NCBI GenBank assembly: GCA_004431415.1
Contig: QPMI01000127.1
Span: 1-64,000, forward strand
Source: Cyanophora paradoxa CCMP329
Taxonomy: Eukaryota; Plantae; Glaucophyta
Length of the DNA stretch: 64,000 nucleotides
Reading direction: 5' to 3'
Shown here: piece by piece, positions 1-64,000 of the stretch
Position numbering within the stretch: position 1 is the stretch's first letter
Layout: each line of letters begins with the position of its first letter
Made by a program: the position numbers and the translations under genes
The notes under the pieces: generated by a model
What the model was told of the DNA's origin: nothing
Seen by the model: the letters and a program-made list of their open reading frames with translations, nothing else
Databases searched by the model: none

Positions 1-512
1 ACGAGGCCGGCCACGGGGCGAAGGGCGCGCATGTCGGTCCCGCAGAGGACCTTCCAGCGGGGCAGGAAGGTGATGCGGAGTTGGCCCGGGGCGATCGCAG
101 CAGCTGCAAGCTCGACGCCGCGCACCACGCGCCGCAGGAGGCCGACCCCGTAGCCGCCGAAGCGCAGGCCGCCGAAGTGGCGCGGGCACGATGCGAGCGC
201 GCGCCGCACCAGCTCGCAGTGGTCCGCGTCGCGCATCTCCTGCGTCAGCCCGATGCCGGCGCCGGCACCGTCCTCGCGCACGCTCCCGATGGCGAGCTGC
301 GCGCCCGCCAGCGGCCCGCCGGGCCCGGAGTAGAAGAACGCCCGGTCGAAGGCCCGGCAGACGAGCCGCAGCCGCAGCTCGCCGCGCCCGATGACGGCCC
401 CGCCAACCGCCGCCCGGAGCACGGCCGCGAGCAGGGCATCCTCCAGGCGCAGGAGCGGCGGCGGCGGCGGCTCGCCGTCCGTCCGCGCGCGCTTCTTCTT
501 CTTCGCAGCCAT
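1..512 (-). CDS. F-box-like protein, N-terminal part (runs off window start)
   Basis: ATG at 512 after an A-tract; reads MAAKKKKRARTDGEPPPPPLLRLEDALLAAVL...LRLRLVCRAF, an NLS-like basic patch plus F-box-like pattern; absent from the ORF track. Confidence 0.55.
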   Translation of the reverse strand, partial: MAAKKKKRARTDGEPPPPPLLRLEDALLAAVLRAAVGGAVIGRGELRLRLVCRAFDRAFFYSGPGGPLAGAQLAIGSVREDGAGAGIGLTQEMRDADHCELVRRALASCPRHFGGLRFGGYGVGLLRRVVRGVELAAAAIAPGQLRITFLPRWKVLCGTDMRALRPVAGL

Positions 513-563
513 TCGTTTTTTCCCGGGACGGACGGGACGACCGGGTTTGACGGGGTACCCCCC

Positions 564-1136
564 CTAGTCATCCAGCTCGATGTAATCGATGAACGTGTCG
601 GGGTCGATGTAGTACCCGGCCTGCCTCTGCCTCTTGAACAGGGGCCGCAGCGTCGGGCGGGGCGGGGCCCGCCGCCCGGGGTTCTCCGCGTGCCAGCGCC
701 GCGCCGACTTGATGCGCTTCTTGCGCGCCTTCCTGGCCGCCTCCCGCTTCTCTTCCGTGATGTAGTACTCGATCGCCGCCCGGCGGCGCCCGGGTAGCGC
801 CAGGCTCACGATCCGGCGGGCGACGGAGTTCCGGAACTCCCGGCGCGCCAGTTGGGTGTACTCGCGCTCCTGCCGCCGCAGCGCCCGCATGAAGTCCTCC
901 TCATCCATCGCGTACATCGCCGCGAGCGTACCGCGGCCCTGCGCCAGGGCGGCGTTGAGCCGATTCCACTGATTCCCTGGCTCGCGCCCTGCCATTTCAG
1001 GCTCGCGGAGGCGCGCCTCCCGAGCCTCCCGCCGGAGCTCGGCCGCCGACATCCGATCGCCTAATTCGGCCGGGTACTCCGCGGCGGCACGGGGCCGCGG
1101 CCTCTTGCGCGAGGGCCCCGCAGCTGCGTTCGTCAT
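564..1136 (-). CDS. hypothetical basic/helical protein
   Basis: 190 aa ORF with natural composition, ending YYIDPDTFIDYIELDD*. Confidence 0.55.
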   Translation of the reverse strand: MTNAAAGPSRKRPRPRAAAEYPAELGDRMSAAELRREAREARLREPEMAGREPGNQWNRLNAALAQGRGTLAAMYAMDEEDFMRALRRQEREYTQLARREFRNSVARRIVSLALPGRRRAAIEYYITEEKREAARKARKKRIKSARRWHAENPGRRAPPRPTLRPLFKRQRQAGYYIDPDTFIDYIELDD

Positions 1137-1169
1137 GCTGCACTCGCGATCGGCAAAAAAAAAGCAGCC

Positions 1170-1442
1170 ATGCGGAGGGCGCGCAACCTGTTCGTGGTGA
1201 TGCGCTGGCCGGAGGGGCAGCCGGGCGGCGGCGCGGAGGCGCTGGGCGTCTTCCGGAGCCTCGTCGATGCGCGGCGCGCGGCGGCGGCGGCGGCGGCGTG
1301 CGACTGCACGGCCGTGTACACCGTGGCGGCGGCGCCGGCCGGCCGGCTGGCGACGGACGAGGAGCTCGAGGAGGCTGCGGCGTGGACGTACGATGGCGAG
1401 GCGGGGGCCTGGACCCGCCAGCGGGGGCCGATGCTGTGTTGA
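1170..1442 (+). CDS. small hypothetical protein
   Basis: A9 tract then gcagccATG; 90 aa. Confidence 0.5.
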   Translation: MRRARNLFVVMRWPEGQPGGGAEALGVFRSLVDARRAAAAAAACDCTAVYTVAAAPAGRLATDEELEEAAAWTYDGEAGAWTRQRGPMLC

Positions 1443-1482
1443 TTTTCTTCTGGATTTTATGCACGTTGAGAATACATACTAG

Positions 1483-1960
1483 ATGGCAGGAAGGATCGCC
1501 GAAAAGGTTCTGCAACGGAGATTCCTCGAAAGGAATGCAAGCACCTTCCGCAGTCCGGACCTGGTTGGACTGAATGGTGGACTCGGAGGGGATCGGCTCA
1601 CCCCTCAGATCTTCGGTGCGCTCGCCGAGCTGAACAAACTCGGGTTCGTTACAACAAACTCCCAGGTAGGAACCAGCGGTCCCAATACGCGGCAGAGGGC
1701 CTACCTGTATGGTATAGTCCTGGGAAGGAACGCAGCAGAGGCCATTGAGCGCATGGGCTTCGAAACGGACCTGCTTGTGGGAGTGTCTCCTGCAGATGAC
1801 GATAGCAGTGGGATACATTTCCCTGTCACGATCCAGAAGGTAGACAACAGCCCCTATTGGGACTTGTTCTTCCGCGGCGAGGATGGCGCCCCAACGCGAA
1901 GATTCGGGGAGCGCTGGGGGAGAAGGCGGTTGCCGGGAGAGTGGATGGCCGATACATACA
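1483..1960 (+). CDS. DUF6919-like hypothetical protein (3' end lost at a junction)
   Basis: LAELNKLGFVTTNSQVG...RQRAYLYG motif; reading becomes unnatural after about 2050. Confidence 0.45.
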
Positions 1961-2059
1961 CCCTCGGTGTGCGCCCCACCAAGCTCCTCGTCTACGCCTC
2001 GGTCCGCGACGGGGGCGTCGTCCAGTACTTCGGCGCGGGCGTCATCTACCAGAACGTGG

Positions 2060-2743
2060 CCCCCCCACTACACGGCGCCCTCGCCCGCCGTCTTCCCGGC
2101 GCTCCGGCGGCTGACCATCCCCGTCTCGGGCTGCCCCCCGGTCGAGCCCCTCCTCTTCGCGTGCAACGGGCTCGCCAAGCTCGCGGCCCTGGAGGAGCTG
2201 CAGGTCGTGCTCGGCGACGCGCCCAGCCTGGCCCTCCTGCCCGAGCCGTACGGCATCGACGAGGTGCTGCGGGAGGCCGAGGAGCACGCGGCGGCGCCGG
2301 CGATGCGCCTCCCGCCCTTCCTGCGCCGCCTCCAGATCGACGCGCGCATCAGCACCTTCGCCCTGCGTCCCGAGATGGAGCCCGCTGCCTCCTTCCTCGC
2401 CCTGGTCCGCATCGTCGCCCTCCTCGTGCGGGGGGCCCGCCCCGGGCTCCGGGAGCTTTGGATCCGGCTCCTGTTCGTCGACAACCCCGAGGCGGCCGGT
2501 TTGGGTGCGATTCGGCCTGAGGCCCTCCGCGCCTCGCTCGGGCTTGCAGGAGCCGGCGTCGACACCGGCGCCGGTGCCCTGCCGCCCCCCTGGGCAGCCC
2601 CGGCCCTCGATGCCTGCCCCTCGCTCCGGAGTGTGACCGTGGACGCCGCGTGCACGCATGCGGCGGCCGGCGTCTTCAACATCGCCTCGGGCGGCCCTCC
2701 CCCGCCCCTCGAGCTCATCCCCCTCTCCTCGGCAGACAGATAG
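2060..2743 (+). CDS. LRR-like protein C-terminal fragment (F-box/LRR type)
   Basis: Repeated FPALRRLTI, LAALEELQV, FLRRLQI, PGLRELWI, CPSLRSVTV motifs; no start of its own. Confidence 0.55.
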   Translation, partial: PPHYTAPSPAVFPALRRLTIPVSGCPPVEPLLFACNGLAKLAALEELQVVLGDAPSLALLPEPYGIDEVLREAEEHAAAPAMRLPPFLRRLQIDARISTFALRPEMEPAASFLALVRIVALLVRGARPGLRELWIRLLFVDNPEAAGLGAIRPEALRASLGLAGAGVDTGAGALPPPWAAPALDACPSLRSVTVDAACTHAAAGVFNIASGGPPPPLELIPLSSADR

Positions 2744-2820
2744 ATCAGCCGGAGGCCGAGCCTCGAGCTCGCATTTGTAGAATATATATATCTTGACCCC
2801 CTGTGTGAGCGAGAGATATA

Positions 2821-3510
2821 ATGGGCTTTACAGACTTCACGTACTCTAGGCGGCGGTACGGTATACCTGGCAGGCTGTTTCCAGACAGCGAGGGCTCTCT
2901 GCTCAACATCTGGCTCGATCTGTACCTCATGGATTCGCCGGGCGAGGGGGGGACGATCGTGACGGTGCACATCCACAGAGAGGACGGGCTCCCCATCGCT
3001 GATGCGCGGGCCCGGGTCTCAAAAGATAGCACTGATATCGTTATCCTACAGCTGACCAACTACAACTGGACGGGACCTCTTCGCGAGTACACAGAGGGGT
3101 TAGGGCGCTTGATGGTCAGGGCGATTATCGATGCTGCGATCGAGCACGGGTTCGTGGCAGACCCATCCCAATCGCGCCTCCTAATTGAGTCCGCCGTACA
3201 AGGTGCCGCCGAATACTATCGGGGCGCATACGGCGTTCGGCCCACTGTGAGATCGTATCAAATGTTCAATCGCTTCCCGATGGAGGGTCCTCTTCAGGTT
3301 GCAATGCGCGGAGTCCAACACTGGGCGCGCCGTTTGTATGACCCCCCGTACGAATACACAACCCACAACGACTTCGAGATCAGCGGCGAGTACGTCCAGA
3401 TCTCAGAGCCCCGTACACCGAACAGAATACCGCCGGCAGCCGGGATGTACGGCACGATCGCCCTGCGCCCCCGCAAGCCCCCCCTTGACCGGAGCATGTT
3501 CCCGATCTAG
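2821..3510 (+). CDS. putative GNAT-fold acetyltransferase-like protein
   Basis: Complete 229 aa ORF after AT-rich spacer; EGLGRLMVRAIID...GAAEYY resembles GNAT motifs A/B. Confidence 0.45.
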   Translation: MGFTDFTYSRRRYGIPGRLFPDSEGSLLNIWLDLYLMDSPGEGGTIVTVHIHREDGLPIADARARVSKDSTDIVILQLTNYNWTGPLREYTEGLGRLMVRAIIDAAIEHGFVADPSQSRLLIESAVQGAAEYYRGAYGVRPTVRSYQMFNRFPMEGPLQVAMRGVQHWARRLYDPPYEYTTHNDFEISGEYVQISEPRTPNRIPPAAGMYGTIALRPRKPPLDRSMFPI

Positions 3511-5249
3511 GCGCCCTAGCCTTTGCCGATCGCGCCGTCCAGCAGGAAGACGACCGTCTCATCGGTCACCTCGAAGGGCCGCGTGCCGTCGTGCGGTAAA
3601 TGCCACCTGGCCCACGTTCCGTCGAGCGTTCGCTCGTGGATGACGACCACGGCGACCTGCCGGAGCGCGAATTAGCGTGCGGCCGGCCAGCGCGCGCACA
3701 TGCGCATCATATGACCGCACCGCGGGCCGGTGCCCGAGGGACCCCACCGCCACGTGGAAGAGGCCGCCGTCGCCGCCGCCGCCCGCGGCGGCCGAGTAGC
3801 GCACGGACGCAAGCGCGGAGTCCAGGCGCACGGCCCCCGGGTGGCCAGGCGCGGGGCAGCCGGGTCGGAGAGGTCGATGACGTGGGCGGCGGGAGGCCGA
3901 CCGCCAGCGGGGGCTGCTGCTGCTGCTGCTGCTGCTGCTGGCCGGCGCCGCCCGGCTGGCGGCGGCTGGTGAGGGAGAGGACCGTGTCCGCGCGGACGAG
4001 AAAGGAGGCCGCGAACGCGAGGTCCTCTGGCGCGCTCTCGGGTCGCAGCACGTACTGGAAGAGCGCCCTGCGCCGCTCGTGGTCGGGCGCCAGGCGCTGG
4101 CGTCGCCTCTGCGGTTCGGCCGCTGCGGCCTCCTCGGGGGCCTCCTGCCGCAGGGGCGCGCCGGGCGGGCCGCCGGGGTCGGCCGGCAGGACGAGCACGC
4201 GGTCTAGGGTGCCGCGGCGCGCGGGCACGGGTGCAGGGGTCCCTCCGTCCCGCCGCCGCTGCACTCGACGGAGACGAGGGCGAGCGGGTTGTAGGTCGTG
4301 CGGCCGGAGCCGCCGGGGGCCGCCACCAGGCGGTCGACGACGTAGTCCGAGCGGGGGGCGTCGGCAACGCGGGCGTCGATGCGGACTTGGTCGGGCGTGT
4401 ACATCGGCTGGAGGCGCGGGTCGCGGGCCGCGACAGGGCTCGATCGTGTCCGGCCGCAGCTCGGCCCGCAGCGGGGGCAGGGCCAGGTGGGGCGGCGCGT
4501 TCGGGTCGGCGTCCCGCGGGGGCCCGCCGGCGGTGCCGTTGTTGAGGATGAAGCTGGCGTCGCCCAGCGTGTAGCCAGGGACGACGGGGGGCGCGGTCTG
4601 CATGACGCGCTCCGGGTCCGGGTGCAGGATGGTGGCGGCACGGTCGGGGGCTGTGTAGGCACCCGCGGGGGGCGGGGGCGCGACCTGCGCACCGACGGGG
4701 AAGAGGGGCACCTGGTCGCGCAGGGGGAGCTGCATGGGCTCCCGCATGCGCGCCGGAACGGCGCTCCGGTCCATCGGCCCGGCGCCCAGCGCCGGGTCCG
4801 GGAGGAGGTCGCGGAAGGCGGTGGGCAGGTCCGAGCCCCATCCTGGCGGAAGGCGAATCCGCCGGGCGCCCCCGCCCCGGCGCCGGCGCCGAACGAGAAG
4901 CCCATGGCCGCGCGGGCGGGGCGGGGCGGTCGGCGGCCCGCTCCGGGAGCACCTGCACGGGGGCGACGAGGCCGGCGACCTGCTGGGGCGCCATCTCGCG
5001 CTTGGCCACCTGCGTGTTCTCGTCGGCGAGCGGGTGGCGCCCCGCCCACACGGAGAAGGTCTCGGCCGGGCGCAGGTGGTCGCGCTCGAGGGAGCGCATC
5101 GCGACCGAGGCGCCGAGCGCGAGACGAGGTTGACGTTCGCGTCGGCCCCGCCAAAGTCGAGGATCCCCTGCCCGTCCTTCTCGGAGCTCGCCGCCATCTT
5201 GCGTGAGGACACACAAGCTGGCGGGCGGGGCGGGCCCCGTGCCGCCGCC

Positions 5250-5511
5250 GCCACAGCCGGGCATGTACGTGGTCTCGGTCTCCAGCCCGGCGGCACCAGG
5301 GGACCACTGGGCGGACATCATCTCGGTGGACCGTTCGGGGGGGGTCCGGTTCTTCGTTGGCAACGGGGTGAACCCCACGAGCCCCCAGACGTCCGGGAGG
5401 TGGGTGGTCTCAGGCAACCCGGCGGGCGGTCTGTCAGTGGGGGTGGTGGGCGGTCCGGAGAGGGCGGCGGTGGATACGGAGCTCAAGTACACGGCGATGG
5501 CGCTTTACTAG
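5250..5511 (+). CDS. hypothetical beta-rich protein C-terminal fragment
   Basis: PGMYVVSVSS...DTELKYTAMALY* natural reading frame. Confidence 0.4.
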
Positions 5512-5543
5512 AATGCCGCGATGGCGCCAATTCAAAGTTTCTT

Positions 5544-6113
5544 CTAGGAGGCCGCGGCCTCCGGCATCCCGATGATGCAATCCGCCTGCTCGCAGGCCGG
5601 CCAGATGCAGCAGCCGGCCGGGATGGGAGCCCCGTCCTGCCCCCCAAGAGCAGCCAGGACAGCGGCAAAATCCTCGGCGTGCAGGGGGAGCTCCCGCTCG
5701 ATGCTGAACGTCTGCGCTGGGATAGGGTAGACCCCGTTGTGCGCATGAAAGACCTCGTAGCACCTGCCGCCACTTTGCGCACGCGGCGACCCAATGGCCA
5801 CTATCGGGTGCGGAGGGGCCGGCAGCGGCTGTTCGTCGACGTGCCGTTCGAGGATGAGTGGGAAGATGGTACCGGCAACGAACGACAGGAGGCAGCCTGT
5901 CCCCGGGATGCGGGCAGGTACGGTCGGCATCTCCTGCACGTCAATGCGGATGGAAAGCTGCTCCCCCGCCCCGGACGACAGCAGCGGCCCGAATGGCCCG
6001 GGGCACCGGCCCACGGCCGGCGCCCCCGTCGGGTGGAAGAGGAGGATGCGGCGGGCCGCCCAGTCGAGCCGGCCGTACAGGTTCGGCAGTGCAAGGACGT
6101 CTGAGTACGACAT
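5544..6113 (-). CDS. hypothetical protein
   Basis: About 190 aa apparently complete ORF with lower-GC upstream spacer. Confidence 0.55.
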   Translation of the reverse strand: MSYSDVLALPNLYGRLDWAARRILLFHPTGAPAVGRCPGPFGPLLSSGAGEQLSIRIDVQEMPTVPARIPGTGCLLSFVAGTIFPLILERHVDEQPLPAPPHPIVAIGSPRAQSGGRCYEVFHAHNGVYPIPAQTFSIERELPLHAEDFAAVLAALGGQDGAPIPAGCCIWPACEQADCIIGMPEAAAS

Positions 6114-6384
6114 CACCGCACGTTAGCGCGCCCCGAAAAAACGTCGCATCTCATCTCATCGCGAGCAAGCTTTAAGACATTTCATACGCGGCGGTACACA
6201 CACTCTGCACCATGTCTTCCGTGCTCGTCCGACCGGGCGCCCTCTCCGCCACCGACAGCTCCCTCCTCGCCGACTCCGTCGAGGTCTCCGGGGCCCTCGG
6301 GACGGCCCGGGTCGAGCGGGCCCCCTACGCGCCCTCCCCCGCCGTGGTGCGGCGCTTCGTGGCCCCCAACGAGCTCGTGCCCGG

Positions 6385-6496
6385 CCAGTGCTGGACGACG
6401 AAGGTTCCGTCCCGCCCCGCCCGCCTGAACTCCTCGATGGTCATGTGGCCCCCGAAGATCTGCAGAGCGTGCCGCGGCGGCGCCGGTCGGAGGGAC
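6385..6496 (-). pseudogene. VLTF2-like late transcription factor, fragment 3 (C-terminal)
   Basis: SLRPAPPRHALQIFGGHMTIEEFRR matches the NCLDV VLTF2 C-terminal motif PAPPR..L..FGG.MTIEEFR. Confidence 0.85.
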
Positions 6497-6844
6497 GTGC
6501 GGCGACGCCTGCGTGGCCGGCGACGAGGGCGGCGGGGCGGGCCAGGCGGCGGCCGGCGGGCCGGGCGGGGCGCGGGCCGGGCGCCGGCGCCGGGCCGGCG
6601 CGCATGGGCGGCGGCGGGGCCGTGGCGACGGGGGGGGTACGCTGGGTAGGGGCTGACGGCGGCCGGTGCCGGCATCGTCGTGCAAAGACACAGCATTCGT
6701 GTCCCAAAATTCGGGCGGCCCGTTAAACGCGCGGCCACGGCCGGGGCGATTTTTTGGACGCCCTCTTCTGTGCGTCGCATGTTCTTCACTGTCCTCGCGG
6801 CAGTGGTGTGCAGCCTGGTTGCAGTGGCAGCGGGGGTAGTCGGC

Positions 6845-7134
6845 ATGACCGCGCAAAGCGAGTACAAGACCCGCTCTGGGAGGGCCGTACGCGCCCCCGA
6901 GCGCTTTGAGCCGCAGGAGCAGGTGGAGGATGATTACGGCGAGGAGGAGCACGACGACGAGAGCATGCACAGCTCAGAAATCAGCTCCGAGATCTCGTTG
7001 GAGAGCGAGGATATGGAGGTCGAGCGGACCATCAGGGAGGAGGAAGGGGGCGAGGACGACGACGGTGACGACTTCATTGTGGAGGATGAGGACGAAGACG
7101 AGGACTACACGGACGAGGATGAGGATGAGGAGGG

Positions 7135-7175
<41 letters not shown>

Positions 7176-7230
7176 GGGAGTCGGAGTCGGAATCGGGGGG
7201 CGGCAAGCCGAAGCGTGCCCGCGCGACCGC
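6845..7230 (+). CDS. conserved NCLDV acidic protein (TRSGR..K/R.PER family)
   Basis: YKTRSGRAVRAPERFEPQEQVEDDYGEEEHD followed by a long D/E tract, partly a (GAT)n microsatellite. Confidence 0.65.
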
Positions 7231-7379
7231 CGCCCGGGCCCGGCCCCCGAGGGGACCACCGGGCTCCCCGTCGTGCGGGACTGGCCCCGCCCGGGCCCGC
7301 CCCCCTCGGGGGGCTCCCTCCTGCGCCTCCACCGGGCTGTCGTGCGTGGCGGCCCCCTTGCGCCGAGCGCAAACCTCTC

Positions 7380-7899
7380 GGCCGCCTCCGTCCGGATCCA
7401 CGGCGCGATCGCCGCCCCCGCCTACGCCCCCGCCCAGGTGCAGGCGCGGCTGGGGCCCCAGCTCTGGCGCCCCTACGATGACCCCGCGCCCGGCACCACC
7501 GCCGCGCTCGCGTGGGACGCCGAGGCCGCCGAGCCGGCCCTCCTCCTGGTGGGGGCGGGGTCGGCCGCCGCGGCCCCTCGCGTCTACTGCTGGGTCGACT
7601 CGGCGCTGCCGAACATGGTGCAGCGCGCGGTGATCACGGGGGCGACGGACCTGTCGCCGGCGCCGGTCCCCGTCGTCGACGCCCCCGTCTCGGGATCGGC
7701 CCGCCCGGAGTGCCTCGCGTGCATGGAGCGCCCCCCAGCGCTGGCCATGATCCCGTGCGGCCACGTCGCCCTCTGCGCCGAGTGCTGGGAGCCCTACGTG
7801 GCCTCGCGCGCCCGGGCCCTCCAGGAGCCCGCCGCCGCCTGCCCCTTCCCCGGCTGCGGCCGGGCCGTCGAGGGGCGCATGGCCGTGATCCTGCCGTGA
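7380..7899 (+). CDS. C3HC4 RING-finger protein, C-terminal fragment
   Basis: CLACMERPPALAMIPCGHVALCAECW...CPFPGC. Confidence 0.8.
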
Positions 7900-8064
7900 T
7901 CATGAGGGCCGGCGCTCGAAGTAGATGCGGAAGTGTTCGTGTTCGTGTGCGAGTGTGCATATACGACGCACCGCGGCCGGCCGGCGGCTCAAGGAGGAGA
8001 TGGACGACATCCTGGGCAACTAACTCTACTGCCACCTCGAGCACTCCCTGCACCTCGCCTGCCA

Positions 8065-8460
8065 GCCGACCAGCAGGCGCGTGAGGCCGGCGTACGCAAG
8101 GTAGTATGGATCATAGAAGGCCTGGAGCGCGCCGGGGTTCTCCACTGCGACATCAATATGGGAAACGTCTGCATTGGTCCAGAGAACCCCCGACTGGACA
8201 TGTCGCGGGCCGTACTGATCGACTTTGATGCATCTCGGTTCAAGGGCGAAGACTACATGGGCAGATACCGCGAGACAGAGCTTGCACTGGTTTGCAGGAG
8301 CGGGGAGACGGAGCTCATCGCAGCTGCCTGCAGCCTCATGTCAGTTGGGTTCGGGGTGTCGCCGACAACGGATCCGGCTAATCCGGATTGGGAACGCGAA
8401 ACGGTGTACCAGGGAACCCGCCCAGCGGTTCTTGGGGCGCTCCAGCGCGCCAACTACAGC
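8065..8460 (+). pseudogene. protein-kinase-like C-lobe fragment
   Basis: LERAGVLHCDINMGNV...VLIDFD (HxD-x4-N and DF motifs). Confidence 0.75.
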
Positions 8461-8862
8461 GTGGAGCAAACAGGTTTTCCCTGCCCCTCCGTGCACCCGT
8501 CCAGGGGGCTGGAGCCCGGGGGGCAGCCGTTGGTGCACGTGCCGTCGGTGGAGCAAACGGGCTTCCCCTGTCCCTCTGCACACCCATCGAGGGGGTTGGA
8601 GCCGGGGGGGCAGCCGTTGGCACACGTGCCGTCGGTGGAACAGATGGCCCCCTCGGAGCATCCATTGAGGGGGTTGGAGCCGGGGGGGCAGAGCTTGCTG
8701 CTATCAGCTGGGGATATCGATGCGTCAGACTCCAAAGTCTGGTCGTCCAGTGCAATCAACCGGTTCGCAATCCCCCCTGATCTGGGATAGATCCGGAGTG
8801 CAAAGACCACCGCGAGCACTATTGCCGCGGCCAGTAAAAAGCCGAGAACTACCGCCTTCATT
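8460..8862 (-). CDS. membrane-anchored Cys-rich repeat protein, N-terminal fragment
   Basis: Signal/TM MKAVVLGFLLAAAIVLAVVFAL then CSTDGTC.NGCPPGS.PLDGC repeats; truncated mid-repeat. Confidence 0.75.
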
Positions 8863-8907
8863 GTAGTCAGTTCTCCTGAGAATATTTTATCTTGCGCACG
8901 GGGCTGT

Positions 8908-9395
8908 TCAGGGTACAAGCTGGGTCACATCGGCGATGAGTTGGAATGAAGTTACTTGCGACCAGTCTGATGTGTAGGTGCGGACCCGAAGCTCGAATTC
9001 ATGCCCCGCCTGGAGTGTAATCATGTGGGGGCCTTGGGGTTTCCAGGTCTTCGCCCTGAGTGCATAGTATCCTAACTGCACTTCTTCGAACCTCTGCGTG
9101 GCACCTGTTGTGCGATTGATGAGCTCGATCATGAAGTTGCTGAAATTTTTGCCGTATTCTTTGAAGCCGATGTCGTATTCGTACTGCAGTGCAGAGCCTG
9201 TTGTCTTCTGCACCCATCGAACCCCGCGAGCTGTAAAAATACCCAGTTCCAGGTTAAACGTGGAGTGGTAGACGCCCGTGTGTCGAACCTTCTCAGCGCA
9301 CCGCAGATTCTCGAGCTTGAACGAATTTGGAGGGCATCCGTTTGCACAGACACCGCCTGGATAAACGCATATCGGGCCCTCCAGGCAGCCCGGCA
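8908..9395 (-). CDS. Cys-rich repeat protein C-terminal fragment with beta-rich domain
   Basis: GCLEGPICVYPGGVCANGCPP then a lower-GC domain ending ADVTQLVP*. Confidence 0.6.
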
Positions 9396-9598
9396 TCTGC
9401 CCGTTGGACGCCGGCAGCACGGCGAGCTGGCTGGGCAGCCGCTCCGGCCCGGAGTAGTAGCAGAAGAGCGGGACGGGCACGGGCATTGGCACACACCGGC
9501 GGCCGACAACAACCTCGCCGGCGGGGACGCGGCGCCGGCCGCGGGGAAAAATTTTTTGTTGCGATCATCACACCTCCTCAAGCGCTCACTGACTACCC

Positions 9599-9892
9599 AT
9601 GCCGCACGCCCGCAAGAAGACGACCAGCCGCCGGCTCGCGACCAGCACCACCGGCCTCTCGCGCCGCACCGTGCTCGGCCACAAGTCCAGGGGCGGCGTT
9701 GCCCTTAAGACCACTGGCGGACTCACCGCCAAGGACCTCACCCGCAACAAGCACGGCGAGATCGTTTCCGTCAAGCGCCGGCGCCACGCCGCCAAGCACC
9801 TGAGCGAGTATAACCGGGCGCTGATCAAGGCGCGCCGCAGGCTCGGGATCACGGGCTTCGTCCCCGTGGGGGCTCGGTTCTATATAGGCTGA
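9599..9892 (+). CDS. DVNP: DVNP (dinoflagellate/viral nucleoprotein) homologue
   Basis: KTTGGLTAKDLTRNKHGEIVSVK core plus KARRRLGITGFVPVG tail; highly basic 97 aa; AT-rich upstream element. Confidence 0.85.
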   Translation: MPHARKKTTSRRLATSTTGLSRRTVLGHKSRGGVALKTTGGLTAKDLTRNKHGEIVSVKRRRHAAKHLSEYNRALIKARRRLGITGFVPVGARFYIG

Positions 9893-10257
9893 ACTGCCTC
9901 TGCTTGTGAGAACATGAATCTAGTGTAGTCCAGTTTCAGTCGACAGCGCCCTGTACTGGACGATCCTCAGCCCGGACGAGATGGATCAAACGAGGCTCAC
10001 CGTGCCCGCAGGGCCGAGGACGGTGTGGCTCGAGACGGTCAGGACGGCCGCCCCGGCCGGCGGGTGGCAGCGGCTTCCGGGCCAGCGCACGGTCATGGAA
10101 ACCGCCCGGGCCCGGCTGCCGCCGCCGGCGCCCCCGAGCGGCGCGAGAAGGCGCTCGTGATCGACCGCCTCGAGCTCGAAGCATCGGAGCAAGGGCTCGG
10201 AGCGCTCGCCAGGATCAACGTGCGCGTCGGGGAGGAGGCGTGGATCCGGGGCACCGT

Positions 10258-10369
10258 CCCCGCAACTTCAGCGGGTTCCGCATCTTCGGTGTCATCGGGC
10301 GGCGCGGCTCCGGGAAGACGACCCTCATGCTCGACCTCATGTACCACTACAGGCACATCGAGTCGGGGG
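10258..10369 (+). pseudogene. A32-like packaging ATPase, fragment 1 (Walker A)
   Basis: RIFGVIGRRGSGKTTLMLDLMYHYRHIESG. Confidence 0.85.
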
Positions 10370-10824
10370 CAGCACCGGTGCCAGGCGCCCTTTGGAAGGT
10401 GATGCGCGCTATCCAGGCGCGCTCTATGGCGGGGTCCCCGAATAGATCCCCATCCTTCCCCAGAAACTCTTTGTCTTGTTCATTCGCGGAATCCAGAAAC
10501 GGCTCCCGGCCCGCCCCCGCACGCACTGCATTGAACAGCCTCAGGATCGTCATAGCCCCCTCGCCGGCATTCTGGAAATCGCGGAAGTTGAACCTCGTAT
10601 CGCCTGACCGGCTGTCCTTGTATCGGACGTAGAGGCGAACCGCCGCTATCTCCTGCTGGACCGTGCGAGCGTCTGCAGTCTTCTGAGCGCTTCCGTCAGC
10701 ACGTAGGGCTCCCTGAAGGACAGGGGGTCATTCCTGCTGCGGCGCACCCCAACGCCCGCGAACCCAATAGCCTTAGCACACTCGGGCGACAAGAAGGTTG
10801 TTGCACCCTGTATTTCCTCCGGCC

Positions 10825-11100
10825 CCGAGGACCTGGGGCGGGACGAGGGACACCGAGCAGCCCATCACGTAGAGCGTCTGGATGTACTGGAGGATCGCCT
10901 CGCGCGACTCGCCGTCCGCCGACGCCCAGAGGCCCGCGACGTCCAGGGAGGCGCCCCCCGCGAACGGAATTGGGGGATAGGACCTGTCGGAGAGGATCTC
11001 GGCGCCCCTTCCGGCCAGGAGCATGTCGCCGTGGGGCTTCAGCGCCTGCACGAAGGCCTGCATAGGGGCGGTGGGGCTGCGCGGCCCGCTTCTGCGCGAA
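10825..11100 (-). pseudogene. conserved NCLDV hypothetical protein, internal fragment
   Basis: LWASADGESREAILQYIQTLYVMGCSVSLVPPQVL resembles the algal-virus motif AxWQYLQTLYMLG...IP. Confidence 0.6.
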
Positions 11101-11359
11101 GTGCCACGAGGGGCTGGGCAAGGGCGGCGACGAAGAGGCGGCCGACGACGACGACAACGGTGGCGGTGAAGAGGAGGAGGAGGAGGGGGAGCATGAGCAG
11201 GAGCCGGCGCCGGCGGCGGGGGCGGACGGCACGGCGCGCCCAAGCCACGATCCGACTGGGGCAGCAGCACCGCCACCGCCGCCACCGCCACCGCTGCCAC
11301 CGCCACCAACGGGCACTGGGCGCCGGAGGCCGCTGCGGGTGGCCAAGGGTTCGGGCTCA

Positions 11360-11539
11360 ATGACAACTGCGGGCTACGGTCGGCTGCTGGGGAGGACTGT
11401 CACGGCCCGCTCGGTCCACCCGGTGATGCCCGAGCTAATCGGGAAGCCCGTGCCAGAGAGCACCGAGCTGCACTGCTGGCACTGTGTGCACGCCTTCAAG
11501 GGGCGGCCCGTCTCGCTCCCGTACCGGCAGGAGCGCGAG
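11360..11539 (+). pseudogene. VLTF2-like late transcription factor, fragment 1
   Basis: PESTELHCWHCVHAFKGRPVSLPY (CWxCxHxF zinc-finger half). Confidence 0.85.
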
Positions 11540-12191
11540 GTCAGGCGGCAGGCAAGGCATGGCGGCGCCCTGAGGCCCCCGCCAGCGCCCCAGACGGCCG
11601 CGGCCGCCCAGATTGCCATCCCGTCGCGCGTGTCGTCGCCGGCCGCCTCCGCCTTGCGCAGGGCCGCCGCCGCCGCGAGCTGATGGCCTCCGTTCTCGGC
11701 GGCCGGCGCCGCCGGGCCGCCCCGATGGCCTTGAGCTCCTTGTTGACGCGGGCGATCTCCAGGCGGGCGCGGGCCTTGGCGACCTCGAGATCGAGGGCAG
11801 CGCGGGCCTTGGCGGCCTCGAGCTCCTGGGCGGCACGCTGGGCCTCGCGCTGGGCCTCGGCCTTGGCGGCCTCGAGCTCCTGCTGGAGGAAGCTGTCGGC
11901 CCGGTGCGCGCGCGCACCGCCCGGTCGGTCCGTCCGCCCGTCCTTCCGTCACTCATGACGTCACACAGGGTCCGCCCTCGCCGTTCGACTCGCTCGACGA
12001 CGCTCCTGCTGCAGGGGATGCCCGACTGGTTCGACGGCGCCGGCGCCGCCATTGCCGTCGGGGCGCACCACGATGCGGTCATGCGGGCGCCCCCGCCGGG
12101 CTCGCTGCAGCCGGTCCCGTTCCACGACGGCGATGGCGGCGCCCCGGCGCCTCCGGTCCCGGGCCTGCCCGGCGCCGGCGCACGGCCGGGC

Positions 12192-12330
12192 CGCGAGCTC
12201 CCGCGCTTCATCTGCATGGGGGTCTTCTGCTCTTGGTCGTGCGCCAAGGCCTACTGCATCACGTCCGGGAGCGTTCACATGCAGCGCGCCCTGTCGTGGC
12301 TCGGGCTCCTCTACCGCCGAACGACGGGCG
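12192..12330 (+). pseudogene. VLTF2-like late transcription factor, fragment 2
   Basis: RFICMGVFCSWSCAKAY...LLYRRTTG (GxFCSWxCxKAY). Confidence 0.85.
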
Positions 12331-12434
12331 AGCAGGGCTCGTTGTCGCCGTCGCAGCCTCTGCCGCCCTCGTGGTGGCCATGGCGGCGACGCTTATGCAC
12401 CTGTGCCGCCGGCAGGGGCGGCGGTGATGGGGCT

Positions 12435-12730
12435 CGCTGCTCCTCGTAGTCCCTGAGGTACTTCATGCTATCCAGGAGCCAGTCGATCTCACCCGACGCC
12501 GCGCGCCGCGCCTCCTCCTCGAGCTCCCGGCGGCGCCCGGCGAGCTCCGCCAGGCGGTCCTTCAGCGCGCGGCGGCCAGGGCCGGCCTGCCCGGCCGACG
12601 CCGCTTGCAGCTGCCCCTGGACATCCTGCATCTCGCGGTCCAGCTGCCGGGCCTCCTCCTGCGCACGCCTCTGCACATCCTCGTAGTTCCGCATCTTCTC
12701 CTCCATGCTAGCGTAGAGGCTTGTCTGGTC
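12435..12730 (-). pseudogene. VLTF3-like late transcription factor, N-terminal coiled-coil fragment
   Basis: Coiled coil ending EIDWLLDSMKYLRDYEEQR, similar to the E.dYLLD.skYifDY motif preceding the VLTF3 zinc ribbon. Confidence 0.55.
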
Positions 12731-13020
12731 GTCACGAACCCGCCGCCGCCTCCGTACTGGACCCTCGTCACGTCGCTGCCTCCGCCACCCGCCCCCCAGA
12801 GCTTGACGGTCGCGCTGGTCACTCCGGCGGGTACGGTCCACGTCTGGTCCGCCCCGGTGTAGCTGAAGATAAGCTTCGTGACGGCCGTGGCGGCGCTCGC
12901 CCCACGGAAGTAGGACATGAGCATGGTGGTGCGGCTCGAGGGGACGCTTGGGGCGTTCGCTGAGGCGCCTACGAAGGAGCCCCCCTTGAAGAGCTGCGAG
13001 AGGTAGACGGGCCCCGTGAT
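12730..13020 (-). CDS. glycine-rich-domain virion/surface protein fragment (paralogue 1)
   Basis: FSYTGADQTWTVPAGVTSATVKLWGAGGGG. Confidence 0.75.
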
Positions 13021-13095
13021 GCGACGGTGACGGTGGCCGCGGCAGTGGGCGCCATGGGCGTGCGTATGTATGTATTGCATGCACTCTGAATAACA

Positions 13096-13362
13096 TCACG
13101 ACGCCGCGTCCGCGCCGGCGCCCGCCCGGGCCCCCGCGCCCAGCGAGATCTCCCCCGTGCCGACCTTGATCGCCGCCGCCAGCATCCCCAGCTCCTCGCG
13201 GGCCTGGGCGGCCATGAACTCCTCGACCAGCGGCGCCAGGGGCGGCGGGAGCGTGGCCCAGACGTCGACGCGCGCCATGAAGGCGTAGGACTCGCCGGCG
13301 CGCCTCTCCTCCAGCACGAAGGTCGGGCGGATGCCGAGGAGCTCGGCGCCGGCCACGGCCAG
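13096..13362 (-). pseudogene. conserved NCLDV hypothetical protein, C-terminal half
   Basis: GAELLGIRPTFVLEE...ATLPPPLAPLVEEFM; appears to continue 34310-34604. Confidence 0.55.
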
Positions 13363-13635
13363 CGCTACGAGGCGGAGGCCGCCGCGGAGTACGAGAGCCG
13401 CTCCGGTCAGATCTGCCTCCAGTTCGGGCTCATCTCCCACCCGGACCCCGAGCTGGCGTGGCTCGGGGGCTCCCCTGACCGCGTCACCCTGGCGGGGCGC
13501 CTGGTCGAGATCAAGTGCCCCTACAAGAGGGCCATCACGCACCAGTGCCCCAAGCACTACTACGGCCAGGTCCAGATCCTTCTCGAGTGCCTCGACCTCG
13601 AGGTCTGCGACTTTGTCCAGTACAGGCCGCCTGCC
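13351..13635 (+). pseudogene. YqaJ-like viral recombinase/alkaline exonuclease, internal fragment
   Basis: HGQRYE...FGLISHP...WLGGSPD...LVEIKCPYKR...HYYGQVQILLECLDLEVCDFVQYRP; startless so missing from the ORF track. Confidence 0.9.
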
Positions 13636-13999
13636 CTCCTCTCGGCCCTGGTCTCCGAGCTCCCGCCGGACGACGCGGCGCAGATCAGCTCGCTCGTGCC
13701 GGTGGGGCTGCGGCTCCAGGAGGCGGTGCGCAGGCAGCGCGAGGAGGTCATCGTGCGCATGGTGGCCGAGCGGCGCGTCCTGGAGCAGCAGGCGGCGGCG
13801 CACGCGGCGCGGGCGGCGGCGGCCGAGAGCAAGCGGGCCTACTACGACGGGCTGCGGCTGCGGAGGAGGGTTCAGGCGGATTCCGAGTCGGATTCGGGTC
13901 CAGAGTCGGAGGAGGATGGGAGTGCCCCCTCGTCGCCCAAGCGGAGGCGTCGCTCGGCAGCCCTGGACACCCGCGCTTCGGAGTAGGAGCTCTGTAAAG

Positions 14000-14270
14000 A
14001 ACACACTAGATTCGAAGACACGAAGACCCCTAGAGACACGACCGCCAAGACTAGATGCGAAAGAGACACGTAGCTAAAGTCAAGACCACCGGTTGCGAGA
14101 GGAGATTGCCAAGACTAGATGCGAAAGAGACACGGAGCTAAAGCCAAGACCACTACTTGCGAGACACGTAGCTAAAGTCAAAAGACCACGGAGATTGCCA
14201 AGACTAGATGCAGACAAGCCACAGCTTCCAAAGACACTACCACAACTGGCTGCTAGACAGCACAGAGAGA
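14000..14270. repeat. A-rich degenerate minisatellite
   Basis: gccaagactagatgcgaaagagacacg(t/g)agctaaag(t/c)caagaccac at about 14044 and 14108, partial copies at 14161 and 14190. Confidence 0.8.
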
Positions 14271-14494
14271 TGCCGGCAGTGGCCTCACGGGTCCTGCGCC
14301 TTCGGATCCGCCGCCCTCTCCTCCCCCCTGAGCCTCGCCAACTCACGGTTCGCGGCATCGAGCTCCTGGCGGAGCCGGAGGATCTCCTCGTCGCGGGGGT
14401 CCGCCGGGGCCGGCGCCATCATCAGCGCCGAGGCGCCCGGACCGGCGCCCGCCGCCGCCGCCGCCGCCGCCTCGGCCGGCGCCGGCGCCATCAT

Positions 14495-14840
14495 CCGCGT
14501 TGCTGCCCGTCCCCTCGCCCGCAGCGCCCCCCGCATCCTGCGTGCCACCTCCTCCTCCGGCGCCGCTGGTACCCCTGGTGCCAAACCCTGTCAGCCCTCC
14601 CGCCCCGCCGCCCTTGGCCGAGCTGTTGCCGCCCGCCCCGCCACCGCCCGCCGTGATCAGATCGGCACCGCCGGAGCGTATGGCCGACCGCCCGCCGCCG
14701 GAGCCAGCGTACTGCGTCCCGTTCATCGCCCGACCGCCCCCGCCATACACCACATTTGCGGCCTGGGTACCCGCCGCGCCAGGCCCACCCACCATGACAG
14801 TGAGGGTCTCTTCCGGGACAAGGGAGAGCACACCGGAAAC
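14495..14840 (-). CDS. glycine-rich-domain protein internal fragment
   Basis: VSGVLSLVPEETLTVMVGG...SGGGRSAIR...DLITAGGGG. Confidence 0.7.
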
Positions 14841-15060
14841 TCCAGCTCCCCGATGAACTCGTCCTGCCTCGCCGTGCTTGCGAGCAGGGGCACGAGCGAG
14901 TCGCTGAATAGGGCCAGCGCGGGCACGACCTGACCGTCCCAGAGCGCCGCGTCGCGCGCCACCTCCTGCACGCACACCGCCCCGCTCCCGTGGTGGTACT
15001 GCACGTGCAGGCCCGTAGGCCGGTCCAGGAGGAAGAGGTAGGCCTGCAGCTGGATCGCTC
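14840..15060 (-). pseudogene. second YqaJ/PD-(D/E)xK-like nuclease, C-terminal fragment
   Basis: IQLQAYLFLLD...VARDAALWDGQVVPAL resembles the Q-x-Q-x-Y and RD..LW motifs. Confidence 0.55.
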
Positions 15061-16714
15061 GACGGCAACGCGTGGACCTCCCCGGCCCCCGGCGGCACCT
15101 TCGAGACGGGCCGCATCTCCCTCTCGACGCGCGGCGACCCGGGCGCCGCTTCGACCTTCGCGGCGTTCCTCGACGAGGCCCTCCCCGACGGGCCGGCGCC
15201 CCTTGCTGGCGTGTACCTCCGCTCCCTCTCGGTCTACTACCAGATCGGCGCCCAGACAGTCCGGGCGGCCCGCGGCCGGGGGCCGTCCTCGGCATGCAGC
15301 TGCGGGCGCTTCTCTCGCACGCGGACCACCTGCGGCAGCTCGCGGGCGAGGGCGGCGGCGGCATGACGGTCGGCCTGGTCGAGCGCTGCCACCTCTCGTC
15401 GCAGGAGGTCTTCGCAGAGTACTGGCACGGGCGCGGCGACCTCTCCGGCCCGGAGCGGGACCTGCTGCGGGAGGCCACCGCTGCCCTCGCGCCCCACGAC
15501 CCCCGGGGCAAACGGGCTTCGGCGGCCGGTCGCCGGCAGCCCGGGCCCCCCCCACCCCGACGACCAGCTCTGGTTCGAGAGGGCCTTCCCTCGCCTGATG
15601 GAGATCGCGAACTACCGCGTCCCGTTCCTCATGGCCAAGCCGGCGCGGCCGCCAAGGCCGCTGTTTGAGTACCCGCCCCGGCCCCCACCGCCCTCTCAGA
15701 GTAGGGTAAGTCTACACGGCATGTCGTCGTCCTCCCGTCAGCAGCTGCTCCGGCCCCAGTCCGCCCCGGCCCCCCGCGGCGCCCGTGGTTCGCATGCACA
15801 TGCCGGAGGCGGCCCCGCGCCCCCGCTCCGGTCCGGGCGCTACGCCCCGCGCGGTGGGGCCGGCGGAGGCCGCCCCCCGCACCCCCCGCATTACATCGAG
15901 GAGTACGACGAGGAGGACATCGAGGGGGACGAGGACGGAGACGACGACGATGATACCTCCTCGATTGGCGGCAGTGACCTGGCGGACGCGTTCCTCGGCG
16001 ACTTCTTCGAGCACGTTCTGACCTCGTCAAAGGGGCCTGTGTCGGCCGCAACGGCCTGGGCCGCCGATGATTGGGCCCGCGGGCTCGCCGACTACCTCGC
16101 CGAGGCCGGCACCGAGGCCGGCATCGACGAGGTCGTCGCCGTTGCCGAGCTCATCGAGAAGTCAAAGGGGGTCGCGTGCTACATCGGGGCGATGTACGCT
16201 GGCTTCGTGAAGGAGGTCAACGGCGGCGGCGGTGCCCCCAAGCCCGCCCAGTCCCAGTAGTATCCCAGCACGCGGTCGCGCCAGGCCCCCGTGTTTCTCT
16301 GCAGTGTGCTGTGTGTGTGTGTGTGTGTGTGTGTGCGTGCAAACAGGCACGGCATGCTGCGGCCCCTCCGCCCCCAGAACCGCACGCTCACCGAGGCCGC
16401 CCTTGATGCCCTGTCGCGGTTCCTTGAGCTCCCGCGCCTCCTCTCCGCATCCCCCGCCATCGAGAGGGAACTGCGTGAATCCGAGGGGAGGCAGAGGAAG
16501 CTCTTCCGGCGCGGGCGGGCCTTCGCCCTCCTCGACGAGTTCAATGACCTCGTCGAGAAGGTCCGCCTCCTGGCGGCGCAGGCAAGTGCCGACTCTGACA
16601 CCGCCCCCCCGGGCCGGATCCACGGGGGGGGTCCGGTGGCTGCCGACGCCGCTGCCCTCTGGGAGCTCGCCCAGTCCGCGTGGCTCCCGAGCACCTTCCG
16701 CCTCCCCCTCGGGC

Positions 16715-17052
16715 CCGTCTGCGCCCAGTCTGGCAGCAGCGCCGCCTGCTCGGCGCACACGGACAGGTGCACCAACGGCTGCCCCTTCACCGCCCCCTGG
16801 CGGACGGCGTGCGGCTGCGAGGCGGGGCCCCCGCGGAACGGGAACGCCCCCTGCCCCGCGGGGGACGCCGCCTGCGCCGCCACCTACTGCGCCAACGGCT
16901 GCGTGCCGGGCGAGTTCCGCACCGCGTGCGGCTGCGAGGCGAGCCCCGTCCCGGCGTACCTCGACTCGCGCACCTACTGCGCCTCGGGCTGCCGGCCGGC
17001 GGAGACGAGGGACCCCGTGTCGGGGGCGTGCAGGCTGCCGCCCCGCAGCTAG
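16715..17052 (+). CDS. Cys-rich repeat protein C-terminal fragment
   Basis: CTNGCP, CANGCVPG, RTACGCE repeats. Confidence 0.65.
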
Positions 17053-17293
17053 GAAATATTGTCGTCGCGATGATGAACCAATCCAAATGGCCACCGCCGC
17101 GCGGGCCCTCGCGTACGCCGTCCTCGCCGTCCTGGCCGCCCTGGTGGCCGCCGGGCTCTACGTCGCCCTGGTCCTGCGGTGGGACCGCGCCCGCTTCCGC
17201 GCCGAGTACTGCCGCCGGTGGTGCGGCAGGTGGCCGCGCCTCTGCGTCGGCGTCGTCGGCGGCGGGTGCGGCCCGGTCGGCGGCGGGGCCGCC

Positions 17294-17339
<46 letters not shown>

Positions 17340-19116
17340 CGGCCCCGCGCCGGCGCCTGGCGGGGTCCTCGCCCTCCTGGAGAACACGAGGTGGGACCCC
17401 CCTGCCGACGCCCACATGACGTACCAAGAACAGGGCCTCGTCGCGCCCCACGTCGGCGGGAACAGGTACTGGTTCGGCCCCGGGGGGCGGGGCGCTCGCC
17501 GCTTCTTCCACTACCCCGTCGGCCAGCCGCAGGCCCCCCGGTGGGCACCCGGCATCCCCCATGATTTCGCGTATGTAGTCAAGCAGGAGCAGGAGCCGCG
17601 CACGATCAGGATCGACTTCGACGGAGGCATCTTCTCGTCGTTCACCATGGAGCTCTCGGACGATGGCAGCACCCTGACGGTCCCCCGCTCCTGGGTCATC
17701 ACAGGGGACAACAGGCAAGCGGGTTCTCCTCGGCCCCGCCGGGTGGCCCTAGTTTGTTTGTAAATCCGATATATATATTATATATATATATAATACATAC
17801 GAATACACACATACGTAACAGCACGCCCGCCGCCGGCGGGCCCCGGCGCCTAGTCGAATTTTCTAGTGCCTTGCTGGGCAACATGAATGTTCTGCAGGCG
17901 CTCATCGAGGGGCGGGTCCAGGGCACATTGAAAGGGCGCCTTCCGGGCCTGGCCTTTGCTATTGCCCTCGTGGCCGCTGGGAAGATCAACTGGGTCGTCC
18001 TCGACAACCCGCGCTGGCACCGGAGGGGCATAAGGCCGTTCAACAGGAATCAGATCCACTTGATCCTTCTGGGCTTCGGGTACGAGCGCATCGTCGGGGG
18101 CGACGGCACGTGGAGGTACGAATTCTGGGCTCGGGCCCCCCGCATGAGCTTGGACCTGCTCAATCGGCGGGAGGTCGAGGGGCGGTGGCCGAGGGGGACG
18201 GAGTGCCTTCGCGTGCTGTTCTTGAGCACGGTACATCTCTGGGCGGAAGAGTTCTCGCTTCCGGTGCCGCCGTCGGCCGACCCCCCCGTGCCAACCGAAG
18301 ACCCCCAGCGGTTCGACGTCGACGGCTGGCTGGCTCAGGCGTACGGGCTGCCCCCGCTCGGTTGGAATATAGCAACTGCCGTACAGAGTAAGCTCACAAT
18401 TTGGTACGAAGCTGTCCCGGCCCCCGCTGGCCACAGAGTGCCGCGTGCCGACCCGCGGGTCCACGAACGGGGCAACGCGCAGGCCAACTCGATCATGTCA
18501 ATCGTCGCCGCTCGATCGCGCGGTTCACGAGGCGGCACGGGGGGCCGGAGGCGGTAAAGTCTGCGTGCAGGAGCGGAACACGATCGTTCTCCGGCCAGAA
18601 GGGGGTCCGGATCACGCAGTCGCACACTGCGGTTGTTGAGTAGGCGCAACCCCGTGTTGCCGAGGGGCGAGATGCCGATGAGAGGGGTCAGCGCGCCCCG
18701 GAGCCTTGGCTCCATGTTGTTCATAAAGTCGTCGATGCGCAGGAGCGCATTCTCGCACTGGGCCAGCGCCCTCGCCCGGGCCGCCTGGACCAGCGTGCGG
18801 GTCGGCATCTCTAGCACACTGCAGCAGCAGGGAAAAAACGTGTCTCGGGCTTGCGTGGGGGAAGGGGTACAGCAAAACGCGCGCGGACGGACGGTCCGGC
18901 GACGCAAGCGGCCAGCCGCCGTCGATGTGAGTGCTCCCGGGCCCGCATTTGCTCTTCTGACGCATCGGGGCGCCCAGGAAGCGCAGGATGACGCAGCCCG
19001 AGGCCGACCTGTCATCATCATCGCCGCCGGCTGCCGCCGAGCAGGAGCAGCAGCAGCAGCAGCAGCACCCGTGCTGGGGCGGTGGATGAGCCGGCGGCGG
19101 GCGTGCAGGCGGCGGG

Positions 19117-19303
19117 CGAGCCCGTGTCAGGCACCTTCAGCCTAAAGTACCTGCTCTCCTTCACAAGGGCATCCAGCCTCTGCAACTCCGTGGACCTCTA
19201 CTTTGCCCCCCATTTCCCGATCATCGTTGAGTACGCGGTCGCGAACCTCGGCCACCTCAAGTTCTGCCTCGCCCCGCGCCAGGGCGACGTGGACATGGGT
19301 TAG
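19117..19303 (+). pseudogene. PCNA: PCNA sliding clamp, C-terminal fragment
   Basis: GTFSLKYLLSFTRASSLCNSVDLY...FPIIVEYAVANLGHLKFCLAP (NCLDV-type ending). Confidence 0.9.
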
Positions 19304-20580
19304 GTGCATGTAAACGAATGATTCCTGAGTGAATTTCCGTGAGAGGAGAAACATCAAAGGAGGGGAGGGGGGGGTTCAGTCCCGCATTCGCCGCCGAGTA
19401 CCGCCGCATCGTCCTGGGGCGGTCGGGGCGCATGTACCACGCGCGGGACCCCGTCCCGGGGGTGCTCCAGTCGGGCTTCGTGCACGCCGTCCCGGGTTAC
19501 ATGATCTCCACCTGGACAAACCTCTTCATCAGCGCCCACCGGTCCGGGGTGTACGAGAGCGCCATGCTCACGGGGCCCGGCTCCGTCCCCTGGCTCTCCA
19601 TGACTGCCCTCGCGCTGGGCTCGGCGGCGCTCCTGGCGGCCGCCGCCTACCGCAAGCAGCGGCGCTGGCGCCGGGTCCTGCAGCGGCGGGGCGCGGCCGA
19701 GGCGCCGCCGCCGCCGCGCCCCGCCACCCCAGTTTTCGTGCGGTAGGAACGTGCAAATTACATAGTATACATTGGGGTTCAACTTCCGCCCGCCAGCGCC
19801 CCGGGGAGCCTATACAGCCGCGCCGCCCGCCGGTTCCAGGCGAAGAGGAGCTCACGGCGCGCCCCGACGACCCAGCACCGGAAGCTCCGGAAGACGGAGC
19901 CGGAGGCGGCCGCCATCGAGCCGGCGCAGAAGACCTCGTTAGCTTCGACTACGGCCCCGTCTCCTGGCGCGCGTGGCGGGCGATGTCGCTCGTCGAGGCG
20001 CACGATCTCGACACCAAGCCCGTGGGCGGCCCCCGCCGGCGCCGGGCACGCCCGGCGGGCCCGCGCCGACCCCTGCCCCATCGTAGCCTCCTCGGCGCCT
20101 GAGTACATGTCGAGGATGGCCTGCTGCAGTCCCGACAGGACCCCGTCTGGGATGTACATACCCGCCCAGAGGATCCAGAATGCGAAGAATGAAACCCCGA
20201 AGAGGTCATGTCTGCAGTAGTTGGCCCGGCGGGCGAGGAACCAGCGATAGGGTGCTACCGGGTTTTCCACCCCTGGGAACATTGCCGTGGCCCGTGTTAC
20301 TAGTTCCTGGTCTGGAGGCTGCTCTTCACTGTCCGCGTCGAGCACGGCCTGCCTGGTGGCCCTTGATATGCCGGCAATCTGCACGGGGTTCAAAGAGAAG
20401 TTTTGACCCTCGTACATCTTGATCAGCACTTCCTCGGCTATGTTTGATTGCGGTTGCGAGTTCCCCATGTCTGGGTCATGATCATTTCGAGAGAAAAAGT
20501 TCGAAGCGCGGCCGCAACGTACCGCGGCCGTATCGGGCCCTCGTTTCTCCCGCCACACCCAGTAAGGCCCATCCTCCTCC

Positions 20581-20760
20581 ATGGCCGCCTCCGACCGCCT
20601 GCTCCGGCGCTCGCTCCAGGCCCTCTGGGGCGACGAGGGGACGGCCGACCTCGTCGTCGCCGCCGCCGGGGGGCTCCTCCTCCCCCTCCACTCTCGAATC
20701 GTGGCGGGCCGCTGCGCCTCCCTCGGGGGGCTCGCCCGCCTCGCCGCGGCCGCGGCCAGC
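20581..20760 (+). pseudogene. BTB/POZ-domain protein N-terminal fragment
   Basis: LWGDEGTADLVVAAAGGLLLPLHSRIVAGRC fits the BTB D-x-x-h...H-x-x-h-h-A-x-R pattern. Confidence 0.55.
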
Positions 20761-21434
20761 TCCCCTCGCCGTCCGCAGCCCCCCGGGCCGCCGCGTCTGG
20801 GCTCGCGCCGCGGCCGCCCTTGTCGAGGGGCTGCAGCTGGCGGCGGAGCTCGAGCCCGATGCCGACGCAGCGGCCTCGGCGCTGGCGTTCCTGTGCGCCA
20901 TCGAGGCGGCGGCCTGCCGCTTCCGCCTCCCCGCCTCCGGCGGCGAAGTCAGCGGCGGCGACAACGACGAGGACGACGAGGAGAAGGAGGCGGCGGCCGA
21001 GTTGGCGATCGACCCGTACGCCCCCTGGGTCCCGGAGCCCCACCGCCTGCCGGCGGGCGCCGCCCGCTACCTGGTGCCCCCCCCGCACCCGGGCCTCCTC
21101 ACCCTCGAATCGTGGCGGGTCCCCGAGCCCGTCTTCCGCCGCCGCGTCTGGGCCTGCCTCGCCGACCTCCTGCCCGAGGACCCCGCCCGGCGCCACTGGC
21201 CCCTCTTCCTCGGCGAGGACATGCGCATCGCCGGCGGCGACTGGATGCACGCGTGCCTCATGTCCGTGCGGCCCCGCGCCCTCGGCTGCAAGAGCTTCCA
21301 GCACTTCGTCAAGCGCTACTACGGCTCCTGCCGGGGCCACGAGCTCCGGGTCTACTTCTTCGGGTCGGCCCCGGACCGCGACACCTGTTGCGCCCTTGGT
21401 TTTGTGTGCCCGGGCCGGGGTCCATGGCCAGCGC

Positions 21435-21779
21435 TCACTCGGGCTTCCCAATGATGAAAGTCGCTATGTTGAACACCACCAGCAGCACCCAGACCACGAT
21501 CAGGAGCAGGGCTCGCCAGCACGCCCACTGGTTGAGGATCTCCTTCTGCCTCTGGAGGAACCGCACCTGGTCGGATATGTAGATCGTGAAGAGAAATGTC
21601 TGTGCGAGGAGAATGTACCTCCCGAACGTCTTCATGAAGCCGTGCATGGCCAGGCGGCGCTGCTGCTGCCCCACGGCGCCCGCCTGGCCCAGGTCGGCGT
21701 ACTTGGGCAGGGCACCGGCATAGAAAGGGTCGGACTCTGGCATCTGGCTGAGCGCGATATTTGTCTGACACCTGCCCAT
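21435..21779 (-). CDS. small two-TM membrane protein
   Basis: 114 aa ORF with two hydrophobic segments, AT-rich start context. Confidence 0.5.
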   Translation of the reverse strand: MGRCQTNIALSQMPESDPFYAGALPKYADLGQAGAVGQQQRRLAMHGFMKTFGRYILLAQTFLFTIYISDQVRFLQRQKEILNQWACWRALLLIVVWVLLVVFNIATFIIGKPE

Positions 21780-21949
21780 ATTATATTCGGATGCGCTTCG
21801 TCGTGCAGTGCTCGAACGGGACCGCTGGGGGCACCGTCAACTTTTACTCCCACGAGAGCAACTTCAGCCCCCTCATCTACCACGTCGCGCGGGGGATCAC
21901 CCCTGCAGGGACGGAGGCGATCGTCCACACTGCCTCAGGCGCCTTCGCC

Positions 21950-22096
21950 CGTCCCGCCGCCCGCACCACCGCCCTACTACTACCCCCCGCCCCCGGCGCC
22001 CTACGGCTACTACTACGGCGCCCCCCCGCCGGCCCCCGCCCCTCCTGGCGGCCTCTCCGCCGCCGCCCCCGGCCTGCTCAACTCCGCCACCGACGG
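21950..22096 (+). pseudogene. DUF3592-like membrane protein, Pro/Tyr-rich N-terminal fragment
   Basis: PPPYYYPPPPAPYGYYYGAPPP...GLLNSATDG; parallels the N-terminus at 59340-59672. Confidence 0.6.
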
Positions 22097-22401
22097 GGTG
22101 GATCCGGGCGCTCGCCAGAAGATGATTGAGTGGGTGCTAAACCCCCCCCGCTCCAGTTCCGATCTGCCCCCGAGCCTCCTGATCATCAACGGGATGTTCT
22201 GGCGGCCGGAGCACATGACCCCGCGCCTGTACGGGGCCCTGCGGTACCTCGAAGCGCTCCAGGCAGAGAAAGAGAGAATGCACCGCCGCTGGTGATGGTA
22301 TGTCACATCGCCGTGATTGTACAATATAGGGGGAGGACCTGTACATCCGCTCGTACGTGTCCACAACGACGGGGACGAGGATGTCGAGGAGGCGGCGCTG
22401 T

Positions 22402-22868
22402 CCCGCCCTGCACCCGGATGGCGGATCGGCCGCCGCCGGACGCGTTCAGAGACCTGGCAGATCCCCAGGTCGTGTAGCCACCACCGCCGTAGACGGCGCT
22501 CCTTGAGCCCGTTCCGTTCCGACCGGCGCTCCCCACGATGAAAACGAGGGTTTCGTCCGGGGTGACGGACAGCGTGCCGGAGACGAAACCCCCGCCCCCG
22601 CCGGTCGAAGGGTTGTAGCCGGAGGCCGATGTCCCCGCGCCCCCCGCCCCCCACAGCTTGACGGTCACGCTGGTCACGCCGGCGGGGACGGTCCACGTCT
22701 GGTCCGCCCCGGTGTGGTTGAAGATGAGCTTCGTGACGGCCGCGGCGGCGCTCGCCCCACGGAAGTAGGACATGAGCATGGTGGTGCGGCTCGAGGGGAC
22801 GCTTGGGGCGTTCGCTGAGACGCCCACGAAGGAGCCCCCCTTGAAGAGCTGCGAGAGGTAGACGGGCC
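22402..22868 (-). CDS. glycine-rich-domain protein fragment (paralogue 2)
   Basis: Near-identical 5' part to 12730-13020 (GPVYLSQLFKGGSFVG...), diverging after KLWGAGG. Confidence 0.75.
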
Positions 22869-22875
22869 ATCACAC

Positions 22876-23439
22876 ATGCCGGCGGCGACGGCGGCCCCGC
22901 TCGCCGCGCCCCTCTCGCGCGAGGAGCTCGCGGAGGCCCTTGTCCTCCCGGCCTGCCTCGAGGTGCCCCCCGCCGGCGGCACCGACGCATCGCCCCGTCT
23001 CCTCCTCTTCCGCACTTCTGTCGTGGCGGCCAACGCCCCCCTCGAGCCCCTCATGATCGGCTCCGAGCAGGCCTCGATCCCTGTCGTCGATCCCGCCGGC
23101 CGCGTGCGCGCCTTCTGCGCGGCCAACGGCGGCGCCAGCCGGGTCGCCTTCTACGCCGACGCCCTCGAGTCGATTGAGGAGGGTGCACCGGCGGCGCTGC
23201 CCACCTACCGCATGGTCCTCGGCCACAGCCGCTTCCCCGGCGCGGCGGTGAGCCTCGCGACGGGGCGGCCCCTCCCTCACCTATTCCGCCCCGCCGAGGC
23301 CCTCGCCCTGGACCAGGGGAGCGCCCGAGCCGTCGCGGAGGCGGTCGCGGCGGCCACCGGCAAAGGCGGGGTCCCCCGGGCCGGACTCTTTGTGGTGCCA
23401 GCAAGGCACGCCGGCGCAGTCGTTAAGATGGTCGGTTGA
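22876..23439 (+). CDS. hypothetical protein
   Basis: 187 aa ORF followed by a T-tract; may be chimeric. Confidence 0.45.
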   Translation: MPAATAAPLAAPLSREELAEALVLPACLEVPPAGGTDASPRLLLFRTSVVAANAPLEPLMIGSEQASIPVVDPAGRVRAFCAANGGASRVAFYADALESIEEGAPAALPTYRMVLGHSRFPGAAVSLATGRPLPHLFRPAEALALDQGSARAVAEAVAAATGKGGVPRAGLFVVPARHAGAVVKMVG

Positions 23440-24308
23440 ATTTTTTCGTGCGCCGAGGTCATGCAGAACAGTGATGGCCTTACCTCCCCGGCCATCCACG
23501 TCCTCGCCCACCGCCGCGACCTTCGTCGCCCTGGAGCGCTGGTACAACCGCCTCTCCCCTGCGCTAGGGGGCACCGTCTCCAACGACAGCCCCGGCACTA
23601 GCCAGGTGGGCCTACCCCGAGGGCGGCGTGGACGCCGGCTGGCCCCTGGCCGGGCTGGCCGGCCCCGCACTGGCGTACCGCCTCGAGGTGCGCTTCGGCG
23701 TGGCCAGCCCGCTGACGGAGCTGGCGGTCGATGGCGTGCTCCTGGGCCTGCAACGGGACTCGTCCCTCGACCAGTCGGGGGCGGTTCGCGGCCTGCAGGT
23801 GGTCTCCATGGGCCGGGGCGCCTTCCTCCCGCTGACCGGTCCGGGCGCGTGGGAGGAGGTCGCCGGGGAGGGGGAGCTGCTGCTACCCCGCCTCCGGTGG
23901 CGGGGTGGCGCCGCCGAGACGGCTTCGGCCCTTGTCGGCGACGGGGCCACGCCGGCCGGCACACCGATCATGCACCTCTACTACAGCGCCGACCCGCCCG
24001 CAGATGTACTCCACCACCTTCTGGGCGCAGAAGCGCGCCGAGGGGCCCGGGAAGCCGACGCTGCCGGCGAACCCGGCGAGGCGGAGGAGCGATGGTGGCG
24101 GCGAAGACCCGGGCGGCGTCGTTGCCGACGGTGCGCGCGCGCTCTCCGCTTGCTGCTGCATGGTGCGACTCACTGAAGCGCGACCGACCCGATCGATCGC
24201 CAGAGATCGCGGTTTTCGAAGTCTTTCTTGCCCCCCCCCCTACCTTTCTCTGTACCCCCCCCTCCCGTCCAGACGGTCGGACCCCGGATCCGCCCACGAC
24301 GCGCGCAC

Positions 24309-24825
24309 ATGCCTGGCGCCCAGCCCACGTTCCAGGTCGGCGAGTACGACGTGCGCATCATCGAGGATGGCATCGACCGTTACGTCGAGGCCGGCAAGCG
24401 CGCCGGCGGCGGCGGGCCGACCATCATGACCGCCAGCGAGTACTGCCCCGGCAAGGTCCTCTTCGCAAGGCTCTCCGACGACGGGAGCTTCTTCAACTGC
24501 GCCACGTACGACGCCGAGGTCCGGGTCGGCTACGTCGTGTCGTTCGCGGCGGGGGGCGTGTTTTCCTCCGACGCGGTCAAGGTCCCCGAGCCGTGGCCGG
24601 AGATGAACATCCGCTACGATTTCGTGGCCGTGACGTCCCCGTCGGGCCAGTCGGTCGCGTACACCTTCTACGGCGCCGGCGGCGGCGGGGCGGGCCCCCG
24701 CGAGGACGGGATCTGGGTGGTGCGGAAGCGGCCGGACGGCTCCTGGCGCCGGGACCAGCTCAAGCAGCAGTGCGGCTACCGGTTCTCGATGCCGGACGAC
24801 AGCACCATCGCGTTCGACATTCTTT
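24309..24825 (+). CDS. beta-rich hypothetical protein (3' truncated)
   Basis: MPGAQPTFQVGEYDVRIIEDG...; consistent GC3-rich codons. Confidence 0.5.
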
Positions 24826-26644
24826 GCCGCATATGGTCGATCGCAGAGTCCAGGACATGCTTGAGACGATCATAAGCATCAGAAACCGCCACCTGCGACT
24901 GTCCCGCCAGGATGCGATCGAGTGGGTACCACCTCCGACGACGACGACGCGTCGTCGGAGGCGAGCTCGGAGGCCGCGGCCGAGGGGCCGGAGCTGCTGG
25001 AGGGCACCGTCGAGCCGGCCGAGTGCGACGGCCTGTCCGTGGCGCCGCCCCTGCCTAATGCTGGCTTCTTCTTCGACCTCCCCATGGCCGTGCCCGACCA
25101 CGTGCGGCCGGGCCGCCGGTCGCGCCCCCGCCGGCCCGCCCCTCACTGGCCACGCCAGGTCGGCTTCTCGCTCCTCACCATGGACACCACGATGGCGGGG
25201 GCGCTGGCGCAGGCCTACGAGGCCCGGGGGCGCCCCTTCCACCTCGACTCCGTCCTCCTCTCCGCCAACCCGACCTCGGAGGGCAGCGACGACACCTCCA
25301 TCCCCACGCTCGCGGCCCTCGCGGCCCTCTCCAACCGGGCGATCCTCGACGAGGCGCGGCGGCGCCCCGTCTGGCTCTGGGGCCGCTCGTTCGAGGAGGC
25401 CTATGGCGGCCTGCGGGAGTACCTTCTCCCCGCCGGGGGCTCTGCCGGCGCGGACCACGGCAACAACGACTCCAGCCTGTCAGCTGTCCTTGACGACGAT
25501 GATGCCGACTTCGGCCCGGAGAAGCTGCAGCGGGTCGTAGGGCATTTCGATGCAGTCAGGGAGCTCTTCGCAGAGCGCCGCCCAGAGCACTCGTGCCTCG
25601 GGGCGATGGCCCGCGGCATCGCGTGGGGCGACTGGTACGGCGATAGAACCATCGCCTGGCAGGAGCTCTTCATCGCCGTCCTCAGTGTCACCATGCCGCT
25701 CTTCTCCATCGATGTACGTCTGGCCGGGCCGCCGGGCAGCGCGCGCGGCCGTCGTCGTTGACTTTGCGCGCGGCCTCTCGCAGCGCGCGCTGGCGCTGAT
25801 GAACGACCCCATCTTCACCGACAGTCCAACGGACCAAGTCATGAACTTCGCTTACGACTTCGACGGGCCGCCGTGCAGTGCATTGGACGTCGAACCGGAC
25901 TTTATCGTTGGAAACCTCTGCTCGGCCCGGCCCGCCCGCCCCCCGTCAGCCGTCCGCCCGGCCGCCCGCCCCGGCACGCGCACGTTTGCGCTCAAGAGTT
26001 GCTTGTACTCTTGTGCAATCGACGAGAGCAACGTCCTCACGTTCATGTGAAAGTGCTCCGTGCAGATGAACAAGTCGCCACCGGTACCACCACAGGACCA
26101 CTTAGGGCATGGCCAGCCTGCGCAAGAGCGTGGGCGGCCCTGGGCCGAGGCGCCCGCCGGCGGCGGGCCGGCCCCCGCGCGCGTACCTCCGTAGCCCTCA
26201 TCCCCGCGCTCCACCGGCGGCGCGCCCCCAGCGACTGGTGGAAGGTCTGCCAGGAGGCGGCCGACAGCGATGACGACGACAGCGACTACGAAGACGATGG
26301 TGGCGGCAGCAGCCCTCGCCCACGGACCGCCCGAGCGGCTCACGTTCAGCACCCTCCGGCACGGGCGCCCGCCGCCCGGCCCCGCGGTGATGTGCAGTCC
26401 CGAGGAGCGCGAGCGGGCCCTCGTCGTCCGCGACGAGCTCGCGATCGCCGGCAGGTACGCCATCGAGGTGCCGGAGATCTACGAGGTTCGTCGGCGGGCC
26501 CCGCCCGGCGCATCCGCCCTCCGAGCGTGCGCGCACAGGTCGACGAGCTGGTCCTGGCCAGGGGCGACTGGCCCGGCTCCTTCGGCGGCTGGTTCTTCTC
26601 CCGCGTGAAGGACGGCGCGAGCGGGCGCGAGCGGGCGCGAACCT

Positions 26645-27155
26645 GGCACAGAAAGCTGTCCTCCTGCTTATCGAACGGCTTGCTCCTGAACCTGGCCATC
26701 TCGAGCCGCCGGTGCTGCTGGGCCTTCCACCAGGACTCGGGCGCATCACCCCCCGGCGGCGAATGAAGCAACCGGGCGCGCTTCGGCGCGCTGCTGCCGT
26801 CGGCGCTGCTCCTGCTGCTCATCGCCTTCAGCTCATCGGGCGCGATACGGAGCTTGAACAGCGGCCCGTCGGCGGCCGGTTGACCGCACATGAAGCAGGA
26901 CGACGGGCACGCGTCCTTCGTGATGTCGCACGCGGGGAGGCAGTTGAAGCACGTGAAGGAGTTGGAGGGCGCCGGGCACGACTCGGGCGGCGACGAGGCG
27001 AGGGCCACCAGGAGCGAGACGAGCGAGCAGTGCGGGCTGCCCGGTATGCAGCTCACGTGCGACAGGGCACCGCAGCCCGTGCACTCGACCATGCGGTCGC
27101 CGGGGGCGGCGAACGCCGCGCCCCCGGAGCACGGGGCCTTGCACCCACATCCTGA
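26645..27155 (-). CDS. PHD-like zinc-finger protein fragment
   Basis: CGC...MVECTGCGALSHVSCI...FTCFNC...CFMC; ends at a GT donor-like site (CAG|GTTCGC). Confidence 0.65.
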
Positions 27156-27257
27156 TCTCGTGCCACTCGGCGGTGCTCGAGGCGAGGACCGGCTCCTCCT
27201 CCCCCCGGAGCCAGAGCTCCCAGTTGAGGTCCAGGTGGACGTCGGAGCGGGCAGGTG

Positions 27258-27289
<32 letters not shown>

Positions 27290-27310
27290 CAGCAGCAAGG
27301 GTCGGGCGTA

Positions 27311-27425
27311 CGCGCTTCTCGGTCAGCTGGCACGCGGCGGCGAGGCCGGCGAAGGCCGGGAAGTCCGAACCGATCGCCGAGATGATCAGGTCCAGCAGGG
27401 CATCCTCGAGCTGGCGAACAGTCAA
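27311..27425 (-). pseudogene. F-box-like exon fragment
   Basis: VRQLEDALLDLIISAI...LAAACQLTEKR followed by GTACGC donor-like sequence. Confidence 0.45.
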
Positions 27426-27954
27426 GTCCGGACCGGAGCCTCTTCGTCGAGCTCCCCGAGGAGGCTGCGGCGCCCCTCGCGCGCGCCCTGGGCGGCCCCG
27501 GCGTGCCTCCTCTGCCCCGAGCTGGTCGAGCGGGCCCTCCTCCTCCTCCCGCCGCGCACGAGCGCGGCGTGCTTCCTCGACGGCCCCGCCATCGGGGGGA
27601 ACCCGCTCGAGCTGCCCTACCTGTGCGGCCTGGAGGGGGGGGAAGGCGGCTCAAACAGGGCCTTCGAGGGGCGCGGGCCGGTCGGGTGCATCTCGCTCAG
27701 CCGGGAGGGGGCGCCGGCGGGCCGCGGCCCGCGGCCGCCCCTCCTCCCGCTGGCGCCGGCGCTCTTCCACTCCCTCGCCTGCACGGGCCGCGGCCGCGGC
27801 CCGCGCCGGCCCTCGCCGCCGCCGCCGCCGCGCCGCCGGCCCCTGCCGCCACAGGCCGGGGGTGGGTATACAACGTACCTGATCGAGCGCGGCCAGATCG
27901 TGGACCGCGACGGTCGCCCTCGAGGGGGAGCGGGCCGGCACGCCGGCCGACCAC

Positions 27955-28215
27955 CTTGACCACGCCCTCGCCCCGCTGGTCCTCGCGTGCAACGTGCACG
28001 TGCTCCTCCTCGCGCTGCGCGGCGCATGCGACGGCCCCCTGCGCCCTGCCTACGTGGGGGCCGCCCTGGGGCTGGCGGCCCTCGGGGGCCTGCTCTTCCG
28101 CCTCGCCCGCAGCACGCATGCTGCCCCCGGGCCCCAATACGAGCTCCTCCACCCCTGGTGGCACCTGGCGGCGGGCGCCGGCACATGGGCCCTCTTCGCG
28201 AGCATGGCGCGCTGA
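27955..28215 (+). pseudogene. CREST-superfamily (ceramidase/PAQR-like) membrane protein C-terminal fragment
   Basis: LDH...TM helices...LLHPWWHL (HxxWH motif). Confidence 0.55.
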
Positions 28216-28250
28216 ACATTTTTCGGCATGTGGGGTTGTGTAAACACCCC

Positions 28251-28670
28251 ATGGTCTCCGCCGCCTCCGCCTCCTCCTCCGACGCCGACTCGGCGCCGGA
28301 GCGCATCCTCCTCCAGGCCCTGGCCGTTGGTGCCGCCTGGCAGCTCCTCCCCCGGGCCCACTTCTTTGGGAAGGAGGAAGCGAAACGCTGGGTCCCCTGG
28401 GTCGGTCGCTTCTTCACCGCCTCCGTCGCTGCCCGCGTCGCCGCGTTCCTCTTCTGGCGGTTCTTTGACCGCGACCACCTCAACGCCTCCCTCACGGCGA
28501 ACCGCTGGGACGCCTTCAACTTTTACGGCACCCTGACGGCGGTCGCGGCCATCTTCTTCTTCGCCGTCTTCCCCGCCTCGTGGGTCTCCGTCCCCGCCTT
28601 CGTCGGCCTCCTCCTGGCCTGGTACCCGGTCGCCCTCTGGGCCGAGTCGCGCGTCTTCAACGCCGATGCC
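28251..28670 (+). CDS. multi-TM membrane protein (3' truncated)
   Basis: Several hydrophobic helices. Confidence 0.5.
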
Positions 28671-30533
28671 GCCGGGCGGGGCCGCGCGCGGCGCGCAGCG
28701 CCGCCGCGAGGCCCGCGGCGGCCGTCGCCAGCGGCGGCGGCGCGTCCGCGAGCGCCGCCAGGAGCCCGGTCGCCGCCCAGGCCGCGAAGAAGCGCTCGGC
28801 CGCGGTGCCCCCGGGATCCGGAACGGGCGCGGGCGTGGCGCCCGGCGCCGGTGCGCATGCGGCGGGCGCGGTGCACATGGCGCCGTCGCCGGTCGGTCTG
28901 GGAGATGGAGGGGGGTACAGCGAAAAAAAATGTCGAGCATGTGTACTACGTACACTGAAGGAACATGGCGCTTATCATACCTGCAGCCGGCAAGTGCGAA
29001 GACCTTGCCACCGACGACTTCGGTGATCGCCTGGAGGTCATGAGCGACCTATTCGGGCGGCTCGACCGGAAGGGATTCAACGGCAGCTGCAATGCGCCCC
29101 AGAAGCGGTACACTCTGACGGACAGCGTGAAGATCACGGGCGCCGATGCAGTGGGCGCGCTCCGGGAAATCTACACCGCGATGCGGACTGCGCCGGAGGA
29201 CCGGGGCGCGGCCGGCGTCCTGGGCGCGGACGACTCGAGTGGCAGTGGCGGTTCTGGGCTTGGTCCCGGCGGAAGGCATCCCGGAGCTGCCTGTCATCCT
29301 CATCGGCGAGCCGTGCCACGGTGGCCGCGTCGAGGCGATCGACCGTGTACCCGGGGTCGTGCCCGGGTTGGCCCTGCTGACGAGAGAAGAGCGGCATCGT
29401 GCAGTAACCGTAAGTCCCGGAGGCAGACCGGGGCATGCGCGGGTCCGCGGTGACGGGGCTGCCGCCGCCGGCCACCTGCACGATTGAGGACCTCGCAAAG
29501 TTGCCGAGGAGGGGTTCCGTGCCGCTGGTAATATAGGGCAGCTCGGTGAACCCGGGGCACCTCAGGGGGGGGGGCCCGGGGCGGCCGGGGGGCATCCAGG
29601 GGGCCGCAATGGGGATGAAAGCGGGGTACTCGGGAAGAATGACAAGCTTGTCCCCTCTGGCCGTGTCAAGCGTTCTCTCTCGCTCGTTACCTCCGACCAG
29701 TAGGCCGAACACGCGCCTCACGTCATTCATGTTGAGTCTGAATTTCTGAGCCGCCTTGAAGAGCCGCCGCGTTCGTGTGGGCCCCGCGACCTCGTTTGTC
29801 GAGTTCTTTACCTCGTCCTCCTTCAGCGGACCTATGATGTTCACGAAGATCTGGTAATACTGTCTTTCACTCTTGCTGGACTCTTTGTTAGGTCGGACCA
29901 GGAAGTTGACTGGGACCCGAGTGGCCGGGTCGTACATGGCCCACTCCGCGAGTTTAATGATGCGGATCGTCCCGACGTGGTGCTCGTTGCCGGGTACAGG
30001 GCCACGCCCCCTGCCCTCGGACCTCTCGTCGGCCTTCGAGATCGGGGCGCAGGTGGCCCGCCTGGCGGCGCCGCCTGCCTGGGACGGGGAGCCCTACCAG
30101 CCGCCCGCGGCGGCCTCGCCCGCGGCCCCCGACCTGCGCGGCGGGCCCGGGCCGGTCCCGGAGGTGGTACCAGGGCCGGCCCTGCCGCCGGCGCACCTGC
30201 TCACCTACCACGTCGTCTGGCCCGACGCCCCCGGCACGGGGAGGCTCGACCTCGCGGCCTACCGCATATCACGCGGCATCTTCGTCCTGGCGGCGCGCTC
30301 CAACCCCGCCGCCTGCCTCGCCCTGCGCTCCGCCGACGACCCCGACCCCGAGGGGGCCTCGCTCACCCGCTGGGACCCTCGAACTGGCGCGCGCGCGGCG
30401 CGGCCGCCTTCTGTTCGAAGGGCGCGGTCGTCTGCTGCTGCTGCTGCTGCTGCTGCAGAGATACGAGGAGGGCCATGGTCTAGATCTGGTCGGTCCGTCT
30501 TTGTGCGTCGCCGGTACCCCCCCCCCCCCCACT

Positions 30534-30905
30534 CTACCGCGCCACGAGCAACACCACGAGCAGCACCGCGGCTCCGATGAGGAGTATGTTGTTGTCCACG
30601 CCTTTAATGAGCTGCCCGCCGGCCGCGCCGTTCGTGCTCGTGGTCGTGCCGCCGCCGCCGCCGCTCGCGCCTCCCGTGCTGCCGCTGATCCCCCCGAACG
30701 AGCCGCCCGTGCTCGGGTTCATGACGGTCTGCTGCGTCTGGTTCCCCGAGATGTTGCAGGAGAAGGTGACGTTGTTCCCCGTCCCGGTCATGCCGATGGC
30801 CCCCGAGCGGATCGTGCACGTGCGCACGTTCGCCGTGCACTTGGCCCCGGACTCGGTCGTGAGGAGGATGTCCTGGATGCCGGACTGCGTGCAGGGGTTC
30901 ACCCC
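30534..30905 (-). CDS. Cys-containing C-terminally anchored virion membrane protein fragment
   Basis: C...C...CTI...NNVTFSC, Gly/Thr linker, terminal TM LLIGAAVLLVVLLVAR*; architecture like NCLDV entry/fusion proteins. Confidence 0.5.
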   Translation of the reverse strand, partial: GVNPCTQSGIQDILLTTESGAKCTANVRTCTIRSGAIGMTGTGNNVTFSCNISGNQTQQTVMNPSTGGSFGGISGSTGGASGGGGGTTTSTNGAAGGQLIKGVDNNILLIGAAVLLVVLLVAR

Positions 30906-31904
30906 GGATGCACCGGACGTCGCCTACTACCCGCCCGCACTCTACGCCGACTCGGGCTTGGATGTACGTGCGCGCGCCCACCGCCGCCGCCGCCGGGCTC
31001 CGGGTCGACGAAGATGAAGTTGACGATCGGCGCGTGCTGCGGTTCGCTGGGCTCCGGCCCGGAAAAGCGTGCTATCGGGAAGGTGTCGAGCCCGGCGCCG
31101 ACGTACAGGAGCGTGCGCGCCGGTCGCTGGGCGCCGGTCCGGCCACGCTGCTGCGGCGGCATGCGTGCGTGCGTGCGCGCGCGGGCGCCGGACGGACCGT
31201 TGGGGGGGTACACACTGATGTGGCGCGTCGGACGGACGGACCTGCCGTATATATATACATATATAGCACAGCGACCGAGCTAGCTTATCTCCACTGCCAC
31301 TGGCTCCTATGGTCACGCTTGTAGCTGCGGACCTCGAGCGCCGCCGCTGGCGCCGCCGCCGGGCGCGCGACCCGGACGCCCATCTCGAGGTCGACGTCCG
31401 CCGCGTCCGCGTCGACCCAGGCGCGCTGCACCACGAAGAAGGCTTGCGGGGGCCGCGACGGCGCGAGGCGCTCGACCGTCGCCGTGGCCAGCTCCAGGGT
31501 CGAGTACACAGGCGTGGGATCGCTTCGGCGCCTCCATCTCGCGCTCGGGGTACATCGACCTTCGTTCGCGCGCAGTGCACCTTTAGATTCGTGGAGGCCG
31601 GTTCGGTCCGACCTGTCCGTCGGCCGGCCAACCGGAGAGCCCGTCAATTGCAACATGTGTGCCATCTCTTTGCTTTGCCGCTGCCGCTGCCGGCGCCGAC
31701 CGACCGGCGCGCAGGTCCGACCGCAAGCGACCTCTGGGGGATGATCATGATCAGACCGCAAGCGACCTCTGGGGGAAGCTCGACGACGAGCGCTCGTCTT
31801 CTCCGCGGCGGGACCCGGACGTGCGCGCGCGCGCTCCGTTCCGCCTCTCCCCGCCCCGCCTGACGACGCCCGTGCCCGCGCCGCCCGCAGCCGGCGCCGA
31901 CTCT

Positions 31905-31937
31905 GCAGCAACAGCAGCAGCTCTGGCAGTTCTGGCT

Positions 31938-31969
<32 letters not shown>

Positions 31970-31982
31970 TGCTGCAACAGTT

Positions 31983-32056
<74 letters not shown>
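31905..32056. repeat. (CAG)n microsatellite with interruptions
   Basis: Long gca/cag runs with two caacag...ctggcag interruptions. Confidence 0.9.
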
Positions 32057-32057
<1 letters not shown>

Positions 32058-33423
32058 CTCCGCCTCCCTCCACGGCTTGACCACATCGAGAATCTCATTC
32101 GGGAGCGGGATGATCTGATCGACACCAGTCTGTGGCATGGTCCTGGCTATGCATTGCGGCGCCCCTACTTGATGGTGCCGGACGAGCCCGGTGCCCCCTC
32201 GGCGGTCGCCGCGAGCAGGACGATGGCAAACAGGCCGCCCATGCAGATCCAGAAGTCCTCCACCTGCTGCGGGCTCAGCCGCAGCGGGCTGCTTCTCGTG
32301 CCGTTGGTGCCGCCACGGTGGTTGTTGTTGTTGTTGTTGTTGTTCCTCAAGAGGAGCATGGTAGAGACGGACATGTTTTGCACAACGACGGCGAGCCGGT
32401 CGGTCTGGGAGCCGAGGGGGGGTACGCCCGCCTGCTGCTCTACGCAGCGCGCACCAGCAGGCCGGTGCACGCACCCGGCCCGCTCCCAGGGAGCACCGAG
32501 AGCACCAGCACGCCGGGCCGGGCGGGGGTGCCGGTCCCGGGGCCGGGGCAGAGCACCCACATGTGGCTCGTAGATAATTGGTCCGATATCCTCCGGTACC
32601 GCCCACCAGGCCGGTGCAGACCTGCGCGCCCCACGTACACCAGCCTCGAGCAGGCTGGCGTAGTCCGCCCCTATAAGGACGCAGAGAACAAACATTGCAT
32701 TATCCCGAAGCAGGTTGCGGGCCTTGAGAGCCATCTGCCCCAATCTCCGACGAAACCCTGGGGTGGACCACTCCGGGGGGTCATTTGGGAACTCGCGTAT
32801 CAACCTTCGGTCCGAATCCCTTATCTCGTCCCGCGCCATCCTGAAGCTGGCGTAGAGGTTCAACTCGTCGGGCGATCCCATCAAGTACTCTGCCCCAGAC
32901 TTTGCAACCACAACCTGGGCCGTCTGCGCCGGCGTGTTGCCCCCGCTCGCGTATCTGCTGGAGGGCGGCCCGCGCCGACGCCAGGGCCCGCTCGCGGGCG
33001 GCAGCCCGCTCCTGCCGGGCGAGCGCGGCCTCCTGCGCATCCAGGGCGGCCCGCTGCTAGGGGGGGGGAGGGGCCTTAAGCGCTGAACGTGCCGAGAACA
33101 CGTACGTACACGCCCGGGAGGGCGGGGCCGGCGCCGCCGCCAAAACCGAGGAGGGCCCCCCCGTTCTGTTCGCTGGCGGCCTGGACGACCTGCTGGGCCC
33201 GCCAGCGAGCCTGATCGGGGTCGGGCTCGAACGCTGCTACAAGGCGGCGCGCGACTCCGGCCTGGCGAGGTACCTAGAGGGCGCGAGGGCCCGGATGCGG
33301 CTCGCCGCCGTCCAGCGGCTCAGCTAGGCGCCCGCCACCCGCCCCACCCCCTCTCCTCCGACGAATGGAAACAGCTGTACAGATATGGATTCACATACAC
33401 ACACACACACACACACACACTTC

Positions 33424-33783
33424 TTACAGATAGTACGAAGGAGTTTCGTTGCCGAAGATGCTGGAGGCATCGACGACCCGGACGCCCCGCGGGTGCTCGG
33501 AGAGGGGGTCGAGCTCCATGGTCTTCATGTTGTTCCTCTGCATCATGCCGTCGAAGACGCCCCGCAAATCCGGGGGGACCGCGGCACGGAGCTTGCGGTA
33601 GTCCTTCCACACGGCCATCAACGTTTGCTGGCAATCATCGCGCGTCTTCGGGTAGCTGAGCGGCACAAGGAGCCCATGCTTCGAGAGACGACTGCCGAAG
33701 GTCGTGTCCGAAGATGGCACGCAGATGGGCCGTTGAGACCGGGCCTGTAGCTGGGACGGACGTTGACATGGGAGAGCCGCCAC
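33424..33783 (-). CDS. hypothetical protein
   Basis: 119 aa ORF, A-tract upstream, (TG)n tract downstream. Confidence 0.5.
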   Translation of the reverse strand: MAALPCQRPSQLQARSQRPICVPSSDTTFGSRLSKHGLLVPLSYPKTRDDCQQTLMAVWKDYRKLRAAVPPDLRGVFDGMMQRNNMKTMELDPLSEHPRGVRVVDASSIFGNETPSYYL

Positions 33784-33837
33784 TGGTTACTTCGGACTTT
33801 TTTTTAAGTCAAATCCGAAGTGAGCACGGTCTGCGGC

Positions 33838-34315
33838 TCAGTTCTGTATCACCACCAACCCACTCCCGCCGACCGGGGCATCGAAGCTGCCCCCGATCCC
33901 CACGCCCGCCTGGTAGTCCGAGTCCAACGAATTCCCCGGGGCCCGGCCGCCGGCGGCGGACGTGGAGCCACTGAAGACTCCGGGGCCGCCGTAATAGCTA
34001 GAGCCGCCCCCTCCAGGCCGGGAGCTGTCCCCAGCGGAACCTCCTCCGTAGTAGCCCGCGCCGCCGCAGCCACCTTTGAAGCCCACTATGTTGCCCCCCG
34101 TGTACTTGGAGCCTGCATACGCCCCAGAAAAGGAATTGCTCCCAGCCCCGCCCTCCGTCTGGGTACCGCCCTTGCCGCCATCGGCACGGCTCGAGTCGCC
34201 ACCCTGAAGGCCGCCGCCAAACCCGCCCGCTGCCACTTCCCCCCCGCCCCCGCCCCCGCCCGCTGTCATCAGATCATCTTCACCCCCTTGCAGGCGAATC
34301 GCGGACCGGCCTCCA
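33838..34315 (-). CDS. glycine-rich-domain protein C-terminal fragment
   Basis: GGGRSAIRLQGGEDDLMTAGGGG...GYYGGG...GGSGLVVIQN*. Confidence 0.75.
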
Positions 34316-34604
34316 CCGTCGACTCGATGCGCCACCGGGTGGGGGCCTCCTTCGTCAGCCGCTGACGGCTGCGGGCGTGGACGCGCCCGCCGGCGAAGAA
34401 GCCCCGGACGGGGCCCGGGATCGCGCCCGAGTCGACGTGCGACCAGAACTCGAGCGCCCGCGTCCCGTCGGCGGCCCACCGCTCCGGTATCCTGCACCCG
34501 GCGCCGTGCACCAGCCGGAGCACGCGCGCGCCGTACGCGAGGTCCAGAGCCTGCTCCATGCCGCCGGCGCGCACGAGCACGGGCGGCAGCGCGACCGTGA
34601 TCAT
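34310..34604 (-). pseudogene. conserved NCLDV hypothetical protein, N-terminal half
   Basis: ALDLAYGARVLRLVHG...IPGPVRGFFAGGRVHARSRQRLTK..RWRIESTV. Confidence 0.55.
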
Positions 34605-36088
34605 CGCGCAGTGGTGGTGGCGGCGGGGGGGCATGCCTCCGTCGGTCGGTTCGTCGCTTTTTCGCAGTACCCCGGTAGGCGCGCGGTCCGTCGGTCGGTC
34701 CGACCCGCCCACAGCAAGCTTAGACATGGCGGGCGCCGGCGGCGGCGCGGCGGCCTCGGTACCCTCTTGATGGCGAGGGCGAGCCGTTTGCCGCCGGGGG
34801 TGCCCACGGCATCGAAGGCGGCGGCGACCTCCTCGGCGGCCTTGAACAGCTGGAAGAAAGAGACCGTCACCGCCTCGGCCCTCTGCAGGAGGAGGAGGGC
34901 GGCGCCCGCGGCCCGGCTGGGCGCCGTCCCGCCGCCGGCCCCCGCCATCAGGGCGCCGGCGATCGCGCTCACCGCCGGCAATTCCGGCGGCGCCACGCCG
35001 TAGATCGCGACCGCCAACGAGACCGCCGCGCCCCGCCCGACGCAGAGGGAGACCCGCCTGCTGCCCACGGTGCCGATGGCGTCGAAGGCGCCGGCGACCG
35101 CCGAGATGCTGTGGGCCAGCTTGGCGAACGCGTCGGTCGCCCGCTGGACGGCCGCCACCTCCGGCCCCGCCTCCGCCAGGAGGATGCTCTGTACCACGCT
35201 CACCAGCTCCCCGCGAGACCGGATGATGATCGGAGGCGGAGGCGGGGGCGGGGCTGCCTGCTGCTGGGCCGCCTGCGCCTGGGCCTGGGGCTGGGCCGCC
35301 TGCGCCTGGGCCACCTGCGCCTGGGCCCGCGGCTGGGCCGCCTGCGCCTGGGCGCCCGCCGGCGCTGCCACTGCCACCAGGGCGAGGGCCGCGGCCGCCG
35401 CCGCAGCGGCCTCCTCCCGTGCCCGGGCCGCCACCCGCTCGAGGAATGTGCCCTTCAGGCTGTGGAGGCCGAGCCGGAGCCCCCCGCCTCCATGGCCTCC
35501 GCGGCGCGCAGGGGCCCGAGCTCGGCGGCGAGCGCGGCGTAGAAGGAGCGGGTGCTGCCCCCGCGGGGGAGCATGAGCGCGTGGACCGCCGCGACGGCCT
35601 CGTCCGTCGTGATGCGGTCTTCCGCATCGAGCCGGCCGTGGAGCTCGCCCCCGCCGTGCCTATGCCGCCCCCGGGCCCGGACCCGGGCCTCCCCGCCGGC
35701 CTGGTCCCCGGGGCCGGCACCTGGACCGCCGTCCACCACGTCTCATGGCCGCATCAGCACGCTCGAGGAGCGTGTGCGCACCCTCGAATCGGAGCTCTCC
35801 GACACCAAAACAGTCTCCGCGCTGGAGGCAGCCCTCCCCCCCCTCTTGCGGGAGAAGCCGCCCGCTGGCCCCACCCGGCCGCCGCCAATGCCGCCGCCGC
35901 CGCCGGCGGCCCCTTCGCTGGCCCTGATCGCAATTGAGGATGCCCACTCCTCGGCGTCTGTGTCGGGCGGCACGTAGAAGCAGATGTATGTGTCACCTCA
36001 ATAGCCACACACACGCGTACGACTACACGGGGGGGTGGGTGGGCGCCACGGGGGCGGTAAGCGGCTCGGATGGCTCGTCGGCGAGTGG

Positions 36089-36541
36089 GGGGGTCATCTT
36101 CTCGCCGACCGAGTCGCCGGCGAACCCCACCTGGGCCAAGCACTGCCCGGGCCTCTTCATCCACTCCGAGTACGACCCCGAGGTCATCCGCGGGATCGTC
36201 AAGAACCAGCAGCGGATCGCCAAGAGCGGCCGCAAGCCCCCCGGCGTCTTCATCGTGCTCGACGACTGCATGTACAACAAGAACGCGATCTCGAACGACA
36301 AGTACCTGCGCTACGTATTCCAGAACGGCCGCCACAACGGGATCCACCTCGTGATCGCGGCCCAGTACCTCATGGACCTCGGCCCCGCCCTCCGCGGCAA
36401 CATCGACGTCATATTCGCCTGCTCCGAGAACAACGACACCACGCGCAAGAAGATCTGGACCAACTTCTTCGGCTATATGGACTACCTCGCCTTCAAGCAG
36501 GTCTTCTCGCAGGTGACGCAGGACTTCGGCGTCCTCGTCGC
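36089..36541 (+). pseudogene. A32-like packaging ATPase, fragment 2 (Walker B, arginine finger)
   Basis: GVIFSPTE...LFIHSEY...FIVLDDCMY...FQNGRH...QYLMDLGPALRGNIDVIF...RKKIWTNFFG...TQDFGVLV; lacks Walker A and the C-terminus. Confidence 0.95.
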
Positions 36542-36639
36542 TGCTGCCAGGCTGGGAGCTCTATCGGGCGAGTGGGGGCCCGGCCCGGTCGGGTGGGCTC
36601 TAATAATTTATTCCCCCCCCCTAAGAAGAAGGGTGGTAT

Positions 36640-37050
36640 AGGGTACTCGCGCGGCACCGACCCGGGCGGCGGCGGGTAGGGGCACCAGTTGTACATCTTC
36701 ATGACATAGATGCTGAATGCCGGGTCGAGCTGGATCAACTGCTTGGCATGCGCCTGGGCCTCCTCGACCGTCGCGAAGGCGCCGCGAATCTTGAAGGCGA
36801 AGGTGCTTCCCTTCTGCGTCCCAGGGATGTGCGCATCCTCGGGGGTGACAACCGATACGAGGGCGTACTGCAGGCCGGGGACCTCGATCGGGTCCGGCAC
36901 GGGCCGCACGCGGACGCCGGGCCCGGTGGGCTTTGGCTCCGGGAAGTTGGCCTCCGGCCTCACGTCCACCCCCGTCGCCTCACGGAGCATCTCCATGGCG
37001 GCGCCGGGGGGCAGGAAATCCTGGGAAGTGCCGTCGTCGCCGCCGCTCAT
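36640..37050 (-). pseudogene. DUF5832 conserved NCLDV protein, N-terminal fragment
   Basis: VPGLQYALVSVVTPE...FKIRGAFATVEEAQAHAKQL...DPAFSIYVMKMYNW. Confidence 0.8.
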
Positions 37051-38289
37051 GTCTCTTCTCCTCTGCTCTCACCATCGCTTCCCTTGACGACATGCACCCC
37101 CTGTGTAACCAGCCCCAGTGCGCCTGTTGGCCAGAGTAGGGTAGCATCCTCGAGGTGCCGATGAAAATCGGAAGAATGTGCAATCCCACGGAGCATTCGC
37201 GGGTCCACGATGCCGGCGATGAAGAACAGGGGTGCCCTGATGTCAAAGAGCCCCACCCGGTCGAGGACAGTCTGCTGCCCGGCCGAGCGGGACAGAACAG
37301 TGTGGTAGCGAGACGGGGGCCGCCGGAAGCCGATCATGGATATACCCCATCCTCGCCACAAAATTCCTTCACACACTAGGTGGCCTGAAGCGCCCTCCGC
37401 AGCTCCCTGAGCAGCCCGGTCGGCGGCAAGGGCTTCCCCGACTCGGTGCGGCAGGCCCCAGGCCCGTTGCACCGCCGCAGGAGGGCCCGCAGCCGCCGCC
37501 GGTCCCCGCGCACCGCCGCCAGGGCCTCCTGCTCGGTCCTGCACGTGCCCAGCGCCCCGCGCCAGGCCTCAAGGAGGCTCGCGTCGGAGGCGGCGCGGCG
37601 GTTGGTTCCGACGTACACGTCCTGGCGGGCCAGGCGGGCGCTCCTCCTCGGCCGCTGCTGTGAGGGGCCGGGGGCGCCGTCGTTGGGTACCCCTGGTGGG
37701 GGTGGCGCCGGTGGGGCCGGCGGCGGTCCCGGCGGCGCCGGCGGCCCGGGCGGCGCCGCCCCGGGCCCCCCTGGGCCTCCTCCTCGTCCTCGTCGTCGTC
37801 GTCGTCGCCCGCCGCCCCCTGCCCCTCCTCGTGGGGCGCCAGGAGCACCTCCTCTCCGTCCTCGTTGGCCTGCTCGACCTCGATGTGCCTCGCCCCGCGC
37901 ACGTGGGCCTGCACGCGCCCCGATGCCACCCCGGCCATCAGCCCTGCCTCCAGCACGTTGGCGGGCATGGCCCCCCGCATGCGCTCCACCCGGTTGGCTG
38001 CCTCTCGCTCGGGGGCGTAGATCCGGGCGCTGTCGCGCGGCTCCAGGCCCTGGATGCCCTCGAGCCTCCTGGGGGCCCCGGGGCGGCGCCGCGGCATGAG
38101 GATTTCCATGGCGCGCCCCCCTGACGACCGGCTCGCTCACCAGCTACGGGCTGGCCTACCGAGCTGGGCCTCGTCCGGGCCCTCCTGACCGGCGGGGGCG
38201 TCGGCGACGGGCGCGCCGCCGCGCTCGAATGGTGGCACTCCTTCGCCGCCCGCGAGCTGCTGCTGGGCGAGGCGCCGCCCGCCGGCAGC

Positions 38290-38756
38290 GGCCCGAGGGC
38301 ACCGCCGCCGCCCGGGCCGCCGCGGTCGAGGCCGCCGCGCGGGGGGCCGCGGAGGCGCGCGGCTTGGACGCGGCGGCAGAGGAGATCCGCGAGCGGCGGC
38401 GCCGCGCGGAGGCGGTCATCAAGGGGCTCGAGGAAGCGGTCGCGGAGGCAAACAAGCTGAAGGAGGAGGCGGCCGCGAAGGAGGCGCTGAAGGAGGAGTT
38501 GGCCGCCAAGAAGCGCAAGCTGGAGGAGGAGGCGGCCAACGCCGCGGCCAAGAAGCGCAAGCTGGAGGAGGAGGCGGCGGCATTGGCGACGGAGGCCGAG
38601 GCGATCAAGAAGGGGCTCGAGGAGGCTGCGGCGGCAGAGGAGGCGGTGACGAAGGTGGCCAAGGAGATGGCGGAGGCGGCAACGCAAGCGCCGCTGGGCA
38701 AGCTCGAGGAGCTCAAGGAGATACTGCACCTAGTGCAGCCGCGCAGATCGTCGTAG
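38290..38756 (+). CDS. coiled-coil repeat protein fragment
   Basis: AAKKRKLEEEAA and IK.GLEEA repeats. Confidence 0.6.
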
Positions 38757-39279
38757 TAGAGTAAGGGTGATACCGGCAAGTGTGGGGAGGCCGCGAACAT
38801 GGATTTTGCTGGAGGGGGCGACGCGGGCCGCCAGGCGGAAGGCACCGAGGGTGCCTCCCCGCAGCGTGAGGGTCATCTTGTCGTTGCCGAGCACGAAGAT
38901 GCGCGACTCGTTGCCGCCAGTGAGGAGCGTGCGGGCGCCGACGACGACGGCGGCGGGGCCGGCGCAGCGGGCGGCCCCGCCTGCGGCGGCCGCGGCCGCG
39001 GCGGCGGCGGCGGCGGCCCGAGGCCGTCGTCGTCGTCATCATCGCTCTCTGCCAGGTTTATCACTTCGGGGGGGGGCGCTGGGGCAGCTGGGCTGCTGCA
39101 GCTGCGAGGCGCTCGCCTCGCTCGAGCTCGTCGGCTGCACCCTCGACCCCCGCCGGCCCTGGCGGGCGGCGTCGGCCGTGCCGCTGACCGGCGGCGCCAA
39201 CGACCCCCTCCCCAGCGACCGGCGCCAGCGGATGGCCGAGGCCGGCGCCATGGCCGTCCGCGCCGTCGATCCGTCCTGG

Positions 39280-40617
39280 ATACTGCCTGGGACAATCCAC
39301 CCGGGCACCGTGGACAAGCCCGACCCGCAGCGGCGGCGCATGTACGAGTGCATGGAGGCCGACGGTAAGAAGAACTGGCAGCCGGAGATTGCGTTAGACC
39401 CAGGCATCAGGTCTCGCCCCCTCCCGGCCGGTGAACTCGTCCCGTACTCCTGGGTATCCATCCGGGCAATGCGGCAACTCTACTCGAACTCCGACATCGA
39501 CGGGGTCACGGACGTAGAAGACGACGGTGGAAACGGCGGCGGCTTCGATGCCCTGATGTTGGAGGAGGAGGACGAAACCGATGAACTCCTCGGCGGCGCC
39601 CGCCGGCGGATCGAGCCCCCCAGCAGACTGGCCCCGGGCCCGGAGCCTGTCGCAGGCCCCAGTGGCGCCGGCCCCCCCGAGGCCGCCCCCGGCCTGCAGC
39701 TGGCCATCCAGGTACCGCCGCCGCAACCGCCGCCGCTGGCCATCGAGGGGCCTCGTCGCAGGACTCCGGTTGTCCAGACGGGTCGCAGGACACCGGTTGT
39801 CCAGGCGGTGGCCGCCGGCGTTGGCAGGACTACAGCACCCCGGCCCAGCGGCCTCCGGCCAGGCTTCTTCGGAGGAGGCGTCGGCGGTGGTCGCAGGACG
39901 TCGACTCCGGCTGCCACGCTGGAGCCGCAGGCAGGCTTCTTTCAGCCGATAGTCGACGACGACCCCGACTTCGAAGATGCCGAAATGGACTTCCCGCTGC
40001 CCCCGCCCGATCGCCCGATTAAGCTTGAAACCCGACCTCCGACCTCTGTCGGCGGCGCCCTGGTGGTACCCGGGCGGCGGCCACAGCAGGTCCAATTCGA
40101 GGAGGCCGAGCCAGGGCTTTTCCAGCGGATCCGCGACGGGCTCGCAGGTTTCTTCGGCGGGGGTGGCAGATCCGGAAACGAAGAAGCTGTGGAAGGGCGA
40201 CCGTCGGCCACGTGGCAGAGGGTCCAGGGGGCCCTGGGGGCCCTTCGCCAGCTCCCAGCCGCGACCCAAGCGGCGGCGTGGTCTGTGTGGGACCAAATTC
40301 AAGAGTCGCGCGGGCGAATTCCCCCGGGTTTATTTAGCCAACTCGGTACGGCCGGCGCGCTTGCACTGCAGGCCCTCTGGGCCGCGTATCAGGAAGATCC
40401 GCGCGGGGTCTCTACGGCTCTGGCGCTGGCTGCGCCGGGCCGGGGCGCCGGTGCCGGCTTTTCTCCGTCCGGCTTCGTTCCAACGACCGGCCTGGTTCCG
40501 ACCGGCTCTGCGCCGACCGGATTGGTTCCGGTAACCGGCATGGTTCCGGTAACCGGCATGGTTCCGGCAGGCTTCAACAACGGCGGCCCCGGCATGGCCG
40601 CACTCCCTGGCTGGTAG
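39280..40617 (+). CDS. large low-complexity protein, C-terminal part (possibly more than one fragment)
   Basis: Open frame with GRRTPVVQ and GMVPVT tandem repeats, stop followed by T-tract. Confidence 0.5.
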   Translation: MLPGTIHPGTVDKPDPQRRRMYECMEADGKKNWQPEIALDPGIRSRPLPAGELVPYSWVSIRAMRQLYSNSDIDGVTDVEDDGGNGGGFDALMLEEEDETDELLGGARRRIEPPSRLAPGPEPVAGPSGAGPPEAAPGLQLAIQVPPPQPPPLAIEGPRRRTPVVQTGRRTPVVQAVAAGVGRTTAPRPSGLRPGFFGGGVGGGRRTSTPAATLEPQAGFFQPIVDDDPDFEDAEMDFPLPPPDRPIKLETRPPTSVGGALVVPGRRPQQVQFEEAEPGLFQRIRDGLAGFFGGGGRSGNEEAVEGRPSATWQRVQGALGALRQLPAATQAAAWSVWDQIQESRGRIPPGLFSQLGTAGALALQALWAAYQEDPRGVSTALALAAPGRGAGAGFSPSGFVPTTGLVPTGSAPTGLVPVTGMVPVTGMVPAGFNNGGPGMAALPGW

Positions 40618-40879
40618 CAGCTGTGTAGGCTCTAGGCGCGGCATTTTTTTTGTACCCAAACAGAGAGAGAGAGAGAGTTCCGATGTCCGACGTACTTACC
40701 CCTATCAGGGGGCGCCGGCTTTCCAGATGGCCTGCGCCCGACGTGAAAGAGGTGAACCCGAACGGAAAGCGAACCAAAGGATCAGGACGGCAGGTGACCG
40801 TGTATGCCCGCCTGCTCTCCATGTGGGAGTGGGGGGAGAGGGGCCGCCCGGGGGCGCGCCTTGTCATCTACGCCGCGGG

Positions 40880-41865
40880 AGCATAACGGGGACGTTCCCG
40901 GGGGCGCCCATGTCCTTCTCCTCGTACCGTACGGGAATGGTCGCGGGGGTCCCCCAGTCGGGGCCCCTCCGAATGTCCCACTTCCTGGGCAAGGGGCCCC
41001 TCGGGCATGGGGCGACGTCCCTGTCGGCGGCCGAGCTCGGGCAGGGCCTGAGCAGCCTGCAGGGCACGCGCTTCCTCGTTACGTCCAATATCACCACGTT
41101 CGGCGGCACCGTCCGCTGGGTGTGCGACCCCACGAACGCCTTCCCCGCCTACACGATGGCCTTCCTGCCGACGGGGACCCCCGAGGGCGTCCCCATGCTC
41201 TCGATCACCTATGAAGGCAGCTTCGAGGCACGCGTCCCCTACTCCACGCTGGGCATCAGCAACACGGCGGCATGGGCCCTGACCGTCGCGGTCGAGCCGG
41301 GGGGGTTCCGCATCTACACCCCGCGGGGGGCCGAGGGCACCTTCTACGGGGTCCAGCCCGGGAGCCCCGGCTCCTCCCTTGCCCGGCTCGAGGTGGCCGA
41401 CGGGATGGCCGTGAGGCGCACCATGAGCGTCCGCTGCTTGTACACGTACACGGGGGCCGAACAGCTGTTCACCGTGCCCCCCTCGGTCACCTCGCTCTAC
41501 TTCAAGCTCTGGGGCGGCGCCGGGGTGGGCAACGCCGGCCTCGGCGGCGGCGGGGGGTTCACCTCGGCGCTCCTGGCGGTGAGCCCGGGGCAGGTCCTGC
41601 GCATCATCACGGGTGGGGCCGGGGCCTGGGGCGTGGGCGGCTTCGGTGGGGGCGGCTCCGGGAACGGCACGTCCGTCGCGGGCGGGGGGAGGTCCGCCGT
41701 GCGCCTCAGCGGGGCGTGGCGGACATCATCACGGCCGGCGGGGCGGGGCGGCGGCTCGTACGGCCAGACCGGCGGCGGCGGCGCCGGCGGCGGCCTGGTC
41801 GGCCAGAACGGACACGGCGGCTCGACCGGCGGCACGCAGACCGCGGGGGGGGCCGCGGGCGGGGA
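40880..41865 (+). pseudogene. glycine-rich-domain protein fragment (paralogue 3) with indels
   Basis: YTYTGAEQLFTVPPSVTSLYFKLWGGAG...GGGRSAVR; the expected DIITAGG motif is out of frame at about 41715-41745. Confidence 0.7.
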
Positions 41866-42898
41866 CGACAAAGCCCTGGTTGAGGAAACCGGAGAGGATG
41901 GAGTAGGCACGGAAGGCGTAGTCGACGAAGTGGGCGACGCGGGCGATGGCGTACGTCTTGAGCGGGGGGCGGGGGGCGCGCTTGCGCTTCGCTTCCTCGG
42001 CGGCGATGACCGCATCCAGGCGCTCCTGGCAGCGGCGAGCTACATTGGAGCGGCCCAGCGAACCGGTTGCCGAGGGCTAAACTGAAAGTGGGCCTGTCGG
42101 TCGGTCGGTCGGTCGGTCGGTTCGGAGCGAGCGGACGGCGAGCACAGGCGAGCGAGCGAGCGAGCGAGCTCACCGTTCTCCCCCTCTCTCATCCACATCC
42201 TCCTCTTCCCAGCAAAACTTGGTGCTCATCCTGCGCCGACTCTGTGGCCTGCGCCGGCAGCACGGGCCAAGGAGAGCGCACCTTCGTGCTATTGCAAGCT
42301 CCTGCTGTGTGTGTGCGCGCGCGCGGATGGTCGCTCCGGCCGCCGCCGGTCGACCACAACAAGCAAGGGGGGGGGGGAGTGGTCTAGGGGGGTACACGTG
42401 CGCGTCGCGACCTTCCGGCTTCTGTCGCGATGGGAGACAACATCAGCCGCATTCAGGATGCCCACGAAGTGCTGGTTGCATCGCTGCGGGGACTTCGATT
42501 TGGCGAGCGCGCGCAGTCTCCAATCTTCGTGTTCCGCATGCTCGTGACGGAGCTCGACGGCACTGCCACGCCCAAACTGCTGGAAACTTCCTTGAATCTG
42601 CTCAGACTCGCCCGGGCCCTCAACTGCCGCGTCGACAACTGCGGGCCCCGCGCCCGGCACGGGCGCCTCCCCTCGATCCTGGGCCCCACGGGGGTCGTGG
42701 CGGCGACGCTGCCGTGCGTGCACGTGCGGAACGACCCCCGCGCGCCCCTCACGTCGGACGGCGTGGCCCTCCCCATCGTGCCCGCCGACCGCTTCCAGCC
42801 CCTCCTCCGGCGGCTGGCCTGCGCCGCCGCCCCCCGCCCCTAGCTTAGTTCGCTGTGTTTTTTTTTTTTGTAGAACAAGGCAATCAGACATCCCGACG

Positions 42899-43153
42899 AT
42901 GCAGGATCAGGATGTCAAATTCTACCTCTTTGCGCTTTCTTGGGTAGGAATCGGGGTAATGCTCGTGAGTGTATTTATCATCATCGCCGGCGCGACGAGG
43001 CAGGAGAAAGACGACGGTGCTCGCCGGAAAAGGAAGGCGATAATGATCGCCGGGGGGGTCGCGGCGGCGGCGGGGCTCATCTCGATGCTGCCCTACCCGA
43101 TCTACCTCATGGCCCGCCGCGGGCGCGCCGGTGCACGTGGCATCCGCCTCTAA
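42899..43153 (+). CDS. small two-TM membrane protein
   Basis: Complete 84 aa ORF between T-rich spacers. Confidence 0.6.
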   Translation: MQDQDVKFYLFALSWVGIGVMLVSVFIIIAGATRQEKDDGARRKRKAIMIAGGVAAAAGLISMLPYPIYLMARRGRAGARGIRL

Positions 43154-43344
43154 GCGACCGCGCTGCTGCCCTGAGTTTTTTCTCGTCGCACTCATCATCA
43201 TCGGCCCCCCCCATGGACCAGTGGCGCGCGAAGTGGGCGGACAAGTGGGGCGAGGTTGCCGGCGCGTACGACCAGTGGGGCGCCCGGTGGGCCGACGCCC
43301 GCGCGGCTGCCGTCGGCGACGTCAACCGCCGCGCGGCCGAGGCC

Positions 43345-44200
43345 CGGCGGAGAATCCTACGCTCGATGTGCGTTGGCCGGCCTGCGCGCGCACGCGAGGC
43401 GGGCGGCGGCGAACTGACTTAGCGTTCGCCAGTCGATGCCGTCCGATATCGTGAACCTCATCGCCCACCACCGTCCGCCGCGCCGCCCCCGGCCTGCGCC
43501 GCCCCGCCTCTCACGCCGGGGCCGCCAGCTGTTCTGCCTCCTTAAGCGCGGCCCCGCGTCGGCCCCCTCGGCGCTCTTCTCTGCCGTCGAGGAGCTCGAG
43601 GTGATCACCTTCAAGGAGCACGCGCTCGACACGGTCGAGAAGGAGCGGCGGGCCCTGCTGGCCGACGGCTACGAGGCCCCCGTGGGGCTCCTCCACTTCC
43701 TCGGCGGCCGGATGGACCACGTCGCGCCCCGCGTCAAGAAGCTCGCCGTCCACTTCGGCCCGCCCGTCGCGCTCAGCTCGGGCCGCTGGAAGTTCCGCCC
43801 GGGCTGCAGGTGGCGGTGGTACGCCCCGACGGGGAAGGTCCGCCGCCGGCCCGCGCCCCCGCTCGCTCGCTCGCTCGCTCGCCCACCGCCCGCCCGCAGG
43901 AGGCCGGCCGCCACGCCCGCGTCCTCGGGATCATCGACCTGCTGGCCGTCGGCTGCCCCGGGCTCGAGGCGATCCGCACGCGGCGCTGGCTCGACCCCGC
44001 CGAGGACGGCCGCCGGACCGAGTTCCTGACGTCGGCCTACTCCGGCTCGTCCGTTGGCGTCGTCGAGGCCGAGGACTACACCGGCCGCGCCTGCTCGCCC
44101 AGCGCATCCTGGCCCCTCCTCCTGAGCCACCCCGGCAAGTCGGCCTTCTGGGAGTCGAACGCGCTCCCCGTGCGCCGGCCGCCCCGCCGCCCCGCAGACG
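43345..44200 (+). CDS. intron-containing F-box/LRR-like gene fragments
   Basis: TLD|SMPSDIVNLIAHH across a GTGCGT...CTGAC...CAG intron (43368-43432); further GTCCGC...CAG introns; VEELEV, VKKLAV, CPGLEAI motifs. Confidence 0.55.
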
Positions 44201-44229
44201 CCGACCTGGCGGCAGGAGATGGCGGAGGA

Positions 44230-45665
44230 GGGGGTCGAGGAGGCCCACGACGGGCTGCCCCCCTGGGGAGGTCCGGGATGCCTGTGGAGACTGTAGTGCC
44301 ACCGGCGTCGCCCCTGCCCTGTGCCCTGGGACGAACTGCCCCCCCGGGGAGGCCCGGGATGCATGCGGAGACTGTAGTGCGACGGGCGCCGCCCCGCCCC
44401 TTTGCCCCTCGACGGGCTGCCCCCCCGGGGAGGTCCGGGATGCCTGTGGAGACTGCAGTGCCACGGGCGAGGCCCCGCCCGTGTGCCCCGCGACGGGGTG
44501 CGCCCCGGGGCACGACCGCGGCGGCGCCGTCTCGGGCGCCTTCTTCTGCTCCGCCCGGGGCCGGGCGTTCTGGCTGAGGCACGGCGGCGGCTCCTCTTTC
44601 TCCTTTACGGCGGCCCCGGCCTTGGACCCGACCTCCGCCACCATCGAGCAGGTCCTGCAGGCCGACCCTGCCCTCGGGGGCGCCCCCCCTGGAACCCGGT
44701 CCGAAACGCCTGCCGCACCCCCGAGAACCCCGGCGGCGAGTGCGTGCCGGCCCGCTCCGACCCCAACATCTGCCTCAACGGGTGCACCGCCGACAAGCCC
44801 AACCGGGCCGACCCCCGCTGCCCGACCCGGTGCTCCCGGTTCCCCGGCGGCAAGTGCGACTCGGGCTGCCCGCCCGAGGCCCCCTACCTTACGGCCTGCG
44901 GCTGCGAGCCGGGCCCCGCGGCCGCGCCAGGCATGTGCATGGACGGGTGCGCCCCCGGCTTCCGCCGCAACCACCCGGGGTGCACGGGCGTGCCAGGCGC
45001 CCTCGTGGGCGAGTGTGTGCCCGACAATCAGTACGTCTCCTACCGGACCTGCCTGAACGGGTGCACCTCCGATGCCCCCTTCCGCAACGAGTGCGGACAG
45101 TGCGATCGTACCCCGGACCGCCGTAAGGACGACTGTGGCGTCTGCGGGGGCAACAACCGCAATAAGAACATCTGCGGCAACTGCTTCCGGGACGGCCTCG
45201 AGTGCACCTCCCCCGGTTGCACCCTCGGACAGAAGCGCAACTTCTTCTGCGAGCACTGCGTCCCGCACGGGGACGCAGAGACATTCATGTTCCCCGTCTG
45301 CCCCGGCACGGGGTGCCCACCGGGCCAGACCAAGGACCGGTGCGGTGTGTGCGGGGGCGCCGACGAGTGCGTCGGATGCAATGGGGTCCCGAACTCGGGC
45401 TGGAAGCTGAACGCGTGCGCCGAGTGCGTGCCCCCGTCGGCCTCATCTATCGTGTGCAAAAACGGGTGCGAGGCCGGCCAGTCGAAGGACGACTGTGGAA
45501 ACTGCAGCGAGAAACCCCTGCCCAAGGACACATGCGGGGTGTGCGGGGGCGACAACAGCTCGTGTACGGACAGGGTGTGCCTCGCAAAGAAGAAGTATGG
45601 AATGGACAGCGGGTACTGCAACGTCTACAAGACCACCCAGCTGGGGCAGGGCAAGGATCCAATCA
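44230..45665 (+). CDS. Cys-rich repeat protein fragments
   Basis: NGC, TGCPPG and KD.CGVCGG repeats; interrupted at about 44520-44680 by an unrelated piece. Confidence 0.75.
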
Positions 45666-45879
45666 TCTTCGTCAGGCGCCATCGAGTTCCTGGTTCGGCC
45701 GGCCGCCGCGCCCCCTCCCCGTGCCGACCGCCGACCGCAGCTCGACGACGCGATCGACTCCATGCGCGATCTGCAGCACGGCCTGGTGGACATCCTGCAG
45801 ATGCGCCCGCCGAAGGACGTGACGGTGCGCAGTTCGCCCCCCCGCCGCCCGCCCGCCTTCACGTCCGGGCGCCAGGTGG

Positions 45880-46510
45880 AGGTCAGCCCCGCCCTGGCGC
45901 GGCGTGCGATCGGCGAGATCGTCGTCCGCGCCTACAAGCTCCACCCCGTACTTTTTGACGCTGGCCGGTCCACCCTCCAGCCACACATGCAGTACGCAGG
46001 CGACGTGAGCCGCGAGCCCGTCGCCCCGCTGGTCATCTCGACCCTCACCCGGAAAGGCCTCAAGATGCTGCCCGAGACCGGCTGTGTGCCCCCCCCCGCC
46101 CCCGCCCCCGCCCCCGCCCCCGCCAGCCGGTCTGACGGGCCAGGCCAGTCGCCTTCGGCAGCTTCTATGCCTTCGAGGGCACGGTGTTCGCGATGCCGCA
46201 CTTCCAGTGCGCGTTCCAGTGGTGGGAGGTTCGTGTGAGCGCGCTCAACCGCGGCGGCGGGCCGTACTCACCATGCGCGCCCCGGGCTGCAGGGTCTCGT
46301 GCTCGATCTGGACGATCGCGCCATGAACGGCAGGTTCATCGGGTACCGGTTCTTGTTCCACCAGCGGCCGGTACGTCCCCGTGCCCCCCCCCCCCCCCCC
46401 CCCGCCGGGCTGATTGGCGACAGGCCGCAAGCTACAAAGACAACGGCAGCAAGTTCGACTTCATCGCCGAGGGCGAGAGCGAGAGCGAGGACGAGGAGGA
46501 GGCTACCTGC
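45880..46510 (+). CDS. intron-containing gene fragment, paralogue of 57240-58582
   Basis: Introns 46084-46148, 46229-46292, 46371-46423 restore PLVISTLTRKGLKMLPETGFAFGSFYAFEGTVFAMPHFQCAFQWWEGLVLDLDDRAMNGRFIGYRFLFHQRP. Confidence 0.8.
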
Positions 46511-46619
46511 CCCGCCTCCCTTCCCCCGCCCCCCCCGGCCCCGGCGTCCTCCTCCCGGAGCGGCCTCCGCGAGCGGTCAGCCGCCCCGCCCGCCCCGCCG
46601 CCCCGCCCCCGCCCGACTC

Positions 46620-47190
46620 CGTCACCCCCGGAAACCCCGAGCGTTCCTCCCACAGAGGTGCTGGCCAGTGTCGTGGCTCCTGTCACGCCCAGTGTGCCCC
46701 CGAGCGTGGTGGCCCCCGTCACGTTCAGGGCACCCCCTACGTGCGCCGCCCCGGCCACGCCCAGCCCGCCCGACGTGCGCACCGAGCCCGTCGTCGAGCT
46801 TGTTGCAGCGCCTGTACTGGTGCACACAAGGTCGCCGCCGACGTAGGTGTTCCCCGCGACCCCCAGGCCGCCTGCCGTTCGGAGGGAACCTGTTGTGGTG
46901 GATGTGGAGGCCGTCGAGTTGTTGACAATGACACCCCCTCCGGTATAGATGTGGCCTCCTACTCCCAGCCCCCCCGTCACACGGAGCGCGCCTGTCGACG
47001 AGTTGACGGACGCTGTGCCACTCGTGCACACGATCTCTTTACCGACGTAGAGTGCCCCCATGACCGCGGCGCCGCCTGCGGCGCGCACCGAGCCTGTCGT
47101 TGTGCTCGTTGCCTCCGTTGTGCTAGTACACACGATGTCGCCGCCGACATAGGCGTTCTTTGCAACGCCCAGGCCGCCCGCAGTGCGGAG
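46620..47190 (-). CDS. fibre/spike-like repeat protein fragment
   Basis: Repeats of STTTGSLRTAGGLGVAGNTYVGG and GTLGVTGATTL. Confidence 0.8.
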
Positions 47191-47556
47191 GGCCTGCCCG
47201 CCCCCCCAACCCTCGACGGTGCGCCGCCCACGGCCACTGCCGAGGTGGGCGCGGGGCCGCTCTTCAGGGCCACGTACAGCGCTGCCGGGCGGGTGGTGCA
47301 GTGGACAACAGCAGCCGCCACGTCGGCAGCAACGGTCAACCTGGTGGCGTGCGTGTTCGCCTAGATATTTTTCGATCATCAAACAAAAACGTTAACATGG
47401 AATCAATCATCCTGTCGCACCTCGAGAACGAGCGCTGGGTGAGCAGCAACTCGCGGAACCCCGCGTGGAGGTGCCCTGATCGTTGGCGCTGGGGTCATTG
47501 CTGTTTTCGTCACCACCATTCTGCTGGCAGTTTACCTCCTCCGGCGAGAACCACAG

Positions 47557-48783
47557 GTGGTGAACAACAGCAACCCGGCCGGCGGCATAATCTCGACATT
47601 ATGCCCGCCCGGCCGCCCCCCGGACGCATGTGGCCGCTGCGGGGGCGACCACTCCGAGTGTACATCGCCGGGCTGCCCCCCTGGGATGCTGCGAGATGCT
47701 TGCGGGCTATGCGGTGGTAGGGGCCTGTCCTGCACCGATCCAGGCTGCCTGCCGGGGGTCCGCAAAGACGACTGCGGCATTTGCGGGGGCGATGGCTCAT
47801 CCTGCCGCGACCCCGGATGCCTGATGGCGCACACGTACCGCAACGGGTGCGGGGAATGCACTCTGGAAGGGGCGACGCCGGGGGTCTGCCCCGCGACAGG
47901 GTGCCCCCCGGGACAGGACAAGAACAACAGGTGCTGGCAGTGCTGGTGGCAGGGCCAGGGGGATCCACCAGTGTGCGAGGACGGCTGTGAGCCGGGCTCC
48001 TACTGGTTCGAGACATGCCAGCAGTGCGTACGGTGGGGCGACCCCCTGCCCCCCCTGTGCGCATCGACCACGTGCCCTAGCGCCACCCAGCGGATCAATC
48101 GCTGCGGAATCTGCACGGAGGGGGGTGTAACGCCCTACGTCATCTGCCCCAACACAGGCTGCCGGCCGGGGGAGGATAAGCGGAATTCGTGCGGAGATTG
48201 TTTTCCCTCGGGGCAGCAGCCTGAGCGCTGCCTGAACGGCTGCCTGCCCTCGCAGCGCTGGGACCCTCGCTGCGAGGAGTGTGTCGATCGGGACGCGCCC
48301 CCCTCGGCCGCCTGCGTCCGCACGGGGTGCCCGCCCCCGGCCACAAACCGTCGCAACGTATGCGGAGACTGCGTCCCAGGTGGCTCCACCCCGATGGCCT
48401 GCCCCAGCACCGGGTGCCCGATCGGGGAGGACAGGAACAATGCATGCAGCGAGTGCTGGGAGCGTGGCAAAGAGAAGCCCGTGTGTGACAACGGGTGCCC
48501 CCCCTCGCGCCGGTTCCCCATCGCTGGCTGCCTCGACGGGACCACCTGCACAGATATCCCGGGGTACTGCGAGAACGGGTGCACCCCGGGGGAGGTCCGC
48601 CTTATCGGCTGCCTCGACCGCACGCGGTGCAGCATGACAGGCAGCTGCCGAAACGGCTGCGGCCCGGGGGAAGTCCCCATCCAGTGGTGCGTGGATGGGA
48701 CCGTCTGCACTTCGACAGGCCGGTGCCGCAACGGGTGCCTCCCTGGGCAGATTCGGGACCCCAATTTGGGCGTGTGTGTGTGA
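47557..48783 (+). CDS. Cys-rich repeat protein (5' end missing)
   Basis: D.CG.CGG, CP.TGCPPG.DKNN.C and NGC.PG repeats over about 400 aa. Confidence 0.8.
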   Translation: MVNNSNPAGGIISTLCPPGRPPDACGRCGGDHSECTSPGCPPGMLRDACGLCGGRGLSCTDPGCLPGVRKDDCGICGGDGSSCRDPGCLMAHTYRNGCGECTLEGATPGVCPATGCPPGQDKNNRCWQCWWQGQGDPPVCEDGCEPGSYWFETCQQCVRWGDPLPPLCASTTCPSATQRINRCGICTEGGVTPYVICPNTGCRPGEDKRNSCGDCFPSGQQPERCLNGCLPSQRWDPRCEECVDRDAPPSAACVRTGCPPPATNRRNVCGDCVPGGSTPMACPSTGCPIGEDRNNACSECWERGKEKPVCDNGCPPSRRFPIAGCLDGTTCTDIPGYCENGCTPGEVRLIGCLDRTRCSMTGSCRNGCGPGEVPIQWCVDGTVCTSTGRCRNGCLPGQIRDPNLGVCV

Positions 48784-50148
48784 GAAGAGGCCTAGGCATG
48801 CTGAAATTTTTCCGGGGTTTAACTGGAAAGACCCCAAAATTACCGCACAACAGATCTTTGGCTTTAACGCCCCAGGCTGTCCTCGCTGCCCCTACTCATC
48901 CCCCACATACAACTTCATTGAGAGCAATTGCAACTGTATCTGTATTCCCAACGCCCGGGAACCATCAGAAGTTACATCAGGAAATCCTTAGTGTGCTAAT
49001 GGAAGACTTGTGTGGCCATTGGAGCTTCAGCTAAGGCCAGGCCGCCCCTGCATGTAGTCCGCGTGGAGGAAACCAACCATACATCCAGCCCCGCCCGCCC
49101 CCCACCCCCCGCCTAGGCCTAGTGTCTGGGCAGTCTGGTGGCTTGTGTCTCGATCGCCAGCCCTCTCGGCTCAAGTACATACCGTACATCGGCTCAAGCC
49201 ATTCGGAAGCTTCATCGGGTCGGTAGAGATGAGGTTCAATTTCGACAGCACGTGCACGTGCACTACCCCGACCCTGAGCACACGGGCTTCTCCTGTCCCT
49301 TGGCCCAGCACTCGCGGCACCGGTTGTTCTTGTCCTGCCCTGGGGGGCACCCCGTCGAGATGCAGATCAGCCGCAGCGGCGCGTCGGCCCGGACGCACTC
49401 CATGCACCCCGGGTCCATCTTTGGTGCCGCCGAAGAGGATGTCGGCGACTTGGACGCCGGAACCATGGCTGAACCTCAACACGCTTGCCTACATCAACCG
49501 AGTTCTGGCCCGGCGCGGGGAGCTCCCGGTAGTCGCGGCCATGCAGCCCCCCCCCGTGCACGCTCCCTGGTCGCCCGTTTCCTCCTCTCCGCCGCCGCCT
49601 CCGTCGTGCGGGGCTGGCGGGCCGCCCGCCACGCCGTCCTCCGCATCCTAGCGGCCGTCCGCCGCCGCCGCCTCCGCCGCCGGCTCCCGGCGACGGGGGG
49701 CGTCATCCTCAGGTCGCCGGCCTGCTCGTTCAATACCGCAAGGAGGGCGGAGATCATCTGCTGCGGGTCGCAGCCCCCTCCAACGGGCACATTCCGCACG
49801 GAGCCGCCGGGTCCGTGGTAGGTCACGACGGGCTGGATCCGCCAGGGGTTGCCCGGCGCGGCCGGCCGGGCGCAGAGGCGCAGGACAGCGGCGCCCGGCC
49901 CCCCACGGCGCACAATGCCCTCCGCACAGGAGAACGGCAGGCACTGAGCCGCCCCGGCGAGGAGGGGGCCGCCGGCCCACGAAAGGGCGTGCAGGGCCCG
50001 CCGCGCGAAGAACGTCCACACGAGGGGCTCGTGGCGCCCGAAGAGCCACGACGAGGGTGGGCGAGGGTGCCGCTTTCCGCCGCCGCCGAGGATCACGCCC
50101 GCCAGCCCGGCCACGCCCCCGGTCCCGCCTGCCTTTGCGGCGGCCTCC

Positions 50149-50245
50149 TCGCGGCAGTAGTAGAGTCGGAACTGGGACTTGGATATCCACTGGTGGTTGG
50201 AGTCGCGGCAGTAGTAGAGTCGGAACAAGGACTTGGATATCCACT
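50149..50245. repeat. 54-bp tandem duplication (about 1.8 copies)
   Basis: tcgcggcagtagtagagtcggaac..ggacttggatatccact at 50149 and 50203; minus strand encodes WISKSxFRLYYCR. Confidence 0.85.
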
Positions 50246-50439
50246 CGCGGGCCGTGGTCTTGTTTATGTCGCTACGAGTACTAGACTAGCTATAGGTTCT
50301 CGTGCGCTGTATGGTACGCCGTCGGCCTGGTCGCCGCCATCATGATGCGGTCGGCCCACGTGTCGAGGAGGGGCCGGTCGTTGAAGACGTCGGGGCTCGC
50401 CCAGAGCGCCGGGGGCGGCATGCGGCGATCCGGGAGCCG

Positions 50440-51013
50440 CAGCCAGGCCTACGAGGAGGCGATGCTCGCCACCGTCCCGGGGGCGCGGCGCGGGACCATG
50501 AACTACACGACGGCCCGCGCCCTCCCGGGGGAGTTCGCCGTCCTGAGCGTCCGCCAGGTCTCGCTGCCGGGCGGGCGCGTCGTGAGCCTCGTCGCGGTGT
50601 TCCGCGCCGAGGGCGGGGCAGGGGCCGCCGGCGCGGGGGGGGACCTCCTGCGCCCCGTGTCCTCCCCGCAGAACGTCTTCGGGTCGCAGGCCTTCGCCCC
50701 CTGCCGCATGTGGCTGGGGCCGGCGGGGCCGCGGTGCATGCCGAGCGCCGTCCAGGCCCTCCGGTCGCGGGAGATCCTCCCCTACGCGGTGGTGCACGCG
50801 GACCGGGTGCTCGAGTTCGGGGCGAGGCTCTTCGGGATCCTCGAGGAGGGCGAGGAGAACGGGGTCGCGTGCGGGCTCGAGATGGTCGGGGGCGGGCTCG
50901 GGGCCGAGGTCGAGGAGTCCCTCCGCCCGTTCCGCGCCGCGGGGGCGCGCCTGCCGGCCTGGCACCCCGTGTACCAGCGGCAGCGGCCGGGCGGCGGTGG
51001 CGGCCGCGGGTAG
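50440..51013 (+). CDS. hypothetical protein fragment
   Basis: Natural reading frame with strong GC3 bias. Confidence 0.45.
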
Positions 51014-51085
51014 CCACGCGCCGGCCCCGCCCCCCACCCCCCAGTGTTCATTTTTTTTTCATCCGAATCTCCTAAACTGCGGCGA

Positions 51086-51586
51086 ATGGCCGATGACCCG
51101 AAGCGACCAGGGGGGGGAAGGAGGGCAACCAGGTCCATGACCGCCGGGGCCGCGGCGGCACGGGAGCGCTGGGAGCGTGCGGTCAGGTTCTATAAGGCGA
51201 GCAAGGCGCGGGAGCAGGCGCGTTTTCTTGAGCACTGGAAAGGCCGGGCCCGCAACCTCTCGGAGCTTCGAACGGCGTTTCAACCGAATGCCCCCGTCAA
51301 GGTGGACGATGGCACCCTCAGGTTCGAGGGCGGGGCCGCCGAGTTCACCCTCGGACGGGGCACCACGGTGCGGATGAAGGGGCGGTCGGGCCCGCTGTTC
51401 AAGTATGCACCCGCGCCGGCTGACTTGAGAAAGGAGCACAAAGTGTCGACGGTCTTGAGCACCCATGCGCCCCCTGGTGGCATTCGCAGCACTGTGGTCG
51501 ACTGCTTCATGGAGGCACAGGGGCCGCGCAGGAGGTGCGTGTTCGAGAAGGGGCGGTGCATCTCCGCGCAGGATGCGCTCGCCGAC
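51086..51586 (+). pseudogene. putative kinase N-lobe fragment
   Basis: TLGRG..., LFK, KEHKV, CVFEKG resemble the Gly loop, Lys, helix-C Glu and hinge; joins 8065 in frame. Confidence 0.45.
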
Positions 51587-53684
51587 ACGGGCACGGACGC
51601 GTCGGCGGCGCTCGCCGCCTTGGGGATGACCGTGGATGAGTGCTTTGGCGACCCCCATGAGTCCTGCTGCGACAAGTTGAGGAGCCTCGGGCTGTGGCAG
51701 GAGCGCCGGATGACGGGCGTCACGGACCCCTCGGCCCAGCGGTTCGTGACCCCCACGGACTCATTCTTCGGGCCCCCGCCCCCGGGGGCCGAGCCGAACT
51801 TCAACCACATGTGGCGGGCCTGGCACTGGGCAATCAAGCGGCTCGAGATCGACCAGAACAGGCGGGGCAGGGCGGGGGGGGCCAGCGAGGAGGATGCGGT
51901 CGTGGCTTTGTTGCGGGGGGTTATACGCTCTGGATAGGTACCTCCGGGCCCCTTCCCATTCCATCAGGCTTTGAGAGCCACGAAAGATCATGATGCTAGA
52001 GGGGTGCTCCTGGACCGCTTTCATCACGTGCTGCAGAATCCAGTCCAGCGCCGCCGCCGCAGTCGGCGGCGGCGGCGTGGGACCCGCATTCGCACCGCCT
52101 AAGGGCCGGAAGCCGGCCTGAACAGTCGGGGTCTGGCGACCCGCGACCGGGGTCGCCGCCGCGGCCACCGCCGACGCCGGCGGGACCGAGGCTGGGCGGG
52201 AGCCGGGAGTCCGGCGGCCGCCGCCGGCCAAAAGCCCCGGCCCGATCCGGGGCCGGGCGCCGGCACCGGCATGGCGACAGGGACAGCGCCGAAGCCGGCG
52301 GTGGCGGTGCCGGCCATGTCGACGAGGTCCGCGGCAATGCCCACGAGCTCGACGGTCACGCGGTCGAGGGACATGCGGGACGGGCCGCGGAGGAGGGCGA
52401 CGACCAGGGGGTTGCACAGCAGCGCCGCCACGCACGTCTGCGCCGTCGAGTTCGACCCCGCCTCGTCGCTCCTCGTCGTCTCGGGCGTCGAGGCGGTGGA
52501 CGCCCGGTCCTGCCTCGTGGCGCGCTACGACGGCATCGGCGCCCAGTCGCGGGGCCGCGGGCCTGCCCTCCTGCCGCGGCCCGCCGCCCTGCGGAGGGAG
52601 GAGCGCTGGCAGAACGATGCACAGGGCGGCGGCGGCGCCGGCGTCGCCGAGGAGACAATCGCCGCTGGCCTCTCGGAGCTGATCGACCGGATCGCGCGAA
52701 AGAGGCAGCTGGGCAGGGCGCGGGTCGCGCACGACCTGGTCCGCGCCGTCCTCTGCCTCGACCGGGGCTCTGCCCCGGGTCCGGAGCCCCAAGGAGGTGC
52801 TGCGGTCCGCGGCCGCCGAGGCGGCCTCGGCGGCGGACCGGCGGCGCCGCAGCGTGCGCTGGTTCGGCGCGCCGCCGCCGAGGCCCCTTCAGCGGGTCCT
52901 GGCCCACCACGGGATCGCCACGACGCTCATCCCCTAGTCGCCCCACCACGACGCCGCCTGCTGCTGCTTGAAGTCAAAGAACCCACGATGACCCGGCTTT
53001 GTGTGTCCCGGAATTCTCCCCTCCCGGCCGGGGAGGGGCTTCCCGGCTTTCACGGCAGCCGAGCACTGGCACTGCAAGACCGTCTACTGCGGCGGAGGCG
53101 GCGGTACGTTCGGCTCGGCCCGGAGCGGCAGCAACCCGTTCGACGACCCGTTCTTCCGGCAGGACCAGGGGGGCCGGTAGCTAGCTAGCTGAAGAAGGCG
53201 TACCGCCCGAGCTCGGCCGGCTCTGGCGCTGGGTCTTGGGCCCCTCCTCGTGCGGGCCGGCGGGGCGCGAGGCCCTCCGCCGCGGCATCACCGCCTCGAT
53301 CAAGGCCCGCTGCGTCTGCTCCGACGGCGACCCGATCGGGCTCGAGCCCTGGCGGGGGGGGGGCGGCGGAGGGCGGGGCCGAGGCGCACCGTCAGGAGCG
53401 GGCACTGCTCCTGGATCTCCTCCGGCAGTTGCCGTCGCCGTGGCCTGCGATGCCTGCGAGCTGCGTGCGTGCCGCGCCGCGCCGGGCTCCCCGTACTACG
53501 TCTACCCCATCCCGGGCGAGTCCTGGCACTCCTGGGACACCCGCGCTGCCAACTACGTCATGTGCCGCCCGGGGCTGGTCATCGCCGCCGGGGGGGCGGC
53601 GGTCGCCCTCCTCGTGGCGTCCCTCCTCCTCCTCGCCCACTTTTTGTCTGCGCCACAGAGGCGTAAGTGAGCCCCGCCTCCGCC

Positions 53685-53909
53685 ATGTCCTCCGACAACA
53701 CCTTCCCCGTCATCCGAGGGTCCGCTCTGATCGAGGCGCTCGTCCTCGGGATTGCCGTATTCGGAGTCGCCTACATGCTGAAGAAGATGTCGCTCTGGGA
53801 CACCGTGAAGCGCCTCATCGCAGTCGGCATCGGGATCGAGCAGTCCCTCCCGGGTCCGGGTGCGGCAGGCGGGTCCGGCGCCGCCCCCCGCGGGTGGAAC
53901 CTCGCCTGA
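53685..53909 (+). CDS. small membrane protein
   Basis: MSSDNTF...LIEALVLGIAVFGVAYML; stop followed by T-tract. Confidence 0.5.
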   Translation: MSSDNTFPVIRGSALIEALVLGIAVFGVAYMLKKMSLWDTVKRLIAVGIGIEQSLPGPGAAGGSGAAPRGWNLA

Positions 53910-53960
53910 CATTTTTTTTCCTCCCCTGTAGCTACACACAGCCCGACGCGCCAGCTGCAG

Positions 53961-54705
53961 ATGCCGTCCACTTCCACGAAGAAGTCGAAGCGCGCGGCCG
54001 CGTGCCGCGTCAAGCCGACCAGCCACCCGTGCCGTCGCGAGAAGCCTGCGTGCGGCGGCGCGGCCGGCGACCCGAACTTCACGCGCGAGAAGATCCGGGA
54101 GTTGAGGTGGCCGCAGAAGGAGAAGGTCATCGGGCAGCTCTACAAGGACATCCAGCAGTACGGCGGGCGGGTCAATGACGCGCAATGCCTGCCCCCCATC
54201 CACGGGTTCCGCCCCACCGTCGTCCAGTCGATGAACCTGCTCGCCCGGGCGCAGACGTTCCTGAGCAACATCATGGCGTTCGCGGCCAAGGCGAACCGGG
54301 GCGTGTACGAGGCCGCGGTCGACGAAACGCACATCAACGCCTCGCTTGCGTTCCTCCTCCGCACCAAGGAGTGCCTGCCGGAACCGTTCAACAAGCCGGC
54401 GTGCAGGCTCCAGGCCGAGTCCGCCGCGGCCCTGCTCGAGGGCGCGACGAAGAACTTCACCCCCCCGCCTGTCCGGGCGCCATTCATTGGCGAGAAGGAG
54501 GTCCTCAAGTTCCTCCCGAAGCTCGAAGTCGCCACAGCTCAGCAGGCGACCGCGCTCGGGAAGCAGGCCGTGGAGGCCTTGGGCGAGCTCTTCAACTTTG
54601 ACCCCGTCTTCCAGGTGCTGGTGGACTCCCAGGGGCGCGGGGACTCGGCCGCCCGCAAGCTCGAGGACATCTTCAACGACATCGTCTTCTACGGGGCGTG
54701 CCGGC
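53961..54705 (+). CDS. hypothetical helical protein with basic N-terminus
   Basis: Long GC3-biased frame. Confidence 0.55.
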
Positions 54706-54708
54706 GGC

Positions 54709-55300
54709 ATGCCGACCAAGAAGAAGAAAGCCGGCGGCCCCGCTGACGACTCGTGCCGGGGCGACGTCGATCCCTCCCTCGCCGACCTCCTTGAGCGCAA
54801 CGAGGTGCTCCGGAAGGCCTCGGAGGACGCCCGTGCAGCCGCGGGGACCAGCTGTGGCCTCGCGAAAAGCAAGGTGCGGGTCAAGCACGCCAACGCGAGC
54901 TTCGAGGCGCCCGTCGTGCTCGACGCCATCAAGAATGCGGCGATCATGGTGTCCGGGGCGGTGAGCATCTGCATGGCCAGCGCCAAGCGCACGGGGGGGG
55001 AGGCACCTGTCGCGAGCGACGTCTCGGACCTGCTCGCGGACCTCGCCAGAGAGGGGCTGAAGCTCTCGGGGGGGCCCGAGGCGAAGAGCAAGCTCCTCCC
55101 CAAGGCGCCCTTCCACGGGGGGTTCAAGAGCGACGAGGCATTCCGGGCCTTCCGCCAGGGCGTCACGCACGCCGGGAACGTCTCCCTGGGCGCGGACACG
55201 GAGACGCGGAACCTCGCGCTGAGAGTCGTCGACGCGGTGTTACGGGACGCGCAACAGAAAAGCCGGCACAACAAGAGGCAGCGGGAGGAGCCCGTGTCGC
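54709..55300 (+). CDS. hypothetical protein with basic N-terminus (MPTKKKK)
   Basis: Long GC3-biased frame starting immediately after the previous one. Confidence 0.5.
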
Positions 55301-55519
55301 CGCCCCCCCCTGCCCTCCCTGCCCCGAACTGGCGGCCCCTGCCCCGTGGTCAGGATCCGCTGGTATATAGGCCGAGAAGGGCGGGCATTGAGGGGATGTC
55401 AGGCCCCCGTCTCACGTACGAAGAGACGAAAGGCCTGTGGTACGACGGGACGGACTGGGTTCCGCGCTGATCGCCATGATACCTTATTCATTTCACACAT
55501 TACACGCCTAGCTGCTGCT

Positions 55520-55835
55520 GCTGCTGCACACCGCCCACGCTCCTCTTGGCGAGGTACACGGGGATGCGGGACTTGGCGTCGGCCATGAAGTGCACCGTGA
55601 ACGTGTGAGGCGGTGGGTCGCTCCCCGTGAAGTTCAAGAAGCGGTCCTCGAAGATGCAGATCCCAGCGCGGTGCCGCGGGAGGACGCGCTTGCAGAAGGC
55701 CCCCTGCTCGTAGGCCGGCCCAGCCCAGCTGCAGTCGGGGGTCCCCGGCGACCCGGCGCACGCCCACTTTCCGGCCGCACCCTCTCGCCAGGCGGCGGGG
55801 TCGTAGCACGACATCCAGAAGCGGACGATCTGCCT
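55520..55835 (-). pseudogene. GT34-like glycosyltransferase C-terminal fragment
   Basis: FWMSCY...W...CSWAGPAYEQGAF...LN...VHFM (EQ.A and HF motifs). Confidence 0.5.
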
Positions 55836-55954
55836 CCCCGTGGACCCCGAGTCCATTCGCCGGGACCTCCGTGACCTCCAGCAGCGCGCCATCCAGCGGT
55901 GCCTGGAGGCCAGCGTCCTCGTGGTCCGCGCGGGGCCCCTGGAGGACATGGGGG

Positions 55955-56130
55955 CCGCCGTCGACGACGCCCCGAGCCCGGACCGTCGGCTCTTCATCAC
56001 GCACGCGCACACGGACCACGTGCGGGCCGCGGGGCCGCGGGCCAGGGCGGCGCTCGCCGCCGCCTGCCCCCACTGCACGGAGGCCACCGCCCGCCTCCTC
56101 GGGCTGAGGGCGTACGTCCGGCTCGAGGCC
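55955..56130 (+). pseudogene. metallo-beta-lactamase-fold nuclease (SNM1/Artemis-like) fragment
   Basis: LFITHAHTDHV...HCTEATARLL. Confidence 0.7.
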
Positions 56131-57239
56131 GGCGGCGACACGCCCTCGGTCTTCCGGGGGAGCGCGGGGGTGCCCTTCCTCGCCGCCCAGTTTTGCTCCT
56201 TCCTCTGCGGCGGCCCCGTGTCGGCGGAGCCCGGGGGCCTGGCCACCGGGGCCCGGGCCTTCCAGGACCTCTGCAGCCTCGTCAAGATCCGCATCCCCCA
56301 CGCACGGCACCGGCAGTACGGCCCGCTGGTCGACATGGGCGGCCTCGTCACCCTCGCGCGACTCTCCGGCACGGCGCGGGCCCTGGCGATGCAGGGGGAG
56401 CTGGCTCTCCAGGACCAGGCCGGTGGGGCCGCCGAACTCCAGGGCCTCGGCCTCCTGCAGGGCCACCCGCGTGGGCACGGGCGCGGAGGTGCCGGTGCTG
56501 ACACCGTCGTCCCCGTCCGCCTTCCACTGCATCGCGCCGGCGACCCCGAGCGCGAGGCGCTCCCCCCCGAGGCCGGCGCGGATGATGACCGCCCCGTGCC
56601 CGCCGGCCTCGATGCGCGAGACGACCTCCTCGATCGACGCCAGGGTCGTGGGCGTGGGGGGAAGTCGAGCTTCATCTTACACAACGGCAACTTTCTGGAG
56701 TTCGTTTCGCACGCCTCCTCGCCATCACGGCGATCGCCGAGGAGATGCAGCGGGCCGGCGCGGACCCGGACGCGTTCGCGGCGGCACTGGGGTACAGGTA
56801 CACCGGCGGCACGCTCGGCCTCGCGCTGGGCCTCCTGGGCGGCGCGGGCCGCTGCAGAAGGCTACACGCGGCGAAACCGGTTCAAGTTCACAGCGAGCTC
56901 CAACAGTTCCGACCTGGCCCCCCCGGGCTCCCCCGGGCCCCCCCGGGCTCCCCCGGCCCCCCCGGGCTCCCCCTACCCCCCCCCGGGCTCCCCCCGGCCC
57001 CCCACGCTCCCCCTGCCCCGCGGCTCTCCCCCGGCCCCGCGCGCCCCGCCGCCGCCGTGCTGTGCGGGGACCGGGTATGCTGTTTTGCCGCGAGGGGGGC
57101 TGGACTTTGCAGTGTGGCCTCGTGCGGGGAGCAGATGCAAAAAAGCGGAGGAGCTTGGGGTGGGAATGGGCCCGGATAGAGAGTCCAGGGGGGGGGGCCT
57201 CCGGCCAGGTCTCCCCCCCTGCAGCAGCCGGCCGGCTTC

Positions 57240-58582
57240 CCCTGGGGCTCAAGTCGGTTCTGAAGGTGACCGATGCTGAACTGAGAGTGCTGAAGGAGCG
57301 TGCACTCGCCGCCGAAGGTCGGTCTCCGCGCCCCCGCGCCCGCCAACTTGAGCCGCCGACACGCGCGCCGCGCCGAAACGCAGGCCAGGGCGCTGGGGCC
57401 AAGTTGTTCCAGGCGTTCAGCGCGTTCGAGAAGCTGAGCGCCTGCACGCCGGGGCGCCCGTACTACATCATCTGCGAGAAGCCGGAGGAGCCCCGCGACG
57501 GCTTGATTCTGCGGGTCCGGGTCATCCGGTTCAAGGAGGAGGAGCCCGACGATGATATCGTGGGCGACATCGCCAGTGAACCCATCGGTGCGCGTGCGCG
57601 CATGGCGAGGCCGCGCCCTGTGTCGACCCCGTGCCGCGCGCCGCCGCAGATGACACGCCCCCGGGCTTCGAGGAGGCCGTGAAGGAGGGGCGGTGGGCAA
57701 GTAGCGACAAAGAGCAAGTGCAGTTCAGGTTCACCGATATGAAGCACGTCCTCAACGAGGATGAGATCGACAGGGACTGCTACTTCTGTGGCGAGGGGAC
57801 CCGCAAGCACTGGTGCGCGTGCACCGCCGCCGCGCGGGCGCCGCGGCCTGAGACGGGGGCGGCGTGCACGCAGCATCACGTGCCATCTCCCGGCGTGCGA
57901 CGGTTGCAGCGGGCTCACGCTGAGGCTCAGCCTGGACCAGGACGGGGATTCTAGCCGCAGCAGCACGCCCGCCGAACTCTCAGCCTGCACGCTGGCTGCG
58001 TTCCGCCCGATGGGCTTCTTCGCGTGCGGCCGCGAGGGCGCTCCCGCCGCGCTCCGGCTCGGCAAGCTGGACCGCGAGGCCGGCGGGCTGGTGCGCTTGC
58101 CTTTCGATACGGGTCTACCGCCGGGCGCTCACCCCGGGGTCCGCCGGGCGTGCGCGCGCGCCAGGACTGCATCTTCTGCCGCCGCTTCCACTCCAACCTG
58201 GACGACGACCGCCGGCCCTTCCTCCCGCTCGTCATCTCGGGCTTCACCCGCGAGGGCATCGAGTCGCTGCCCACGCTTGGACGTGAGCCCGCCCCGCCCC
58301 CCTCCCCGCCCCCCGCCCCCCCGCCGGCCCGACACCCCGCTGCAGTCGCATTCGGCGCCTTCTGTGCCTACGAGGAACAGTGTTCACGGTTCCTCACTAC
58401 CAGTGCGCGTTCCAGTGGTGGGAGGTGCGCCCCCCCCCCTCCCTCCTCCTCCCGCGCCGGGGCGCTCGTTCGCTGGGCTAAGGCTGCGGCACGCGCCGAC
58501 GCAGGTACATAAGGTCTGTCCGGACCAGGAGGCTATGAACAACAGGTTCATCGGGTACATGTTCTCGTTCTGCCAGCGGCCG
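57240..58582 (+). CDS. intron-dense ADD/PHD-like zinc-finger gene fragment
   Basis: Introns 57318-57383, 57588-57649, 57813-57873, 58091-58164, 58283-58345, 58425-58504 and a donor at 58583; spliced CYFCGEGTRKHCITCHLPACDGC...DCIFC; one 1-nt deletion near 58374. Confidence 0.75.
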
Positions 58583-58633
58583 GTGCGCCCCGCCCCCGGC
58601 GCCGCGGTGGACGGCGGCGCCCGGGACTGGCAG

Positions 58634-59029
58634 GAGCGCATATCTGTGATGGAGAACATCGAGCGCAACGCCGGCATCATCCTGCGCAGGGCGCGGCAGA
58701 CGCTCCAGACGCTCACCGTCCGCGTCGACCGCATGGGGGCCGTGCTGCGAATGCCCGGGCTTTTGCCGCCCTTCGAGCTCGAGGTCTCCCGCTGGCTCAT
58801 GCTCGCCGGCGGTCACTTCCCCCTGCTCCGGGTGAGAGGCCGGCCCGGGGCGCGCGCGGCGGCGACTGACGCCCGCGCCCGGGCAGGAGATCGTGCTGGA
58901 CGGGGGGCGCATCAGCCGCCCTGCGGACACCCGGTTCCAGGTCTTCGGCCTCCGGGTCCACGCGCCGTCCCTGCGCGCCTTCCGGCTCCTCAACGCCTCC
59001 ATCGTGGCGGTGTCGGTCGAGGAAGCCAG
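58634..59029 (+). CDS. intron-containing LRR-like gene fragment
   Basis: LQTLTV, FPLLR|EIVL (intron 58832-58886 with ACTGAC branch point), APSLRAFRL; donor GTGAGA at 59030. Confidence 0.6.
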
Positions 59030-59339
59030 GTGAGAGCGCGCGCGCACCGGGGCAGCAGCACGAGACGTACTACTCGGTCTGGGCTGCTCCGAACCGGAGC
59101 TCATACTACTTGCTTGACCGCCGGCGACGCCGGCGGGCCGGTTGGATCAAAACGCTCTCCGGTGCTTCAGCGCACGCTGGCCAGCTTCCTGGGCGCGAGC
59201 GATCGCTGGATTTCGCCAGGTGGCCAGGCGATGAAGGTGCGCGCGCGTGTACCCCCCCCCCTTCCACCCCCCCCCAGCCCGGCGGACCGATCAATCGCCG
59301 CCGCCATGATGACGTCGCCGACAGCAGCAGCAGCAGCAG

Positions 59340-59672
59340 CAGGGCCGAGGCCGTCGTCCGGTGGACCTGCGCGTAGGCCCAGGCGATGGCGAGGCCGACG
59401 CCAAGGAGGACGAGGGTCCCGCCGATGAGGACCCCGCCGATGAGCCAGAGGACCGAGTAGAACTTGCCGACGGCCGCGAGGCCGCCTACGGCCGCGCCGG
59501 CGAGGCCGCCTCCGCCGCCCGGCGCCGGCGCGGGGGGGTAGTAGTACGGTACCGGTGCTGGTGGAGGAAGGTATGCGTACGGCGGCGGCGGCGGCGGGTA
59601 GTAGTACGCAGCTGGGGGGGCCGCCGGCGGCGCGGGGGGCGGGGGCGGGGCTGCAGTGGTGGCAGTGGCCAT
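59340..59672 (-). pseudogene. DUF3592-like membrane protein paralogue, N-terminal fragment
   Basis: Pro/Tyr-rich head then GGLAAVGKFYSVLWLIGGVLIGG TM; breaks at a (CTG)n tract. Confidence 0.6.
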
Positions 59673-59731
59673 TAAATATTCAACATTCAATCGATTCCGT
59701 GAAAATAATAGGATGCTCGCTGGCGGCCGCC

Positions 59732-60242
59732 CTACTTACGCAGCATCCTCAGGGCGTTCGCGCCCCCCACGAAGACGGCGCCGGCCTTGCTCGAGCGGGC
59801 GATGTACCACTGCGAGACGGACGCCACGAGGATGATGACGCCGACGACGAAGAGGATCCCGACGACGAAGGCGAAATGGGGCCACGGCTGGTGCACGCTG
59901 CCGGCGGGGTTTGCGGGGTCGTACCGCACCTCGACGCCGTCCCCCGCTCTGTAGGCCGAGCCCGAGCGCTGGATCGAGATCCGGCGGTCGTCGACCCGCA
60001 CCCCACCGGCGGTGACGAAGGATATGTCCACGTCGCACGTGTAGGTGGGCGTGGAGGAGTCCTTGGAGCCGCCCCGCGAGCAGGCGTGCACCCGCGTGAC
60101 CGTGGCGGTCGCGGCGCTCGTGTGGGCGTTCGAGCGGGCCCGCGAGATGGCCCAGGCGGTGCCGACGAGGAGGAAGATGCCCCCGATGAGGCCGCCCACG
60201 ATCAGGTTCACCTTGGAGGTGACACGGCCGACGTCGGCGAGG
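59732..60242 (-). pseudogene. DUF3592-like membrane protein, C-terminal part
   Basis: TM, ATATVT, YRAGDGVEVRYDPANP, TM. Confidence 0.75.
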
Positions 60243-60491
60243 TCCCCGCCCAGTGGGAGGCCGGGGCCAGCGGCCCCAGCGACAACGATAGCGCCGTCAC
60301 CGTCGCGCGGGCCCTCGGCCTCGTCTTCGTCCTCGACGGCCGGTCGTTCGAGGCTTACAACCCGGCCACCGAGCCGGACCCCGCCGCGGCGGCCACGCTG
60401 GCCCTCGAGCGCCTGCTGGTGGCCTCGGGCCCCGCCGAGCTGCGGTTCGTCGGGGAGCGCACTGCGTGAAGCTCGGGTTGCTAGTTAACGA

Positions 60492-60600
60492 TGCTGTCAT
60501 CGCGCCTTTTTGAAAAAGTGACCACGTACCCCCCCCATTCGGCCGGACGGTCCGACCGGGCTGCTCAGTTGCTGTCATCGCGCCTTTTTGAAAGAGTGAC
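60492..60600. repeat. 31-bp direct repeat pair with 47-bp spacer
   Basis: tgctgtcatcgcgcctttttgaaa(a/g)agtgac at 60492-60522 and 60570-60600. Confidence 0.9.
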
Positions 60601-61074
60601 GTGGAGGGCGCCCTGCCGGTAGTCCCACACGACCACCTTGGCAGCGGCCCCCGTGTGCATTGCGACCAGGGCCAGGCCGTTGACGCTGTCCACCGCCGCC
60701 CCGACGACCGCGCGCCGTGCCTCCTCGCCGGCCAGGTCCGACGGGGCGAAGACGCCGGCGCATGCGATCGCCTGGATGGCCACGCATTTCGGGGGTTCGT
60801 CAGCAGGGCACGCCCCACCGGTACCGCCGCTGCTGTCGTCTCCATCCGGCGGCGCCGGCAGCAGTGTAGGGGACCCAAAGATAACGACGATGGTGGCGGC
60901 CGACATGAGGGAGAGGAGGAGGAGGGTGGTGGCGGCGGCGGCGGCGGAGGCCATATTGCGGGCACGTGCGTGTGTGTTTCGTGGCTGTGATATTTATACA
61001 ACTAGCTGCTCAACTACCGAGGGCCTCCCTCCTCCGCAGCGGCGATGCCGCTGAGTGCCATGAGGTCGCGGGCG

Positions 61075-61700
61075 GGCATTGCCTGCCAGTGGACGAACTC
61101 CTCGGCGAGGCGGGCGATGCGGCGGTCGAAGGAGCACTTGCGGACCCTGCCGTGGACGCGCCAGACATCTGGGTTGAACCTCAGCCAGACGAGTGGGACG
61201 CGCGAGGCCGCCGCAAGGACCGCCTCGCGCATGCGCTCATCGGCGAAGTCGTAGTCCCTGTGCGCGTGCTGGTCGACCTCCACGACGATGATGCGGTCGG
61301 GGAAGAGGAAGAGGTTGTCCGGACGGCGGACTTCGGGGTCGAAGAGCCGGACCTCGCTCGGGAGGGCGCTGAATGACCTGTTGCGGTAGGTGGGCCGGCG
61401 CCCACCGAGCGCGGCCGTGAGGGCCACGATGACGCGGTCATCGGCGGTGTCGCAGCCCTGCTCCACACGTGCCTGGTGCCTGGGGCAGAAGCGTGGACAG
61501 GGCCCCTCTCCCTGGGCGGGAACGGTGCAGCCGCTGTCGTGGGTGCAGCGGAACTTCAGGCGGCGGCACCCAGCAGCTGATCTGCTGAGGAGCCGATGGT
61601 TCAAGCAGTAGAACATGCTCCGAGGGGGGCCGTCGGGGTCGGGGCTGCGGCCGCAGCGCTCGTCGAAGGTGCAGTCCGCCGCACCGTGCTCTCTGCAGAA
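61075..61700 (-). CDS. NCLDV Vsr/DUF559-like endonuclease with N-terminal Cys/His motifs
   Basis: FC..H / YC..H motifs, then RRPD...IIVVEVDQHAHRDY...VWLRFNPD. Confidence 0.8.
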
Positions 61701-62469
61701 GCGACTGTCTGGGAGCGAGGGGGGCCATCGAGGGACAGCCGCCGTCGAACTTGCAGACGCTGGGCTTGGAGAGGAGAGTAGCATCCTTCCGGTGCGCCGC
61801 CGTCGCCGAGGCCGAGCGCACCCTGATGGAGCTAGCGGAGCGCGTGGCGGACGCGTCCGCGCGCGGGTGCTACACTATGCCCCTCCTCGGGGTGCCCGCC
61901 GGGCCAGACGGCCGCGAACCCCTGCCGCGAGTGCATGTCCCTTGCAGACGCCGCCCGCCCCGCCGGCTCCTACCTCTGCTCCTACGGCTGCCCGCCCGGC
62001 ATGTTCTCCGTCAGCGCCTGCGACGATGGGCCCGGCGCCCCGCCCTGCAACACCACAGGCCTCTGCGCCAACGGCTGCCCTCCAGGCGCCACAAGATGCC
62101 CCTAACTCACATCCAGTGCGAGTCAGCTAGCTGCTCTCCCTCGCCTACGCCGGCGCCCCCGGCCGGCCCGCCCTCTCCCCTCCTCGCGACCGAGGCCGAG
62201 GCCGCCTGCGCCGCGGTCGCGGGGGCCACGCTGCCCGGAGTGCCGGCGACCCTCCCCCGCCTCACTCTTCTCTCCGTCAGCGGCCTCTGGCCGCCGGCGC
62301 CGCGCACCCCGCGGCCGCCGCTCGCGGCGACGGAGCCGTACCGCCTCCACCACGGGCTGTCGGGATCACGTTGCTTGAGCCCACGCGCCCGATGGTGATC
62401 GACCCCACGTCGCGCCCGCTACCAATGCTGATCGAGTTCGCCCCGGGCGGGGCGTCCAGCCCCCCAACG

Positions 62470-63075
62470 GCAACGGCTGCCCCCCGGGCTCGCAGAGACT
62501 CACAGGTTGCACAGACCGCATTGGCGCCGTCTGCTCGACCACCGGCCTGTGCGGAAACGGGTGCAGGCCGGGGGCAAGTGTGATCTACGGGTGCGTCGAA
62601 GGCCCCACGTGCTCCTTTGATGAAAAATGCGCCAACGGATGCGCCCCAGGCATGCGGCGCGCCGCGGGGTGCGCAGAGGGGGACACATGCTCAATCGACG
62701 GGAAGTGCGGCAACGGGTGTTTCCCAGGATTGCGGCCTGTCTTCGGCTGCCCCGAAGCACCCCTGGGGGTGCCTGTCTGCTCTCGTGATGGCAAATGTGC
62801 GAACGGCTGCTTCCCCGCGGAGTCCCTCATTTTCTGCGAGGAGGGGCCCGTCTGCTCGATCGGCGGCACTTGCGCAAACGGGTGCCCTCCCGGCGAAAAA
62901 CCGCTCGAGGGGTGCTCGGAGGGCCCGACCTGCTCGCGGGACGAAACGTGCGCCAATGGGTGCCCTCCCGGGACCCGGCCTTTGCACGGGTGCGAGGAGG
63001 GGTATGGCAAGTTCGTCTGCTCCCAGGATGGGAACTGCGCCAACAAGTGCCCGCCTGGGAGAGTGCCCCTGAACG
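62470..63075 (+). CDS. Cys-rich repeat protein internal fragment
   Basis: About eight GP.CS.DG.CANGC.PG..P..GC.E repeats, same family as 8460-8862. Confidence 0.8.
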
Positions 63076-63239
63076 GGAAAAACCCAGGGAGGAGGGTAGA
63101 CCCAGGCGCGGCTGCCCTCCCGCGCACCCGCGTACCAAGCCCGATCGCCCCCGGTCATGGCCAGGCGCCCGCCCCAGGCAACCAGCCCTACCAGTGCGAA
63201 GGCGGCGATGGCGCGGGTGATGGTTGCCATTGCAAGCTG

Positions 63240-63560
63240 CTCAAGGTGTGGGTAGGAAAATATGTATATATATATTTATACTGCTACTCCAACCAAAAAA
63301 GTGATATACTCTGCTAAGTTTTTTTAACGTATATCGATACACTGTTCGAAACTAAACATCCTCCTCCAAAAAACTATATGTCATATAAACTCTTCAAAAG
63401 CGTCAAATCAACATTGTGACGGCCAGGTATACGTAAAGAAACAGGAACAACTTATAACTCATCGAACTGAAAGCGCCTCTGCGGGCATCACGCGCGCTTC
63501 AAACGTCGTGTCCATGGAAGCGAGGCTTATGCCAATACATTAACATATATATAACGTGCG
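63240..63560. other. AT-rich non-coding island
   Basis: Abrupt drop in GC with TA and A tracts and no ORF. Confidence 0.6.
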
Positions 63561-64000
63561 CGCGCGCGGCGCCTGCTCTTCTACTCAGCCCGGCTGGCGC
63601 CGAAGCTCGCGATCCAGTTCTCCCACTCAGGCACTGTGGCGCCGGCGCCAATGACAGGGGTCATAATCTCGATCTCCGGCGGCGCCGGCGCCGGCAGCAG
63701 CGGTCTTACGTAGATGGATCTGTCGCACCAGTGGCTCTCGGCGCTGGAGCGCCGGTCCGTGCGCGGCCGCGGCCGGCGCCGATGACGGAGCCACACTAGG
63801 AACGCGACGACGACGATGAGAGTCTCCTCGAGCGAAACTTGATCGGTCGGCATCGCGCCGGCCGCCGCCGCGCGCGCGCGCGCCTGCTGCTGCTGCTGCT
63901 GCTGCTCCTTCTCCACTGCCGCCGCCGCGCCGCGCGCGCCGGGGGCCGGCGGGGGGCTGGATCCCCACGCGTACCGCAGCGTACGTACGCGGGGTTATAC

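Follow-up and report, generated by a model that had tools for sequence, protein, structure and literature searches.

On balance, we favor the reading that a 64-kb stretch of Cyanophora paradoxa DNA (hereafter the window, meaning the whole stretch that was analyzed) belongs to an integrated giant-virus genome whose VLTF2-like gene has been cut by repeated reciprocal crossovers at matches of 2-6 bases, and that the resulting layout is a dead record and not a code.

A VLTF2-like gene is split into three pieces

A sequence-only reading of the window had proposed that a VLTF2 gene lies in pieces at 11360-11539 (+), 12192-12330 (+) and 6496-6385 (-), the last inverted, and both the places and the translations were confirmed. 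A profile of 69 distinct intact homologues taken from viral contigs was searched against the 1322 six-frame ORFs of the window, and only 3 ORFs matched significantly (next best i-E = 2): profile positions 35-65 at 11444-11536 (+; i-E 6e-8), 68-118 at 12201-12353 (+; i-E 2e-12) and 113-152 at 6498-6379 (-; i-E 2e-10). Aligned to the profile in the order 1-2-3 with an X at each break, a check that the reading had suggested, the pieces gave one gapless domain of 136 bits; the other five of the six possible orders break into 2-3 domains. The joins were not misaligned, and the pieces very probably do not trace to different paralogues, since they tile the profile without gap or duplicate. The CxxC-to-FCSW spacing is 31 in the reconstruction and 31 or 32 in 54 of the 68 homologues counted, and the FCSW-to-FGG spacing is 51, as in 40 of 65; from these modal spacings, therefore, zero residues were lost at either break. 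These data show that the three pieces are one gene of a giant virus, likely that of a late transcription factor.

Piece 1 (11360..11539, +) carries the first CxxC pair, with its conserved part at 11444-11539 and a frame open upstream to 11066. Piece 2 (12192..12350, +) carries the FCSW motif and most likely extends to 12350 rather than 12330, and piece 3 (6385..6486, -) carries the FGG motif and most likely starts at 6486 rather than 6496. GC3 is 0.94 in each. Piece 3 is cut again near 6385, where it abuts a plus-strand gene fragment; no continuation beyond 6385 was found within the window, and the last ~70 profile positions, the variable C-terminus, have no match anywhere in its 64 kb. The full protein thus lacks an intact reading frame, being in three pieces on two strands. 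The motifs of the late transcription factor are all present with conserved spacing (two CxxC pairs, the second in FCSW, then AP..L..FGG..I.EFR); the name itself, VLTF2 or A1L-like, is one that we assume, as Pfam returned only a weak zf-FCS match, the 69 homologues are nameless, and the nearest Atlas clusters are likewise nameless, mostly viral proteins (0.85-0.90). A single-piece query with piece 2 found no close relative in viral contigs or among longer proteins.

The window is likely an endogenous viral element with a layout supported by short reads

Matches at 99% and 95% tie the window to proteins labelled Cyanophora paradoxa, and the window holds a Nucleocytoviricota-type gene cluster (A32-like ATPase, VLTF2-like, YqaJ, PCNA, DUF5832, DVNP and two unnamed ATPase neighbours); it is likely a giant endogenous viral element of the kind already reported in this alga. 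The available text of PMC6704402 describes the host as likely haploid, with mostly complete genes and a mean intron of 86 bp, and the accessible portions of PMC12344493 and its preprint state that the viral regions of C. paradoxa carry methylation and that most of its methylated genes are silent.

Single short-read contigs span 9912-12918 and 3954-7076 in both DNA runs, which may come from the source strain, and all four VLTF2 junctions are crossed unchanged apart from one-base indels, which the window carries relative to these contigs. The depth of the spanning contigs, 54-69, is like that of their neighbours and flat along the stretch, a comparison confined to the stretch itself. All 20 DNA sample sets are possibly source material, and the support they give is for the layout in that material. 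Piece 2 lies on one contig, with no second copy at 80% or more and no alternative join among the contigs of the two DNA runs, contigs being prone to drop rare forms. Four further runs gave only 32-69-base matches to the locus and are uninformative on expression.

Short words are shared at both sites of each aligned break

The word CGCGAG at 11534..11539 and 12192..12197 (+), reported by the sequence-only reading, was confirmed as a direct repeat that either side of break 1 retains. It occurs 51 times on the plus strand of the window, the chance of a 6-mer falling so near a profile-defined break is ~0.01-0.05, and the similarity around the repeat is 17-of-24. Break 2 also has a shared word, which had been overlooked, because pieces 2 and 3 have CCG in common at 12350/6486; its copies at 12348..12350 (+) and 6484..6486 (-) form an inverted pair and sit inside a 12-of-16 match. 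Two further breaks could be set in register. In what we take to be the A32-like packaging ATPase, the Walker A piece (10273..10368, +) ends with GGGGG (10364-10368) and the middle piece (36088..36545, +) starts with it (36088-36092). In a glycine-rich-domain gene, the first piece (12734..13011, -) ends at GT (12735-12734), and the next piece, upstream of it at 14676..14840 (-), starts at GT (14840-14839).

Only these four breaks could be set in register, and in 4 of 4 the same 2-6-base word (CGCGAG, CCG, GGGGG or GT) stands at both sites. The summed word length is 16, where the null gives a mean of 7.7 (P = 0.002), and the summed imperfect similarity gives P = 0.0002, in both cases under uncertainty windows chosen by the analyst; individually, CCG and GT are no longer than chance (P = 0.34 and 0.48). 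Compared by eye, the eight crossover sites have no common recognition motif and no shared flanks.

Left-over flanks suggest reciprocal exchange at three breaks

At three of the four breaks (break 2, the ATPase break and the glycine-rich break), the flanks left over can be joined into a second gene, and so the exchanges look reciprocal. For break 2, the flank at 6487..6675 (-) offers an ATG and a proline-rich N-terminal part, and that at 12351..12427 (+) a hydrophobic stretch (19-residue mean hydropathy 1.75), a basic tail and a stop; joined, they read in that order in one frame. The reading of the first flank requires a one-base insertion at 6554, which is present in the short-read contigs, and a plus-strand frame scores about equal there. 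For the ATPase break, 10369..10650 (-) would be the body and 36023..36087 (-) the last ~22 codons and stop of one minus-strand gene, both being in the best minus-strand frame by base composition. For the glycine-rich break, the flank at 14841..15055 (-) is the C-terminal part of a nuclease-like gene; when the leftovers are swapped, the stop falls exactly at the junction, 72 residues past the motif, compared with 78 in two identical relatives and 110 in the unswapped DNA, a weak indication. Searched for paralogues, the nuclease-like leftover matched only the window's own gene model, and no homologue was found that would prove the joined form of the left-over genes. Pairing of breaks by coding score alone was tried and abandoned: among the 2.5 million candidate pairs that it yielded, the known ones did not stand out.

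Break 1 differs. Its insert (11540..12191) is a mosaic, as had been claimed for the 658-nt stretch between pieces 1 and 2, and has no visible terminal repeats. It comprises a coiled-coil gene fragment on the minus strand (from about 11900 to 11540), a stretch that resembles an intron (11904-11968) and a gene fragment (12006-12191, +). The flank at 12006-12191 reads best on the plus strand, and for 11540-11720 the minus strand has the higher score in all 6 sub-windows; with opposite best strands, these flanks do not show reciprocity at break 1.

Most recognizable genes are cut, and their codons show no decay

Among the 11 genes with a reference, 7 are clearly cut, 2 are borderline and 2 are whole. 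A YqaJ-like exonuclease fragment (13351..13647, +) is without its N-terminal third, which was not found in the window, PCNA is represented by its last 59 residues only (19121..19297, +), and a DUF5832 gene fragment (36652..36894, -) is missing its C-terminal half and faces the ATPase as in viral relatives. An unnamed-gene fragment (10827..11063, -) covers positions 47-121 of a 162-position profile, and the gene it comes from lies next to the ATPase in 21 viral loci; 27413-27312 was considered as its N-terminus and dropped, having no profile support. No partners of the YqaJ, PCNA and DUF5832 breaks or of the VLTF2 tail, nor of either ATPase end, were found within the 64 kb, so loss is possible at most of the other breaks. 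The last ~60 ATPase residues were not found in the window, and motif scans for the ATPase end and the DVNP end were unconvincing.

Related viral ATPase copies number at least two in the species. The second (83% identical, under a different contig name) is uninterrupted at the ATPase break, and its match stops further on; that the breakpoints differ between the two copies counts against programmed unscrambling. The alignment search kept 80 ATPase loci at 36-42% identity, and a single-piece query found no close relative of the ATPase piece in viral contigs. The public ATPase gene model is a chimera of two genes.

No stop was found in the 1025 codons of 14 fragments, GC3 is 0.88-0.98 across 6 pieces, and CpG observed/expected is 1.04; by these sequence measures, the viral insertion is young. 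No recombinase, integrase or transposase Pfam family was found in 412 ORF scans of the window (112 + 150 + 150), which reached down to 133 aa and took in coding-like segments.

Proposed mechanism and alternatives

We propose that each event would swap partners at a shared word, turning a-X-a' plus b-X-b' into a-X-b' plus b-X-a'; because the partners are swapped at the word, each of the new junctions retains it. A pair of overlapping inversions restores the VLTF2 adjacency at break 2 as well as the split ATPase: break 2 would be one 5.86-kb inversion (6487-12347) that holds one ATPase site and not the other, and an older ATPase inversion would in consequence appear as a direct pair. Break 1 would require one excision, or more overlapping inversions through the mosaic insert. 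Rearrangement is far ahead of point mutation, so it probably took place in a short burst, with its timing inferred as at or soon after integration. The activity that we think most likely is a cut-and-swap needing only end compatibility rather than a dedicated site-specific recombinase; topoisomerase subunit exchange or the repair of staggered breaks would be of this type. Reciprocal crossovers at short matches would leave such a layout with or without a programme to undo them.

We consider it doubtful that the viral DNA was instead shattered at integration and randomly re-ligated by end joining, much as in chromothripsis, organellar-DNA mosaics and scrambled transgenes, with the reciprocity partly a chance product of GC-rich DNA with open antisense frames. 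Such a process accounts for the density of breaks, the missing point decay, the short microhomology, the absent partners and the difficulties of break 1. However, when end joining runs through a shared word, one copy survives and the ends are usually trimmed, whereas the word is found at both junctions of 4 of 4 breaks, the motif spacing is intact and the leftovers pair at 3 of 4; moreover, many free ends should make two-way swaps rare. For break 1 only, the 658-nt mosaic could have entered as a unit, from captured fragments or a small circle, with CGCGAG as a target-site duplication. The 6-base direct repeat with its 17-of-24 similarity and the leftover flanks that make no clear single gene agree with this, but it is improbable, given that no terminal repeats were seen, the contig is unbranched at single-copy depth, the 412 ORF scans held no transposase family, and cut viral genes like those around it make up the insert.

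Joining of the pieces as exons in RNA, with the 658-nt stretch removed by cis-splicing and piece 3 added by trans-splicing, is extremely improbable. The sequence-only reading was correct that GT..AG is formally present, and its removal would put pieces 1 and 2 in frame; splicing itself found no support. The acceptor is GAG and the length 658 nt, rather than GT..YAG ends at a host-like length, whereas the six intron-like stretches picked by eye in the window all end in CAG at 55-80 nt, and the host mean is 86 bp (PMC6704402, available text). No usable GT/AG lies in register at break 2 or the ATPase break, no AG precedes piece 3 in register, and the viral regions are reported as methylated, with methylated genes mostly silent (PMC12344493 and preprint, accessible portions). 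The GT..AG at break 1 is probably chance. We also attach only the faintest probability to different paralogues or an assembly chimera, an explanation already largely refuted: at least two related ATPase copies and the one-base indels could be cited for it, but the tiling of the profile, the equal GC3 and the contigs across the four junctions contradict it.

A very improbable reading is programmed, reversible scrambling: the provirus would be kept in shuffled form and put back in order by excisions and inversions, either guided or driven by a recombinase, as happens in ciliate germlines or the Calothrix nif genes. In its favor, nothing was lost at the examined breaks, the frames are stop-free, and one inversion and one excision would restore the three pieces. 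Against it, the eight sites have no common motif, partners cannot be specified by words of 2-3 bases, no alternative join of piece 2 occurs in the contigs of the two runs (which drop rare forms), and the host is described as likely haploid, with most of its genes complete (PMC6704402, available text). Because the other ATPase copy has its cut at a different place and the 412 ORF scans yielded no recombinase, integrase or transposase family, ciliate-like unscrambling of the element is unlikely. The boldest form, an encrypted provirus shuffled without loss and reordered on induction by an inversion and excision cascade at the shared words, has a very slim chance of being correct.

Comparison with known systems

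Taken together, these data describe the decay of a young viral insertion through dense, nearly loss-free rearrangement, and a literature search found no such description. The usual view is that an integrated giant virus dies through silencing, point mutation, transposon invasion and deletion. In this element, most recognizable genes are cut, yet codons and CpG content are without decay, and the cuts resemble two-way swaps. If this holds genome-wide, it would amount to a separate, rapid route to the disabling of a provirus, whether the agent is the host or a self-acting viral enzyme, and the sequences at the junctions would give a lead to that enzyme. Pointer-flanked scrambled genes would also have arisen here without unscrambling machinery, which bears on the origin of ciliate scrambling. 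In practice, such shuffled elements are missed or mis-modelled by marker-gene surveys.

In Oxytricha and its relatives, germline genes are scrambled, with segments out of order or inverted and a pointer repeat at the ends of each join. The sequence-only reading had drawn this analogy; its geometry stands and is wider than was noted, as a short repeat lies at both ends of the join in all four breaks set in register; programmed unscrambling is not supported. Segments out of order or inverted are common to both; unlike in Oxytricha, the spacers in the Cyanophora element are pieces of other genes rather than eliminated filler, no unscrambled product was seen in the contigs of the two DNA runs, and the second nucleus and template RNAs have no known counterpart in the alga. 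The nif genes of Calothrix NIES-4101 likewise lie in pieces on both strands and, in the accessible text, are restored by seven excisions and two inversions (10.1101/2023.12.11.571196). There, a recombinase lies near the repeats for each event and the restored DNA is observed; neither was seen for the Cyanophora element, and no recombinase gene of the heterocyst or shufflon type was found near the sites within the window.

The nearest relatives are C. paradoxa's giant endogenous viral elements described by Sarre et al. (PMC12344493), which share the species label and are clusters of nuclear Nucleocytoviricota-like genes, reported as hypermethylated; the main text, so far as available, does not use 'fragment' or 'degrad' or describe gene-level shuffling. 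Insertions in Acanthamoeba (PMC12210455) and Euglena (PMC12455990) are likewise described, in the accessible portions, as integrated, silenced and decaying, with recombination, duplication and chimerism as the routes; the description is regional in scale and includes mobile elements and duplications. The terms 'scrambl', 'shuffl' and 'microhomology' are absent from the available text of PMC12210455, as are 'inversion' and 'scrambl' from that of PMC12455990, and the accessible part of a 2026 preprint on punuivirus latency held nothing relevant. In contrast to those insertions, most genes of the Cyanophora element are cut internally, at words of 2-6 bases; there is little duplication, and no transposase was found. 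Short pieces of foreign DNA rejoined at microhomologies, probably in a burst, also make up mosaic organellar insertions, scrambled transgene loci and balanced chained rearrangements. Their joins are mostly one-sided and lossy, whereas three of the four examined in the Cyanophora element look two-sided and loss-free.

A VLTF2-like gene lies in three pieces

The gene that we take to be VLTF2, a name that no tool assigned, occupies 11360-11539(+), 12192-12350(+) and 6486-6385(-) (pieces 1, 2 and 3), and the translations of these pieces come out as an earlier sequence-only reading had given them. A pattern search returned 120 viral loci, of which 77 yielded a full open reading frame (ORF), and the 69 distinct proteins were used to build a profile. 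Exactly three of the 1322 six-frame ORFs of the window matched this profile significantly, with pieces 1, 2 and 3 tiling profile positions 35-65, 68-118 and 113-152. Joined in the order 1-2-3 with X at the breaks, the pieces formed a single gapless domain of 136 bits, as the proposed reconstruction required, whereas each of the other five orders gave two to three domains; furthermore, the motif spacings of the joined pieces are the commonest among homologues. Taken together, the tiling, the gapless order and the spacings indicate that the pieces are one gene and that nothing was lost at the two breaks. Upstream of piece 1 the same frame also stays open (11066-11360); it passes acidic and proline-rich stretches and reaches a cysteine motif near 11075, at which it runs up against a minus-strand fragment. 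This extension is either a long N-terminus that carries a further cut or a different fragment that has become fused.

Between 98 and 99% of sampled words of 5500-13500 were present in 20 DNA runs of one organism label, all of them possible sources of the window's own sequence. In both of the two DNA runs compared over 1500-21400, single contigs span 9912-12918 and 3954-7076, at the depth of neighbouring contigs and with only single-base indels relative to the window. In two further DNA runs, a single contig carried piece 2, for which neither a second copy at 80% nor an alternative join was seen; contigs drop rare forms, and rare restored molecules could escape this comparison. The three-piece layout is real DNA. 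Short-read contigs from two of two runs carry one-base insertions at 3838, 4235, 4835, 6554 and 11719, beside G or C runs, and these differences are likely window sequencing errors that shift reading frames.

Shared words occur at the breaks

At break 1, between pieces 1 and 2, the CGCGAG noticed from the sequence is indeed present on either side, where 17 of 24 bases match. For break 2, between piece 2 and the inverted piece 3, that reading named no repeat, but a CCG that belongs to a 12-of-16 match is found at 12348-12350(+) and 6486-6484(-). A packaging ATPase is split like the VLTF2-like gene: the Walker A piece stops at 10368 and the following piece begins at 36088-36090, with GGGGG at both, in a register set by P0002, another copy of the ATPase from the same species, which is whole at that point. 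In a glycine-rich gene the split falls at GT, between 12734 and 14840, and an in-window paralogue at 22869-22306 sets the register. Compared with random site pairs given 6-18 bases of positional freedom in windows chosen by the analyst, the four breaks had a summed word length of 16 (null mean 7.7, P = 0.002) and a summed similarity score of 26 (null 9.2, P = 0.0002); CCG and GT, each taken alone, are within chance. The window has a single long near-identical repeat (12783-13013 and 22638-22868; 231 bases, 95%), which is the N-terminal portion of two glycine-rich-domain genes; other such genes lie at 41416-41890 and 33841-34326.

P0002 is 83% identical to the window ATPase, and its match stops beyond the window's break, such that the two copies are cut at different places; this suggests two or more related viral insertions, each of them shuffled. 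The public model of the window ATPase, P0001 (35988-36600), is a chimera closed by an invented intron, and its first ~35 residues are the antisense strand of another gene's end.

Reciprocity of the proposed swaps

If a-X-a' and b-X-b' swapped partners, the leftover flanks would be expected to make a second gene. The break 2 leftovers form one frame that opens with an ATG at 6675(-), continues through a proline-rich and then a hydrophobic stretch, and closes with a basic tail and the stop codon 12425-12427(+), when the one-base insertion at 6554 is included as in the short-read contigs. A second gene here is suggestive and not proven, because a plus-strand frame gives the proline-rich side about the same score. 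Both ATPase leftovers are in the best minus-strand frame by base composition, with a stop 22 codons on. The glycine-rich swap would make a stop that closes a nuclease-like fragment 72 residues past a motif, compared with 78 in two identical relatives and 110 in the present DNA (the remaining 8 of 10 loci are poorer matches or unrelated), and this length argues weakly for reciprocity. On the plus strand, the break 1 leftovers share a frame without stops; however, they do not establish reciprocity, because in six of six sub-windows 11540-11720 has a better score as the end of a coiled-coil gene on the minus strand. By coordinate bookkeeping, reversing 6487-12347 joins pieces 2 and 3 and leaves the two ATPase sites inverted relative to each other, after which one more inversion reunites the ATPase and likewise its leftovers; the sites of break 1 and of the glycine-rich gene are still in direct orientation after both, and further events are needed.

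Gene content and extent of the cutting

The window (64 kb, G+C ~70%) reads as a mosaic of short coding segments in both orientations. Against a public gene model labelled as the glaucophyte alga Cyanophora paradoxa, the ATPase piece at 36093-36539 shows 99% identity, and another ORF is 95% identical to a second such model. Pfam recognised the giant-virus-type genes DVNP (dinoflagellate/viral nucleoprotein family; 9599-9868, E 2e-12, last residues possibly missing), YqaJ, PCNA, DUF5832 and DUF6919. The packaging ATPase, presumably A32-like, is 36-42% identical to 80 viral loci kept out of 584 confirmed, and two unnamed genes are its neighbours in viral contigs. A fragment at 30576-30905, cut at its start and without a Pfam match, is presumably similar to the C-terminal region of a myristoylated virion membrane protein.

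Among 11 genes with a reference, seven are clearly cut (VLTF2-like, ATPase, YqaJ, PCNA, DUF5832, an unnamed ATPase neighbour and the glycine-rich gene), two are borderline (DVNP, DUF6919) and two look whole (the DUF3592 gene and an acidic gene at 6863-7105); most missing halves were not found within the 64-kb window. Across 14 pieces (1025 codons in all) there is no stop, the six pieces for which GC3 was calculated have values of 0.88-0.98, and CpG observed/expected is 1.04, with no depletion. Rearrangement has outrun point mutation, suggesting a recent burst.

Genes with short host-type GT..CAG introns lie within the viral region at 43529-44175, 45738-46400 and 57377-59030, and are either captured host genes or intron-invaded viral genes; 46010-46233 and 58209-58429, within them, are paralogues (75% identity). 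Cysteine-rich repeat proteins of one family, built from CxxGCPPG-type units and without a convincing Pfam match, comprise some long unbroken ORFs of 245-408 residues and some small fragments (8481-8702, 16700-17040, 44230-45673, 47557-48780, 49278-49421, 61881-62078 and 62580-63314). Short degenerate tandem-like repeats with AAGAC-rich units occupy non-coding 14020-14220, and a sudden AT-rich stretch followed by simple repeats (63260-64000) may be the edge of the viral region.

Origin of the shuffled layout

Splicing of the 658-nt stretch at break 1, formally allowed as GT..AG in the sequence-only reading, would use an acceptor ending in GAG, whereas six intron-like stretches picked by eye in the window all end in CAG. 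These are 55-80 nt long, which bears out the remark that 658 nt far exceeds local introns, and the other breaks have no GT/AG in register; splicing is very unlikely. According to PMC6704402, C. paradoxa introns average 86 bp, and host genes are not scrambled in general, with 90% of core genes complete.

The geometry of the breaks, the shared words and the intact codons are seen directly in the DNA. On balance, we favor serial reciprocal crossovers between sites with shared words as what cut the viral element; these would have included, at least in part, overlapping inversions, at integration or soon after. Candidate activities are subunit exchange by a topoisomerase and the rejoining of staggered breaks whose ends are compatible; either would yield two-way swaps with 2-6 shared bases. 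Random, lossy shattering and joining of viral DNA is unlikely; ordinary microhomology end joining keeps one word copy and trims the ends. The loss-free geometry would also suit a programmed excision plus inversion that restores the element, but the odds of this are low, given that the eight crossover sites share no motif when compared by eye and that the breaks of the two ATPase copies do not coincide. Restoration by programmed excision and inversion is described for Calothrix nif genes (10.1101/2023.12.11.571196), with recombinases beside the sites and the restored product observed; in contrast, 412 ORF scans of the window (Pfam) gave no recombinase, integrase or transposase family.

Searches of a collection with few subscription papers showed no title or abstract opening that describes gene-level, reciprocal, microhomology-linked shuffling of an integrated giant virus. 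The three-piece gene is a real feature, and decay of giant-virus insertions by recombination is already known: published accounts describe giant endogenous viral elements in C. paradoxa, hypermethylated (PMC12344493 and its preprint), and giant-virus insertions decaying by recombination, although that decay is regional and involves mobile elements (PMC12210455, PMC12455990).

Follow-up and report, generated by a model that had tools for sequence, protein, structure and literature searches.

The window, by which we mean the whole stretch of 64,000 nucleotides that was analysed, contains a DVNP gene that was cut by a repeat and lies amid broken giant-virus genes. Taken together, the data make it probable that this gene sits in giant-virus DNA integrated in the nuclear genome of an alga, and that it no longer works. 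DVNPs form a family of small basic proteins that replace histones in dinoflagellates. The DVNP of the window shares features with the dinoflagellate proteins, and is likely a viral relic, not a missing link between viruses and dinoflagellates.

The gene was found at positions 9599-9892 of the forward strand, as an open reading frame (ORF) that runs from ATG to stop and encodes 97 amino acids with a pI of 12 and a strong excess of positive charge (24 K+R versus 3 D+E). Its product scored 48 bits with the DVNP profile of Pfam (PF19060; cut-off 25 bits; E = 1.7e-12), with residues 33-86 aligned to positions 10-67 of the 77 profile positions. The top clusters in the Atlas were all DVNPs as well (viral clusters, score 0.92). 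A preliminary description of this DNA had called the product a viral DVNP, and this name holds. The GGL..DL..N..G.IVS core and the KARRRLGITGFVPVG stretch, which had been put forward as core motif and tail, were both present in the ORF product. As judged from its sequence, the ORF encodes a true DVNP that is newly added to the known family. The features of the gene and its immediate surroundings are:

9547..9557, forward strand: A5-T6 run, about 45 bases 5' of the ATG and the only A4+T4+ run of the window.
9599..9872, forward strand: the part of the DVNP gene that is of viral origin, spanning codons 1-91 and one further base, recognised by PF19060, the structure model, a GC3 of 0.93 and a single-level depth.
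9809..9871, forward strand: tail module, residues 71-91, consisting of the helix end, GxTGF and VPVG.
9873..9941, no strand assigned: piece of a multi-copy repeat, 69 bp, recognised by depth and a GC of 0.45; it gives residues 92-97 and the stop codon at 9890-9892.
9942..10160, forward strand: open frame 3' of the repeat, in another frame than the DVNP ORF, with a GC3 of 0.92 and a SALY motif at its start.

The viral part of the gene is laid out as a short basic N-terminus, a core at about residues 20-62, a long helix in the model and the sequence GITGFVPVG. Codons 1-91 have a GC3 of 93%, and the A5-T6 run upstream is possibly a remnant of a viral promoter. The N-terminus comprises about 20 residues, is rich in Ser and Thr, and has 2 K and 3 R. 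No MK-repeat or S.I[AG].G motif was found in it, and it forms no Lys-rich extension of the kind that a passage in PMC6723414 describes as a trait of dinoflagellate DVNPs.

The structure predicted with 55 relatives (mean pLDDT 79.8) has its long helix at residues 58-82. The best four fold matches to this model were viral proteins of 80-100 amino acids (E = 0.001-0.011), one of which belongs to Feldmannia species virus. Phaeoviruses that encode a DVNP are found integrated in the genomes of brown algae. Searches with the window DVNP gave no relative among solved structures, no match in the phage collection, and only the self-match among five candidates in a word-based protein search. Scans with the same protein yielded distant loci only (two viral, four metagenome).

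The preliminary description had listed the gene as apparently intact, and this does not hold. In DNA run X1 the summed contig depth was 67.6 over positions 9550-9872, 780-1660 over positions 9873-9940, and 58.1 after that, so that depth over the repeat was up to about 25 times the depth of its flanks. Run X21, in which the locus is absent, has 9873-9941 as well, with a single mismatch and surrounded by other sequence. Furthermore, the repeat has a GC of 45%, against 93% GC at the third positions of codons 1-91. The jump in depth, the other flanks in run X21 and the contrast in GC imply that the last six residues (92-97) and the stop codon were supplied by the repeat, and that the last helix of the DVNP family is absent because of this insertion. 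Indeed, the profile match stops at position 67 and does not reach the full C-terminal module with its final helix, which runs to position 77; the relatives P0003 and P0108 extend to positions 75-76. An Rfam search around the repeat gave no match.

The last full codon 5' of the repeat encodes G91. The break falls inside the loop that follows GFxx[VI]. In the dinoflagellate type this loop is long and opened by GG; in the window DVNP a single G, which may be the first of such a pair, is all that is left of it. A short loop was found in 113 of the 115 DVNPs of one profile-ranked set of eukaryote-transcript DVNPs. The SALY start of the open frame 3' of the repeat resembles the onset of the family's last helix, with a four-column score of 12.0 bits compared to a median of 11.3 for true tails. 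The chance of such a start is about 0.001 for 24 starts, for a motif that was picked after it had been noticed. Over ten columns the same frame reached only 4.2, where true tails have a 5th percentile of 5.7, and searches of the frame against Pfam and the Atlas gave no match. Either the DVNP gene lost its end to this frame when the repeat came in, or the frame belongs to a different gene.

The window has a GC of about 70% throughout. Pfam scans of it covered 346 frames, and a comparison was made with 2147 ORFs from viral loci. Several pieces of viral genes were found, all of which match proteins from viral contigs:

10258..10374, forward strand: N-terminal (Walker A) piece of a packaging ATPase, 51-54% identical to ATPases of viral contigs.
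13342..13629, forward strand: piece of a YqaJ-like viral recombinase, matching viral proteins.
19112..19291, forward strand: C-terminal piece of PCNA, matching viral proteins.
36093..36551, forward strand: C-terminal piece of the packaging ATPase, 40-43% identical to its relatives, 25.7 kb away from the first piece and adjoining DUF5832.
36631..36897, reverse strand: piece of DUF5832, a giant-virus family, matching viral proteins.

We take the two ATPase pieces to be parts of an A32-like giant-virus packaging ATPase. Since the ATPase piece is 40-43% identical to all relatives compared, this gene does not place the virus. No polymerase or capsid gene was found in the 346 frames scanned against Pfam, and a PHROGs scan of 37 frames gave nothing beyond the recombinase. 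The window thus holds a cluster of Nucleocytoviricota genes, and their decay is visible in split and partial genes.

Several other sequences were seen in the same region. Two separate pieces with CxxC motifs that resemble a viral late transcription factor lie at 6400-6483 (reverse strand) and at about 11400-12300 (forward strand); one of them matched viral ORFs. An open frame of 208 amino acids at 7273-7899 (forward strand) encodes a C3HC4 RING finger that scored above the Pfam cut-off. A duplicate of 231 bp with 95% identity (12783-13013 and 22638-22868) covers the start of a gene with a glycine-rich domain.

Contigs of both of the two DNA runs compared match positions 6000-16000, with no differing letters and two single gaps; these runs may be the source DNA. 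Because this part is repeated in independent short-read contigs, most of the gene breaks are real. Assembly error as the origin of the broken genes was ruled out by these matching contigs over 6000-16000. The stretch is present in 20 DNA runs with one organism label and about 100-120 million contig letters, all of which may be source DNA. CpG showed no depletion (observed/expected = 1.04), and no junction between virus and host was seen in the window. The ATPase piece of the window matched a protein of the eukaryote catalogue at 99%. A second such protein, on another contig, matched at 83% and suggests a second insertion.

The window is likely a decayed giant-virus stretch that is integrated in the nuclear genome of a high-GC alga. 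Giant-virus insertions, enriched in methylated genes, have been reported for the glaucophyte Cyanophora paradoxa in PMC12344493. The main text of that paper contains no mention of DVNP, and our search of the literature on DVNP and endogenous giant viruses found no report of this gene.

The frame of the DVNP gene is open from the ATG through residue 91 while its neighbours are broken, and the truncated DVNP could conceivably still be a working protein. The host might have kept it as such, in a role in its chromatin. The open 91 viral codons with their own ATG, the AT-rich run upstream, and the presence of the stretch in 20 DNA runs, if these are more than source DNA, would fit this idea. Yet a frame of 273 bases at 93% GC3 would easily be open by chance, and other short frames nearby are open too, including the RING-finger ORF. 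A second copy of the DVNP at 88% likeness was not found in DNA run X1. Moreover, a passage in PMC6723414 describes a toxic effect of DVNP on the nucleosome-based chromatin of yeast, and endogenous giant-virus genes are described in PMC12344493 as mostly methylated and silent. We therefore regard retention by the host as very unlikely; today, the window DVNP is probably a silent relic. No RNA run was listed among those with the stretch, and two runs presumed to be RNA gave no contigs over the gene, which speaks neither for nor against its expression.

The preliminary description had also likened the protein to dinoflagellate DVNPs, and it does resemble them more than most viral DVNPs do. We calculated local alignment scores for residues 36-91. 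The best scores were 150 for P0003, up to 148 for marine eukaryote-transcript proteins, and 109 for the best of 78 viral-locus proteins. P0003, which comes from a 36-kb contig, was also the closest of 113 hits at 50% clustering; 2 of the 112 non-self hits (P0004 and P0011) were removed as spurious before counts were made. A scan of viral contigs with P0003 found no match, and both P0003 and P0080 are unplaced proteins. Three look-ups of protein clusters yielded no dinoflagellate species by name.

A scan of viral contigs for the core motif of the window DVNP, made independently of the tail, found at least 120 loci with 99 distinct DVNPs. Among the matches listed, none of these 99 viral proteins, all of which share the core motif, had the tail of the window DVNP. 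This implies that such a core together with such a tail is uncommon in viruses. The same pairing of core and tail does occur in dinoflagellate-type proteins, a set of 40 proteins that were labelled by N-terminal motifs and not by named organisms. Both the pattern of the scores and the lack of this pairing among the listed viral matches imply that the window DVNP is indeed more dinoflagellate-like than most viral DVNPs.

Residues of the core, however, are of the viral type. At the G.A.KT position, the window DVNP has A, like 14 of 15 viral rows, whereas 35 of 40 dinoflagellate-type rows have K or R. Before the first V it has S-R, as in viral rows, instead of the dinoflagellate-type A-K. These S-R and A residues are common to 13 and 14 of the 15 viral rows, respectively. 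At these three columns of the N-core, 28, 27 and 35 of the 40 dinoflagellate-type rows differ from the window DVNP. The highest core identity (66% over 41 columns) was to L203, a viral DVNP without the tail. Eight proteins of the collection (P0010, P0013, P0018, P0026, P0027, P0071, P0081, P0083), some of them marine eukaryote transcripts, have K/R-rich N-termini and a viral-like N-core, and branch apart from the dinoflagellate-type set.

According to the preliminary description, the DVNPs of algal viruses lack a clear tail of this kind. This was contradicted by Yellowstone Lake phycodnaviruses 1, 2 and 3, whose four rows show the helix followed by [GK]IK(G)F and a last helix, and by a tail-only pattern that found 89 stretches in viral contigs, every locus having a match to the DVNP profile. 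Helix plus GxxGF was present in 71 of the 78 distinct proteins from viral loci L001-L115, which is not a frequency because this set had been selected for the tail. Of these 71 proteins, 56 had the phycodnavirus form, 11 had a short loop resembling KKG, and 4 had N[KR]G. Tails of the form AR[K]ELGITGF were also present in L012 and L017, two viral DVNPs of full length. In the published alignment (PMC11953307, supplement 5), at least 8 of about 547 marine viral rows were of the tail type, as counted by a string search on the gapped file with viral rows recognised by their headers, and the phaeovirus rows of the alignment have a diverged version of the tail. Hence the tail is a well-established minority type in viruses. 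Two observations together would have refuted the preliminary reading, namely a tail common in known viral DVNPs and a sequence nested among them; this refutation is borne out in part, by the established viral tail and by the nesting of the core among viral sequences.

The occurrence of helix plus GxxGF in these viral-locus proteins and in named viruses means that the tail is not diagnostic of dinoflagellates. The term "dinoflagellate-style" used for it earlier is apt insofar as the same helix and G.TGFVPVG ending is found in DVNP.10 of Hematodinium (PMC11953307, supplement 5), but the tail is not a dinoflagellate signature. Over its 21 residues, the tail of the window DVNP had 12/21 identities with the best viral match and just as many with the best match of the dinoflagellate type. 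Its profile odds were 5.2 bits (log2) toward the dinoflagellate type with the G91 column, and 1.0 (5-95% range, -1.9 to 3.7) without this column. After GFxxV, a G was found in 23 of 40 dinoflagellate-type rows and in none of the 78 viral-locus proteins; when viral contigs were scanned directly for that G, only two matches came up, both unrelated. On these profiles, the dinoflagellate lean of the tail is due to one glycine, G91, which abuts the repeat. From its distribution, we infer that the tail (helix-GxxGF-helix) moves as a module and is common to several virus groups and dinoflagellates.

The two parts of the protein were also seen in other arrangements. At eight loci (L014, L019, L022, L023, L025, L026, L027, L096), the tail alone was attached to low-complexity proteins that are rich in K/S/R or in Q and in some cases have SPKK repeats. 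On viral contigs of 160 kb, it alone closed proteins of 180 amino acids whose N-termini are hydrophobic and membrane-like (L018:3590-4126, L024:3566-4120). Conversely, L007-L010 have a tail-less DVNP core at the C-terminus of viral proteins of 456-480 amino acids. In P0002, P0043, P0056, P0102 and P0109, either the DVNP unit or the tail module is doubled. Directly 3' of a prasinovirus-type DVNP lies a separate ORF of 50 amino acids (L001:3236-3388; also in L002, L116 and L117), which weakly resembles the tail module (E = 0.002 for the profile, in a search of few sequences) and has no match in Pfam. Two halves of a dinoflagellate-like protein may exist as neighbouring genes in loci of the L001 type.

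Trees were calculated from subsamples of 128 (quick tree), 61 and 68 rows, with residues 1-91 only of the window DVNP. The 61-row tree had 86 columns. The core-only tree had 68 rows and 44 columns, with 15 tail-less viral rows added. P0109, which consists of the tail only, was left out. The window DVNP grouped with P0003 and P0080 with a support of 99/91 in the 86-column tree and 99/90 in the core-only tree, and the quick tree gave the same grouping; the bootstraps had not settled. With the tail included, the window DVNP joined the dinoflagellate-type clade before any viral-contig row in 634 of 1000 bootstrap trees, versus 0 of 1000 with the core alone. This implies that its closeness to dinoflagellates comes from the tail. 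In the core-only tree the nearest labelled rows were viral, and the core thus nests among viral sequences. Nesting of the window DVNP within the dinoflagellate-type clade was seen in 0 of 1000 trees with the tail and in 58 of 1000 with the core alone, on few columns and motif-labelled sequences.

The trees bear on the suggestion that this virus is close to the donor lineage of the dinoflagellate gene. An under-sampled virus lineage, with P0003, P0080 and perhaps P0108 and P0093, could be the closest viral relative of the gene captured by dinoflagellates; an NKHG-type core and a helix-GxxGF tail with a G-opened loop would then have been inherited together, and the gene would be a broken but informative relic. 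The 634 trees with the tail speak for this suggestion, as do the AU test, in which the window DVNP and the dinoflagellate type as one side were not rejected (p = 0.367), the core-tail pairing that occurs in dinoflagellate-type proteins and in none of the 99 same-core viral DVNPs among the matches listed, and the odds obtained with G91. The published tree of PMC11953307 has dinoflagellate DVNPs nested among Imitervirales. Against it stand the absence of this grouping from all 1000 core-only trees, the core identity to the tail-less L203, the similar tails of L012 and L017, the drop in the odds without the glycine that abuts the repeat, and a support of only 35/76 for the branch that joins the window DVNP group to the dinoflagellate side. 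Given the few columns and unsettled bootstraps, the suggestion is open but unsupported, and we consider it unlikely. It is equally doubtful that a giant-virus lineage of freshwater algae, represented by the fossil in the window and by unplaced metagenome proteins such as P0003, has the architecture of core and tail that dinoflagellates captured and is the nearest viral relative of the nucleosome-replacing gene, with a protein built from two modules that move separately.

Re-acquisition of the gene by the virus from a dinoflagellate host, before integration, had been offered as another possibility. The likeness of the tail to that of Hematodinium DVNP.10 would agree with such a transfer, and so would the exact GFVPVG, which was found in 7 of 110 collection hits versus 0 of 78 viral-locus proteins. 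The long Lys-rich N-terminus is missing, however, and the GC3 of 0.93 agrees with the high-GC element. The viral-type core residues and the position in the trees, inside the dinoflagellate-type clade in only 0 and 58 of 1000 cases, make a dinoflagellate origin very unlikely.

A viral relic, cut by a repeat, is the reading that we prefer. In the live virus, this small and strongly basic protein would have bound DNA, if it resembled other members of its family. Its core hairpin and long helix may have coated DNA and packed the genome in the particle, and it possibly displaced host nucleosomes. DVNP has been found in the virions of PkV RF02 (PMC11953307), and DNA binding and nucleosome displacement by DVNP in yeast are summarised in PMC6723414. 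The virus probably combined the helix-GxxGF-helix tail with an NKHG-type core, and such a core with a shared tail gives a dinoflagellate-like look without descent from a dinoflagellate gene. Once integrated, the element would have decayed, and a fragment of a repeat inserted in the tail loop would have left an open frame with an early end.

For tracing the source virus of the dinoflagellate DVNP, the C-terminal tail is unusable as a marker, because it is a module that various virus groups have, be it by itself, in duplicate or joined to other proteins. The window DVNP, P0003 and P0080 have the dinoflagellate-like pairing of core and tail, and merit a place in the next family tree. Further named DVNPs are given in supplements of bioRxiv 10.1101/2024.02.09.579734. 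According to PMC6723414 and PMC11953307, eukaryotes other than dinoflagellates lack DVNP; a copy in the genome of another alga would be a minor exception to this, namely a broken passenger of viral origin.

Compared to known systems, the window DVNP shares its core motif and the helix plus G.[TK]GF tail with PF19060 and with DVNP.5, DVNP.10 and DVNP.13 of Hematodinium, as far as these are given in the published supplement. It differs from them by its viral-type core residues, a short N-terminus, an N-core that is longer by six residues, a Y in place of the conserved W71, the missing final helix, and its occurrence as a single copy amid viral genes. The DVNPs of Yellowstone Lake phycodnaviruses 1-3 and related 80-aa DVNPs of viral contigs likewise have a helix plus GIKGF tail, followed by the last helix. 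However, their core is without NKHG, their loop reads AL[VI]xG, and at most 10 of 21 tail residues are identical to those of the window DVNP. Conversely, viral DVNPs with an NKHG.IVS.K core (Imitervirales type, e.g. the Yellowstone Lake mimivirus row) share the core, with up to 66% identity, but most of them have a short tail of the form L.K.G[YF]..KKG.F or terminate early, unlike the window DVNP. As a whole, the window resembles the endogenous giant viruses (GEVEs) described in PMC12344493, including those of Cyanophora paradoxa, in that genes of a giant virus lie clustered and decayed in the assembly of a eukaryote, and have been invaded by a repeat.

Follow-up and report, generated by a model that had tools for sequence, protein, structure and literature searches.

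Introduction

Endogenous giant viruses that are found broken are usually taken to be products of slow decay. In ciliates such as Oxytricha, scrambled genes are held as pieces permuted in order and orientation, with overlaps of a few bases that are unique to each join. Endogenous giant viruses (GEVEs) have been reported in Cyanophora paradoxa (10.1101/2025.04.15.648976), and eroded GEVEs are known in Euglena gracilis (PMC12455990) and in Acanthamoeba (10.1101/2024.10.31.621330); these accounts tell of invasion by transposons, duplications, pseudogenes and regions of chimeric origin. In Ectocarpus, a phaeovirus tyrosine recombinase uses 2–5 nt of homology and integrates the virus without loss of sequence, and one of the two partners is described as a conserved attP with an invariant CC, used at both ends of an intact provirus (PMC13236599). 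The packaging genes of mirusviruses are reported to be trans-spliced across about 30 kb (PMC12768974). Our search of the literature found no description of giant-virus genes reshuffled without gaps, as in the locus analysed here.

A cluster of cut viral genes

The window, i.e., the whole stretch of 64,000 nucleotides analysed, holds a dense Nucleocytoviricota gene cluster comprising A32, PCNA, YqaJ, DUF5832, DVNP and other families of free viruses, and is part of a Nucleocytoviricota genome, likely integrated in the chromosomes of Cyanophora paradoxa. No host flank lies within the window, and integration therefore rests on a protein identical to a window product, which carries the genome label of this glaucophyte alga, and on the GEVEs published for the species.

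Eight of the nine viral genes for which an intact free-virus protein could serve as a ruler are cut. The DUF5832 gene (36685–37050, minus strand) is cut at its 3′ end and matches positions 7–77 of 189 in its profile and 1–46 of 81 in Pfam. A conserved giant-virus protein of 160 amino acids is represented by a middle piece cut at both ends (10821–11078, minus strand; ruler residues 42–123 of 164), and PCNA by its last ~75 residues only (19067–19300, plus strand; ruler residues 182–254 of 259; PCNA_C). The YqaJ exonuclease lacks its N-terminal ~65 residues (13351–13671, plus strand; profile positions 68–176 of 207), and a conserved giant-virus protein of ~245 amino acids, which we take to be glycosyltransferase-like, is present as a C-terminal piece (53446–53642, plus strand; ruler residues 186–224 of 245). 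For most of the cut genes, the window yielded no partner piece; three pairs can be tested, namely those of A32, a glycine-rich gene and a VLTF2-like gene, and all three fit gap-free. As the window has no fewer than three partner pairs, besides numerous other cut genes, the shuffling characterises the viral element as a whole and not one gene.

The A32 packaging ATPase in two abutting pieces

Where one continuous frame of ~260–290 codons would be expected, the window holds the A32 gene as two pieces on the plus strand, 25.7 kb apart, with the termini absent. Piece 1 (10258–10369) covers residues 17–53 with the Walker A motif (89% to the intact 293-residue relative P0005; profile E 1.4e-9), and piece 2 (36089–36539) covers residues 53–202 with the xxTE, Walker B and NGRH motifs (82% to P0005; profile E 9e-58). 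A reading made earlier from the sequence only had proposed that the two pieces of one ATPase join exactly and restore the expected spacing from Walker A to xxTE, and the comparisons bear this out. The stretches matched to P0005 (10258–10368 and 36090–36539) follow each other with no gap, a profile of 120 homologs with X placed at the break reaches its highest score when a single residue fills the break (240.6 bits, versus 232.9–235.3 bits for 0, 2, 3 or 4 residues), the joined protein needs no gap at the join, and the Walker A–xxTE spacing is that of P0005 and of the 120-sequence profile. Trees made separately place each piece as sister to P0005 (support 0.80 for piece 1 and 1.0 for piece 2), which argues against an origin of the pieces in different viral lineages. 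The extreme termini, which the same reading took to be missing, are indeed absent from the window (residues 1–16 and 203–293), and the window gene is split into at least four pieces. A candidate C-terminus at 31864–32115 was rejected, as its weak profile match is a glutamine repeat.

The intact relative P0005 just passes the Pfam cut-off for PF04665 (Pox_A32; 22.9 versus 22.8 bits), and piece 2 on its own has no Pfam match at E 0.005. The nearest named A32 is that of Heterosigma akashiwo virus 01 (42% to P0005). Since the lineage formed by the window copy, P0004 and P0005 has at most 44% identity to every other sequence among the 150 best matches, we assign it to no order; the viral and metagenome contigs searched held no close kin, only relatives at 33–44%.

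Piece 1 ends in five G (10365–10369) and piece 2 starts in a run of seven G (36087–36093), the in-frame overlap being 36089–36093. Three registers yield a 5-nt overlap and one alone is in frame, so that the register is set by the protein and not by the DNA alone; a 5-nt overlap occurs in 1.0% of random joins in the window. The G-run does not mark recombination sites in general, as the overlaps of the other pairs differ and, at the join position, the five G are absent from a second viral copy that the organism carries. At the A32 junctions, a motif of 10 nt was picked post hoc (4 matches versus 1.2 expected; reached in 2 of 100 shuffles); it was likewise rejected as a recombination site, since neither the other pairs nor the second copy has it.

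The other two ends at this junction belong to ORF X (10370–10727, minus strand), which is cut at the piece-1 junction, and to tail Y (36023–36088, minus strand), a candidate for the end of ORF X, comprising its final 21 codons with the stop. ORF X is the low-scoring best of six frames, and its search for homologs returned none, with Atlas matches only to unrelated phage clusters at 0.88–0.92. The open minus-strand frame that the reciprocal join had been said to leave is present and is the best of six, though weakly (1.6 versus 0.8 and below), with no ruler for tail Y. An open frame of 21 codons is nothing remarkable in DNA of 70% GC.

Two further pairs and their reciprocal products

The N-terminal part of the glycine-rich gene, Q1 (12734–13011, minus strand; Gly_rich_2), corresponds to residues 2–97 of a paralog within the window and ends at the overlap 12735–12734, whereas the next part, Q2 (14490–14840, minus strand), corresponds to residues 93–152 and starts at the overlap 14840–14839. 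Q2 sits upstream of Q1, i.e., in permuted order, and the two abut at residue ~96 of the paralog with an overlap of 2 nt. The paralog (22405–22866, minus strand) is continuous over the position of the join and is itself cut at about 22400. On the reciprocal side, the join supplies a stop to the C-terminal piece P of a YqaJ-like nuclease (14839–15055, minus strand; ruler residues 187–234 of 247): the resulting TGA at the cut lies 22 residues past the last ruler match (all four rulers end after 13), and a stop at this position arises in 0.5% of random joins with a 2-nt overlap. The coding piece that follows the Q1 junction in the coding model (12440–12733, minus strand) may resemble the N-terminus of VLTF3, an identity for which two follow-up comparisons gave no confirmation. 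As a C-terminus of DUF5832 the same piece (12733–12440) was rejected, at 2.2 bits and with no simple in-frame reciprocal.

The third gene, which we take to be VLTF2-like and which has a zf-FCS motif, comprises piece a with the start codon (11426–11563, plus strand; profile positions 2–27 of 168), piece b (12183–12350, plus strand; ruler residues 230–277) and piece c, which lies 5.9 kb away on the opposite strand (6424–6492, minus strand; ruler residues 279–301). Pieces b and c abut at ruler residues 277/279 with an overlap of 3–4 nt, and several in-frame options exist within about 4 codons of the cut. The reciprocal join puts a start codon and about 10 codons (12351–12381, minus strand) in frame with the plus strand from 6484 onward, and the continuation from the start codon at 12381 is the best of six frames, with 63–67 open codons.

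The overlaps at the three pairs (5, 2 and 3–4 nt) have no common motif, and no shared flank is seen by eye. Each reciprocal product alone is weak evidence, and the tail of ORF X has no homolog for comparison; with sensible products at three pairs, the idea of a true reciprocal exchange, which had been set beside chance for A32, holds up.

It is very improbable that the pieces are exons joined in RNA by trans-splicing, as in the mirusvirus genes. Near the A32 junctions, one GT/AG pair does join gap-free and in frame (cuts at 10361 and 36085), but it combines a poor donor with a GAG acceptor that has no pyrimidine tract, and it drops two codons with a match in the intact relative. The glycine-rich and VLTF2-like pairs have no gap-free splice option, the pieces border directly on other gene pieces without a spacer resembling an intron, and trans-splicing would leave the reciprocal products unexplained.

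The arrangement in short-read contigs and the second viral copy

In short-read runs that may be of the source strain, a single contig spans 9912–12918 with no substitutions in all three DNA runs examined, and a single contig spans 36044–37250 with no differences in run X18, the one of four runs examined in which this stretch is present. The junctions at 10258, 10369, 12350, 12735, 14840 and 6490 are crossed in all three DNA runs; X18 has contigs across the 36089 and 36539 junctions. Because short-read contigs cross the A32 junctions, the arrangement at the junctions tested is real DNA and not an assembly error. The window does contain single-base indel errors relative to these contigs, which would be in keeping with a faulty long-read assembly, but misjoins are refuted at every junction listed above, and we give practically no credence to their having made the junctions. 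Piece 2 has no contig in two runs guessed to be RNA, to which we attach no weight either way.

In the second viral copy, A32 is continuous across the join (P0004; a 21.9-kb X18 contig and a 9.7-kb X21 contig). The P0004 gene model spans only residues 44 to about 118; this copy may thus be cut elsewhere, an error of the gene model or an indel being as likely. Contig depth is similar for the window copy and the second copy (92 versus 111). A joined form of the window copy is absent from the short-read contigs examined; contigs drop rare variants, and a rare unscrambled form may exist.

Rearrangement with frames left open

We tallied about 20 cuts in some 3 kb of ruler-matched gene, none of them a same-frame split, and the 14 ruler-matched stretches contain no stop in 1,046 codons, which bounds neutral change at about 3% per site (Q2, whose true frame is open, was left out of this count). 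Across the window, the coding model recognises 123 segments with a median length of 220 nt; at 62 places one coding segment directly abuts another, and 28 of these abutments switch strand. Some same-strand abutments in the model are assembly indels. No integrase or site-specific recombinase family, and no transposase or retroelement family, was found among the roughly 490 of 948 window frames scanned, and no long repeats flank the pieces among the 20 largest direct families and the 25 longest inverted pairs.

Gradual rearrangement of a silenced insert by host double-strand-break repair at microhomologies, i.e., slow decay, is distinctly unlikely to have given this pattern. Short overlaps are typical of end joining, but end joining at microhomologies normally deletes sequence, whereas both products here look complete; the cuts are dense, yet stops are absent, and the frames scanned hold none of the mobile-element families sought. 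Rearranged and recombined viral inserts are nevertheless on record in Acanthamoeba (10.1101/2024.10.31.621330) and Euglena (PMC12455990).

Discussion

With moderate confidence, we consider that an endogenous giant virus was disabled by a burst of exchanges that lost no sequence and tolerated differing sequences, probably in the form of overlapping inversions. Its genes are cut at intervals of a few hundred bases and their order is changed, without loss at the tested joins; the likely agent is an enzyme that makes reciprocal exchanges at 2–5 shared bases. That the other two ends also yield sensible products suggests that each event was a reciprocal break-and-rejoin. The events may mostly have been overlapping inversions within one locus, by which all pieces would stay nearby; reverting the VLTF2 inversion (6490–12350) places the two A32 sites in inverted orientation to each other, which a single further inversion would then resolve. 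The shuffle was presumably fast relative to point mutation, and candidates for the enzyme are a viral recombinase or topoisomerase of low specificity and a host function directed against viral DNA. The exchanges may precede or follow integration, and the virus was likely disabled for good.

The precision of the joins and the lack of decay fit equally a programmed, reversible scramble, in which a latent virus would be stored in encrypted order and rebuilt on activation, with the 2–5-nt overlaps as pointers and with guidance, as in ciliates, from an RNA or DNA template or from recombination in a set order. We regard such a programme as rather unlikely. Gap-free joins with sensible reciprocal products, open frames and partner pieces kept within 2–26 kb speak for it, as does undepleted CpG (O/E 1.04 in the window) despite the methylation reported for the viral genes and GEVEs of this alga (10.1101/2025.04.15.648976). 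However, motif-free overlaps of 2–5 nt cannot specify what may be 100 or more joins without a guide, none of which was found, and the same pairwise fit is expected from a random reciprocal process. One-way exchange is further favoured over a programme by the second copy, which is uncut at the A32 join, by the contigs, among which no joined form was found, and by the scanned frames with no recombinase family.

Rearrangement that runs far ahead of point mutation, with both sides of the tested joins intact, suggests that viral DNA was actively processed. A host-driven process would be an undescribed means of neutralising an integrated virus; one that is virus-driven and reversible would be a new form of latency, and a programme of the kind considered above would amount to a virus that unscrambles its genes in the manner of ciliates. 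Screens based on marker genes can overlook or misinterpret elements of this kind, as A32 piece 2 illustrates. Cyanophora paradoxa is a cultured model alga, and the question is directly accessible there.

Comparison with known systems

The window shares with published protist GEVEs a Nucleocytoviricota gene cluster in a protist assembly, broken core genes and recombination as a route of decay. It differs from them, as far as the available accounts go, in that most of its genes are in pieces and out of order, while partner pieces fit gap-free, the reciprocal products make sense and stops are absent. As a member of the A32 family (PF04665), the window copy has the Walker A, xxTE, Walker B and NGRH motifs and differs in being split. 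In the terminase genes of Mirusviricota, a packaging ATPase gene likewise lies in parts about 30 kb apart, but the account gives canonical splice sites and one gene, whereas most genes are cut in the window and one of three pairs has a splice option (PMC12768974). Phaeovirus integration likewise combines 2–5 nt of homology with an exchange free of loss, but one of its partners is the conserved attP site (PMC13236599); the exchanges in the window are internal, numerous and share no common site. Loss-free reciprocal exchange, as made by site-specific recombinases, is seen at three pairs (the reciprocal side being weakly supported in each), and the conserved site of such systems is replaced by three differing overlaps. 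Compared with scrambling of the Oxytricha type, the pieces in the window are joined directly, without an eliminated spacer, in a viral element and not a germline genome, and with no unscrambled form among the contigs; what the two have in common are permuted pieces and short overlaps specific to each join.

The A32 gene and its join

The A32 packaging ATPase gene is split into two plus-strand stretches, piece 1 at 10258–10369 and piece 2 at 36089–36539, as the sequence-only reading had claimed, and the split is a real, unusual feature within a giant-virus element that is shuffled throughout. Three proteins proved close to piece 2 when it was used as a query: P0003, a gene model with 171 residues 100% identical to the window; P0004, a paralog of 88 aa; and P0005, an intact 293-aa protein of Logan origin, which reaches the Pox_A32 cut-off. 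P0003 and P0004 both carry Cyanophora paradoxa as their source label. Piece 1 corresponds to P0005 residues 17–53 (89% identity) and piece 2 to residues 53–202 (82% identity), with the Gly53 codon common to both. A profile of 120 A32 homologs, given an X at the break, prefers exactly one residue. Neither comparison needs a gap at the join, and the exact abutment proposed earlier therefore holds. Treed alone (46 and 47 rows), each piece is sister to P0005, so that the check for different viral lineages found a single grouping. The termini, already suspected to be missing, are absent from the window (residues 1–16 and 203–293, P0005 numbering). A 12-nt direct repeat lies at 36080–36093, the start of piece 2, and at 36567–36579, ~30 nt past its end.

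Further partner pairs

The N-part of a glycine-rich gene, 13011–12734 (−), directly meets the part that continues it, from 14840 (−), at residue ~96 of a paralog at 22866; the order of the two is permuted, and they have two bases in common. The N-termini of the two glycine-rich paralogs form a 231-nt duplicate (12783–13013 and 22638–22868, 95% identity), beyond which they diverge sharply. At the cut of the paralog begins a piece running from 22400 downward (−), which resembles the N-terminus of a conserved giant-virus family, DUF5764; a Pfam search with 23 of its residues gave no match. The VLTF2-like pieces, measured against intact homologs of free viruses (rulers, built on loci of viral contigs, 225, and of metagenomes, 80), are 12201–12344 (+), ruler residues 230–277, and 6492–6424 (−), residues 279–301; several in-frame cuts are possible, with 3–4 bases in common. 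The gene names VLTF2 and VLTF3 and the label glycosyltransferase-like are presumptive. Random joins within the window share two or more bases in 20% of cases, three or more in 7.7% and five or more in 1.0%. Trans-splicing of the pieces is very unlikely, a gap-free GT/AG option being available in only one of the three pairs.

Reciprocal products

The open minus-strand frame noticed at the reciprocal A32 join is present: the ORF at 10370–10727 (−) gains a 21-codon tail and a stop, and this tail is the best of six frames, though weakly. In the glycine-rich reciprocal, the C-terminal piece of a YqaJ-like nuclease gene, 14839–15055 (−), acquires a TGA right where it is cut, 22 residues past the last matched residue; all four nuclease rulers end 13 residues past that position. 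For the VLTF2-like reciprocal, a start codon at 12381 leads into the sequence beyond 6484 in the frame that scores best of the six, in a reading that was the second one tried and presupposes another cut near 12400. The alternative, a longer ORF on the minus strand with its end near 12440, yielded only a poor frame. Jointly, and with no single one decisive, the three products favour break-and-rejoin without loss.

Extent of shuffling

Giant-virus families are spread along the window (GC ~70%), and eight of its nine ruler-matched genes are cut: A32, VLTF2-like, DUF5832, a conserved 160-aa protein, PCNA, YqaJ, a second YqaJ-like nuclease and a 245-aa protein. The ninth, a short acidic protein near 6860, is apparently whole, as is a DVNP-family (dinoflagellate/viral nucleoprotein) gene at 9593–9889 (+; Pfam E 1.7e-12). 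Four glycine-rich stretches are likewise partial. A coding model, trained on the window's own sequence and with no junction positions supplied, switches state at 10262, 10370, 36087, 12733 and 14839; it yields 123 coding segments (median 220 nt) and 62 direct coding-to-coding abutments, 28 with a strand switch, some of the same-strand ones being assembly indels. Cysteine-rich repeat coding stretches with 75–102-nt units lie on both strands at 44244–49385 and 62514–62971; they are likely pieces of one surface-protein family and a possible source of additional partner pairs. The stretches 46010–46388 and 58209–58597 are paralogous (75–81% identity).

Junctions as real DNA and a second viral copy

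That the junctions are misassembled has next to no probability, since short-read contigs cross them. In all three DNA runs compared, one contig covers 9912–12918, with no substitutions and one 1-base gap at 11719, and further contigs cover 3954–7076 and 14494–16300; one contig of run X18 covers 36044–37250 with no differences. The runs possibly come from the source strain, which is irrelevant to excluding misassembly. At 36044–36073, 15 nt ahead of the piece-2 junction, short-read contigs are interrupted and a 36-nt side contig of half depth appears, which may be a variant, a repeat or a sequencing tip.

Runs X18 and X21 also contain a second viral copy, with 20 differences over 136 nt, which is continuous across the A32 join and lacks the run of five G there. 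Its 13 listed differences affect 10 codons, six silently and four conservatively. This copy, seen in the contig matching 36090–36225, belongs to the same organism and is related to that of the window (~85% nucleotide identity). Its gene model, P0004, spans only A32 residues 44 to ~118, so the copy may be cut elsewhere.

History and tempo

The A32 sites are at present direct repeats, and recombination between them today would therefore excise 25.7 kb. The A32 and VLTF2-like events are interleaved (6490 < 10369 < 12350 < 36089); if the VLTF2-like inversion is reversed, piece 1 turns around, and one further inversion then joins A32. Overlapping inversions in one locus would thus be a sufficient history, under which the pieces would stay local.

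Fourteen ruler-matched stretches (1,046 codons, one stretch left out of the count) contain no stops, and 3.4% of single changes create one, so that neutral change since loss of function is below ~3% per site. CpG is not depleted. By our tally about 20 cuts fall within these genes, and a structural-to-point ratio of such size far exceeds that of ordinary mutation; this speaks for an active and rapid process behind the rearrangement. Slow decay driven by repair is given little weight. A reversible programme is slightly less improbable: the precise joins, the lack of decay in the pieces and the local partners speak for it, whereas the overlaps are too short and too dissimilar to serve as addresses for a large number of joins, the junctions share no conserved site, the second copy is intact at the A32 join position, and no integrase or site-specific recombinase family was found in about 490 of the 948 window frames, those scanned. 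Nor do the short-read contigs include a joined form of the window's own copy, although rare forms get lost in contigs. One-way shuffling of a giant-virus element is the probable account.

Comparison with known systems

Full-text literature searches, which covered few subscription papers, found no description of a base-exact scrambled giant virus. The accessible text of a report that C. paradoxa GEVEs are methylated (10.1101/2025.04.15.648976) does not contain the word 'fragment'; other systems compared are the endogenous giant viruses of Acanthamoeba (10.1101/2024.10.31.621330) and Euglena (PMC12455990), phaeovirus integration in Ectocarpus (PMC13236599) and the trans-spliced terminase genes of mirusviruses (PMC12768974). 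On the best reading, the underlying known kind is an endogenous giant virus. If the scramble proves reversible, it would be categorically new; the comparison that offers itself is with the scrambled genes of ciliates.

Follow-up and report, generated by a model that had tools for sequence, protein, structure and literature searches.

Silencing, gene loss and slow mutation are the commonly assumed causes of death of endogenous giant viruses. Most of these elements (GEVEs) have been described as degraded, silenced relics (10.64898/2026.10.09.758095), and giant-virus insertions, which are methylated, have been reported in Cyanophora paradoxa, although that is a statement about the species and not about the locus described here (PMC12344493). 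As in other GEVEs, Nucleocytovirus genes are clustered within an algal assembly in the 64,000-nt stretch of DNA that we analysed (the window), but the decay here takes the form of genes cut up and shuffled while their pieces stay undamaged. The main text of PMC12344493 does not use the word 'fragment', 'rearrange' and 'inversion' are absent from the accessible text of 10.64898/2026.10.09.758095, and a search of the literature did not find a scrambled endogenous giant virus.

Several other systems invite comparison. In chromothripsis (PMC13390643), many fragments are likewise joined in random order and orientation, generally by non-homologous end-joining, but here the substrate is viral, the pieces are hundreds of bases long and a single event is what we infer. 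The scrambled genes of Oxytricha (PMC9797194) also lie in disordered pieces on both strands with short overlaps at some joins; at this locus, however, the best join of the split DUF3592 gene is pointer-free, there are no eliminated spacers, no unscrambled form was seen and a break is absent from a sister copy. The mitochondrial modules of Diplonema (PMC3035467) show a similar systematic fragmentation into non-overlapping pieces of similar length, whereas the pieces considered here adjoin those of other genes on one molecule and are known from DNA alone. Finally, the trans-spliced terminase gene of mirusviruses (PMC12768974) is divided into parts spread over about 30 kb, in some cases between opposite strands. 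However, the mirusvirus case concerns a single gene, has canonical splice sites and is proven from RNA, while in the window many genes are affected and the DUF3592 join pairs GT with AC.

Judged by its coding content, the window is giant-virus DNA that matches C. paradoxa (glaucophyte alga) gene models; the EukProt models matched by its proteins lie on one contig. Matches to the Nucleocytovirus hallmarks A32, VLTF2, PCNA, YqaJ, DVNP and DUF5832 were found, and none to a capsid or polymerase in the ORFs scanned (the Pfam scan covered 109 model segments, together with 240 ORFs out of 359 selected). By eye, host-type intron-rich genes are interleaved with the viral ones; the flanks of any integration lie outside the view, and the viral DNA is likely to be lodged in the C. 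paradoxa genome. Close relatives of A32 were not found (at most 38% in viral contigs, zero in metagenomes), nor were those of YqaJ (at most 63%), DUF5832 or a VLTF3-like piece, and the relatives of PCNA amounted to one weak locus.

The clearest case of a divided gene is that of DUF3592, for which the relevant features are:

21948..22097, + strand: DUF3592 gene, left piece, the Pro/Tyr-rich N-terminal part (end-anchored match to homologue P0004 and family profile)
59732..60242, − strand: DUF3592 gene, right piece, with a predicted membrane helix, the DUF3592 domain, a second hydrophobic stretch and a stop
59340..59672, − strand: tandem DUF3592 paralogue, whole across the equivalent position, with its ATG at 59672; breaks off near 59340
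22098..22295, + strand: unrelated coding-like piece fused behind the left piece (frame call weak)
60243..60469, + strand: unrelated C-terminal coding piece with no start codon, adjoining the right piece back to back (its frame ranks first of the six, at a score of 14.8)

The two halves lie 38 kb apart on opposite strands. The right piece belongs to the Pfam family DUF3592 (PF12158; 37.6 bits against a cut-off of 25.3, E 3.6e-9) and has 185 homologues at E<=0.001, with no in-frame start codon within 59732–60242. Similarly, no start codon of its own was found for the left piece, where a frame switch near 21936 may be either a break or a long-read error. The initial annotation had paired the halves at 22096–22097/60242, with no gap against the paralogue and no need of a fixed-length pointer, and had called beforehand for alignment to database homologues. 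Sequence comparison confirms that the split is real and that the 22097/60242 pairing holds. Aligned to the paralogue, whose own C-terminal half the window lacks, the reconstruction runs ungapped through the join and scores 205, where the right piece by itself scores 77; it also aligns over nearly its full length to P0004, the best outside homologue, which is also Pro/Tyr-rich at its N-terminus (319 against 210). When the first 50 residues of P0004 were anchored at the ends of 860 proline-containing six-frame ORFs, the best end after that of the paralogue was base 22097 (score 113; next 103), and thus the match is more than chance.

A profile built from 126 of 152 family sequences ranked the proposed join first (17.6 bits, overlap 0), which bears out both its register and the claim that no pointer is needed. 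Neighbouring joins in the same register score 16–17 bits. The overlap is given as 0–2 nt, and the position of the join can be resolved to about 22092–22101, not to a single base. We rejected a join with a 5-nt overlap, one codon off, which scored 7.6 against 17.6 bits; the paralogue alone parts these two weakly (205 against 197), and it is the outside family that separates them. There are no long repeats at the junction except the paralogous Pro/Tyr codons.

Division of this kind extends to other viral genes in the window:

10264..10368, + strand: first piece of the A32 packaging ATPase, with the Walker A motif (profile 27–52 of 296)
36093..36545, + strand: A32, piece 2 (profile 51–212; 5-nt G overlap with piece 1)
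11360..11539, + strand: VLTF2 transcription factor, piece 1 (tblastn with the L009 ORF)
12198..12329, + strand: VLTF2, piece 2 (shares a 6-nt direct repeat with piece 1; the spacing is taken from a single homologue)
6325..6498, − strand: VLTF2, piece 3 (tblastn E 1.7e-5; 5.8 kb away; register loose)
12734..13011, − strand: Gly_rich_2 fibre-like gene, N-terminal piece (Pfam; 88% identical to a paralogue at 22621–22866)
14560..14838, − strand: Gly_rich_2 fibre-like gene, continuation (register from the paralogue; 2-nt overlap)
19112..19300, + strand: PCNA, C-terminal part only (Pfam PCNA_C; profile 187–242 of 246)
13339..13785, + strand: YqaJ exonuclease without its N-terminal part (Pfam; profile 65–211 of 278)
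36654..37050, − strand: DUF5832 gene, with a break following profile position 46 of 81
9599..9892, + strand: DVNP viral nucleoprotein, whole gene (Pfam E 2e-12)

Ten or more of the genes with a family match are incomplete where they lie (A32, VLTF2, both DUF3592 genes, three Pfam-matched fibre loci, PCNA, YqaJ and DUF5832), against one that is clearly whole (DVNP). By eye, several genes of 0.7–1.3 kb also look unbroken, as does one of about 1.7 kb that is rich in introns, and thus the breaks appear to be unevenly spread, a point against the explanation preferred below. Strand switches (25 among 115 segments) are inflated by antisense ambiguity and are unusable as a count of breaks. Both ends of A32 are absent from the window. 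Its sister copy in the same species (P0002) is continuous across the A32 break of the window, from which we conclude that no base was lost at this join, and departs at other places as read from its gene model only. No sister copy was found for VLTF2, a name that rests on the L009 homologue, which we take to be VLTF2 from its motifs. The 658 nt between VLTF2 pieces 1 and 2 start with GT and end with AG and, the join being collinear, may represent an intron or a simple insertion. In the fibre-like gene the order is permuted, with the continuation upstream of the N-terminal piece, and four fibre paralogues lie in pieces within the window.

The five restored joins overlap by 0–2, 5, 2, 6 and 2 nt. 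By chance, an overlap of 5 nt is expected at a rate of 0.022, one of 6 nt at 0.011 and one of 2 nt in 20% of exact cuts, and the sizes as a whole resemble the spectrum expected of end-joining, although from five joins. No motif or consensus is shared by the ten junction ends, and a site-specific recombinase or fixed pointer was rejected, as neighbouring registers also reach 4–6 nt by chance. Two of the joins are between opposite strands, one is permuted and two are collinear; they show the random order and orientation, with microhomology of zero to a few nucleotides, of chromothripsis-like end-joining, for n=5. A GT donor with an AG acceptor occurs at one of the five joins only, the collinear first join of VLTF2; the A32, fibre and second VLTF2 joins have none. 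Furthermore, the pieces adjoin other coding pieces without non-coding spacers, show no loss of CpG (observed/expected 1.04) and are free of stops over the 1,929 codons that 17 of them comprise, a result that is partly circular because the bounds of the pieces were set inside open frames.

Our preferred explanation, which we hold to be somewhat more probable than all others together, is a dead endogenous giant virus whose DNA was shattered and then put together again by end-joining. What is observed are pieces with recognizable homology, a scrambled DNA order across the right junction, comparable breaks elsewhere among the viral genes and motif-free overlaps of 0–6 nt. A giant virus would have integrated into the C. 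paradoxa genome, where its DNA would have been broken, at or after integration, into pieces of a few hundred bases. Host end-joining, either non-homologous or microhomology-mediated, presumably linked these up again with their order and orientation randomized, and almost no bases would have been lost at breakage and joining. The shattering would have been fast relative to point mutation, and the element would never be unscrambled, leaving a dead provirus.

Could the arrangement, or the pairing, be mistaken? Short-read contigs bridge junction 60242 in the scrambled order in four of four runs, those of one run (X1) bridge all seven candidate junctions in 44100–64000, and in all four runs contigs as long as 6.6 kb pass through junctions collinearly with the window. 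Moreover, 0.98 of the words of 52000–61900 are present in 20 of 24 listed runs; these 20 are possible sources, and therefore they exclude misassembly there but do not inform on the spread of the arrangement. An assembly artefact of the long-read contig is accordingly most improbable, even though the window differs from the short-read contigs by small indels and short-read support reaches the right junction (60242) and not the left (22097). It is also improbable that the scrambling is real but the pair wrong, with one of the pieces owned by a third paralogue beyond the 64,000 nt. The locus does hold a duplicate of the family, the left piece is of low complexity and the genomic search for a third copy covered the window, but the ends of the two pieces fit together codon by codon, with zero residues missing or doubled. 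There is no third DUF3592 paralogue within the 64,000 nt; another Cyanophora copy was found neither in the 150 matches listed out of 185 (sources checked for 10) nor among the clusters of 92–296 aa, and a word search for DUF3592 found nothing.

A stronger contender, though still an unlikely one, is a series of reciprocal exchanges, with many inversions and circle excision-reinsertions at homologies of 0–6 nt, carried out in integrated or replicating viral DNA by viral or host recombination; this would be gradual and conservative, and also a dead end. Partners lie closer than a global shuffle predicts (0.66, 2.1 and 5.8 kb apart; two of five within 2.1 kb and three of five within 6 kb), and the reciprocal A32 product, which unites the longest two open frames, is itself open up to a terminal stop; both points fit serial inversions and count against shattering. 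Furthermore, the fibre-gene reciprocal creates a stop codon precisely where a YqaJ-like piece ends, and the window holds two YqaJ-like genes. However, the best frames of the leftover arms agree in none of five cases in a six-frame test, agreement requiring second- or third-ranked frames, although this test is blunt and miscalled one known frame. The arm behind the fibre-gene join resembles the N-terminal part of VLTF3 (weakly, E 0.028) and may reach the junction, and the window has neither a recombinase or topoisomerase match nor a site consensus. A single inversion of 22098–60242 was rejected, as the reading direction of both leftover arms leads away from the junctions. Far less probable is a live provirus, in which the latent virus would be a scrambled archive reassembled as DNA or RNA, either by ciliate-like RNA-templated DNA rearrangement on reactivation or by diplonemid-like overlap-free trans-splicing. 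Stop-free pieces, undepleted CpG and joins without base loss favour it, and the absence of decay is also compatible with a genome under selection; piece lengths, too, are like those of diplonemid modules, given as 60–350 bp in PMC3035467. Against it, the joins have no common pointer or signal and no non-coding spacers, GT-AG suits only the collinear one, and the sister A32 is without the same break (n=1). Short-read contigs are also unbranched at the junctions (among the 15 of 431 joints listed, 60242 is in none, its partner lying outside the compared stretch), and therefore a joined form is unlikely to make up much of the DNA in those cultures, although contigs drop rare variants.

If a dead, shattered provirus is the right reading, then this shuffled form of viral decay would be new. 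Genes here are cut every few hundred bases while the pieces remain undamaged and, as the second A32 copy is apparently broken elsewhere, the process seems to be recurrent. One tentative and rather doubtful idea is that a host defence inactivates viral DNA by shredding and re-ligation, which could be tested, as C. paradoxa can be cultured. In practice, gene callers build chimeric proteins from such DNA (P0001 and P0003), and marker searches will under-count shuffled elements of this kind. Were the pieces ever re-joined, this would be a new kind of viral genome, and the first scrambled virus genome.

The proposal in the initial annotation that a DUF3592-like gene is split across 38 kb and opposite strands concerns the following features, and the observation is confirmed by the bases themselves, the Pfam match, a family profile and alignment to an outside homologue, P0004.

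21948-22097 (+), left piece, a Pro/Tyr-rich N-terminal part, own start codon not found
59732-60242 (-), right piece, DUF3592 domain (Pfam DUF3592, 37.6 bits against a cut-off of 25.3), start codon absent
59672 to near 59340 (-), tandem DUF3592 paralogue, from its start to where it is broken off

The quoted bases lie at 22096 (+) and 60242 (-). A search of 1.84 billion representatives returned 185 homologues, of which P0004 was the best outside match (210 aa, E 1.4e-14), with a Pro/Tyr-rich N-terminus. When its residues 1-50 were aligned, end-anchored, to 860 proline-containing ORFs in all six frames, the top end, paralogue aside, was base 22097 (score 113; runner-up 103). Furthermore, when every in-frame join on a 30 x 30 base grid was scored against a family profile built from 126 of 152 sequences, the proposed no-overlap join came out on top (17.6 bits, overlap 0); other joins in the same register scored 16-17 bits with overlaps of at most 2 nt. 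A join one codon away, with a 5-nt overlap, was rejected at 7.6 bits versus 17.6. Aligned to P0004, the reconstruction scored 319 (right piece alone, 210); aligned to the paralogue, it scored 205 (right piece alone, 77). A third paralogue, which might have supplied a better partner, was sought within the 64-kb window and none was found; that the DUF3592 pair is mismatched seems improbable. Directly upstream of the left piece, at 21925-21950 (+), the frame switches; because P0004 begins with residues like those encoded ahead of this switch, the switch may reflect an indel or an error of one base. The EukProt models P0001 and P0003 each combine unrelated pieces into a chimera; in P0003 the DUF3592 piece is fused with a neighbouring gene and antisense sequence.

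It is very hard to credit that the split gene is an artefact. The fraction of words of 52000-61900 present was 0.98 in 20 of the 24 runs listed, all flagged as possible sources; short-read contigs were collinear with the window, one contig bridged position 60242 in each of four runs, and all seven candidate junctions in 44100-64000 were bridged in one run, X1. Contigs and window differ by small indels, and same-strand changes of frame, which may therefore stem from long-read errors, were left out of the break counts. Contig depth at 61041-61776 is twice that of its neighbours in 4/4 runs, and this is likely a duplicated piece; its ORF, which has no family match, we take to be endonuclease-like.

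The DUF3592 split is one case among many in the window.

A32 ATPase, in two pieces that lie 26 kb apart and cover profile positions 27-52 and 51-212 of 296, both gene ends missing from the window
VLTF2, three pieces, both strands
Fibre-like gene, continuation upstream of its own start
12437-12733 (-), N-terminal piece resembling VLTF3 (weak match, E 0.028), conserved C-terminal part absent from the window
14840-15058 (-), second YqaJ-like gene, a C-terminal piece (weak match, E 0.034)
12734-13011, 14560-14838, 22400-22866 and 33844-34311 (-), Gly_rich_2 fibre-like pieces
40907-41857 (+), Gly_rich_2 fibre-like piece

PCNA, YqaJ, DUF5832 and the DUF3592 paralogue are each partial; DVNP is whole, and several unassigned genes of 0.7-1.3 kb appear so. 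The four Gly_rich_2 fibre-like paralogues are all incomplete, and two share an N-terminal frame switch (near 13010 and 22866). A Cys-rich repeat protein family has some whole and some cut members (44244-45673, 47443-48783, 62500-63000, 16760-17050 and 8457-8900), and at 46600-47200 (-) a fibre-like gene with repeated GGLGV units is broken against a host-type gene piece.

The presence of A32 ATPase, a VLTF2-like factor, PCNA, YqaJ, DVNP and DUF5832 identifies the window (GC about 70%) as nucleocytovirus DNA; a search for a close viral relative found none. Two window proteins match C. paradoxa EukProt models from a single contig (99% and 100% identity), and host-type genes with short introns are, by eye, interleaved among the viral pieces. 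We infer that the viral DNA is integrated in the genome of the alga, from which methylated giant-virus insertions have been reported (PMC12344493). By eye, two of the host-type genes set between viral pieces are related to each other and have introns of about 60 nt: 57340-59040 (+) has about eight exons in order, and both ends of 45675-46500 (+) abut viral pieces.

The overlaps at the five restored joins (DUF3592, A32, fibre gene, VLTF2 joins 1 and 2) are 0-2, 5, 2, 6 and 2 nt, and the five have no common motif. At the allowed slide, chance rates are 0.022 for a 5-nt and 0.011 for a 6-nt overlap, and 2 nt is chance level. VLTF2 join 1, whose spacing is based on one homologue, may be an intron or insertion because it is collinear, with a 6-nt direct repeat at its flanks and GT and AG bounds; GT-AG did not fit the remaining four. 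The seventeen family-supported pieces hold no stops in 1,929 codons (bounds set inside open frames), and CpG o/e is 1.04.

Because the breaks are clean, with little homology or none, and signals, spacers and decay are all missing, we lean slightly towards double-strand breakage, which would have been followed by end-joining within a short time. Serial reciprocal inversions are a less probable route. The nearness of partners (3/5 within 6 kb) and the reciprocal frame of A32 speak for them; against them, a blunt test of the leftover arms found their best frames in agreement in 0/5 cases, and behind the fibre join the arm is possibly VLTF3 reaching the junction (weak match, E 0.028). Programmed unscrambling of the pieces, which here have no pointer common to the joins, no spacers and no shared break, is quite unlikely. 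Ciliate scrambling (PMC9797194) and mirusvirus trans-splicing (PMC12768974) are similar, yet the window's pieces differ from the first in having no non-coding spacers between them and from the second in that four of the five joins do not fit GT-AG; diplonemid-type splicing (PMC3035467) was a further system set beside the window's pieces. Breakage and end-joining would resemble chromothripsis (PMC13390643), but with an endogenous giant virus as substrate. No report of a scrambled endogenous giant virus was found among the open-access papers listed.

Finally, P0002, a second A32 copy from another contig of the same species (84% identical), is continuous across the window's A32 break with identical spacing, which confirms this one restored join. 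Its gene model diverges about 65 codons past the break position; on the evidence of this single model, the breaks in sister elements would lie elsewhere.

Follow-up and report, generated by a model that had tools for sequence, protein, structure and literature searches.

The 57-kb gene and its family

The window, that is, the whole stretch of 64,000 nucleotides analysed here from one contig of the glaucophyte alga Cyanophora paradoxa, contains an intron-dense gene near 57 kb. Three members of its family are known: the 57-kb gene, a fragment at 45741-46500 in the same window, and the full-length P0004 (521 aa), which lies on another contig going by its name. The features of the 57-kb gene, the piece that follows it and the second paralogue are as follows.

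57225..57317 (+), exon 1, aligned with P0004 from residue 17-19, with a paralogue transcript on 57222-57318
57318..57383 (+), intron 1 of 66 nt, GT-AG, missing from the paralogue transcript contigs of runs X22 and X24
57384..57587 (+), exon 2, open frame and P0004 alignment
57588..57649 (+), intron 2 of 62 nt, GT-AG, transcript length tested jointly with intron 3
57650..57812 (+), exon 3, where a putative zinc finger rich in Cys begins, open frame and P0004 alignment
57813..57873 (+), intron 3 of 61 nt, GT-AG, transcript length assessed together with that of intron 2
57874..58090 (+), exon 4, open frame, P0004 alignment and paralogue transcript contig
58091..58164 (+), intron 4 of 74 nt, GT-AG, transcript length difference in X22 and X23
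58165..58282 (+), exon 5, open frame, P0004 alignment and paralogue transcript contig
58283..58345 (+), intron 5 of 63 nt, transcript length difference in X23, same position in the 46-kb paralogue
58346..58424 (+), exon 6, one-base gap at about 58374-58375, from the spliced frame and from short-read and transcript contigs
58425..58504 (+), intron 6 of 80 nt, GT-AG, same position in the 46-kb paralogue, colinear with P0004
58505..58582 (+), exon 7, the last with family homology, reaching residue 335 of 521 of P0004
58583..58633 (+), seventh donor at 58583, then a break to an unrelated piece; paralogues carry another exon here
58634..59031 (+), unrelated intron-bearing piece joined in frame, with an intron at 58832-58886, from splice signals and reading frame
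45741..46500 (+), second, more distant paralogue fragment, from homology alignment and intron positions

Six full introns plus a seventh donor had been described in the initial annotation, and these were confirmed as GT-AG introns at their positions. They are short and GC-rich as described, with lengths of 61-80 nt and a GC content of 0.77-0.89 versus 0.55-0.73 in the exons; the donors are GTCGGT, GTGCGC and GTGAGC, and all six acceptors are CAG. Nine donor-like motifs were counted on the plus strand of the gene versus 1.5 expected at the window rate (P ~3e-5). The 5' limit of exon 1 is uncertain, either an acceptor at 57224 or a frame that is open without interruption from an ATG at 57077. 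Removal of the introns restores one frame apart from the loss of a single nucleotide, as had been noted: 269 codons are open from 57242, and after a break at about 58374-58375 a further 42 are open. The GC content by codon position of the spliced gene is 0.62/0.46/0.87. Short-read contigs of four runs were compared over 44001-64000, and in all four the contig over exon 6 exceeds the window by one base, with a single gap. This additional base is present in the paralogue transcript, the frame is uninterrupted in both paralogues, and the gap is most likely an error of the (long-read) assembly. The link at 58400-58428 depends on a 29-base overlap common to paralogues.

At the point where the 57-kb gene breaks off, both paralogues have a different next exon. 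The DNA past the seventh donor is an unrelated intron-bearing piece, and the gene is therefore truncated. The junction within 58583..58633 is bridged by short-read contigs in all four runs. The 57-kb locus is a real intron-dense gene fragment, cut after its seventh splice donor. The unrelated piece at 58634..59031 gives an LRR/F-box-like impression, and no Pfam match was obtained for it. Across 57077-59033 the truncated gene and this piece share one frame, with or without splicing of 58583-58633; this chimeric reading frame exists on paper, and no sign of its expression was found. No RNA run was listed among those containing the 57-kb copy, and long exact RNA pieces were absent from it and from the viral-type pieces in 43000-59400; neither result was weighed as evidence. 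The 57-kb copy is probably silent, as a fragment of a pseudogene.

The spliced product of the 57-kb gene shows 60.7% identity to P0004 over 326 columns, and the alignment is colinear through all six introns. In the 46-kb paralogue, introns were located at 45825-45875 (probable), 46084-46148, 46229-46292 and 46371-46423, and three intron positions are common to this fragment and the 57-kb gene. As these intron positions are common to diverged paralogues, they are older than the duplication.

The initial annotation had proposed spliced RNA as a check. Transcript-like contigs were found in X22, X23 and X24 (depth 3.8-4.5; all from one study, and the RNA nature of these runs is a guess). They match exons 1, 2, 4, 5 and 6, and their scattered differences encode P0004 residues, so that they belong to P0004 and not to the 57-kb copy. 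Their exon spacing is shorter than that of the window by 66, 144, 59 and 63 nt. The first of these values is exactly intron 1 (X22, X24) and the last exactly intron 5 (X23), while 144 nt equals introns 2 and 3 (123 nt) plus 7 codons of indel against P0004, and 59 nt equals intron 4 (74 nt) minus 5 such codons (X22, X23). The codon offsets were taken from the P0004 alignment, and the transcript coverage extends over introns 1-5, with intron 6 outside it. The X21 contig continues into intron 1. By length, introns 1-5 are absent from the P0004 contigs; this intact relative is transcribed, at low depth, and spliced at the positions of introns 1-5. A second contig at 58559-58560 was considered as a fourth family copy and dropped, its letters giving the P0004 residue, and P0006 was rejected as a family member, being repetitive unrelated sequence.

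The intact family member is predicted from its Cys motifs to be a multi-zinc-finger protein. In a Pfam search with the exons, 0 of 9 queries gave a family match, and P0004 gave only a zf-B_box-like match that is not significant (E 1.2-1.3). Two predicted folds of P0004 are of low confidence (pLDDT 37 and 30) and uninformative, and an atlas search with P0004 returned no usable match.

Giant-virus pieces in the window

The surroundings of the gene had been described as mostly viral, and the pieces are indeed largely of giant-virus type. Ten of the 119 segments pass the Pfam cut-off, including DVNP, YqaJ, PCNA_C and DUF5832. The YqaJ piece covers profile positions 55-144 of 150, and of PCNA only the C-terminal part is present. 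Pieces assigned to viral gene types are listed below.

9599-9871, DVNP-family piece (viral nucleoprotein), Pfam E 2e-12, in a glaucophyte genome
10264..10368 (+), A32-type ATPase, Walker-A piece, ending at the start of the 36-kb piece
36088..36539 (+), A32-type packaging ATPase, central and C-terminal parts, intron-free, cut at both ends, from the atlas search
11453..11548 (+), FCS-type zinc-finger gene, piece 1, residues 3-32 of the L004 protein
12195..12344 (+), FCS-type zinc-finger gene type, piece 2, residues 29-78 of the L004 protein
6382..6495 (-), FCS-type zinc-finger gene type, piece 3, inverted and 5 kb away, residues 77-114 of the L004 protein

The 36-kb ATPase piece (150 codons) has an atlas score of 0.96, with the Pox_A32 set making up 26 of 30 matches, and the Walker-A piece matches Pox_A32 at E 0.032, below the cut-off. 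P0002 has the ATPase join intact, its residues 1-10 corresponding to 10264..10368 and its residues 10-76 to the sequence from 36090 onward. The ATPase is thus represented by two abutting halves that lie 26 kb apart, and the window junctions of these halves have a near-identical 10-base word in common, ending in a G-run. This pair is the only place where a microhomology was seen, the other junctions being without a reference. The three FCS-finger pieces are consecutive along L004, which is one intact giant-virus protein, and probably derive from one gene copy. By its motif, this gene would be VLTF2-like. PCNA, which is also fragmentary in the window, adjoins the FCS-finger gene in four of the nine giant-virus loci compared. 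Scans of viral contigs with the ATPase, and with a pattern for the FCS-finger gene, gave no match, and a PDB search with the ATPase gave 2 weak irrelevant matches.

Over the matched parts, which are fragments only, no introns interrupt the genes for the A32 ATPase, PCNA, YqaJ, DVNP, DUF5832 and the FCS finger. Spliceosomal introns in virion or core genes, as in mirusviruses, were not found over these fragments, and a Pfam scan of the 119 segments, without mirusvirus profiles, gave no Duplodnaviria morphogenesis genes; the ATPase is of A32 type. Intact core viral genes, a trait of an intact latent GEVE, were likewise absent, the ATPase, FCS-finger, PCNA and YqaJ genes all being partial.

A self-trained segmentation, in which coding segments of at least 90 nt were counted, gave about 84 coding segments with a median of 300 nt and mixed orientation. 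A stop terminates 29 of these, and the strand changes between abutting segments 12 times. In a separate count of neighbour pairs, the strand switches in 41 of 91. Segment ends also arise from introns and assembly indels, and the phage control trained poorly (16 segments, 10 stop-ended, 0 strand switches, in a nearly one-stranded genome). Since this control is weak, the counts are descriptive only. By this rough method the window resembles the products of chromothripsis, in which tens to hundreds of pieces are arranged at random, both in their order and in their orientation.

Several other features were observed in the window. The word GTACCCC followed by a GACC/GTCC-type word occurs nine times versus a shuffle mean of 1.0 (maximum 5 in 200 shuffles), at 558(-), 24252(+), 28918(-), 31211(-), 32425(-), 34667(+), 56795(-), 59249(+) and 60526(+). 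An ATG lies 40-70 nt downstream in eight of the nine, the pattern having been picked after the sites were seen, and the composite is a candidate promoter element of virus or host. A family of Cys-rich repeat proteins, with no convincing Pfam family, is represented by many intron-free pieces scattered over both strands (8460-8705, 16740-17040, 44240-45680, 47557-48780, 49278-49421, 61880-62100 and 62470-63080). A Gly_rich_2 gene is present in two 231-nt copies, 12783-13013 and 22638-22868, which are 95% identical and differ in their flanks, and a related domain lies near 41400-41716. At 61041-61776, contigs have about twice the neighbour depth in all four runs, indicating a two-copy piece that encodes an unassigned protein and may, by impression, be a mobile nuclease gene.

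The window as chromosome sequence of the alga

The initial annotation had treated the window as a sample of pieces. This premise was wrong, and bridging contigs reveal continuous genomic DNA. Twenty DNA runs of one organism, with about 100 million contig letters each, contain 96-97% of the locus words, and the only matches of the window proteins were gene models of Cyanophora paradoxa in EukProt. Over 44001-64000, contigs of up to 6.6 kb span the apparent junctions with 0 other letters and small indels only. Contig depth is 54-115x and flat within each run across viral-type and intron-bearing pieces; each piece is single-copy, and contigs pass through unbroken. Of the eight junctions that were tested, seven are bridged by contigs of each of the four runs; the remaining one, upstream of the 57-kb gene (~56970), sits in a C-rich repeat and is bridged by none of the contigs listed. 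The window DNA is chromosome sequence of the alga.

An artefact of assembly or library, in which chimeric reads or concatenated fragments produced the patchwork, might be suspected from the resemblance of the sequence to concatenated fragments, from the flagging of 7 of the 20 runs containing the locus as possible sources, and from the breaking of short-read contigs at low-complexity tracts. However, the same 7 junctions are also bridged in X8 and X19, two runs without such a flag, whose contigs differ from the window by small indels and are therefore not copies of it. For 44001-64000 an artefact is largely refuted, and we regard it as highly improbable.

Origin of the family and of the patchwork

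The genome of Cyanophora paradoxa is reported to have about 100 Mb, 67.6% GC and 9.2 introns per gene with a mean intron of 86 bp (PMC6704402), from which a host density of 3.9 introns per kb of gene was computed. The density in the 57-kb gene is 4.5/kb, in line with the original description of it as host-like. Two paralogues in the window, as had also been stated, were recovered (the 57-kb gene and 45741-46500). They had been taken to suggest that the source pool was small and hence an intron-rich virus. The first part stands, as consecutive viral-gene pieces recur within 64 kb and point to a small and local pool. The second part is not supported: the DNA is algal chromosome, the matched viral parts are without introns, and no viral homologue was found. 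The search for homologues on viral contigs that had been proposed gave 0 matches by DNA pattern and 0 with P0004, both of which reach close relatives only. Protein, atlas and metagenome searches, of limited reach, returned no homologue outside this species, viral or cellular, and no member was found in other glaucophytes. Two metagenome loci from the pattern scan were rejected as chance, both having 36% GC and only the 8-residue pattern matching. A large host family with intact loci had been named as the result that would overturn the viral proposal; most of this was seen, in the form of the intact, transcribed and spliced P0004 on another contig, but the family is small.

Because of the host-level density, the intron-free matched viral parts, the missing viral homologue and the spliced P0004 elsewhere, host origin of the family is favoured, and we consider it fairly likely. 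The intron-dense gene is likely ordinary for the host, with no evidence of an intron-rich virus. A doubtful alternative is that the family was virus-borne, the virus having intron-bearing host-like genes in the manner of punuivirus latency genes, so that the whole patchwork would be one shattered viral genome. The presence of 2 of the 3 known members in one virus-rich window agrees with it, and is not what sampling at random across a genome of 100 Mb would yield; the single copy of all pieces and the small source pool also agree. Codon usage does not discriminate between origins: the family differs from the viral pieces at P = 0.02, yet two intron-free sets differ more. Precedents exist in a punuivirus (10.64898/2026.10.09.758095) and in mirusviruses (PMC12768974), and an intact latent virus is reported to bear expressed, spliced genes (61 of 506 in the punuivirus). 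Against a viral source stand the full-length, spliced and transcribed P0004 on another contig, the absence of introns in the matched viral genes, and the density of 4.5 introns/kb, which is at the host level and above that reported for punuivirus (2.5 introns per intron-bearing gene) and the genome averages of mirusviruses (up to 0.65/kb).

The punuivirus GEVE of Chlamydomonas reinhardtii resembles the window in its host-style GT-AG introns among giant-virus genes, but it is described as intact and active, with 2.5 introns of mean 176 bp per intron-bearing gene (10.64898/2026.10.09.758095). In the window, by contrast, core genes are in pieces, and a gene with at least 7 short introns has its intact relative on another contig. 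Mirusviruses share short GT-AG introns (~80 bp) with the 57-kb gene; however, these are reported to be enriched in the virion genes of a Duplodnaviria virus (PMC12768974), whereas the markers of the window are of A32/PCNA/DVNP type and intron-free in their matched parts. Introns of host style, or stretches resembling introns, are also present in pieces at 25714-27420, 43583-44215, 53316-53389, 58634-59031 and 63916-63988, and a PHD-like finger lies near 26900-27110 (E 0.007, below the cut-off).

As a whole, it is reasonably probable that the 57-kb locus is a truncated host-type gene within a shattered and re-joined mixture of a decayed endogenous giant virus and host DNA. A Nucleocytoviricota genome would have integrated in a Cyanophora chromosome, after which breakage of the virus and of the adjacent host DNA would have yielded short pieces, joined again by their ends and each left once. 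The joining may have proceeded by end-joining at microhomologies, to judge from one junction pair. Two paralogues would have neighboured the virus insertion before the shuffle, and such a local cluster would explain why 2 of 3 members lie in the window. The 57-kb locus would then be a 3'-truncated copy from a small Cyanophora-specific family with host-type spliceosomal introns.

Nucleocytoviricota genes in a host chromosome at host copy number, as seen from gene models, flat depth and giant-virus homologues, agree with a decayed GEVE. GEVEs have already been reported in C. paradoxa (PMC12344493), together with CpG methylation and silencing in this species in general, not at the 57-kb locus. 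Decayed GEVEs of C. paradoxa (PMC12344493), Acanthamoeba (PMC12210455) and Euglena (PMC12455990) are like the window in that genes of Nucleocytoviricota type sit in the chromosome of a protist, at host copy number, with broken genes mixed with others. Their decay is described as truncation, deletion, duplication, recombination and invasion by mobile elements, whereas in the window nearly all genes are in pieces of a few hundred bases, with order and orientation mixed and little internal decay. The CpG observed/expected ratio in the window is 1.04, i.e. not depleted, which fits a recent event. No literature on a GEVE shuffled at such fine scale was found, and gene-level data may exist in supplements.

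Many pieces in random order and orientation are also reported for chromothripsis and the small outlier chromosome of Ostreococcus, whose rearrangement is tied to virus resistance (PMC5498103, PMC13390643). That chromosome is described as mostly host-derived with rare viral bits of 50-70 bp, and its shattering is disputed in a 2026 paper; in the window, viral genes dominate and a single event is not implied. In plant mosaic NUMT/NUPT insertions, foreign fragments are end-joined at microhomologies of 1-7 bp in non-uniform orientation (PMC7037861). The donors in the window, unlike theirs, comprise intron-bearing genes of nuclear type as well as a giant virus, and near-identical source copies are not left. 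With this precedent, the joining of viral and host fragments to a concatemer might have preceded their insertion, as could happen in a cell surviving an infection, and the mixed orientation, the undepleted CpG and the limited decay within pieces would be in keeping with this. Copied host pieces should nevertheless have near-identical intact sources, yet contigs are unbroken at single-copy depth, which favours cutting over copying, and two paralogues of a tiny family are improbable by genome-wide sampling. A concatemer formed before insertion is accordingly quite unlikely.

A further, speculative and rather improbable proposal is that integrated giant-virus DNA is actively cut up by Cyanophora and joined again to form silent patchwork loci, which would supply antiviral small RNAs. 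The provirus would thereby be disabled, a eukaryotic archive of viral fragments would be kept, and neighbouring host genes would be bystanders. Exonic small RNAs and RdRP homologues are reported in C. paradoxa (PMC3700990).

As the 57-kb gene is ordinary for the host, it does not point to a new intron-rich virus, and since intron-bearing giant viruses have already been published (10.64898/2026.10.09.758095, PMC12768974), such a virus would be no new kind. Gene models and virus-gene counts in regions of this sort are chimeric: the public models P0003 and P0005 fuse unrelated fragments, P0005 joining at least four, and such proteins in reference sets are artefacts. Of more interest than the gene is its setting, a probable shuffled provirus. 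If the account of a shattered and re-joined provirus is true, an endogenous giant virus has been cut up at intervals of about 300 bases and combined with host exons over at least 64 kb. A provirus would thereby be inactivated, and exons shuffled, in a way that the GEVE accounts cited here do not describe and that is testable in a cultured alga.
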